Source of the DNA: Amoebophrya sp. A120
Taxonomy: Eukaryota; Protista; Dinoflagellata
NCBI GenBank assembly: GCA_905178155.1
Contig: CAJINV010000019.1
Coordinates: 750,475 to 814,474 of the forward strand
DNA: 64,000 nucleotides
Direction of reading: 5' to 3'
Shown: piece by piece, positions 1-64,000 of the stretch
How positions within the stretch are numbered: position 1 is the first letter of the stretch
How the letters are laid out: each line of letters opens with the position of its first letter
Notes under the pieces: generated by a model
Database searches by the model: none
The model's input: the letters and a program-made list of their open reading frames with translations, nothing else
What the model was told of the DNA's origin: nothing
Made by a program: the position numbers and the translations under genes

Positions 1-3000
1 GTCGCCCCCGCGACAGCTTTGTCGGCTGCCGTTGAAGTTGTACCAGTTGCACCAGCTTCCGCTTCGGCATTGGAAGCAATTTCCGATGCGAGTGCTACCT
101 GGAAATAAAATAACGATCGCGAGTAGAGCAACAAAAAGCTGCTGCTCGCGCCGAAAAGTACTTGCGCTGGTGCCCCCTGTCGTGCTGCGGTACTCCTAAA
201 ACCTCCTCGGCCGGCGCCTGCATTGCGCATCGCAGCAGGTGCTGCAGCGCAGGCTGGAGGGGCTGGAAATTTTGACGAGCTTCTGTTTAAGTAATGTTCA
301 TCTGTATTCTCATGATGGTAGTGCTGCCTCTTTCTTGGAAAGATCTTCAAATTTACTGTATTCTCATGGTCGTGCTGTGAAATAAGTCGAAGCACCTCCG
401 TGCTTCCTAAGATTTTTTTTTTTCAAATGAAGCGCGATATTTGATTTTCTTTCATTCTCGGTAGCTGCAGTAAAAGAAGTGCTGCAGTGCTCGTCTTCGT
501 CTTTCCTTTTTGTCATTAAGGAGCGTCACAGGCGACGAGCTAGTACTACGAGCGCGGCAAATTCGCTAGCTGGATGCTGTGTTCAAGTCCAGCCCAGGGT
601 AAGTAGGTCTACTATTGAGCATTCACCTCGGCACTTAAGTCTCTCGCTCTTGCACTAAGTGCATTTCACTCTCAGAATGAATAGAAAGCTACCGCTAGGG
701 TGATGCGCAGACGTCTCTCGACAACCAGTATGAGCTTCGTCCATCGTTTATACTCTGAATGCATGGGCTCTACTCGATGGTAGTCATGTACTTGAGCTAT
801 ACGCATGCATGGCACAGAACTTCTGCTTAACCTTATTTATCGACTTCAGCATGCATATCAATCAAGCTGGAGAAACAGCTTTCCCGGAATAATTGACCAT
901 GACTGTGTTGTGGAATAGTGAATCAGGCAGCCGCTTGCATATCCGTCGCTTCTGGAGGAGGCGTTTTCGCAACCCAGGACACGTCTGGCCGTTCTATGTA
1001 CCTAAGGTTTGATGATTTCTGAAAAGTGAGAAAATTTTTTATGAAATCCGACTCCTTCTGGGACGAGTTCGCGTGAGACTACGCGTGGGTTTGAAGCCCC
1101 AACCATCAGATAATGAAAATGGAAAAACTATGAAAAAAGCAGTACGGGGTCGATTTGAAGAGCGGCACCGGTTCTTTGCTGTCCAACGTTTTGTAGATTC
1201 CGATTTCCCTCGTTACCCTATTGACCACCGGCCCGGTAGACTGTCCAAACTGCACGTGCACTTTCATGCTACTCCGGTCTAGTAGGTGTTTGTTGTCGAT
1301 CAAATCGTCGAGTCTCGTTATCGTCGCGTCGAAGAACGCTTTTGCGTCGGGCCACGTGTAACTGTAGTACCGCGCGTCGAGCATGTATCCCATGAAGCCG
1401 TGCATGCCCTGCTGCTCCGGTTTGAAGCCGCCCAGGTAGAGCCGTATCCCACGAAAAAAGTGTTTCACTGTAAGGATTTTGCCAGTTTTGCATCACAAGT
1501 TCACTCTACATGACAGAGAAAATTTGCCATGCGAGGTTCCTAAGCGAAAACACAGCTAAAATCGATTGTCTTTCATGTGTAGCAAGACAAACACTTCGAA
1601 GATACTGATACATGTTTTGCATTACAAGTTTACAGTGAAACAGTTTTTTCCTGCGGTAGGCCGATCCGTCTCCCTATTGGCCACCATCCGCGGGAACAAA
1701 CCCCCGACGTAGACGGAACCCTTGCTGTAGATATCCCGGTTGGCTTCGGATGTGTCCGCGACAATCTTGTTCCCGATGTACCCATATGCAGTGAAAAAAT
1801 ATCGCACGTGCTAATCGCAATCACGCAAGACAAATCTCTTTCCCAAGCTCAATCAGCTTGAAAAACTCCATTTGTCACGCAGAGCTAAATTTGTATTGCA
1901 AGAAAAAGAATTAAGTAGATTGAGTACTAGCACGGGGACGATACTTTTGCCATTCATAACACAACAGCGCGATCGGGGTAAAAGGAGAAGCCGACCAAGG
2001 TCCACTTGTTGTACCGGATCTGGGCGTGGGCTTTCATCTCTATGCAGGCAGATTCGGGGGTAGTCCAGGAGAGGCGAAGTTGTTGGTTCAGAGTCCCCCA
2101 CTCGTGAACGAAAAAGGCCCAGCCGTTGCTGTCCTGGCCGACGCCGCAGCCGGAGTTTTTCGTGGCGGCTATCGTTTTTATCGACTGGGACTCGACCGGA
2201 AGAGACTCGGCCTGTTTGAATTTGCGTTTGACTTTGAGATTGGTTTCTTTATGCATAATGAAGATGCAGTTCTTGTGCGAATTAGAACTACGGGAATAAA
2301 GGTGTCGCCATTTCTGTGCGAAGAAAAACGCCATCGGACCAAAGCAAGTTACTGTCTTAAATATCTCAGCACCGGTATCTCTGGCAGGTATATCCAGGCG
2401 GAGAAGGTCACCGTATCTGCGTCCTGCGCTTTGAACGACAGTGCTTCTTTCCCGGTTGTGAACGTTCCCATACCAAAGGACGACGCATCTGCTTGCTGCC
2501 CAGGGGCGACGGTGACCATGTCGGTACCGCCCGGCTTTGCAGTGGTGCTGAGCGTTGCATCCGTTACGGTCGTGGCAGGAGCTCCTCCCCCTACTGAAGC
2601 CAAAACAACCCCTGCAGGACTGCTAGGAGGTGCTGCGCCACCAACTGGAGTTACCAGCTGCTCTGTCGCAGAGCTATGTGCTGCTGGTACAACCGTTCCT
2701 GCGTCTGGCACGACAGCATTCGCCGCTGTATTACCACCCGGCGCACCACCAGCTCCTTTCGCAACATATTCCGCAGACCCGGCCCAGTAATTGGGTGCAT
2801 TCGTTGGTGCTGGCGTTTTCTCTCCCAAAATATAGTGTCTGTATCCTTGCGTTTCGGGCGCTTCAGGCCCAATTTGCTGTGGTGAGGAAACTGCAGATGA
2901 TGCTGATGAGGTCCCTTCAGAATTGGAAGAGCCGGCACTGCCGCCGAGGAGAGATGTTGTTCTAGGATTATTGTTATTGTTAGCCAAAATCTCGGGCGGG

Positions 3001-3308
3001 GTATCCACCCCGTTTGCACCGCCAGTTCCTCCACCGCCACTGCCCGGTATCCCGCCGGTGTAGGATAAACTCGGCAAGCCAAAGACTTTGACGTCCTTGT
3101 AACTCTCCGCGTCGCGGAGGGTTTGAATCAAAAGGTAGTTGTAGAGGGAGATGGTTAACAGCGCGGAACAGGAGATGAGCAGTATGAACGTCTGGACCAG
3201 AAATTTGAAAGAACATGCGCCTGAATTTGGGCTGTTAAAAATCCCACCATTGAAAGAACCCGGGTTGAGGTCAATCGCGCCCCCCAAAGACGGAAGGTGG
3301 CGCGACAT
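1..3308 (-). CDS. Type II membrane protein with LamG/concanavalin-A-like domain; probable tandem paralog of the neighbouring GH47 gene; probably continues beyond the window start (multi-exon)
   Basis: N-terminal TM (FLVQTFILLISCSALLTISLYNYLLI). LamG-like motifs TVTFSAWIYLP, KWTLVGFSF, RLYLGGF. GT-AG intron 2212-2372 and introners at 1785 and 1445 restore the frame. Segment KWTLVGFSFYPDRAVVYIGNKIVADTSEANR resembles QWVRVGFRMDRHVAIFIEKEIVADTATANR in the neighbouring gene. Confidence 0.6.
1445..1658. mobile_element. Introner, TIR family H1
   Basis: TIR tatcccacgaaaaaagtgtttcactgtaa / ttacagtgaaacagttttttcctgcggta. Flanks agccg/ggccg. Removing element+5 nt joins RETDR to LYLGGF. Confidence 0.85.
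1785..1958. mobile_element. Introner, family B (diverged)
   Basis: Ends tatgcagtgaaaaaatatcgcac / gatacttttgccattcata. Flanks accca/acaca. Removal gives RAVVYIGNK. Confidence 0.75.
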
Positions 3309-4271
3309 GGCTGATGTGCTGGGCAGTGATCGCTGGAGGTAACAATGACGAGCACGACCGTGCCTCTACAGCTTGGGACGTCTGCGGGAAGGTCCTATGT
3401 TCTTGTTGAGACGTGGGCAGCGCCGCGGCCGGCACCTGTTGTAGCTCCTTGTAATATTTTCACCAGAGCACCACGCAGTCGCACGCCGTCACCGCCGCCG
3501 ACAGGTGGCACGTGGCGGACAGATGGCCGAGGTGTGGTGGTTTTCAGTTTCATCGTCTTGTTCCCACGATCGTGAATGGTTCTTGCGATCTTCGCAGCTG
3601 ATCGAAAGATAGACGGTGGCCCTCATGCACACCTGTTGCTGCATCAGCGGCCGGGAAATAACGAGAGCCGTGGCAAACGTAGTCCTAGTTTCACACAAGA
3701 ACGGCACTTGAAGAACGGAGAAGCGCCATGATCCAACCACCTTTACTAGTGCGCAAAGACAAGGCAAAACAGGTGACGGTTACATCTTTCTCGAGAATTT
3801 TCGTTAGTTCGTTTACATTTTGAAAAGTTCGGGCAAAGTAGCCCTGCATGCAGAAATCAGAAAAAAAAACTTACCGATGTTTTTTGGCTGGTAGCGCTTC
3901 TCTCTAGTAATCCTTGTAGGATATTGGAGCAAGTAGAGGATATTTCAAAATTTGCAAAGAAACAACTGTTAGACGTCCAGAATGAGTAGAACTTCTGTGT
4001 CGCAGCAGCAAGAAAAAAATAATGAACCAGATAATCAGAGACGTCTTGCAGCAGCAGTCCCAAAACACAGTCAATATTTGCACGAACAGCACATCAAAAA
4101 TACGAAGGATTTTCTATTGCGCAACCGGTACTACAAGCGAACTCAGCGTCAAATGATTGAAGTTCTTGCGTCGTGGTAAAAAATAGTAGAGCGGCAGCGC
4201 TATTGTCGTCTCTATCATCCCTGACAATGCACGTGCAAGTCCAGCATACGTCTGGACACCAGCTGCTAGTG

Positions 4272-7200
4272 CTATCGCCCCCCAGCACCACCTCCATTAC
4301 CATTTCCCGCAGATGAAGCCGCCACCAGTCCCGGCCGGAACCGCTTTATCGGGTGACCCTCCGTGTTGAAGACGAAGTTTTCCAGGGACAAAATCGACTC
4401 CCCAGCGTCCTTTTGGAAGAGCAAGTACAGGTATTTCAAGGTTTCCGCCGTAAAATAGGATTCCTGTTTGTCCATGATTCTCGGCTTGAAGAACAGATGC
4501 CCAGCTTTCGGATGGTTCTTCTCCGGGTTTTTCCACGTCACCGAACTGTACTATGGGACTCTCAAGCGTTACATTCTCGACTGTTACATGATTTGCCATG
4601 CAAAACTAGCACTATCATCTACACGATCAAGCTGTTCTGCGTGACAAATTCTGGAAGGGCCGAGCAGGCAGATATCTGTCATGCAAGACGCGCAATGCCC
4701 CCCTTTCACTTTTCCCATTCTTGCGTCACAAATCCATGGAACAGTTGAGACTGTAACAGTTGAGAACGCCATATGTACCCGAACTGCGTCTTCGTGTGCA
4801 TCTCGATCGCGCGGAAGATTTCGTAGCCGTACTCCTGAAACTTTTTGTCGCGGGTGTAGTAGTTATGCAATGCAAAAGCATCGCACTAGTATAAATTGCA
4901 TTACAAATTTTCTCAGCATGAGAAATGGAATTTCTAATGCGGATTTAGCTTGAGAAGGAAATTTGTAATGCATGCATGCGATTACTATGAGTACGATACT
5001 TTTGCAATGCATAGTAGTACATGTAGTACAGCGATTCCACCACTTCGGGCCGTAGATGGAACACCTTGTCTTCCTGGTCGCAATACGTTAACTTTTTCTC
5101 GCTCAAATCCCGCTTCAGCCGAAACCTCGTCGCTTCACACGCCAACCCGAAATAGGTCCGCTTGTACATGTTGACGCACGTATCCATTAACTGATAAGCC
5201 GTTTCCACCCAGCCATCGTCCCTTATCGTGACGGGCAGCTCGTAATACCCTAATACCAGCATCCCCGGGACGAAGCAGGACAGGTGTTCCATCCGGTTAA
5301 TTAAATTTCCCGACTTCGCCTCCCTTAAAAAGATGTTGTCGTCGTGGGGCGGAAAGCCCTGGATCAGCATTCGCTGCGACAGACTGTACATAGCGGTGCG
5401 CCACTCTAGGGGGTTATGCATTGCAAAAGTATCGTATGCAGTGGAAATTGCATTACAAAATTTTCAGAAAGAGAAATGATATTTGTCATGCATATTCAGG
5501 TAAGAAACTGGATCTGTGTCTGTCATGCAGTATTGCAATTAGTACGCGTGCGTCGATGCCTTTGCAATGCATACAGGTTTTGCTTCGTGGATTCTAATTC
5601 CGATTTGATCTTCTGCTTCAGTTGCTGTTTCGCCGACTCGGAAAGTTCCTCCGGAAGATTGGTGTTCTGTTGATCCGTTGTTTCTATGCCTTTCTCCTTG
5701 TTCAATTTCTCCCGAATCGCCAAGTGCTCCTTCTGCATTTTAATGTTTTCGATGTTTTTCATGCTGTGCATTCTGTCGTCGGTTATTTTACTCGCAAGGT
5801 TGTCGGATTTCCGGAACTGATTCCTCATTAACTCCTTCTCCTGTTTGTTCGTTCCGCCGAGCAGTTCCGGCGGGTAGGTCTGCGGCGCTTTCTCCCGGGA
5901 CAGGGGCGGGTTGGTTTCGGAGCCGGGTGGCAGGGTCTCCTCCGGGTCTTCGGTTGGAGGGGGTTTATGTGGCACCTTGTTTGTTCCCTGTAGGGGTGCG
6001 GGGGTCTGTGCTTCGGAAGAAGAAGACGCAGGCTCTCTTGCATGATTTTCTTTTTCTTCGACTGCTGGTACTGGTGGTAGTGTGGATGGCGGTTCCGAGG
6101 TCGTTGCTACTTCGGCAAAGCTGCTGGGGGCCGGGTCCTCAGCGGGAATAGGTGGTGGTGCTGGTGCAGATGCTGCGAGAGCCGCGGATGCGGGAGCTAT
6201 AGACGTAGCCGCAGAGGCGACTGCAGGTGGTGCGAGCGCGGCATTGGCTGCGAAAGCAGCTGCTGGCACTGCCGAAGTTGCCGTCGAAAGAGGTAGTGCT
6301 GTTTCCGTGACAGTAGCACTAGTACTAGCTGGTGCGGATTTACTAGCAGGTACAGCTACTTCTGGAGCTGCACTCGTGTCAACTGCAGCACCTGGTACCG
6401 CTGCGGCAAACGTTGTTGCGACCACGACATCTTCTGAAGGAGATGAAGACACACCAGCAGGCACAGCAGGTTCGCCACTACTACCTGCCGGAAGCAACTC
6501 TGCCAACCTTCTTGTTGCTGGCTTCTTGCCCGTATTCTCGTCTATTCTCAACGGCGGAGGTGTTGAACCTGTTGAACCTAAAGCCGTTGGTTTCTCAAGA
6601 GCAGATGGAAATCCATTCACAATTTCCTTCTCCAACCTCCTTACCATTTCATCCCTCCCGATTCCCCAGCCCGCTTCCTTCAGCGGGTCCCTGAATTTCT
6701 CCCGTTTTCGCCCAATGTCCCGTCCCTCCGCGCAGAGTGCATCCCGTTCCGCAGGAGAAAGGGAAGCGATAGCGGTCGCGTTCTTACTACCAGTACTAGC
6801 AGTCGACTTGGTCGTCATTTTCGCAGACGCAGTTGTACCGCTACACCCCTCCCGATAGATGTTGTGCATCCAGAGGTGTGTCTTCAGCAAGTACTCGTAA
6901 AACGAATCCGCACCGGAACCGAAGGAGTAATCCGAGCTGACAATCACGCCCGAACTCGGGTCCACGAAGTTCGGCAACAGCCCGTGCACCTGCCGCATGA
7001 GAACTTTCGGATCTACCAAAAGCATCTGCTGCCGGTCCACCAGCTCCTGGTACCGGGGATTTTTCAACGCGTAGGAGAGAAACCGCCATTCCAACTGCCA
7101 AGTGCCGACTTCAGACAAGACAAAGTGCTGCGTCCACTCGTGGCGTCGGCTTTTCCGCTGTTTCAGATTGATTTCCGGGAGGATCATGATCCCGGAGGTG

Positions 7201-10200
7201 GGGTCGTCGTCAAGGGAGATTTTCTTATTAGAAGATGATCCTGGCTTCTTCCCATTTGCCACTTCAAACATTTTTGACTCGATCATCAGATCTGCGAATT
7301 CCCTGGCTTTGCTAATTAAAATTTGCTTCTGCTCTATCCAGGAAAAAAACTGTGTAAGTGTAAGTTTCTTGCAGGAATAGCATCACAAGTTTCCTCTGCA
7401 TGACACAGAAAACCTGTCATGCGTAGCTAGTACGTGAAAACACGCACGAAAATTGCCTCTGATGCATGTCCAGCATGACAACTGTAAACAGTTTTGCATT
7501 TTCTGCAACACTAATTTACACTTACACAGTTTTTTTCTTGGATATGCTCCCCCGCTTTTTTCAAATTCTCCACGTCGTGCTGTTTCCGTTCGTACCAAGT
7601 GCAAAAGTGTCTGGGTCTGGAAGAATGCAACTTGTGGTGCTGCGTTTGGATTCCAAAAACATTTGTATTGCATGAGTCCCAAAGGGAATGCAGTTTTTGC
7701 TACGCTGAGAAGGCATTTGTCATGCAGAATAGGCATCAAGAAGCCCTCAGAAAATCTGTATTGCTACGGTATGCATCACAGACATCATGGCTCATGCAAA
7801 ACGTGCATGACAAGTGTCAGAATCTTCCAGACCCAGACATTTTTACAGTTGATAGTTCGTTGCTCAATCCCTTCTCCTCGTCAAGCTCCAACAAGCTGTA
7901 CGCCCCTAAGAGCCCGCCAATCACGCGGATGTTGAGTTCAAAAGAACTGACGAAGTTGTCCTTCGCTTCTTCCAAAATGTTCAGCTGCTGAACCCAATTC
8001 TTCACCGCGTCGTCGAATTCTTTCCGCATCCCCATCAACAGCATCGTGTCCAGGGATTCAAACACCATCACCCCGACGCCCGCCCAGTTAAACGGGTTGC
8101 CGGTCAACGGCTGGATTTCGTCATTTCCAAAGGTTTTCTGTTTGTAATTTTGCCACACGAATTATGGGAGTGTCAGGATTGAAATCGTCAAAGTTGAAAT
8201 AATTTGTCATGCATAAAACCGATAACAGTCGGAAGCCCACTTATCAAGCGGCGCATGACAAATTTTCCGAGAACTGGAAATCAATTTGTCATGCTGTTTG
8301 GGGACAGAGGACTGCTTTTGTCATGCTACTTTAGCAGCTCTATCCCAAACCCCAAACAGGCCGACAACCGGCCTCACTTGCAATCCCTGCAACACAGTCA
8401 CTTCGTGCCTTGCATTTTATGCATCACAGATGATTTCAACTTTGTCGATTTCAATCCTGACGTTTCCATACGAAACGCATCGCTTGTTTCACCTCTTCCT
8501 GCCACTTCTCCGGCTCGTGGACACTGATCGGCGCCTTCATATGAAATGCAAAAGTGTCTGGGTCTGGAAGAATGCTGCAACTTGTCATGCTAAATCTGAA
8601 GCATGCAAAAATCTGTGTTGCATGACTACCAAAAGTCGTCCAGTTTTGACCAAGTCGGGAGGGAGTTTCCCATGCAGGATAGGCATGAGAGAGATCGCGC
8701 AGAATCTGTCATTCTAGGTCCTGCATTCCAGACCTCATGGGTCATGGAAAAGCTGCATGACAAGTCGCGCACTCTTCCAGACCCAGACATTTTTACATTT
8801 GATACTTCACCGGGTTCAGCATTTCCTCCGGGACGCCCTTCTCTTTCAGCTTGATTTTCTCCTGCTCCGGGATATCAAAGTAGTTTTTCCGGTTCGGGTC
8901 GAGGTGGATATTCCGGAGCTTTTCGATCGGCGCAACCGTCTCTTCACCGGGAAGGAGGTCTTTCCGCGTGTTGAACTCTTCATCAGCGGTGGGCTGGGGG
9001 CTGGGGTTATAGGATTTTGAAAAAATATGAGATGGACAAATGCACGTGAAGCTAAAAATGCGAAACGCAGTGGTCTCACTGACTTCACTATGACATTGTG
9101 TATGTGCATTACAGAGTGGCAGAGTGGCAAAGCAAGCACGGCGACGATCACACCGGGGAGGCATCAGTGACAATTTTGCCAAGGCATCACGCAACTGAGA
9201 AGAGATACGGACGGGCGCATTTTTTACATGACAAAGAAGAAAAGTGATGCGCACCCGTTCCGAAAATGTTGAAAGTTCAAAAATGAAAGCAAACCCACAC
9301 TGAAATTTCTGAAAGAAAAGGAAAGAAAGAAATTGCTACCCTAACTCAATCCGATGCGAGAAAAAGAGACTTCTTTATAGTGAAACAGCTGCAGGCCGCA
9401 TACTAGTAGGTCTTAGACTTTCTAAGGTTTAGGTCGACGCTCAAGGCCCTAAGAGTAGAACTACTGCGCTAAGAAATAAAGAAGAACGACGGAGCTGCTG
9501 GATTTTTGTTTTTTCCCCCATACTGAGTGGAGCGTGTTCACCCTTGTAGTAATTACAACTTCCGATCGAAAAACAAACTGGGGCCTAAGTACCGGTGTAT
9601 ATTCCTCTTCGCATGCGCTTCCCGCATCAAAGCTGCGTTGTGCTGCGCCAACTCCCCAAGCACCGCGTCTTGCATCTCGTGCTCGTATTTGAACGCACCA
9701 TTTTCCGGCTTTTGCTTCTTCTCCGCCGAGATCCGCTCTTCGGAGATCCCGTGCTTTTTCTGTCCGTTCAGCAAATCTTCCGACTCCAACTCATCTTTCA
9801 CTACACCATTCAACCCGTTCGCCGGCACCACCCCGAACGGATCGCTGTTCTCCGCTGTCTTCGGTGGAAAAGTCCGAATATCCTTCAAGTTCACCGGCTT
9901 CCGGTTCTTCGAGCCCTCGAAATAGTTGTCCATCGCCGGGGCGGGGGTCGTCGTCACTCGTTTGTTGAAGGACAAAGTTCCGTCGTGGTTTTTGCTGAGC
10001 GCTTTGTAGCTTTTCTCGAACTGGTCGTGGTCCCGGAAAAGGTTCGCCATGTTCTTCTCGATCGCGTGCTTTGGCTTGAACGATTTGGACTTTTGTTTGT
10101 CCTTTTGTCTTTTACCCAATTCTAGGAGAATCTTCTTGATCAAGATCTGCATGTTTTCCTGCGCGGACTTCGGCTGTTGAGAAGCTGCTCCGAATAAAGC

Positions 10201-12742
10201 GTTCTCGTGGTGCGAGTGCAAAGGGTCGTGGTCGCCCAGTGACTGGTCTGCTCCACCTTGTTCAGCGGCCGTTGGGTAGTAGCTGCTGTCCTGTTCTCGT
10301 GGCCGGTAACTATCGTCCAGCCTGACATTGACGTATTTCTGCAAGACCAACTGATCCCTGGTCGTTACTTCCTGCCCTTTCGTCAAGGGGCTCGCACCCC
10401 CCACCCCGCGCGTGAACTCCAACGGCTGCGCGACTTCGAAGAGTTCGACTTGGTCAACATCTGATTTAAACGCGATGTTTTTCAAAACGCCCTTCTCTAA
10501 CCGCACTACCTCCTTGTCGTAGACGGAAATGGTGAAATCTGCGATAAACCCCAAAAAGAACGAGCCCCCGAGCCTGCTCCCGCCGATGTAAGTCCCTCGC
10601 CCGAGATGCCGCGTCGCCATGTCGGACAGGAGTTTCTGGCTGTTTTTGGGTTTGATCGGTCTTTTGAACCGGTTCTCGACGAAGATTTTACCCCGATTCG
10701 CGGTCGCAGTGTCCGCGACGATCTCTTTCTCGATGAAAATCGCGACGTGTCGGTCCATTCTGAACCCAACCCGAACCCACTGGTCCAGCGGTAACGCGAA
10801 CGAGCTTGCGAGCTCCGTGCAGGCCGACCTTTGCGTGGACCAGTTGAGAAAGAGACGGACCTCCGGCGGATCGAGAGGTGGAGCGGATCCGGATATTGGT
10901 GGGGTAGAATATGCTGGAATTGAATCGCCGCCAGTGCCACCTTGTGAGGACGTCGAAGTTACTTTCGGTTGCGGATCGTGGCCCTCCCGTTTCCCATCAT
11001 CCGTGTGGTCTTTCTGATACTCGTCCCGTATCCGCTGCGCGGTCCGCTCTCGGTCCGCCGCCGTCGCGTAGTATTACCGTGAAAAATGCCCCCACCCCCA
11101 AAGTTGGAATAATTTGTGATGCGAAGTTTCCAAGTGAAGACTTTTTGTCATGCATGAAAGGAATATGAATCTTTGTGATGCAGAGTCTAGGCGTATATAG
11201 CGTTGCTAGCTTGCATGACAAGCGCCGCGCTTGCTGGGATCTGTCGCAATACAAATCTTCGCTATTCACGATAACCAATCTGTGATGCTGCTAGATGCAA
11301 GAGGGCGAGTGTTTCTGTTGGAAAGGTTTGCAATACAAATGCCCCCAAGTTCGGGGGTGGGGGCGTTTTTCATTGTGATACGTAGCCGCGGAGATTTTTG
11401 CTCCGCGTCGCGACCGACTGCAGCTCGTCGGAGGGGCGCGCAGGTGGATCGTTGTTATCATTTTGATGGCCATGTAAGGAAGCTGATGAAGATGACTTCG
11501 AGGACGGCGCTCTCGTATGATCTTGCCGGTTTTTGTTTCGACTGCTGTTGGCGTACTGTTTGTCTGTTGTACTCTTGCTCCTGCTTTTCTTCTCCCCGCC
11601 GCGGACAAGCACGCTTGCTTTGGATGAGTCCTCTGTGTCCTCTTCCCCCAGAAGTTGTCGCCTTCCGTTCCTTCCCCCACTTTGCACATGGTCGCGCAAC
11701 CGTATTACCTTCCCGCGTTCATGGGAGTAGATGCCGAAAAACCAGCCCGGCCGCTTTTCGTGGTCGCTGCCGCGGGTGCAGGATCCGAGCTTGTTGCTCG
11801 CGATCGGCATGCCCTTGGAGAGCAAATCCAGGCCGATTTTGCTGTTCAGCAGCTCCGAGCTCACGTAAATGTATGCGCCCACCTTCAGATCCGCGCCGTC
11901 GTAGGTTTTCGTGGAGAAAATGTAGTTATCTCCGTAGTATCATGTGCAAAAGTATCGTACTCGTAGCAATTGCAAATATGCATCTTCTTCCTAAGGTAGA
12001 ACAGCATTACAAATTTTATTTCTCATGCTGAGGAAATTTGAATTTGTGATGCAGTTTGTGCTAGAGCTAGTGCGACTGCGATGTTGCTTTTGCATTGCAT
12101 ACGTAGAAAGCGAACGTTTCCGCTTGAAGGTTCAAGGTTTGCAGAAACTCCCCGCGTGCGTGGTTGTTTTCGTAGCCAGCGGTGGGAACGAGGGTGAGAG
12201 CATGTGACGGATCAACACTGCTTCCTGAGCCGGATCCACTATGTCGTCCCCCTGGCAGAAGTCCGTAGAAAGTCTCATAGTCATCCGAGTTGATGTTCTT
12301 GGAATTTGTGGTCCCGCCTTTTAATGCACCACTTCTGCCTCCCCCTCCTCCCGCTGCTCCGCCTGCTAGTACCTCGTCGGCTCCTCCTTCGCCAGACGTG
12401 GCTTCCAAATGGTCCAAATTGATCAAGTTGCTGCCATCGGACAGCTCCCCCGCGGTGCGCCACAGGTCCAAAAGGTAGTAGGCCCAGAGTGTCACCACAC
12501 AGCTCACTATGAACTGCAAAAGCATCGTATTCGTATAAATGCATTACAAATTTGCTCAGCATGAGAACTAAATAAATTTGTAATGCTGATTAACGTTAAG
12601 AAAAATATTTGTAACGCAAGACTTGCATTTATACGAGTACGATACTTTTGCACAGGATACACACCACGGCGGCGTAGGTGGTGCGCATGGTACGCCAGGG
12701 CTGGCGCAGGATGGCGCCAAGAGTATCCAGGAGAACCTTCAT
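4272..12742 (-). CDS. Glycoside hydrolase family 47 alpha-1,2-mannosidase with N-terminal TM anchor, LamG-like domain and a large low-complexity insertion (multi-exon, 10 introners)
   Basis: GH47 motifs: VKQAMRFVWQNYK, FGNDEIQP, FESLDTMLLMG, FELNIRVIGGLLGAY, SEVGTWQLEW, GSGADSFYEYLLK, EHLSCFVPG, LRPEVVESLYY, ESYFTAETLKYLYLLF, NTEGHP. Start (MKVLLDTL) inferred. Confidence 0.9.
4552..4773. mobile_element. Introner, family C
   Basis: TIR tatgggactctcaagcgttacattctcgactgtt / aacagttgagactgtaacagttgagaacgccata. Perfect 5-bp DR tgtac. Removal gives KTQFGYSSVTW. Confidence 0.9.
4864..5013. mobile_element. Introner, family B
   Basis: TIR tatgcaatgcaaaagcatcgcact / agtacgatacttttgcaatgcata. DR gtagt. 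Removal gives LYYMYYYTRDKKFQEYGYEIF (GH47 helix). Confidence 0.92.
5415..5573. mobile_element. Introner, family B
   Basis: TIR tatgcattgcaaaagtatcg / cgatgcctttgcaatgcata. Flanks ggggt/caggt. Element+5 removal joins ORF 5523-7286 to ORF 4945-5421 in frame. Confidence 0.85.
7335..7544. mobile_element. Introner, family H2
   Basis: TIR tatccaggaaaaaaactgtgtaagtgtaa / ttacacttacacagttttttttcttggata. DR tgctc. Removal gives KKAGEQKQILISKAREFAD. Confidence 0.9.
7593..7854. mobile_element. Introner, family A
   Basis: TIR taccaagtgcaaaagtgtctgggtctggaag / cttccagacccagacatttttacagttgata. DR gttcg. Confidence 0.92.
8163..8470. mobile_element. Introner, family D
   Basis: TIR tatgggagtgtcaggattgaaatcgtcaaagttgaaat / atttcaactttgtcgatttcaatcctgacgtttccata. 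Flanks cgaat/cgaaa. Removal gives VKQAMRFVWQNYK. Confidence 0.92.
8540..8804. mobile_element. Introner, family A
   Basis: TIR tatgaaatgcaaaagtgtctgggtctggaag / cttccagacccagacatttttacatttgata. DR cttca. Interior closely similar to the copy at 20068. Confidence 0.92.
11072..11380. mobile_element. Introner, family F
   Basis: TIR tattaccgtgaaaaatgcccccaccccc / gggggtgggggcgtttttcattgtgata. DR cgtag. 314-nt removal puts ORF 11370-11882 in frame with ORF 9553-10758. Confidence 0.9.
11938..12101. mobile_element. Introner, family B (reverse orientation)
   Basis: Ends tatcatgtgcaaaagtatcgtactcgta / gcttttgcattgcata. DR cgtag. Removal gives ETFAFYGDNYIF. Confidence 0.88.
12508..12659. mobile_element. 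Introner, family B
   Basis: TIR tatgaactgcaaaagcatcgtattcgtataaatgca / tgcatttatacgagtacgatacttttgcacaggata. Flanks ctcac/cacac. Lies within the TM-coding segment. Confidence 0.88.
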
Positions 12743-39800: not shown

Positions 39801-42800
39801 TAAGCGCGCCCAGCAGTCAGGAGGTGCGTTAGTGTGTTTCGCTCGCACGCAGGCATGTCAGGGACAGAGAGAGCACGCGCCCAGAAAAGTACTAGACGGG
39901 ACGCCCTCGACTTTCACCCAAGGGGCTCCTGCGAGTCAGCACAGCCACCTGTTATGGCTCAGCTTTCTCCACCTACCGAAAGGTGGGGGAGTGGAGGAAC
40001 ACGAACAACTGTGCTCGGCTCTGCGCTACTAGGCGCTGCGGTTGGATGGATTCGGCGATGCCCGGCACCTCAATGCATTACAACATGAACACAATAGAGA
40101 TACTCCTTTCAGACGAAGGCGAAAATAAAAGCGGCGCTCGGGGTCCTTTGTAAGCAACTTGCGAGAGCCTTTTCGACGGGCAACGGCGACGGCTAATCCA
40201 TCGCAATCGAAGGAAGCGGCTTCCTTTGATTCCGATGATTAGGGAAACCAATCGAAAACGGGGCAAATAAAACACCGACGACCGTATCTTGGTCTGTACC
40301 TACAACACGCGTGGTCGAAAGCGATGGACGAACGACGCGAGATCTCGAGTGAGGTCCTAAGACCATATCGAGCACGGGGGATGCGCATCGACACTTCAGA
40401 TTCGTGGCGCTCCATCTTTCTGTTGGACAAGCGCAAGCAGAAGGGGATTGGGCCGCCATGCAGGCACAATGGCGCCGGGATCTGCGCATAACGATAAAAA
40501 ACGCAGCGCAGTGGTTAAAAACTGTCTGTTGAAGAAGATGGGCCCACAGGACGAGGCTTGCTTGAGATGAGCAGGCAGTTAAACTTGGCAGCCGGAAAAG
40601 CAGGTCGCCGTGTTTCATCTTTCAACTTCTGGTCGAAACATGTCCAAATAGACCCAACTGATGAAGAATGAGTCATAACATCACAATCATGAGAAATGGC
40701 TGTGCCTCCACGCCTCCGCCTGTTCCTCCACCTTCAGACTCTGTTCAGCGGAACATGCGAAAAGATCTTCGCGTGGAGGGGAGAGGCACAAACTATCATT
40801 TGCTACACCGATAGCTACTTTAGCGGTACGTTTACGCATGAAAATTATAAATCTTTATATATATAACGCAAGCATTTCTCACCCATTCTGTTTCTGAAGC
40901 CGGGTGGGTGCTTTTCATCCTGATAGACACTTTTTTCGCCACCGCTCGCGCTTCTTCGCTCGTGAAAATCAATTCCGTGCGAGGATATACGCCAACCTTG
41001 GCGTACGAATGCCAGCGATAAGCCAGTGGTTGTAGAAGCCACTTTCGCAGAAGACCGGATGGATTTTCGCCGAATAGCCTTGATTTCCGCTTCTCGTTTG
41101 TAAGATAGAAGGTGCTCTGGCTGCTGCTTCTCGTTTCTACTATTTGCTCTCTGGGCAACTCCCCGGACCGGGCCAACGACAAAGCAAGTCTCTCGACTCC
41201 CGGCGTCATGTCGTTCTTCGGCTTTTTCCAAACTTCTCGGCTTTCGTACAGACTCAAACTACGCCTCAGCCGCCCAACGAGCAGTGTCGTACGATCAGGA
41301 TCATCTCCGCCAAGTAAGCGTAGCTGCTCATCATCCAGAGCTCGTACTTCATCATCAAGCAACGTACGCATTGCTGATTTTGATTTGCACATTAATTCCA
41401 CAATGAAGGACGATGAGAAGGTAGCGCGATGGTCCAAATACTCCTGCTCTAGTTGTTCGAGCGAACTCACGTCGGCCGACACGGGTGGCATCTTCGGTAT
41501 TGAAAACGCAAATATAGCCGGCGGGGGGGAGGTAGTGAGGCCATTGGCGTTTTCTTGCCTGGGGCCGACGAAGCGGCGCAAAACATCATGACCTCAGGAT
41601 AGTGGCTAACCCCCGGTCCTGTCGCATGCGACTTGCGGTTTCTGCGCTGTATCTCTTTTGCCTTCGACATCGGCGCGAAAGTCACCACCCGGAAACGGCC
41701 ACGCGGCCTGCGGAAGCGGCAACCGGACTCGTGGTTCCTTTGCTGCGCCCCCGTTCCCCCGGGCTGCCCACGCCCCCGTGAATAAAAGTAAACCGCATAA
41801 ATATTGGGGCTGCTGCTAAGTGAGATAGTTAGAATCAGCGCAAATCTCAATTTATCATGGAAAACCTCTAAAATTCGCCCCGGAGGCCAATCCTGATGGC
41901 GTGGGCGACCCGGTTCGGGTCGCTCGGTGCTCCGGTGTGCGCCCAAAAACAAAGTGGCGATAAGCAGGCGCAAGTGTGCTATGCGGACTGGCAGCGAAGA
42001 TCCGGCGCACTTTGCTTTTTTTGCGACAAGAAGGACAAATATACGCCCGCCACCTGCACGAAATCCGGCGGAGCGGCGGCAGCTTGCGCAACCACCTCAG
42101 ATACCCGCTCAAAACCGGATCAATACCATGATGCTGGTTGGCTGAGTTTGTTTTGTGTGTGGTTTCTTTGGGTGCGTGCCGGGGCACCTACTCAGGCGGC
42201 CAGAATCTAAGGCGGCGAGCGCCTCAACAGAGCGCCACTTTCGCCGGCTCGCCTTTGTCATTTTTGTGATTCTAATTGGTTTTCGATACCGGTAGCGCTC
42301 CGCCGAAAATTGTTGACAGCAGAGGCAAGCAGGCTAAGGCGCTTGAGTTTTTTATTTTTTCAATTGCGCACCGCTGTCGGTTCGTAAAAAACTGCGAGAC
42401 AAAACTGCAGGCCATGTCAAGAAAGCGCAGGTTAAAACCGTATGTGGCCTCACTACATATCAGCAATTCGAGCCGGCAAAAATGATCCCCTTCCGATGGA
42501 AGGTCCTACGTTATCCAGTGAACTGTCGAACAAAACCACCTCCAAAACTGTGAGGAATCTGTTCACGACAAGCTCGCCGAAATTGTCGATGCGCATACGC
42601 CGCTCCTCCACTTTCTCTTTTGGCTCAATAGCAGCGGGATCACCAGACAGGTTCTCGGTCTTGCTCTTCGTCAAGCCAATTAGCTCTCCCCTCAGAAGTG
42701 TCCTTGTAACGGCGCCCACTATTTTGTCTACGTATTTCTCAAAATCGGGGTTTCCAACATATGTAGGATACGAAAACCCGTCACCCCCAGTGGAGTAGCG

Positions 42801-45800
42801 GTCTTCGTCGACTACTCTATAAGCATCGACGAGGTCAAGGCCATGCCTTTCGGCGACCTTCAGAAATTCCATCAACTGGTTGGTTAGGGCTAGCGCCAGG
42901 TCTTCATCTTCTCCAAATCTTTCGGGCACGGTCGGATCGTCGGAACTTTTCTTTTCCTTCACTTCCTCAGAAACAATGAGAGGCGCTACCCGGTTGGCTG
43001 GCGGTGCCGATGGTAGTTCCTCCTCTTTTGACAATTGCATGCCAGGCGCGCCTGCTTCTGGTTGTAGTTGCACGTCGCCACCGCCCGCGCCTCCTACCAG
43101 AGCAGCGCCGTCTCTGTGTAGATCATCATCTGCTGTGCCCATCCCACCGCCACCCCCACCTGGTCCTCTTTGCATGCCAGGGTGGTGCATGCCGTCGACC
43201 ATCGCAACATCACGGAGGATCGCACCGCCGTCACGCCCTACATCTTCGTGGCCACCTGGCGGTGGTCCGGGTCCACCGTGGGGGCTGTCGAGCATTCTTG
43301 CATTCCACAGGGCGTCGGCATACTTTTTTTCTTTCGACCGGGCGTCGGTGGCGGCGTCTGTCTCGATGTCGGCGGCCCGTTTCATCGGGCCGCCTTTTGG
43401 CTGTGGAGGCTGATGAGCGCGTGCAGGGTCGGCTCGTTGGGGTTCAATTCTTGCGGAGAAGTCAATCTCCCATAAAGCCTGGCAAACTGGTGGTGTAGGA
43501 TACTTGAGCCCTTCTTCGCCTTGCAGGTTGGTAATTTTGAACAAGTCGAGGGGCTGGTTGTCACCACCATTATTCACTTTCCATTTCCGATGAGGAAAAT
43601 CTCTCCCGTCCGCTGATTTGAGCACGAACCCAAAGTCGTTCCCCCGAAACCAGTCGCCTCCGTGCGCGTCTATGGTGTTCGGGTCAGTGACGATCATAAC
43701 GGTGCGGTCGCTGAGCTCATTCATTTCAAATTCGTTTTTCGACACGTCCCGCAAGAAGTTGAAGAACAGGGCGGGGCCCCCGAAATTGTCGCCGAAACTT
43801 GCTGCAAATTCTGGCTCTGACCAAAGTAGAGGAGTAGATTTTCCTGGTGGGGGTAGAAAGTGAGCGTATTCGCCCCTTCCTTTTTCCGGATCAAAGTTTG
43901 CCAAGAAGCTCACACTTCCCATGAAGTTCGCGTTCCACTTTCCAAGAGCCGTGCCTTGGTTTTCGATACTTCGAGACCCAAGCGGTGCTATCGCCCGGGC
44001 TTCGGAAACAAGACGAATGGCCGGAAACTTGTTCTTCAGATCTATTTTCCCATCTTTCGTAAACAGTTCAGGCGCTGCGCCTTGCAAGAAAGAGTCCAGG
44101 GTCTGCATGTCGCGCAACATGGGAGAGCAGAGAAAGACCATTCTCTCCGTGGTAAAGCTGAGCCTTTTAGTATTAATATCTTCTGCTCCTTGTTCCTGCA
44201 ATACTTGTTCGTCCGGCTTTTTTAGGTGTCCCTGCAATACTTGTGCGAACTTCTCGCCTGCCAAACGCGCCTGCTCTTTGCCTTGCTGTGTGAGCGGCGG
44301 ATCTGGAATTTCGACATCGCCGGGCCCCGTTCTCTCAAGAGCGTAGCTGCTTCCCATCACCAAAATTCCCTGCGGCGGACCCACGGTGGCTCGATCTTGT
44401 CGCGGTGCAGACGCAGGAGCTCGTGGTGATGCCAGTAGCATGGCAGCCCCAGTGCGCGGTTGCAGTGCCGGATTTGGCGTCGCCAGTGCTGGCGGCACGA
44501 CACCCGGGCTTTCTTCCGGGTTCGGCTTCTTCACGACGTCCCGAACAGGGGTATGCACACCCGCGCCCGGTGGTGGAAGGCAGTCCTTGCACGACTCTTG
44601 GAAGGAGCTTTGATGCGACGGAGCAGCAGCAGCTACCGGCAACTCTTCTGCATCTGCTTCGGCCCGTGGCAAAAATTCATCATCCGTGATCGCAGGCGAC
44701 GCGGATCCTCCAGAACGCGGGTTTTTCGAGAAACTGCGCCTGTTGGTCTTCTCCTTGGTTCCTGAGCCACTCTCATCGTCGTTCAGAAGGAGCGGTGCTT
44801 GTGCCAACGCGCCGCCATCTTCATTTCCTTCTCGTGGTTCATCTTGTCGTTCCTGCACGCCAGGAGGTCCGCCCACATGGCGGCCCACCTGGTTCCTCGC
44901 TGTTGCAGCCGCACCATGGGCAGGTCCTAGTCCTGTGGTCCCGGTCGTCGGTCCAGCTGCACCTCCCGAGCTGCCGTAATTGCGCTTTTCCAACGCGGAG
45001 GAGGAAGCAGTTTTCGGCCCTGTGGTCCCGTCGGGCGATGGTTCTTGTGGCACATCGCGGATGCCAGCACTTTCGTCTTGTGCAGGAGAATTTTGCCCCT
45101 TGTTCATCTCGAGGACAGGGGCCAGGAAATGTTCGGTTTCTTTGTCCGTGGCATGATGCGCATGCTGCGTCATCTCTCGCGCCCCGGGGGCGGGGGTGTG
45201 AAAAGAGCGAGAAATACCGGACGATGAGTCGTCATCTCCTTGCGCATCATGAAGATGCTGGTGCAGCAGCTTCAAGGTGCTGTCGTCCTCGCCTCCAGGA
45301 GTAGTAGCACTGGATGAACCAGCACGAGAACTGTCAGTCGTCTCTTGCGCGAGGACACTCGACCCGGCAGGGTCGGGCGGGTCCTTGTTCTTACCACCAG
45401 TGTCGCGCCGTTCTTTGACGCCGGGTTCGAGCACCACCACGGGCTGCGCGGTGTATGAAATGCAAAAGTGTTTGGGTCTGGAAGAATTGGAACTTGTGAT
45501 GCAAACTCTGGAGCACACAAAAATTTGTGTTGCGTGAGCGGCAAACGCTGCCCCTTTCTTGGTACGCAAGTAGGAAGTTTCTCATGCGGGACAGGCATCA
45601 AGAGGCGTGCTCAAAACCTGTGATGCTTCTGCCTGCATCAGACACCATTTGCGTGATCCAAATATGCATCACAAACAAGTGCTTTCTTCCAGACCCAGAC
45701 ATTTTTGCAATCCATACGGTGCCGGGCTTCGCAATCTTTCCGTCGCAAGGACACGCCAACAGGGAAAAACACGAAGTAGATCCAAAGAGCAGGAGTTGAC

Positions 45801-46153
45801 TATGGCGTTCTCAACTGTTACATTCTCAGCTGTTACATGAATTTGCCATGCAAAATTGCAATAGGCCTCCACTTAATCAAGGTGCTTAGCATGACAAATT
45901 GTCGAAAGGCTAAACAGCATGATAATCTGTGGCCAATCTGTGATGCGAAAGCTGCAATGTTGCAACTTTCACTTTTGCTGTTCTTGCATTACAAGTCCAT
46001 GCAACAGTTGAGAGTGTAACGTTTGAGAACGCCATATTGCCGTGTCCGACGCAACGACAAGCTGCACACGGGCCGCGGATCGTGCTGGTTTCTCTGTTGT
46101 GTCGCCTCAACACACGACAAAGACTTTTTCCGCCCTGCTGGTGCCGCCCACAT
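33872..46153 (-). CDS. Very large lineage-specific protein (or 2-3 tandem paralogs): hydrophobic N-terminus, degenerate histidine-phosphatase-like domain, three copies of an uncharacterised helical domain
   Basis: ORFs 42453-45569, 40832-41581, 37916-39316, 37192-37821, 36042-36493 and 33872-34831 share ordered motifs (see findings). Introners at 45801, 45454, 37810 and 36254 restore frames. Other joins unverified. Confidence 0.6.
34794..35122. mobile_element. Decayed family A introner
   Basis: Ends tatcctgtgcaaatacgtctggg / cccagacatacaacttgcagtagata. Direct repeat no longer recognisable. Confidence 0.55.
35170..35466. mobile_element. Decayed family A-like introner
   Basis: Ends tatgcattgcaaatat / atatttgcaattgata. 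Interior diverged, no clear DR. Confidence 0.45.
36254..36430. mobile_element. Decayed family B introner
   Basis: Ends tattctgtgcaaaagtat / atactttggcattgcata. Flanks cagga/cgtaa. Element+5 removal joins ORF 36221-36493 to 36042-36302 and matches the paralogous domain. Confidence 0.7.
37810..38000. mobile_element. Introner, family B
   Basis: Ends tatcctctgcaaaagtatcgt / acgatacttttgcaatgcata. Flanks ccctg/tcccg. 196-nt removal joins ORF 37916-39316 to 37192-37821 in frame. Confidence 0.85.
45454..45716. mobile_element. Introner, family A
   Basis: TIR tatgaaatgcaaaagtgtttgggtctggaagaa / ttcttccagacccagacatttttgcaatccata. DR cggtg. Confidence 0.92.
45801..46036. mobile_element. Introner, family C
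   Basis: TIR tatggcgttctcaactgttacattctcagctgtt / aacagttgagagtgtaacgtttgagaacgccata. Flanks ttgac/ttgcc. Confidence 0.9.
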
Positions 46154-47251
46154 CGTTAGTCGTATGGTGGGCAGCTGCTCTTTTAGTGGAATCAATGAGA
46201 TGATAGACGAGGGGTCTACAAATTCAAATCGCCGCTTCTTGCTTCGCTTTTGTGCAAGGCAAAGACGAAACGGTTCCGTGTCCGTTTGATTTTTGATGAA
46301 GATTCTTGTTGGCGGATTCAACTTCAAGGGTTGGTTGTGAGTGAAATAAACACGAAGATGATGATGGGGGTTGCAATTTTTTTACGGGTCGTTCTCCTGA
46401 AGGAGCTGATTTTTTATTTCGAAAGTTGATCTACACCGTGTCTCAATTTGGTGTTGAAGCAGGCGGGGTGCTGAAAGTGGACTGCAGCACCTCCGTGCTT
46501 TGCTGTTACTGTCGCAACTTACACAAACGCTAACATCACAGTGATACTAACGACGAGCGGTACCATGAACGAAGCTCAAAATAAAAAAAACTACAAAACA
46601 AAAAAGATTTCTATTTCTTTGCACGAGTTGTATGTATGTACGCCGAATTTTCCTGCCTTGAACGAACGACGGGAAGAAAAAGCCGATTTTTTTGCTTGTT
46701 GTCCGAGGTGACTCCTGAGTCTCAACGTATGAGGGATGGACGAAAACCGATTTTAGATTCCTACTTGCGCAAATAAGTAGTTGGACTACGACGTACTACG
46801 CCTCGACGAGTGACGAGAATAAAAATGGTACCGAGCAGATGGAGTTGCACATTTCCAATCTCATTGATCACGAACCACAGACGAAAACTCAATGCTTTTT
46901 GTACAGTCAAAGAAGTGCTCCTCTTCTCAGAACAACTGTATAATGAGGTTCAGTGCAAGTAGTACTGCCACTGCCACCTGTTCCATGCACATTTTTTATG
47001 CAAGAAATTGTTCACCTTCTAACACGTTATTCCTTCTTATTTCGCCTTCCTTCCTCTAGCGACAAGCAATCACATCACATACAGCATGCGTAGCGAGCGG
47101 GTTTCTGGACAGGATGTCAAGTTTTTTCAAAATTCGACATGTTCAGCGTCTTCTCCCCAATACCAATTCCAAAATCAAATGGAAAAATTAGTAACGCAAA
47201 AAGACGAGGCACGACCAAAACCCATTTCAAGGAGATGTCGACAGGAGAAAT

Positions 47252-50156
47252 CTAGTACAAGTTTAGCTTCGTGCACATTGCCACCCGCACGGATTGGTCG
47301 AGGGAGGCGAAGACGCACAGCCCTTCCTTGTTCAAATGCCAATCGAAGCTCACGATTATGCATTGCAAAAATGTCTGGGTCTCGAAGACTGTCATGCTAG
47401 ACCTAATCGACACACAGATTTGTATTGCGTGATCAGCAAAATAAGCTTTCACTTTTGGGCAGCCGAAGCCGAAGGCAACATTTCTCATGCGCAATAAGCA
47501 TCGAGGAGCCCCCTGCAGCTCAAAACAAAAACTTGTGATGCTAGCGCCCGCATTCCAAACCGAAGCCTTGAAGACCTTGACCTTCTGAGTAATGCGAACC
47601 CTGCATGACAAACCTTACATCTTGTTCCAGACCGAGACAGATTTGCACTGGATAGCGATCGGTTGTGTGCAAAGCTCCTTTTGATTCAACGTCTCGACGG
47701 TTCCGGCGACACCCTTTTCGAGCCCGTCGTTCACTTCGACCTGATATTTGTTTATTCGTAGAGGCTTGTTGCATGATAAGGACAACAAGCACCAGCACAA
47801 GAACTGCAACACAAATTCTACTTTTACCTTTTGTTTTTCTTTTTAACCATGCCGAAAGTAAAGAGCCTACCCTGCACGACCAGAACCAATCTTTCGTACC
47901 TTCCGTTCCGCTGGGTACACGTACTTGTGGAGTGTGATGCTTCCGTTTCCCCCCACCGTTGCAAACAGCTCTCGGTTTTGCGGCAGGAAGTGACACCCCC
48001 AGACCGTCGACTTGGTCACTTTTTGCGTCCTCCCCGCGAAGCCCTCTTCGGGGTGGTAGGTCCTCAGATCGTACACAATCATGTTGGACTCCAGCGTGGA
48101 CACCGCGAGCTTGTTCATCAGAATGTCTTTTCGATCAAACTGGATGTGGCAAACTCCGTTCTTTACGTTGGTGTCCCATCTGAGGTGTTAGTTGTTTTGG
48201 AGGCGATTTCGGATTTTTAATTTCATACTTTTTCAATTCATTATTTCCAAGACATCGAATGGACGACTTTTTGCTTGGCAGGAAGAAAAGCAGACTTCTG
48301 CCATTGTCACCAGCAAACCGCTGCATGTGATTCCTTCGCACGCAACCATTGCATCAAGGCCAAGGCCTCTTGATGAGGTTAGTATTCAGATAGCGAATAA
48401 GAACATCAGCATTACCTCAACATGTTTGTCCTGAGATCGAACATTTTGATGTCTCCGTTGTCGTAGCCCGCGCATATTACCCGCTCAGAATCGTTGTAGC
48501 TATTGCCGAAGGCGACGGTCCAGCAATCTGCGGGTATCTCGCCGTCCACCGGCTCCAGGGACAGCACCTTGCATTTCGGTATTTCATTTTTGAAAATGTA
48601 CAGTCTTTACCTTTGGCTACTTTGCGTTTGCTTCATTACGCAAGAAAGGCGAAGCACAAGCATGACAGTTTTATGGGACTACATACAGTCTCAGTCACCG
48701 TATCCACAATTAAAATTCGAATCTTTTACCGGATCCTGCTGTCTGGGGTCCCACACCCGCACCGTGCCGTCTCTTTCCTATCCTTGCAGAAGCTTGAGTC
48801 TGGCAAGAGCCACAGATCTTGAAATTTCAAATTTTCGTGCAGTGCAGCTGCAGGTGCAGCTAGCATTTCCATCCATGCAAAATAAAAAAAAGCGGATGTG
48901 GACCAATTATGCAAGTGACTGCACGACCTGCACTTCGTCATGTCTGTGAGAATTTTGGCAGTCTGACTCTACGAAACGACCATTTTCGCTGCGACTCAAG
49001 AGTTTCCGAGAAGTATTGATCCGGTCACGAGCTCTGGTGCGCCGCCACCGATACCCAGGCCCCCGCACCTGAGAGTTAGTTTGATGCCTTGCGACGTCGT
49101 GTTTCTTATTCTTGCAGCTGCCCTACGATATGAATGTGGTCTAGTCATTTTGTTCAGGCGTTTTTTCGTTCCCATATCAAGTTCATCTTCCGCTGCTGTG
49201 CCACCTGACACTGTTCTGTTCAGGTACGAAACACATTCTACTACGCTTACTCTCATCATGAAACAATTTGCTTCTAATAGAAATCCTTGTACCCTTCCAC
49301 GCAATTTATGATTTTATCGTGCCCCCGGACCTCGAAGATCGGTTTTCTTATGTCCTCGAGGTCCCATATTGCCAAATTCCCCTCGTAGTCCCCGGTCGCC
49401 AAATGTCTCTGCTCAATCGCCGAGGCGCCGAACGTACCGCACTTGAAGCCCTTTGGCTTCTCGGTTTCGGAAAGCTTCTTGACCTGGTGTTGCAATAAAG
49501 TACTGAATGTAGCACCATCAGGTCATCATTGTATTCATGGTCCACATTCTTGACGACTCCTCGTCCTCGTCCGGCTTCTCTCTCAATTTGAAACTCTAAT
49601 CTGCGCATCTAGGAATGGTTCGTCACGAAGAGGATGCATATCATCAATCAGATCCACCGTACAATTACAGTTAGACAGGACCAAAAATAGCTGCCTAACT
49701 ACTCCAGGTCCAGCAAACAACGACAGTAAACACCATGCAGTATAAAAATACCTTCCCCCTCTCTAGTTCGTAGACCGCCAAAGCGCCGGTCGCCCTTGGA
49801 TTCTGGCCGAGCACCACAAACCTTGCGGAGTGCGGGACCCACTTCGCCTCGAAGGGGTATGGCGTTCTCAAACGTTACACTCTCAGCTGTTACATGATTT
49901 GTCATGCAAAATGACCATGACCTGCCAGACGATGAAGCTGCTGCGCATGACAAATTATCGGAGGGCTAAACAGCACTATAATCCGCACGAAACCTGTAAT
50001 GCAAGACGCGCAAGGCTCTCCCTCTCACCTGTGCTAGTCTTGCATTACAAATTCATGTAACAGTTGAGAATGTAACACTTGAGAACGCCATAAGGGGGTG
50101 AAGTTCAGGCCTTCGTGCGTGTGCAGGATGATCTGCGGCGAGTTCGTGGTGTCCAT
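47252..50156 (-). CDS. WDR92: WD40 protein WDR92/DNAAF10 (axonemal dynein assembly, R2TP-associated), multi-exon
   Basis: PQIILH...[61 protein letters not shown]...[32 protein letters not shown]...TKLNLY match the WDR92 family. Confidence 0.93.
47357..47654. mobile_element. Introner, family A
   Basis: Ends tatgcattgcaaaaatgtctgggtct / agaccgagacagatttgcactggata. Flanks acgat/gcgat. Removal gives CTQPI(A/V)SFDW. Confidence 0.88.
49858..50092. mobile_element. Introner, family C
   Basis: TIR tatggcgttctcaaacgttacactctcagctgttacatga / tcatgtaacagttgagaatgtaacacttgagaacgccata. DR agggg. Removal gives LNFTPFEAKW. Confidence 0.93.
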
Positions 50157-52007
50157 TTTGCCGGTTGATGTAGCGCTAGCTGCGGTCGCAACTTCTTTGC
50201 CAAATAAATCTTTCAACACCCGGTACCTGCCTCGTTTCCCTTAATGCGTGGTGATTGAGATTGGAGCAAGAACTCGTCTCCGAGCAGAAACAAGACTTCT
50301 CCAGAGTTCTTGCGCAACGATCCGCAATGGAGAATTGGGAACTACTACAGATCGTGGATGTAATTCTTCAGATTGTTGTGCCGACTCGAGCTCGACGACC
50401 GTAGAATGCTGTGCTGGTGTTCGAGGACCGGGCGATTGGCTTAAGTTCACGTCTTGAAGGCTGTTCGTTGTGATGTCGAAGACAAGGCAGAGACACCCGT
50501 GGTGAGGTGCCGGAAAGTACCGCGTGGGTGCTGCAAGGCTGCGGATGCCGCTTCGTGGTGTTTGTGCTTGTTTATCCTAGTACTTCTCCGTGTTCCTCTT
50601 CGTTCTTGTGAGTGCTAGGAGACTCAATTGTTTGTTCCAACAAGTTGTACCTGGAACCGCGTTCCTTCGGTATAATCGAAGAGCACTGTAGATGATTCGC
50701 GTGAAGTGCTACTGCTAGAGCGAGGCCGTTACAAGTCTGCAGGACGCGATACTGCTCTTCGAAGAACAAGAGGATGCAGGTCGAAGTTTTTTGATGTTGC
50801 CCTTATTTCTGCTATCGCTGCAGCTGCTAGGAACAAGAAGGTTGGCGCTACGCTAGATGTATCCCCTCGGTCACCGCTGCAATTGCTGAGCCAAGAATGG
50901 CCACCTTCGCGTAGAAGTTTACCACAAAGGTAAAACGAAGGGCTCTTCTGCTGTTGCTTTAACCGTGTCGTCGAATTGCCTCTGCAGCTGGCACTGTCTT
51001 CTAGTGGTCGTATGCAATGAGTCGTATCGACAAAAAAAATCCTCGGCTTTAGCGCGGTCTGCTGCACAGATCACCCGCCCGGACACGGCTTTATTCTGCA
51101 CACCAGTGGTCAAGCTTCTCAAGCAGCGCTTCTGGGCGAGAAGATGTTCTGAGCTTTCTGCAGCCACCACTCGCTCTCCTGGTCCTCTTTTTTGCTTTTA
51201 CGTCGACGGGGGGTACGAGCGGCGGGCTGTGCCAGATCCTTCTGCGGAATCGGCAAAAAGAGCGGCTGCAGAAGCGGGAACGTAGCGTGCTGTGTGTGAG
51301 CTGCTGCGCTGATCGATGAGCAATGAAATGCTAGCGGAGGAGAACAACTTTTTGAGTTGTGTTTCTATAATTTCGAGCGCAAATCTTTTCACTTTGCAGC
51401 TGTTCGTTGAAGAAGTCGACTGATAATAGCAGTCATGCGTGTAACCCGCTAAAGAGTAGGGTTAAATAATTTGCGTGCAACCTTCTCAGTTTCAAAAATT
51501 GCTTTGTTAATGAAAGGAAACAAATGCTGACATTGAAAACAAAATTTCATCAGAAAAAAAGCAACTGCGTTTGCAGCTTTGCCACTACTTTGAGGCACGT
51601 TTGCAGACCACCTCCACCAGCACAACTCCGCTCAATAAGATCTTGTTTATCCTTTCAGAAACACGAAACTACTTTTACTCACGTCTCACTTCTACAAGTG
51701 TAGACTCCACCAAAAGAAGTCCGGCGCGTCGTCTCGTATTCTACATACTTCATCCTTCGTGGTCTCAGTCTCTCATGCAACATCATCATGAACTTTTTTG
51801 CGAACCATCAAGAAGTAGGCTATCCCTTGTCCGCCTCCGCAACTCAACACGCGAAAAGCAGAGAACTCCACATAAGTCGAAGACCGGGTCTTTAAACTTT
51901 GAAAAAAGACTTTTCTCCTTTGATATCACGTGATATCACAGGACCAAAGGAGAAAAGTCGATTGCGCTGCTGATATCACAACATGTGTGATATTTAGAAA
52001 AAAGCAA

Positions 52008-52190
52008 AAACAGAAGGAATTGATGCTAAAACAGAAGGAATTGACGCTAAAACAGAAGGAATTGATGCTAAAACAGAAGGAATTGATGCTAAAGCAGAAG
52101 GATTTGATGCTAAAGCAGAAGGATTTGATGCCAAAGCAGAAGGATTTGATGCTAAAACGGAAAGATTTGAAGCAAAAACAGAAGGACTTG
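52008..52190 (+). repeat. 21-bp tandem repeat (aaacagaaggaattgatgcta), about 8 copies
   Basis: Direct reading; translates as (KQKELML)n in ORF 51930-52469. Confidence 0.9.
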
Positions 52191-52514
52191 GGCCAGGAGC
52201 TGCTCGCTCTGGTATCAATCCAGCGGACTTTTCTCCTTTGCAAGGAGAAAAGTCCGGACTTTTCTCCTTTGATCCATATCAAAGGAGAAAAGTCGTCTGA
52301 TCCATATCAAAGGAGAAAAGTCCGACATCGCGGACCCTCTGATCCATATCAAAGGAGAAACCGCGATACTTATGACAGGCCCTATCCCACCCAGACCCTA
52401 GCCACCGAGCTCGTCTCCGCTCTGTTTCGCAGTGGAGATCAGAAGGAGCTTGCTTCCAGTACGTGTTGACGCGGAGATCAGCGGCCGGCTCCTAAGGAAG
52501 AGATTTCCTATAAC

Positions 52515-52746
52515 GCGGAAAGCCCAGGGGCGAGCGATTTCCTAAAAGAAATTATGCGGAAAGCCCAGGAGAAGGCATTTCCCAAAGGAAATCACGCGGA
52601 AAACCCAGGAGAAGGGATTTCCCAAAGGAAATCACGCGGAAAGCCCAGGAGAAGGGATTTCCCAAAGGAAATCATGCGGAAAGCCCAGGAGAAGGGATTT
52701 CCCAAAGGAAATCATGCGAAAAGCCCAGGAGAAAGGATTTCCCAAA
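52515..52746 (+). repeat. 40-bp tandem repeat (gcggaaagcccaggagaagggatttcccaaaggaaatcac), about 5-6 copies
   Basis: Head-to-tail units with no spacers. Confidence 0.9.
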
Positions 52747-55388
52747 TGTCCCCTTCTGAAGGAAATCTCGAGAAGCCCCGACATCGTGAAGAAGATGATG
52801 GGAAAACGGACTTCTTAAAGAGAAAACGAGGGGCGAATGCGTTCAGGGCACAAAAAAAACGGTCTCCGGGCACAGGCCCCTGCTACGGGGCCTCTCCCTA
52901 CGCTACACTCAGCGACCTCCCGCTACATTCAGAGGCAAAAATCGACCTACAGACCCGCACCTATCCTGGGCAAGCCGCGCCCAGGGTAGCCAGAATACCC
53001 TATGCTAAACACTGCGCGACGGGAAAAACGCCCAGCGTCCTGCACCAAGCCATTCTCTGCGCGAGACCAAAAACACCTCCACAGCCAGCCTGGGACTTAT
53101 GTTGGCACCGCGTGAGCTGTTCCCAGGGTATCCTTAGCCAGAATACACTATGCTAAACACAGCACTGCGGGAAAAAAGACAGTAAGAAAGCGAAAAAAAA
53201 GCGCCGCGCCAAGGACTCGCGGCACGCCCCCAGTACCACCCTAGGGCAACACACGGCGCCTCCCTCGGGTAGCCGGTACCCCATGTGCCACGCGCTGCAG
53301 CCCGGCAAAGGCCCCACAACGAAATCGCTCAGCAACGCCCACACGGCCTAGGACAGCAGGGGGGGCGTACGGCTTGTGGCCTTCGCCGGCGGCGCAGGCA
53401 AGCGGGCCAATGGAATTCGCACGCGCGCGCGGCAGCGCGCGAAGAAGTTTTTTTTTGCGGTTTTGGGAACAGGGCCGCGGGTCCGGAGAAAATTCCGGGC
53501 CGCGCGCGCGTCGCCTTTGCCGTGCCGCGCAAGCAGAGTCAGCACCACCGCGCGCACGCCATGCTGCCCCATCTCCGCCGGGCTAGCAGCAAATCAGAGC
53601 AGGCTCCCCCCACACGCAGAGAAAATAGACGCACCGGGGAAATTGCGCCAGCTCGGTGCGCTTCCGCGTGCACGGTGTGCGAAAGAGATCTTTCAGACCC
53701 TCCCCCCCCCAAGGCGACGAGGCTAGGCTGCGTGCCTGGTACGCGGAAAAAATACCAGGCGCCCTCCAACCACACAAGCACGGACATCAAAGGCCGCTTG
53801 CGCAAAGCGGATTCTGCACGGGCTTGCCCCCCAAAGAAGGAAGCCCAAGGCTGTGTGCGTTGCGCGCGACAACTTTTTTGTCGTCCCCTGCAGCAAGGAG
53901 GCCCCCGCGTGAGCAAAAAACGGGCCAAGAGAAACAAAGAGGGGACGGGCAGCCAGCGCGCGCAGCGCGCGAGAAAAATTTTAGGCGTTCCATATGAATG
54001 GGAGGGGCCGGGCCGCGCGTGCGCCGCACGGAGAAGAAGTTACCCCACAAGGAAGGCGCTGCGCGCGTGGCAAATTCGGGGAGTTGAGTTTGCCGAACCC
54101 CCTTCGCTCATTTCGAAGCCCGCACGGCCTGCGGCTCGGCTGCAAGAACTTCTCTCCGCGCGCGCAGCGCGCGCGGAGATTTTTTTCGCGGCCCTCCCTG
54201 GCTTCCGCTTTTTGCGGGCGCCGGGTCTGGGTTTGCGCCTTTCTTACTTCAACGAGGCATCGCCGCCCGCGTCGGTGCAAAAGCGCAAAACCAAACACAA
54301 CGCAAAACCCACCACCAGGCCTATCTTCATTCCGAGCAAAGCTTCCGATAGCCAGCCCCTTGACTTCGGGATGCGGGACCGGGAGCAACGTCAGCCAGAA
54401 TCCGCCATCCGCCCCCTTCTCGGAATTGAGAAGGGGGCCGATGAATCGCGCAGATTCTTGGTGAAAATAGATCCAAACATCCTGCGGCCTGAAAAGTATC
54501 GTCGCAAGAAATCGACGAAACGCGCACCCGTGCGCCATTACTTTCATACCTGGTTGGAAACCCTTGCACTGGTGCGGGGGCGCAAAAACTGCCCTACTTC
54601 GTGCGCCCCCAACATAATCATCCCGACTAACAAGTGCGGAGGTTGGGACACGCTACAGAAAGTTTGAACGCTAGGGGCGAAATTTGTCACGGTGACTTTC
54701 TCCGATGCCACTTCTCACGAAAAAGAGCGGGACCAGTCCCCACACCGCGCGAGCTGTTGCACGCTCGGACTTTTTTCTTTTGGCTGGACTTTTCTCCTTG
54801 GCAGGACTTTTCCCCTTAACAGCTTTGACTTTTCTCCTTGCGTGATATTTTATTTTTTTTTTCTGGACCCAACATGGAACTGGGACAAAAAAGTTAGTAG
54901 GAGCAGGCAACTTTGTTGTTCTCCTCGCTCCGACCATGATTCCAATCGTGGTGGTCCTGTATCATGTCGCTTCATTTTATCACGTATGATGTGGTCTACA
55001 AATGCTTCACACAATTCCTGATTGACACGACTTGCGATGGATTCACACTTTGCTTTTCATCTTCTTTCGTGCTGTTAGTAGAAAACTCCACATCCGTCCT
55101 ATGCAAACAGGATTCTTTGCAACATGGGCGACATCATGTAGAGCAGAAAAAACATGCTGGGATGCTGAATCAAGAGGAGGAAGCCCAGCAAATACAGCAC
55201 CGTTTTCCCGACTCGTAAGCTCTCTTCGAAGGCCTGGCGGGACATCGGAATCAACCTGTATGATGTTCATGTTGTAAATCATCGTGTAGTTTTTACAACG
55301 CTTCGCCCCCCCCCCGATTCGAACGTCTCTGCTATGGCGAAAGATTCACTTTTACTTAGTAGCACCAATGTTCATGATGATTCTGATC

Positions 55389-57134
55389 CTAGCTGCGAGT
55401 AGATCGATGTTGTTCTACTACCGTACCAACCACATAGACATACCTGATAATCATGTCCCCGTGGTCTTTCGCCATCAGCCTTCCTTCCCTCAGTCCCCGC
55501 CTCCTACTCTCCGCGTTCACCTTTGTTACCGCCGCCGCTTTCTTGGGCATGCCCCAGCCCGGTATTCTGCGCTTGAAGGAAAGCTGCAGGGCGTCGATTT
55601 CCAGCTCGGCAAGACTGTTATCCAGCATCTTAATCTGCATATGAACTGCAAAAGTAACGTCCTAGTATGAATAGCATCACAAATTCCCCCAGCATTTTTA
55701 GAAATGGAATTTGTAATGCTGTTTTACATATAGGAAGAAGATTTGTCATGCATGTTTGCAATTAATAGTACGAGTACGATGTTCATGTTGCCTTTGCAGT
55801 TCATACTGCAGCGGTTTGGAAGAGCCGCTAGAGGACCGCGTGCCCAGCAGCCATTCGGAAACAGAAACCGTGCACAGGTAGTAGACATCGTGCTCGTTCT
55901 GCAGCTCGAATCGCGCGTGATCCTTCTGCGTGATCAGATACACGGTTTTCGGCCGGGCAGAGGAGGCCGCTGCATTGTCGTCGTTCGCAAGCGACTGCGC
56001 GGCGAGCTTCGTGCCCGGCTTAGTGGCCTTGGGGATCGAGATCGTAGAGGCCTGAGAGTGTGTCGTGTTTTGTACATTTCAACATCATCCTCCCGAATGA
56101 CAACGAGCAAAGAACTACAAACAAAGGTAGCACTTAGAGTTACAACTGCCACGTAAAAGATCGCTGCAGTAGATTCCCGCGGCGCGACGTCGACCAGCAG
56201 CACTCTTCTAGTTCTAGGTCGACGATGCATGCACGACAGCAAGATGGAAAAGCAAGGTGGTTCAGGTTCTTCGACGTGGCATAGCAATAGCTGTCAAACA
56301 AACGCAAACTATAAGTACCCCTGCCCTGGTCTCGACCCGTTTCTCGCACCCGGTGTAGAGCTCTTCGAGGGTGCAGGCAACTTTGTAGGTTGCTTGTCTA
56401 TCCCGGCTCTGCTGCTGCGGAAAGCCGAACGCATTTCCGCCGAAGAGCGCGGCGAAGGGATCCACGGCACCGCCGCCGCCCATATTTCCGCCGCCACCTC
56501 CCATCGGGCCGCCAAAGGAGAAGTGTATACCTGGTATAGCATTTTCTCAGCATGATCTTCACGGCCGCACTCAATCATGTCGAGAGAACGTGATCTTGTT
56601 CATACAATCTAAATTTTCACGCTCACCTGCAGAGCGGCGTACTAAAATTATCTTCTTGCCCTCTCCTCCGCACGTAGTGCTCAAGTCTACAAAACAGTTA
56701 CCTCCCGCCCCGCCTGGGCCGCCTCCCATAGTGAATCGCATGCCCCCACCGCCGGGCCCGCCCATGCCGCCGAGGTCGAAATTTTGGCCGAAAAAAGCCC
56801 GGAAAATCTCGTTGGGGTCGATGTCGTGGCCTCCGTGGAAGCCGCCGCCCGGCCCGCCGCCGCCGCCACCCGAGGACATGCGCTTCCAGGCGTCTATGCC
56901 AAGCTGGTCGTACTGTTTTCGCTTCGCCTCATCGGACAGTACTTCGTAGGCCTCCGCCACCTGTTTGAACTTGGCCGTGGCTTGCTCCTGGTTGTCCGGA
57001 TTTTTGTCTGGGTGCCATTTTATCGCCAGTTTTCGGTAGGCCTTCTTGATCTCGTCTGCGGAAGCTTGTTTTGGGACTTCCAGGATGTCGTAGAAGTCCT
57101 GCGAAGATGAAGACGAACTGGAGGAGGAGGACAT
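55389..57134 (-). CDS. DnaJ/Hsp40 class B co-chaperone (multi-exon)
   Basis: J domain ([27 protein letters not shown]), G/F-rich linker, [27 protein letters not shown]. Confidence 0.92.
55640..55805. mobile_element. Introner, family B
   Basis: Ends tatgaactgcaaaag / cctttgcagttcata. DR ctgca. Removal gives SSKPLQIKMLD. Confidence 0.88.
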
Positions 57135-59592
57135 ATTGGTCGTGGCAGGCTGTCGTAGGAGATTGGTCGCGTAAGTCGTCGGTATAATTGGTGCGGAGGC
57201 GGACGGCGCGGAGGGATGATTGAACCAAGCCAAAAGCAAAGCTCAAACAAATGCGCACGACTACTTTGCTGCGGAGCCGGGTCCTTAATATGGCGACAGG
57301 AAATGTTGGGCAGTAGGTAACGAAAGCCGGGTCGCAATTCGTTGCAAACAAGGGACGGAGGTTGGTGATATAGGGTTTAGGGGAAAGAACTACTAGAACA
57401 ATGCGCTATTTTGTCTTCCGATGGGATCGATACTGGTTTGAAGAATGCGGCTGGTGTGATTTATCTGGAGGAGAGCGCCGTAGTCGTATATTCGTTCCCC
57501 GGGAACTACTAAGTACCTTCAAGGCGGCTACCGGATCGTACAGGTGTCAGTGCTGTGCAAGAACGGTATCGCCTTGCGTGAAGGTGGAATGTTATTGTTT
57601 GCAGTGAAGAAGCGTCGCCCGGTTTTGTTTACTAGGGAAGCAAAAGTGCATTGAATTCCGAAAGCCACTTCGCGACGACACTGACAGCGAGCGGCCGAAA
57701 GGAAATTCTACTTCTTCGTCCCACTGCAATGCGAGCAAAACCTTGTTGTGTCAGAATCGCCACGACCGAGCGCCGTGCTGCATGTTGCTGCACATGAACA
57801 ATATTAGAAACTGCAGATGTAGTCGTAGATCTTCGTATATATAATGCAAGCTTTCGCTCCTGTGGAGTAAATGTAAGAGATGGCTATAGCTCCATGAAAA
57901 AATACTTTGAAACCAGACAAAACAAAAATGTAAAAAAATTTTGTGGGCGAAATGGAAATCGCCTTATGTACAACTACTGCAACTACTTCTGACAAAAACT
58001 ACGTGTGTACTTAGTCGGCTGAAACACCGCTATGATGTCAGAGTCTACAAGAATTCGTAGCCAGGCTGAAAGTTGTCACGACAAAGTTCTTCGTATTTAT
58101 GTGACCTCGACTCGAAAAAAGTATACAATCTCACTTCAGGAGTTAGCGACGCAGTGTGACTAGTGCTTGAATTGCTTTCCACACCCGGAGATCATTGATC
58201 CTTTGAATTTTCATGCGGGTCAAATACAAATCAATTTCCTCCGAAAGAAGTCAAAAAGCAAAACGGAGCACTACATTGATGGAACACTGGCGTGTATGAA
58301 AATGTGCATGTGGGGCCATCAAAGCGGATCCTCTAATCCAGAGATCGCGCTTGGTGGATTTTGGATTTATTTTCGAGACACAGCCACAGCGTGACTCTGA
58401 CTCATCTTGGGGGTAGTGCATGAGAAGTTCAAGAACCGCCTTTTTCTTGTCGGTGTCCAGATTTCGTAAAAGCTGTGCAAATAACAGTTCATCATCCCGC
58501 GCTCGCGCCAAAATTATGTACATGTTCTTCCGTTTCGGAAATAACTACGTAGCTAGTAGACGTAGAGGGTTAGAATTTTTATGTATTTTACCGTAGCTCA
58601 AACGAAACAGGACCTTTTCCTTCGCCATGTTCTGGCAGGATATGCGAGGCAGCTGCACCGGTTCTTACTAGCAGTAAGTTCTGGTCGGACCTGAAAAGGA
58701 ATCTTCGTAGGACGCGCCGGCGCGTCGCCCGTCCGTAGGCAACCTACGTGCGGTGTGACGTCGTCGATTCCTCTTTTGCACCGTATCCGTATCTAACCAA
58801 AGCAAACTGAAGCAGAATTTTGTTTCGGGGACATACTTGAAAACGAGAACGACGGGGTGGTAATGCTTATTTCTGGGGTAGGCTGTTCTGTGTAGTACTG
58901 AAACCACGTCCATATTTTGTACGATAATACATTTTATGAAACACGATTCCCGCACCAACATGTAACCCATAAGATAGAAGCGAGCTAAGAAGCTATGGTA
59001 AAACTGAAAATTGTTTTGAAATCATTCTGAAACTGAAAACTTTTTGTAGTATAATTTTTGAAATTCTGTCGTGCCGTCTGATTCTATTCCTGCGTAATTA
59101 ACCTAAACTGATTTAGATTTTGCTATTTTTCCTGTGATAAACTTCTCGGAATTTTTGTGTCTGATTTTCTGATAAACTGAAATTTTAATTCGACGTATCT
59201 TATTTCCCCTGAAGATTCGCTTTAGAAGTTTAATATTGTAACAATACTGCTTTGAAGATGCTATGACGTTACCTTTTTTGAAGATGAAGAAACGATTGCT
59301 ATTTTACATGACAAAGTAGATGCTTTTCGAATAGAGCCCAGAGCGCTGTGGGACGTGCAGTAAGTCAGTGCAACATCCCGATCGTTGAGAATGACAATTG
59401 ATAAAAGACGAAGAGGTGGAATAATGGAAATACGTTAAAGCAAAAGCAATAGAATTTTCATGCAGTATTTGATTTCGTTGTCTACTACAACCATGCAGAG
59501 TCGCCAGCATGCGCCCGAGAGACCGCTACATTTGTTCTTCGTGTAGTTTGGTGCACTTCTGCGACATCAGTTCGTATTTTCCCTTTGTTCCT

Positions 59593-61698
59593 TTACTTCT
59601 TCATCTTCATCAGGCTCTTCATGATTTTCCCGGTGTGGGCGGTGATCAGCTTGGCCTCCTTGTTCTTGCCCGGGCCTCCAAGCGCCGCGGCCTTGAACTC
59701 GGACAGACTGAGCGTACCGTCCTTGTTCACGTCGGCCTTCTTGAAGATCGCCTTCAGGTAGTCGATCTCGGACTTTCCCAGCGCCTTCATTGTCTTCATG
59801 CTGGTCATCTTGTCCGCGATCTCCTTCAGCATCTGCGGCTTCGGCGCCACGGGAGCTGGAGCGGCGGCCATCATCTTAGATTTCATCTTCATCGGGGTCG
59901 GGGCGGCGTATCGCAAGGAAAAATCCCCCCTCCCCATATCGCAACGAAATCTCTGATGCTGGATTTGCGTAGACAAATCAGATCTGTCTTGCAGAAAGTG
60001 CTTGGCGGTATTTTCTAAGCCTGCTCGTTGGGTATAATGCAGAAGGCGAGCAATTGTGCATGGCAAACAGGTTTGCAGTAGTCGAATGCGCATGACGGAC
60101 TTGCTCTGGAAAAATGCGTCAAATAGCTCCCCTTGCATTATATGCATGACAAAGGTGACTTGTGGCCACAAATCAGCATCACAAATATCCGCTTTGATAT
60201 GGGGAGGGGGGATTCTTCATTTTGATACGGCCATCATCTTCATCATCGGCGTCGCCTTCATCACCGGGGCGGGCTTCGGCGCTGCCGCCTTCATCATCTT
60301 CATCATCTTCGCTTTCATCGGGGCCGGCTTCGGGGCGGGAGCCATCTTCTTCATCATCATCTTCATCTTCATCGGCTTCGGCGGGGGAGCGACAACCATC
60401 TATCCACTGCAAATATGTCTGGGTCTGGAAGGTTGGAACTTGGGATGCTAGCTTTCCATACCTCGGAAATCTGTATTGCATAACGAACAAAAGTCGCAGC
60501 CTCTTTTGTACAAGGAAGCAAGCAGCACGCAGTTTCTCATGCGGATTGCCCATGAGAAAGCGTTCTGGAAAGTTGTCATGCTAGATTGCATTCGGAACTG
60601 TTTCCATCATCCACATTTTAGCATCACAAGTTTCCAGACCCAGACATATTTGCATTTGATACCATCGGGGCAGCCATCATCTTCATGGTCATTTTCATCG
60701 GAGTAGGTTTCGGGGCAACCATCATTGCCTTCTTCATCTTCATGGTCATCTGAAGGTGTTTTTTGTACTAGTTGTGTACCGTGGATGTCGAAGTTGATGT
60801 TGATGTGCATGACGAAATCGCATCACAAATTTGGTCAGCATGACGAAATGGAATTTGTAATGCGGATTTTCCTTAAGAGAGAGATTTGTAATGCATGGCT
60901 GCAATCGAAGTATTATCTATACCTTCATGGGCTTCTTCATTTTCATGGCCATGGCCATCTTCTTGCGCATGGGCGGCTTGTAGGGAGCCAGCGCCGCGAA
61001 GGCCGCCTTCTCGTCAATCATTTTGGGAGCCGCCGCCATCATCTTCATCGGACTCGGTGCCTTCACCATCACCGGAGACTTGGCCTTCATCGGGGTCGCA
61101 GCCATCATTTTCATCTTCATCGGCTTGGGAGTGGCCATCTTCATCTTCATCGGGGGCCGGTAGGCCGGGAGAGCAGCGAACGCAGCAGCCTCGTCGATCT
61201 CCGAAAGCTCGTCCTGGTGTTAAGGTTTGGATTTTCAACATTCCGCTATCTAAAATGCTGGTCTTGGATCTACTTTGCATGAGGTATATTGTGTTGCAGA
61301 ACAACAATCTAGACTTCTTTTCTCTTTCTGTAAATGCAAATGCACGTCTCCTTGTCCTAGTCCTGTCACGCGCTATCGATTGAACCATTATGTGAAGATC
61401 AAGGTGAACAAACCAAAATCAATACCACAAACTCAATATCTACCGGCTCGTCCGCAATGGAACGGCGGGGAGAGGGGGACTTCCTGGGCGACTTCATCGG
61501 CGACTTGGACTTGGCCATGGGCTTGCGCAGCGACGGCAGGGCCGGCATCTTCGGCAGCTTCGGGAGGCGCACATACTTGGAGAGGCGGAACTTCAGCCAC
61601 GTCTTCTTCGGGACGTACTCCACCGGCTCTTGCGCCTCGTCCGGGTAGACCAAGTTGAAGGTCATGTCGTAGCACCCAAGCTCGTATTTGTCGAACAT
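59593..61698 (-). CDS. Met/Lys/Pro/Ala-rich basic repeat protein with C-terminal EF-hand
   Basis: Exons joined via GT-AG introns 61214-61443 and 60750-60922 and introners 60401 and 59909. PMKMKMM repeats. EF-hand IFKKADVNKDGTLSLSEF. Confidence 0.8.
59909..60227. mobile_element. Introner, family E
   Basis: TIR tatcgcaaggaaaaatcccccctccccatatc / gatatggggaggggggattcttcattttgata. Flanks cggcg/cggcc. Confidence 0.9.
60401..60661. mobile_element. Introner, family A
   Basis: TIR tatccactgcaaatatgtctgggtctggaa / ttccagacccagacatatttgcatttgata. DR ccatc. Interior similar to 19761-20006. Confidence 0.92.
60750..60922 (-). other. Canonical GT-AG intron containing a family B introner core
   Basis: Donor AAG|gtatag and acceptor ttcag|ATG keep the frame. 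Interior aligns by eye with 4898-4972. Confidence 0.7.
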
Positions 61699-64000
61699 CT
61701 TCGATGTGGGGTGTTTTGGGAAGGTTTCTTAAGCGATTTTTCCTCTTGGAGTGTTCTAGCTGTAAAGCCGCGACGAACAAAACCTCCCGAAGGTGTGATT
61801 TGTTCTTGTTTATTGTCGAAAAAACGTCTGGTGCTGTTTTGTGGTTTTAGTAGTTGAATAAACAACGTGCGAGTTGCTGCGTTGCAAAGTGGTTTTGCGA
61901 GTAGTTAAGAGATTGGGGAGATTTTGTGGGAAGCAAACGAATTGCTCGTAGTTTTACTGCTGATTGCAGATTAAATGAGTTGACAATGGGTTTGTAGGGA
62001 GATACAAACGGGCTCACAATGTGGACGGAATAGTGGAGTGGTTTCAAATTCCCAACGATGAACAAGCTAGAGTACGTAGGTGGTAGTACGAGTTTTACGG
62101 TTACGCTCTTTGTGCTGTAGTACGACCTCACGTGAACGAACCGACACCAATATATTATAGTGAACGAGCACCACACGACTACAAGAACGCTCTCAACAGA
62201 GGACGACTTGAAACAGAGCATCGTGGTCAAGCTATTATTTTGCAATTTCCTCTTCAGCGGTACGAGCGCATCATTTTGCACTTTCGGCATCATCAGGACG
62301 AGTTACATTTTTGCGGTAGTTTAAAATGATGCTGTTCCAAAGTCATTCTACGAGACCGATAACGAGACAACGCCGTACACAACCGACTCATGCTTCTTGT
62401 TCGCCCAATTTGGAACTCTCAACGAACTGCACGACTCCTTTGATGTCTGTTGCCTCTACTTTACCTCGCTCGTCTTGTATCTTCAGAAGTGTCCGACGAG
62501 TCGACGAGTTTCTTATAGCAACATTTGCAACTGACGACGGCGCTTGATGTAATAATCGGCGTTACAGCTGCCGCTGGCGCGCATGTAACTACGAAGAGCG
62601 TCAGGAGGCATAGCCTGGAGGGATTTAAGCTTTCTTCAGCCTTGTTGATGATGTTGCTTCGCACATATACGAGATCGCGCACACGACGTGTGGAATGATG
62701 TGGAAGCACCACCTATGGTGGTAGCAACCGAAACACAAGCAAGCCCACCGCTGCGGCCGGGCCGCTAGTGTCAATGCAGAGCAGCGGGTCCTCCGAAGTG
62801 ATCAGGGGAGAGGCCCACGCGCCAACAAAATACACTCACCGGCAGGGCGCCCCGGCCAGCACGGGTAATACAGGGCCGCCGCGCCAAGGCTGTGGCGTGC
62901 GGCGCCAGATTAGAGCCGGCGGAGGGAGAACCAACAGCCTCCCCAAAAGGCTCCTGCGTTTCATCTTGGTTCGCTGGGCACCGCAGGCGCGGCGCCGCTC
63001 AGCAAACACAGGCGGCCAGGCGCCGCAAACTGCCCAGGCGCGGCCAAGATTGGCCCCCGTCCGCGAGCCACCGGCGGGAATCAGGGAGGCAACCGGCAGG
63101 GGCTTTGTTGGCTGCGTAAATGTGCGCCCTGGTTGCTTTTGCGTCGGCTCCACTGAAGCGCAGGCGGCCGAGGGCGCCCGCGTCCACCTTCAGCGCCAAT
63201 GCTTCGCCACGCTGCGAGGCTCGTCTGTTGGTGTAGTGGTCAAAAGTGGTGTCCGAACCCCATGAAGCCCTTCACGCCGACCCGCTGGGCTTCCGGCAGG
63301 TGCCTGTCCACCGAAGCCGCCGACTCGCTTTTTTCCGTCAACATCAGCGGCGCGCGAGGCAGCAGCCCGAGACACGTAGCCGCCCCCCACACCACAAACC
63401 GCGCCGGTTTTGCATCCTGCCTGCGCAAACAAGTGCAGCGGTGGCTCATATCGTGCCCTGTCCGACCGCAAAAACCTACGCGCAGTCACATCAGAGGATG
63501 GCAAACGTAAGTAGTAAAAGCCATTCGAAGTAGTCGTTGTAGTTTACTTACAGGAGCGAAAACTCCCTGCGTCGAGTAGATCAGCTTCACACCACTGCCG
63601 GAACGCGTACCAACTTCTCACAGCTCGCTGATAGTCTCTCGATGTCAAAACACGAAGAAGAGTGGTCAACAAGGACCGCTCGAGCTCGTCGCGCGTACTA
63701 CTGATACTACCTCAGGTTTCACTCAACATTCTGTAGGCAAGAAAGTGCACCAGCAGACTGGCACCCATCGCACGTCGCGCAATAGGTGGTGCGCACTTCA
63801 ATCGTGTTGCCCGCGCGGTTCCAACTTGATTTTTTTGTCCTTCATCTTCTTCATTCACAACTTCATCCAGCTTAACTGTCACATCTCAGCCATTCGGTCT
63901 TTTCAAAAAACTACTTCCGTCGTCATCCGGAGACGAAAATGGGTTCGTCTTGTTGCTTTTCTTGGAAATAGGTCTACTGTTCGTGCTATTCGACGAAGAG

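Follow-up and report, generated by a model that had tools for sequence, protein, structure and literature searches.

TA-bounded introners of Amoebophrya sp. A120 share a very probably fixed cut register

The window, meaning the whole 64-kb stretch that was analysed, contains 32 inverted-repeat elements of 149–323 bp with TA...TA ends, which fall into about 8–9 terminal-sequence groups. The initial annotation had counted at least 29 elements of this size in about 8 TIR families, and the count is now slightly larger. A strict scan (TA...TA ends, at least 18 of 25 terminal bases complementary) returned 27 distinct outer elements, against none in three dinucleotide shuffles, and looser scans supplied the other five. 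Nine further decayed copies of up to 1,585 bp, missed by the initial annotation, were found through protein mapping rather than the inverted-repeat scan. Three annotated Amoebophrya sp. A120 proteins map onto the window letter for letter, with exons 100% identical. All genes tested for removal or register lie on the minus strand. In the list below, the fraction is the match of the flanking 5-bp repeat, and k is the number of upstream repeat bases kept in the mRNA.

33136..46153, minus: host gene P0130, 2,298 aa; 11 introns, 0 GT-AG
23442..27814, minus: host gene P0127, 643 aa; 8 GT-AG and 4 element-type introns
47255..50156, minus: WDR92 (P0007); 5 GT-AG and 3 element-type introns
1445..1658, minus: element; 4/5; homologue residue L requires k<=4
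1785..1958, minus: 150-bp-group element; 4/5; homologues weakly favour V over G, k>=3
4552..4773, minus: element in GH47 gene; 5/5
4864..5013, minus: 150-bp-group element in GH47 gene; 5/5
5415..5573, minus: 150-bp-group element in GH47 gene; 3/5
7335..7544, minus: element in GH47 gene; 5/5; RNA-like contig piece stops at 7329
7593..7854, minus: 260-bp-group element in GH47 gene; 5/5
8163..8470, minus: element in GH47 gene; 4/5
8540..8804, minus: 260-bp-group element in GH47 gene; 5/5
11072..11380, minus: element; 5/5; contig join 11066 to 11381, 314 = 309 + 5
11938..12101, minus: 150-bp-group element; 5/5; contig piece stops at 11932
12508..12659, minus: 150-bp-group element; 4/5
15037..15185, minus: 150-bp-group element; 4/5
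17677..17928, minus: 260-bp-group element; 5/5; removal from length sum in one contig
17998..18146, minus: 150-bp-group element; 5/5; same contig as 17677..17928
19761..20006, minus: element in RagA gene; 5/5
20068..20336, minus: element in RagA gene; 4/5; conserved Ile (human RagA) requires k>=4
20976..21298, minus: element in RagA gene; 5/5
21348..21626, minus: element in RagA gene, site WDCGG/Q; 4/5
25790..26017, minus: decayed element; 3/5; fold z -0.15; terminal TA kept
26293..26614, minus: weakly paired element; 3/5; RNA joint omits 327 nt in 4/4 runs
27014..27277, minus: element; 5/5; RNA joint omits 269 nt
27333..27652, minus: element; 5/5; RNA joint omits 325 nt
33213..33934, minus: decayed long element, intron 727 nt; 3/5; k>=4
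34794..35122, minus: decayed element; 0/5; k = 3 or 4
35170..35466, minus: decayed element; 1/5; k<=4
35493..36064, minus: decayed element, intron 577 nt; right end ACA, not ATA
36254..36430, minus: 150-bp-group element; 2/5; k>=4
36516..37265, minus: decayed long element, intron 755 nt; 0/5; k = 3 or 4
36840..37107, no strand: element nested in the 755-nt intron, outside coding sequence
37810..38000, minus: 150-bp-group element; 3/5; k 2–4
39341..40925, minus: decayed long element, intron 1,590 nt; 1/5; k<=4
41513..42459, minus: decayed long element, intron 952 nt; 2/5; k<=4
45454..45716, minus: 260-bp-group element; 5/5
45801..46036, minus: element; 4/5
47357..47654, minus: element in WDR92; 4/5; Val requires k<=4
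48779..49015, minus: decayed element in WDR92; 2/5; fold z -0.59; k>=3
49858..50092, minus: element in WDR92; 5/5
55640..55805, minus: 150-bp-group element; 5/5
59909..60227, minus: element; 4/5
60401..60661, minus: 260-bp-group element; 5/5

As the window encodes A120 proteins letter for letter, its elements are the published introners of A120 (Farhat et al. 2021), a link that the initial annotation had already drawn. The available part of that account (PMC7789003) describes A120 inverted repeats as TAT, 7 variable bases and AAA, and the inverted repeats at both ends of the introns in the window begin with TAT followed by variable bases and an A-run. The organism, the TAT-type inverted ends, the direct repeats at the junctions and the coexisting GT-AG introns agree between the two. 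The same part gives repeats of 3–5 nt, no clear splice signature and sites that are variable or unknown, whereas here every family carries a 5-bp repeat, the cut keeps to one position and the terminal TA survives the loss of both kinds of repeat. The elements themselves are thus already published; one fixed cut and TA ends that outlast the repeats are what is added here. In the portion of Gozashti et al. (2025, PMC12130899) at hand, the A120 introner families are TIR DNA elements of 105–350 bp. One of them, fam38, carries a "5-bp TSD, TA/TA termini" and integrase-like ORFs and is called Ginger-like. The others are "Unknown"; automated calls give them duplications of 2–6 bp or no duplication, and their splice-site origins are mixed (among 40 of the 58 A120 rows), in contrast to the one architecture across all families seen here. 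Compared by its description, fam38 shares the TA/TA ends and the 5 bp, yet it is said to be without the expected Ginger termini.

The width of the duplication is strictly 5 bp. It is perfect in 17/32 window elements and in 202 of 258 related elements from metagenome contigs, which upholds the earlier statement that over half are perfect; in the same 258, other widths are perfect in 6 (3 bp), 4 (4 bp) and one each (6, 7 and 8 bp). Orientation is random inside families (21/16, 10/9, 9/8, 6/4 and 6/3). These short TA...TA inserts with inverted ends and a 5-bp repeat are likely transposon-derived. They have the inverted repeats at both termini and the 5-bp target duplication expected of hAT5 MITEs, and they resemble hAT5 (PMC12730594, available part) and Ginger-like integrase transposons in the 5-bp duplication, the short bipartite inverted ends and a repeated subterminal word. 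A long coding copy as the transposase source was not found among 135 related loci. The elements had been placed entirely within coding sequence, which holds in general; the exception is 36840..37107, inside the older 755-nt intron. The companion claim that none is intergenic agrees in part with self-BLAST, which found no family sequence in long stretches that look free of genes, while 39500–42400, taken as intergenic by eye, is exon plus introns.

Removal was examined in assembled contigs from one sample; the raw-read runs gave no coverage of these genes. RNA-like contigs omit the element plus 5 nt at 3/3 covered joints in 4/4 runs, and these joints of 327, 269 and 325 nt sit in the same contig as a removed GT-AG intron. 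By length arithmetic, a contig gap of 788 nt equals 257 + 154 plus two GT-AG introns (202 and 175). The predicted removed length and the coexistence with GT-AG splicing in the same genes are therefore both borne out; neither retention nor use of a GT-AG pair at the element sites was seen in the transcript-like contigs, though GT-AG introns are removed there. The DNA-like run X5 retains an element within a long contig piece (1700–4587). In the GH47 gene, cutting the element plus 5 at 7 elements opens a single frame of 1,150 codons, which +3, +4 or +6 would break. The restored products match Pfam GH47 and Gtr1_RagA, and WDR92 maps letter for letter, in line with the conserved motifs that the initial annotation had pointed to in these three genes.

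The position of the cut, which had been left open, can be read from imperfect repeats, which give the intron structure N + TA(Y)...(A)TA + NNNN. An RNA-like contig piece beginning at 5575 sets exactly k=4 for the element 5415..5573, a piece stopping at 15032 sets k<=4 for 15037..15185, and the joint at 26293 allows k = 3 or 4. In the annotated A120 proteins, 8 introns are limited to k<=4 and 2 to k>=4, and only k=4 is common to all allowed sets; the junctions of P0130, which RNA contigs do not cover over 33826–38250, are annotation and possibly share data with the RNA runs. Non-GT-AG introns make up 18/31 in the three proteins, and 17/18 obey the full rule, 35493..36064 being the sole exception. 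In these introns +2T, +3A, -7A and -5A occur in 18/18 and -6T in 17/18, while chance alone, with 5 cuts allowed per random interval, would satisfy the rule in 0.75% of cases. We are thus highly confident of a fixed cut that falls a single base upstream of the left TA and four downstream of the right one. Such a register for these introns was not found described in our literature searches. One machinery had been proposed for all families, and the single register across families, orientations and ages supports such a putative common machinery.

Standard U2-type ends (GT-AG or GC-AG) do not describe these introns. As had been noted for the cases first inspected, GT-AG is possible in 0/32 window elements in any register across the repeat; GC-AG and AT-AC are possible in 2/32 each. 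At k=4 GT-AG ends occur in 6/114 in the loci. The +1 base is free (G in 12/32 in the window and 35/114 in the loci), G+1 is not enriched alongside G-1 (13/47 G+1 cases), and an acceptor AG is present in 18/114 in the loci versus 0/32 in the window.

The decayed copies suggest which bases matter. Their repeats match at 0–3/5 and, in the eight scored, 7–15/25 terminal bases match. The terminal TA is kept in old copies despite loss of the duplication (to 0/5) and of most of the hairpin, so the TA ends are likely the splice signals.

The donor +2U and +3A are common to both intron classes (18/18 element introns and 13/13 canonical introns). Canonical donors read GTA in 13/13, with T or C at +4 in 10 and G at +5 in only 4. 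More than 60% of A120 introns have been reported as non-canonical, and U1 snRNA was reported as not detected, with U2, U4 and U6 present. We favour, with modest confidence, removal by the host spliceosome reading terminal TA(Y) and (A)TA instead of GT and AG. A cut-and-paste transposase encoded elsewhere, with the shared internal word TTGTVATGC as its probable binding site, would insert non-autonomous copies in either orientation through a 5-bp staggered cut. From the upstream repeat copy the mRNA would retain bases one to four, and from the downstream copy base five, as it does in the cases tested; because the target sequence is restored exactly, any exonic site is tolerated. Retention in old copies suggests +2U, +3A, +4Y and -7A, -6U, -5A as the recognised signals, both present in either orientation because the ends are inverted repeats. 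The inner stem probably aids by drawing the ends together and can erode. U6 would read N-UAY in the register of canonical GUA(Y) donors. The branch point would be the adenosine at -7 or the one at -5, and distance would define the 3' cut. The invariance of both adenosines is only a lead toward a branch adenosine, and their context is unlike the usual branch motif yUnAy. The TA match with canonical donors may be a coincidence of transposon ends; the free +1 and the dispensable AG also speak against a spliceosome. Stem mismatches of G-U and A-C are about equally frequent (143 vs 153), without strand bias, and so lend no support to selection on RNA pairing. More tentatively still, and short of an even chance in our view, these parts may combine into an unreported second splice code, N/UAY...AUA-NNNN/, on most A120 introns, served by a U1-less spliceosome that no longer needs either terminal dinucleotide, with the left end as donor and a right-end adenosine as branch point 4–6 bases from the cut.

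The same elements and register could instead be handled by a non-spliceosomal endonuclease and ligase, possibly transposase-derived, that counts from the two terminal TAs of a stem joining both ends, much as has been suggested for euglenids; we regard this as less likely. In its favour, G, AG and the pyrimidine tract are all dispensable, and the two signals mirror each other. Young copies fold into strong stems from end to end (fold z -2.6 to -12.9 in 28/32), and in two decayed copies the predicted fold retains pairing between the end regions. In the available parts of the euglenid accounts, Euglena offers the precedent of paired motifs at fixed spacers (PMC12501133) and of released circles (PMC11282704), and its nonconventional introns are likewise TIR/TSD-derived, non-GT-AG, with fixed spacers from paired terminal motifs, beside GT-AG introns. 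Their code, N3CDG...CH'G N5-6/R, does not apply here: motif and spacers differ (N1 TAY...ATA N4), and the exon need not begin with a purine (63/114 purines at exon +1 in the loci). Such a cutter fits poorly with a code that agrees with canonical donors at +2 to +4, with the GT-AG intron at 60752, which contains the core of an element and begins with GTAT, and with the exact excision of the weak folder 26293 (z -1.5); an enzyme candidate was not found.

The U12-type donor is RTATCCT. A dedicated second spliceosome that leaves the GT-AG introns to the first, built on diverged paralogues of U6/U5/Prp8 or U2AF or on a minor-spliceosome-like remnant, is improbable: a U12-like NTATCCT occurs in 3/32 donors, but most donors are unlike U12, and U11, U12, U4atac and U6atac were reported as not found in A120, so we reject a U12-type intron. 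Duplicated U2AF serves the non-canonical introns of Fritillaria borealis, whereas Table S6 of Farhat et al. (2021, PMC7789003; available part) lists U2AF65, U2AF35 and PRP8 as single genes. In the available parts of the Fritillaria accounts (bioRxiv 10.1101/2025.08.15.670264; PMC11282704), transposon ends act as splice sites through a modified U2-type spliceosome, a precedent for the reading favoured here; the terminal dinucleotides are fixed there (AG-AC, AG-AT), while here both terminal positions are free and target-derived. The absence of any fixed site, through a repeat-guided sliding join, reverse-transcriptase template switching or DNA-level excision, is largely refuted and very improbable, since introns with 0/5 and 1/5 repeats are cut at the same register, conserved proteins require removal and X5 retains its element, even if perfect repeats hide the cut in 17/32 copies and the excess of repeat mismatches at third codon positions (19/28 in the loci, p 0.016; 27/48 with the window pooled, p 0.10) could mean that both copies are sometimes used.

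Set against published splice sites that vary, a single code that outlasts hairpin and duplication would let gene finders model these introns. If the host spliceosome does read the TA ends, any transposon of the superfamily would be a perfect intron at any site and in either orientation, even once its repeats decay, and the code would show how far a spliceosome can depart from GT-AG while serving ordinary introns in the same genes. In the available Table S4 of Farhat et al. (2021, PMC7789003), 9/9 top A120 motifs are NT-NN and 9/9 top A25 motifs are TT-NN, possibly in part an aligner preference.

In a strict scan, a TA...TA segment qualified when 18 or more of its 25 terminal bases were complementary; the window held 27 distinct outer elements of this kind, and three shuffled versions of it held none. 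Looser scans added five, giving 32 elements of 149-323 bp whose end sequences sort into about 8-9 groups, in line with the initial annotation, which had described TA...TA elements of this size in about 8 terminal inverted repeat families. The 5-bp direct repeat that it had called perfect in over half of the copies is identical in 17 of the 32 window elements. GT-AG borders, which it had found impossible at two copies, cannot be obtained at any of the 32 by any cut across the flanking five bases. Its statement that all elements lie in coding sequence stands except for one copy:

36840-37107: an element nested in an older 755-nt element-type intron, near its 3' half region

The elements, 7.4 kb in all, contain the motif TTGTVATGC 62 times, and the remaining 56.6 kb 5 times; neither strand is preferred, and most copies sit 30-45 bp from an element end. 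A search of the window against Rfam gave no match.

Removal from transcripts was followed in the contigs of runs X1-X4, taken as RNA by inference, which their loss of GT-AG introns supports. Where repeat joins from X5 dominated the joint table, the edges of contig pieces were used instead. One contig in each of X1-X4, all from one sample, covers three elements and lacks 327, 269 and 325 nt there, in each case the element plus 5, and an X1 contig skips 314 nt at 11072. The proposed removed length of element plus 5 nt is thus borne out. The contigs that cover three elements also lose a 168-nt GT-AG intron, so that both kinds of removal do coexist in the same genes as had been suggested. Another X1 contig lacks 788 nt, which by length is the sum of two elements with 5 nt each and two GT-AG introns, and the DNA-like run X5 retains an element inside a long contig piece. 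The evidence for removal consists of assembled contigs rather than single reads, as the raw-read runs X8 and X9 match mainly element cores, with no junctions and the host genes uncovered. Raw RNA reads from X8 have 90-95% identity to the element core at 8579-8629 and do not match the host exons; a related organism therefore transcribes a similar element.

Three annotated proteins named Amoebophrya sp. A120 match the window letter for letter:

23442-27814 (-): gene of a 643-aa protein
33136-46153 (-): gene of a 2,298-aa protein, with 11 introns, none GT-AG; four of 727-1,590 nt look intergenic by eye
47255-50156 (-): gene of WDR92

According to PMC7789003, an A120 introner end reads TAT, then seven variable bases, then a run of A, and direct repeats of 3-5 nt are present. 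As the proteins match and the ends fit this description, the elements are already known, and their identification with the introners of Farhat et al. 2021 was correct.

The three genes hold 31 introns, 13 GT-AG and 18 non-GT-AG. All 18 non-GT-AG introns have T+2, A+3, A-7 and A-5, and 17 have T-6; the lone exception ends in ACA with both adenosines kept. A random interval meets this terminal rule 0.75% of the time. Nine of the 18 were found solely via protein mapping, and in these the 5-bp repeat is down to 0-3 matches. Terminal complementarity in the decayed introns is 7-15/25 (eight scored), the internal word has 0-1 copies, and two fold no better than shuffles. Decayed copies have thus retained the terminal TA and lost the duplication, the internal word and most of the stem. 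The internal word was rejected as a splice signal, because 7 of 8 decayed introns lack it or have it once and the RNA-confirmed element 26293 lacks it too. Orientation relative to the transcript is 21/16, 10/9, 9/8, 6/4 and 6/3 by family, a mixture for which symmetrical terminal signals would account. An association between the +1 and -1 bases (p 0.002) was set aside as confounded, because both bases adjoin in the exon. A simple gene finder overlooked known genes, and its output was set aside.

The cut position can be expressed as k, a count of the bases of the upstream repeat copy that the mRNA retains. By contig evidence, k is 4 at 5415, at most 4 at 15037, and 3 or 4 at 26293. The annotated proteins, whose limits are independent of the element scans, require k ≤ 4 for the 952-, 1,590- and 755-nt introns and for 37810, 35170, 34794, 47357 and 26293, and k ≥ 4 for 36254 and the 727-nt intron; all genes tested are on the minus strand, and the junctions of the 2,298-aa gene rest on annotation, 31806-38250 being without cover in X1-X4. 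Across the three proteins, k = 4 is the only value inside every allowed set. Homologue residues concur, the Ile of RagA requiring k ≥ 4 and element 1445 requiring k ≤ 4. Only k = 4 fits all, so that an intron comprises the element with one base of the target before it and four after it. A single fixed cut at k = 4 is well supported. It predicts the top nine motifs of Farhat Table S4, all NT-NN in A120 and all TT-NN in A25 (PMC7789003), though aligner preference may contribute to that pattern. Codon preference was too weak a signal to reveal the retained repeat copy. A clustering of repeat mismatches at position 5 in the window (7/20) was not borne out in metagenome loci (9, 5, 3, 6 and 5 by position).

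These loci came from a metagenome scan with both ends of one family, which gave 135 loci, all on JACKZZ01 contigs; selected for one family's intact ends, they over-represent young copies. They hold 258 elements; 202 have a perfect repeat 5 bp wide, and other widths are rare (3 bp in 6, 4 bp in 4, and 6, 7 and 8 bp in 1 each). Frame could be assessed at 241 junctions, 17 of the 258 elements being left out. Deletion of element plus 5 gives a coding-like frame at 122 of the 241, compared with 17 for plus 4 and 24 for plus 6; 127 of the 241 have no usable strand call, and 114 were kept. In 63 of these 114 the k = 4 cut lies at a codon boundary (other phases 24 and 27; p 4e-6), a bias not clear in the window, where automatic frames are partly wrong. 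Of 28 repeat mismatches, 19 lie at the third codon position; gene conversion from empty alleles may explain this, or a degree of slippage.

We lean towards removal of the element introns by a relaxed spliceosome that would measure from a terminal adenosine, because of the donor match, the non-detection of U1 and precedents in a tunicate and Stentor. Element donors NTA(Y) would be read in the same register as canonical donors, of which 13/13 are GTA, with a pyrimidine at +4 in 10/13 and G+5 in only 4/13. Among A120 snRNAs, U2, U4, U5 and U6 were detected and U1 was not (PMC7789003). The spliceosome of the tunicate Fritillaria borealis excises non-GT-AG transposon introns (10.1101/2025.08.15.670264; PMC11282704), and Stentor introns are proposed to branch at an adenosine six bases before the 3' end (PMC9505925). 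Against a spliceosome, the +1 base of element introns is free, AG at repeat positions 3-4 is enriched in the loci (17/114, p 0.001) and found in 0/32 window elements, and an enrichment of G+1 with G-1 was sought and none found. A euglenid-like cutter acting on paired motifs at fixed spacers is a less likely alternative; the nonconventional introns of euglenids are proposed to be cut in this manner (PMC12501133; PMC11282704). No G-U excess was found in stem mismatches on the transcribed strand (143 vs 153).

Two canonical WDR92 introns, with acceptors at 48180 and 49069, carry CTAAC 6-7 bases before the 3' end, which suggests that branch-to-acceptor distances are short in A120. A further intron has boundaries read from sequence alone:

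60752-60921 (-): apparent GT-AG intron starting GTATAG, with the internal core of the 150-bp group and without a matching right end

This intron may derive from an element that became canonical.

The system is known, and its splice rule is apparently unpublished: no publication stating the register or code was found in mainly non-subscription literature, though Farhat Figs 3 and S19-S25 may show part of the rule. The rule for A120 elements is well supported; the mechanism is proposed. In Gozashti et al. 2025 (PMC12130899), a "5-bp TSD, TA/TA termini" is noted for one family, fam38, features common to the window elements, and the other A120 families, among 40 of 58 rows, have a 2-6 bp duplication or no estimate. 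The introners as described by Farhat et al. (PMC7789003) have 3-5 nt repeats and non-canonical splice sites termed variable or unknown, whereas the elements here have 5 bp and a fixed cut.

Several features point to cut-and-paste transposition: the inverted ends, a duplication that is strictly 5 bp, the randomness of orientation, one nested copy, and copies in the metagenome contigs that reach 96% identity with window elements. TTGTVATGC would suit a putative transposase site. Long copies in the 135 loci, up to 3.9 kb, hold no transposase-sized frame; the longest stop-free stretch is 151 aa among three long-copy candidates, and at most 194 aa in the long decayed window introns. One element end pattern had no match in viral and prokaryote contigs. 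Candidates for the mobilising enzyme are a Ginger-like integrase (fam38; PMC12130899) and a hAT5-type transposase (PMC12730594). Two loci carry longer TA...TA copies with perfect 5-bp repeats and without a long frame, L017:1799-2255 (457 bp) and L034:1800-2430 (631 bp).

All window genes examined are on the minus strand, which agrees with reports of unidirectional clusters in Amoebophrya. Two further regions were observed:

1140-12760: three adjoining genes sharing parts of a GH47 and lectin-like protein of relatives, suggesting a tandem paralogue cluster
51900-54900: an element-free region whose GC-rich core is skewed; it has palindromes, tandem arrays (21-bp x 8.8 and 40-bp x 5.8) and, close to each end, related short repeats

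Follow-up and report, generated by a model that had tools for sequence, protein, structure and literature searches.

Introner elements of Amoebophrya sp. A120 are described as insertions of about 240 nt in coding exons, flanked by short direct repeats, ended by TAT, seven variable bases and AAA, and removed from transcripts (PMC7789003; PMC12130899). The same features are found in the elements of the window, the whole 64,000-nucleotide stretch analysed here, which display ends of TAT, seven bases and at least three A, inverted and direct repeats at the exon boundary, and removal from the transcript. The A120-type assignment was drawn from this anatomy; three protein homology searches for the host returned no match. 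The family lengths of 106-322 bp tabulated in PMC12130899 match those of the present elements (109-326 bp), and the direct repeats published as 3-5 nt and variable (PMC7789003; PMC12130899) are here a target site duplication (TSD) of 5 bp. The genome paper found neither a transposase nor U1 snRNA in A120 and argued against a general mobilisation by transposase (PMC7789003); supplement 8 of PMC12130899 includes an A120 family entered as 'Ginger; 5-bp TSD, TA/TA Termini'. The text and searched supplements of both papers contain no description of an internal motif, its spacing or its phase, and the motif reported here is not described in the papers searched.

Several transposon groups resemble these introners in part. 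IS3EU/GingerRoot elements have TA...TA termini, terminal inverted repeats (TIRs) and little target specificity, as here, whereas their TSD is usually 6 bp instead of 5 bp; the word 'subterminal' is absent from the main texts that describe them (PMC6839031; PMC10045372). In the Ginger2/Tdd group, Tdd-4 and Tdd-5 make 5-bp TSDs as here, but the termini are TGTNR rather than TAT (PMC2836005). The hAT elements Hermes, Tol2 and Ac carry short repeats in two orientations beyond the TIR, as do the present elements, and there a multimeric transposase binds the repeats and mobility requires them (PMC10368747). Hermes sites are asymmetric and 4 bp long, whereas those reported here are 14 bp and form polar pairs three turns apart; unlike hAT repeats, they fill the whole element and are common to families with different TIR bodies (PMC10368747). 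IS21, Tn7 and Mu combine a 5-bp TSD, as here, with direct repeats set at a constant helical distance (23 bp in IS21); the donor DNA wraps around these repeats on a transposase tetramer (PMC10122671). Auxiliary repeats are needed for transposition of Hermes and Tol2 (PMC10368747) as well as IS21 (PMC10122671). IS21, Tn7 and Mu are bacterial, with CA-3' ends and repeats at the ends only (PMC10122671), whereas the present elements are eukaryotic, non-autonomous and intron-forming, with a spacing of 31-33 bp.

Elements were delimited by their TIRs and TSDs only, never by the motif. Among 31 candidates in the window, one (34794-35466) was removed for mis-paired ends, and 30 elements totalling 7,077 bp remained. 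Every family has TAT...ATA ends together with a TSD of 5 bp; TSDs of hAT elements are 8 bp long. The elements are given below without strand, followed by a predicted intron on the minus strand.

1445..1658, introner family C; 5 sites, no 31-33 pair (TIR/TSD finder)
1785..1958, introner family B, degenerate; 3 weak sites (TIR/TSD finder)
4552..4773, introner family H; 4 phased sites, no 31-33 pair (TIR/TSD finder)
4864..5013, introner family B; pair 4933/4964 (31) (TIR/TSD finder)
5415..5573, introner family B; pair widened to 37 (5484/5521) (TIR/TSD finder)
7335..7544, introner family C within GH47 domain; pair 7473/7505 (32)
7593..7854, introner family A2; pairs 7633/7664, 7773/7805
8163..8470, introner family D; pairs 8287/8319, 8389/8421
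8540..8804, introner family A3; pairs 8583/8614, 8723/8755
11072..11380, introner family F; pairs 11115/11146, 11213/11246 (also probable RNA contig)
11938..12101, introner family B; pair lost (TIR/TSD finder)
12508..12659, introner family B; pair 12579/12610
15037..15185, introner family B; pair 15079/15110
17677..17928, introner family A4; pairs 17718/17749, 17842/17875
17998..18146, introner family B; pair 18040/18071
19761..20006, introner family A5; no exact site, weak pair 19919/19950
20068..20336, introner family A3; pairs 20108/20139, 20249/20281
20976..21298, introner family E1; pairs 21031/21063, 21114/21146
21348..21626, introner family G; six same-orientation sites, three pairs (31, 33, 31)
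27014..27277, introner family A1; triplet 27164/27197/27228 (33, 31)
27333..27652, introner family D; pairs 27466/27498, 27571/27603
36840..37107, decayed introner; G-type ends, no sites
37810..38000, decayed introner; nearly intact B-type ends, eroded interior with eroded sites
45454..45716, introner family A2; pairs 45495/45526, 45635/45666
45801..46036, introner family H; 4 sites, no pair
47357..47654, introner family A4; pair 47390/47421
49858..50092, introner family H; no pair
55640..55805, introner family B; pair 55712/55744
59909..60227, introner family E3; three pairs (33, 32, 32)
60401..60661, introner family A5; pair 60441/60472
60768..60922, minus strand, predicted GT-AG intron with well-kept family B interior and no TIRs; pair 60856/60887; 3' boundary uncertain

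The internal site is 14 bp long and reads AAAYYTGTVATGCW, where V is almost never T. It is polar, a strong first site being followed 31-33 bp further by a weaker second one. Its exact form, TGTNATGC, occurs 80 times in the 30 elements and 10 times in the 56,923 bp outside them, whereas 200 dinucleotide shuffles of the elements gave a mean of 2.3 and a maximum of 7. The enrichment over shuffled and background DNA proposed as a check by the earlier note is thus observed. An unguided count also returned the motif as the top 7-mer and 8-mer of the window elements, and all eight window families possess it. In a further sample of 405 elements from one other assembly (loci L001-L150), covering one lineage, 389 carry at least one exact site. 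The variable base is A, C or G, as the earlier note had it, in all 80 window sites, but T stands there in 15 of the 1,208 locus sites.

All 13 pairs listed in the earlier note were recovered at its coordinates with its spacing of 31 or 32 bp, eight consisting of two exact sites and five including a one-mismatch site. Exact same-orientation pairs in the window lie at 31-32 bp in 10 of 51 cases (null mean 0.86, maximum 6 in 5,000) and, with one mismatch allowed, in 29 of 181 (null 3.2, maximum 11); counted by family, the result is P=0.0006 for exact sites and P=0.28 with one mismatch. In the other assembly, 20 of 21 cluster consensi contain a same-orientation pair at 31-33 bp (null mean 4.5; best-bin maximum 13 in 5,000). 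The fixed spacing therefore stands as a peak beyond the null, with its range extended to 31-33 bp and with the exception of family H, which spread without such a pair; the smallest family, K (109 bp), has a single one.

This spacing belongs to a wider helical phase. Sites in either orientation follow a period of 10.35 bp (95% range 10.1-10.5), which excludes the 11 bp of A-form RNA, and opposite-orientation sites are likewise in phase, with peaks at 15-16, 37, 47-48 and 58 for convergent pairs and at 17, 35, 48 and 66 for divergent ones. After removal of the 31-33 pairs the phase stays (mean cosine 0.39 against a null maximum of 0.25 in 300), and with one cluster per homology group the phase test gave P<0.05 in 18 of 20 draws. 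The distance from the end to the first inward site is bimodal, with 115 cases at 32-33 bp, 309 at 40-43 and 5 at 37-38, and copies of family A4 differ by a +9/+10 shift between the two states. For outward-facing sites the phase relative to the ends is only weak, with a best period of 13.9, and element length shows no periodicity in the length test. Families A, B and L hold a degenerate copy of the motif within the end itself, and in B and L this copy lies 31 bp away from the first inner site; as a general rule, an end made of a degenerate site was rejected, being true of these three families only.

The ends are highly uniform. Over 870 ends, the logo counts are T870, A870 and T852, the first two bases being required by the finder, with A in 787, 814 and 822 at positions 11-13; families D, H and J deviate at this A run. 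In copies found without using the ends, TAT is mismatched in 2.9%. The 5-bp TSD is perfect in 317 of the 405 elements and in 162 of 231 copies of the end-independent sample. Because the end signature and the 5-bp TSD are common to all families and the sites are phased to the ends, ends and internal sites look like one system, and the 'cis-code independent of the TIR' suggested by the earlier note is not supported.

Ends and TSD length shared by all families could also reflect a single ancestor with internal repeats, whose motif would have no current function. Homology outside the sites is indeed present for A1-A4, E1-E3 and E1-D, and the B, C and C2 interiors form one component. With sites masked, only 9 of 210 cluster pairs display homology at z>3.5 and 201 display none, so that the view of unalignable interiors mostly stood, apart from the B/C/C2 component; the families do have an end signature and a 5-bp TSD in common. 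Site number, order and orientation vary among families while the phase is kept. Mismatch to consensus, in 12 clusters with at least eight copies, amounts to 5.7% in the motif core against 22.6% in the other interior, and changes are four to five times rarer in core columns than in the interior next to them. The motif is conserved while the DNA between sites diverges, as had been claimed, and the uniform conservation across motif and non-motif columns that would speak for descent alone is absent. A functionless inheritance is thus very unlikely.

The 10.35-bp period, the in-phase opposite sites, the unbiased orientation and the lack of RNA covariation are best fitted by a protein reading one face of B-DNA, and the same-face binding suggested by the earlier note agrees with this sequence-based reading. 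Insertions occur in both orientations to transcription in every family with at least four calls (smallest P=0.064). The sites could instead act in RNA, opposite copies pairing to extend the hairpin or one orientation resembling a branch point; opposite-orientation sites are indeed predicted to pair in many consensi, and the core reads T-N-A-Y on both strands. No covariation between sites was found, the variable base matching in 306 of 805 opposite pairs (39% expected), and an Rfam search returned 0 matches. Families G and M are almost devoid of site-site pairing (0.00-0.08), family K has its sites in one orientation with three sense and three antisense insertions, and pairing explains neither the exclusion of T at V nor the 10.35-bp period. 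An RNA element is highly improbable and already largely refuted.

The protein could be a host chromatin or architectural factor rather than a transposase, binding the sites to aid mobilisation as an HU/IHF-type helper or to package the element. The 10.1-10.5 range overlaps nucleosomal periodicity, which counts for this proposal. It is also consistent with one motif being common to families that differ in TIR positions 14-28, and with no transposase being known in A120 (PMC7789003). The motif density of 20.65/kb in elements, against background levels of 0.41/kb in exons and 0.59/kb in intergenic DNA, and the degenerate copy within the ends of A, B and L, as expected of transposase sites, argue against a host factor, which is unlikely.

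The timing of constraint was addressed through changes private to single copies. Relative to the interior, change in the core stands at a ratio of 0.19 on internal branches and 0.39 on terminal ones; private core changes, at 3.5%, come near the TSD mismatch of 3-6%, and core mismatch is 0.044 in copies with 5/5 as well as 4/5 TSD matches, without any rise. Among the 231 copies found without using ends or motifs, private indels number 52 in cores against 70 expected (P=0.016), 44 in pair spacers against 67 (P=0.0016), 7 in the terminal 13 bp against 37, and 41 at TIR positions 14-28 against 43, i.e., no depletion. Only the terminal 13 bp is strongly held in place. Given the modest indel depletion in cores and spacers and the flat core mismatch across TSD classes, some in-place selection, and a weak in-place role of the internal motifs, may exist.

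Such a role could consist of a DNA-bound protein that marks resident introners and recruits a non-canonical splicing machinery during transcription. Most of these introns lack GT-AG, and A120 yielded no U1; a mark at the DNA level agrees with the orientation independence, indels in cores and spacers are down to 65-75%, and some TIR-less introns keep pairs (about nine, at 31-35 bp). On the other hand, 57 of 316 copies in called coding context have no pair, 11.7% of 699 copy-intervals deviate from the spacing by over 1 bp, and old copies such as 37810-38000 keep ends and lose motifs. In the TIR-less copy at 60820, motif and non-motif interior are equally well kept, which points to a family B copy that lost its ends; these alignments weaken selective motif retention in TIR-less introns. 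A general spliceosomal signal, expected in most introns and in one orientation, does not fit either: among 149 predicted TIR-less GT-AG introns, 24 carry a site (shuffle 10.6) and 125 do not, and the introners show no orientation bias.

Transcripts bear on the same question. A probable RNA contig joins 11066 to 11381, with the family F element and one TSD copy removed; a probable RNA contig also exits the window exactly at the TSD edge of the pair-less copy 11938 and continues for 591 nt, its landing place not being listed. A 3,450-nt frame is regained once seven elements are excised, each together with one TSD; this sets the removed length modulo 3 only (2, 5 and 8 score alike). RNA runs X9 and X10 gave 58 and 7 reads, on repeats, and in runs X1-X4 exon cover is absent over 30500-46300, the region of the motif-less copies 36840 and 37810. 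A splicing mark acting in place is quite unlikely. The decay of the sites after insertion, with indels at 65-75% of the rate in the interior, disfavours a splicing mark, or the 'excisase' named among the candidates of the earlier note, acting on every resident copy.

The introns are probably non-autonomous members of one transposon system, in which the phased 14-bp motif would likely provide auxiliary binding sites for a transposition complex, probably that of an IS3EU/GingerRoot-like transposase. The sites have the character of auxiliary repeats, namely a short inner motif conserved among active copies at fixed spacing, and by analogy may be transposase-bound repeats required for transposition. 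A multimeric transposase, putatively IS3EU/GingerRoot-like, would bind the phased sites and wrap the short element on one face, thereby pairing the ends, as elements of 109-326 bp would need bending to synapse them. Selection would act at the mobilisation of the source copy, and every successful lineage would keep correctly phased sites, whatever its filler DNA. For removal from RNA, the parts that matter would be the terminal 13-bp stem and the TSD, not the internal motif.

Transposase or integrase family matches number 0 in 162 locus ORFs and 0 in 20 window ORFs, which together cover little of the genome. On inspection, five long TIR elements proved to be ordinary elements with other DNA inside and no transposase ORF. 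The family A end pattern has 0 matches in viral contigs. Matches there to the motif-pair (46) and family B end (22) patterns were read as chance, as these 68 loci have only the pattern itself in common with the consensi, mostly at spacing 33.

A more speculative proposal, also quite unlikely, is that tens of thousands of resident introners are occupied by one DNA-bound protein, perhaps the domesticated DNA-binding domain of a transposase, licensing mobility and recruiting the removal machinery for introns without GT-AG. If true, the geometry of the double-stranded DNA, not the RNA, would tell what is an intron. Under the transposition reading, the element has two parts: the terminal 13 bp held in resident copies, likely for splicing, and the phased internal sites, likely serving transposition and preserved chiefly among mobile source copies. 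Many unalignable non-autonomous families would then converge on, or retain, one three-turn binding geometry. The defined 14-bp site and its geometry offer a bait for the missing factor and a signature for the autonomous element.

The elements in the window begin with TAT, mostly carry AAA at positions 11-13, end with ATA and have a 5-bp duplication on either side, an anatomy matching that of the A120-type introners of Amoebophrya in the consulted part of PMC7789003. Excision of seven of them, each together with one duplication copy, restores a 3,450-nt frame holding a split GH47 domain. A contig from a probable RNA run links 11066 to 11381 with the element and one duplication absent, and in another run the depth is about 30 in unique sequence and reaches about 130,000 in element-holding bins. 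The host genes recognized are the following.

4552-8804, minus strand, GH47 mannosidase gene split by introners
19449-19880, minus strand, Gtr1/RagA fragment
56574-57242, minus strand, gene with a DnaJ domain

No contig from four probable RNA runs covers the genes at 33872-39382, a stretch with several decayed introners (34794, 35170, 36254, 36516, 36840 and 37810) and with two coding stretches that resemble each other, near 34280 and 37590. At loci outside the window, some introners contain other, inserted DNA (L007 9994-11248, L018 505-1608, L025 632-1465, L014 1537-2349, L053 3862-4492 and L015 1603-2034). The L007 and L053 inserts are related to each other, and at L015 a 111-bp element is nested within a family D element.

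A finder based solely on terminal inverted repeats (TIRs) and flanking duplications returned 31 candidates, reduced to 30 after removal of one with mis-paired ends. These 30 elements (7,077 bp) hold 80 exact motif sites versus 10 in the remaining 56,923 bp (shuffle mean 2.3), bearing out the enrichment expected by an earlier note. All 13 same-orientation pairs listed in that note were recovered at the coordinates it gave, eight with two exact sites and five with a one-mismatch site. Its motif is present as claimed, but the full site, AAAYYTGTVATGCW, is longer than the one it gave; the middle base is A in 22 cases, C in 38, G in 20 and never T. The 31-32 bp spacing is found for 10 of the 51 exact same-orientation pairs (null 0.86). 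When spacing is tallied by family, the excess has P=0.0006 for exact sites and is non-significant (P=0.28) with one mismatch permitted, so that further elements were needed.

These came from a scan with the motif-free end pattern of family A, yielding 150 loci of one assembly and 405 extra elements, possibly from the same or a close strain and therefore not an independent lineage. Shuffled DNA gives one element in 310 kb. The resulting 435 elements group into 21 clusters and 19 singletons, and copies whose length departs from the median by over 15% were excluded from the alignments (e.g., 3/72 in B and 4/65 in subfamily A1). An exact site is present in 389 of the 405 held-out elements, with T as the middle base in 15 of 1,208 sites. 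The family interiors are mostly non-alignable, much as the note described: once sites are masked, an alignment above z=3.5 is reached by just 9 of the 210 pairs of clusters. The near-fixed spacing across families stands in part, as 20 of 21 consensi carry a same-orientation pair (null mean 4.5), but the range is 31-33 bp and family H lacks one. Pairs are polar, the first site scoring higher in 30 of 38.

The spacing rule is a helical phase across sites of both orientations. With the 31-33 bp pairs taken out, a peak near 10.4 bp persists in the leftover site distances (mean cosine 0.39, null maximum 0.25 in 300); with one cluster drawn per homology group, P<0.05 in 18 of 20 draws, and bootstrapping over groups places the period at 10.35 bp (95% 10.1-10.5). 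Opposite-orientation sites share this phase if the site centre is set near the TGT start, the middle of the 14-bp site. First inward-facing sites lie 32-33 bp from an end in 115 cases, at 40-43 bp in 309 and at 37-38 bp in five; subfamily A4 shows both distances, via a common +9/+10 change. Outward-facing sites are only weakly phased to element ends.

Among the 288 aligned copies for which a gene strand was called, both insertion orientations occur in every family with at least four calls (smallest P=0.064). The variable base shows no covariation between opposite sites, matching in 306 of 805 pairs (39% expected), and almost no site-site pairing is predicted in families G and M. Predicted GT-AG introns, the comparison suggested by the earlier note, number 276, or 219 after filters, of which 149 are TIR-less; the latter (24.5 kb) hold 33 sites (shuffle 10.9), with any site in 24/149 and a pair in 2/149, versus a pair in 353/435 elements. 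Given the unbiased orientation, the lack of covariation and the scarcity in GT-AG introns, the motif belongs to the double-stranded DNA of the mobile elements and is no general signal of introns. The usual donors of predicted GT-AG introns in the window and loci (GTACTT, GTATAG, GTATAA and GTATGA) amount to a G placed before a TAT/TAC start; certain canonical introns may be introner fossils whose GT-AG came from the target site (e.g., L029 near 1744).

The motif is kept while the rest diverges, as had been proposed: mismatch to consensus is 5.7% in core (conserved motif) columns versus 22.6% in the rest of the interior, and the two duplication copies of an element differ from each other at 5.8%. 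On trees, core columns change 0.19 times as much as the interior on internal branches and 0.39 times as much on terminal ones. Shifts in spacing larger than 1 bp affect 11.7% of 699 pair copy-intervals versus 17.3% of 596 others and stem mostly from private insertions of 3 or 6 bp, widely shared within-pair changes being of 1 bp. Among 231 copies located via masked interiors, private indels are depleted five-fold in the terminal 13 bp (7 vs 37 expected), and number 41 vs 43 at TIR positions 14-28, 52 vs 70 in cores (P=0.016) and 44 vs 67 in pair spacers (P=0.0016). Because the depletion is far greater in these outermost 13 bp, which are a candidate for a minimal splicing signal, resident copies keep their extreme ends under strong constraint but for the most part not their motif. 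Old copies (e.g., 37810-38000) retain ends and have lost sites, but such copies are recognizable solely by their ends. Contrary to motif decay in residents, the depletion in cores and pair spacers is significant, core mismatch is no higher in copies with 4/5 duplications than in those with perfect ones, and about nine motif pairs are TIR-less, although the one at 60820 is a family B interior preserved whole, not motifs alone.

A repeat without TAT...ATA ends, with fold-back motif arrays in a family B-like context, occurs at L030 1703-2178 and L011 about 880-1110. On terminal branches, end positions 4-10 are more variable than the interior (11.5% vs 9.1%), and they draw on a few end types that keep recurring, which suggests end exchange between copies. 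Private insertions in the window and L001-L150 alignments strongly favour multiples of three (179/371, 120 of them of 3 nt), although removed length is flat modulo 3 (151/143/141). This excess looks like a mutational bias, which could be relevant to the rapid evolution of proteins that has been reported in these parasites.

Most probably the sites are binding sites for the mobilizing complex, which, once bound, would wrap the 109-326 bp element and so bring its ends together; the binding, the wrapping and the identity of the protein are what we infer here. The subterminal repeats described for Hermes, Tol2 and Ac (PMC10368747) and the repeats set at fixed spacing in IS21, Tn7 and Mu (PMC10122671) serve as precedents. 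No transposase was found among 182 ORFs of the window and loci; the portion consulted of PMC7789003 likewise reports none found for A120. The passages and supplement entries searched gave no description of the motif or its spacing. The internal motif is a real, strong and apparently undescribed feature of a known element class. As a cis-signal it is of a known kind; what sets it apart is that unalignable families share it and that it is phased over the whole element. It gives a direct way into the question of how these elements move and are spliced.
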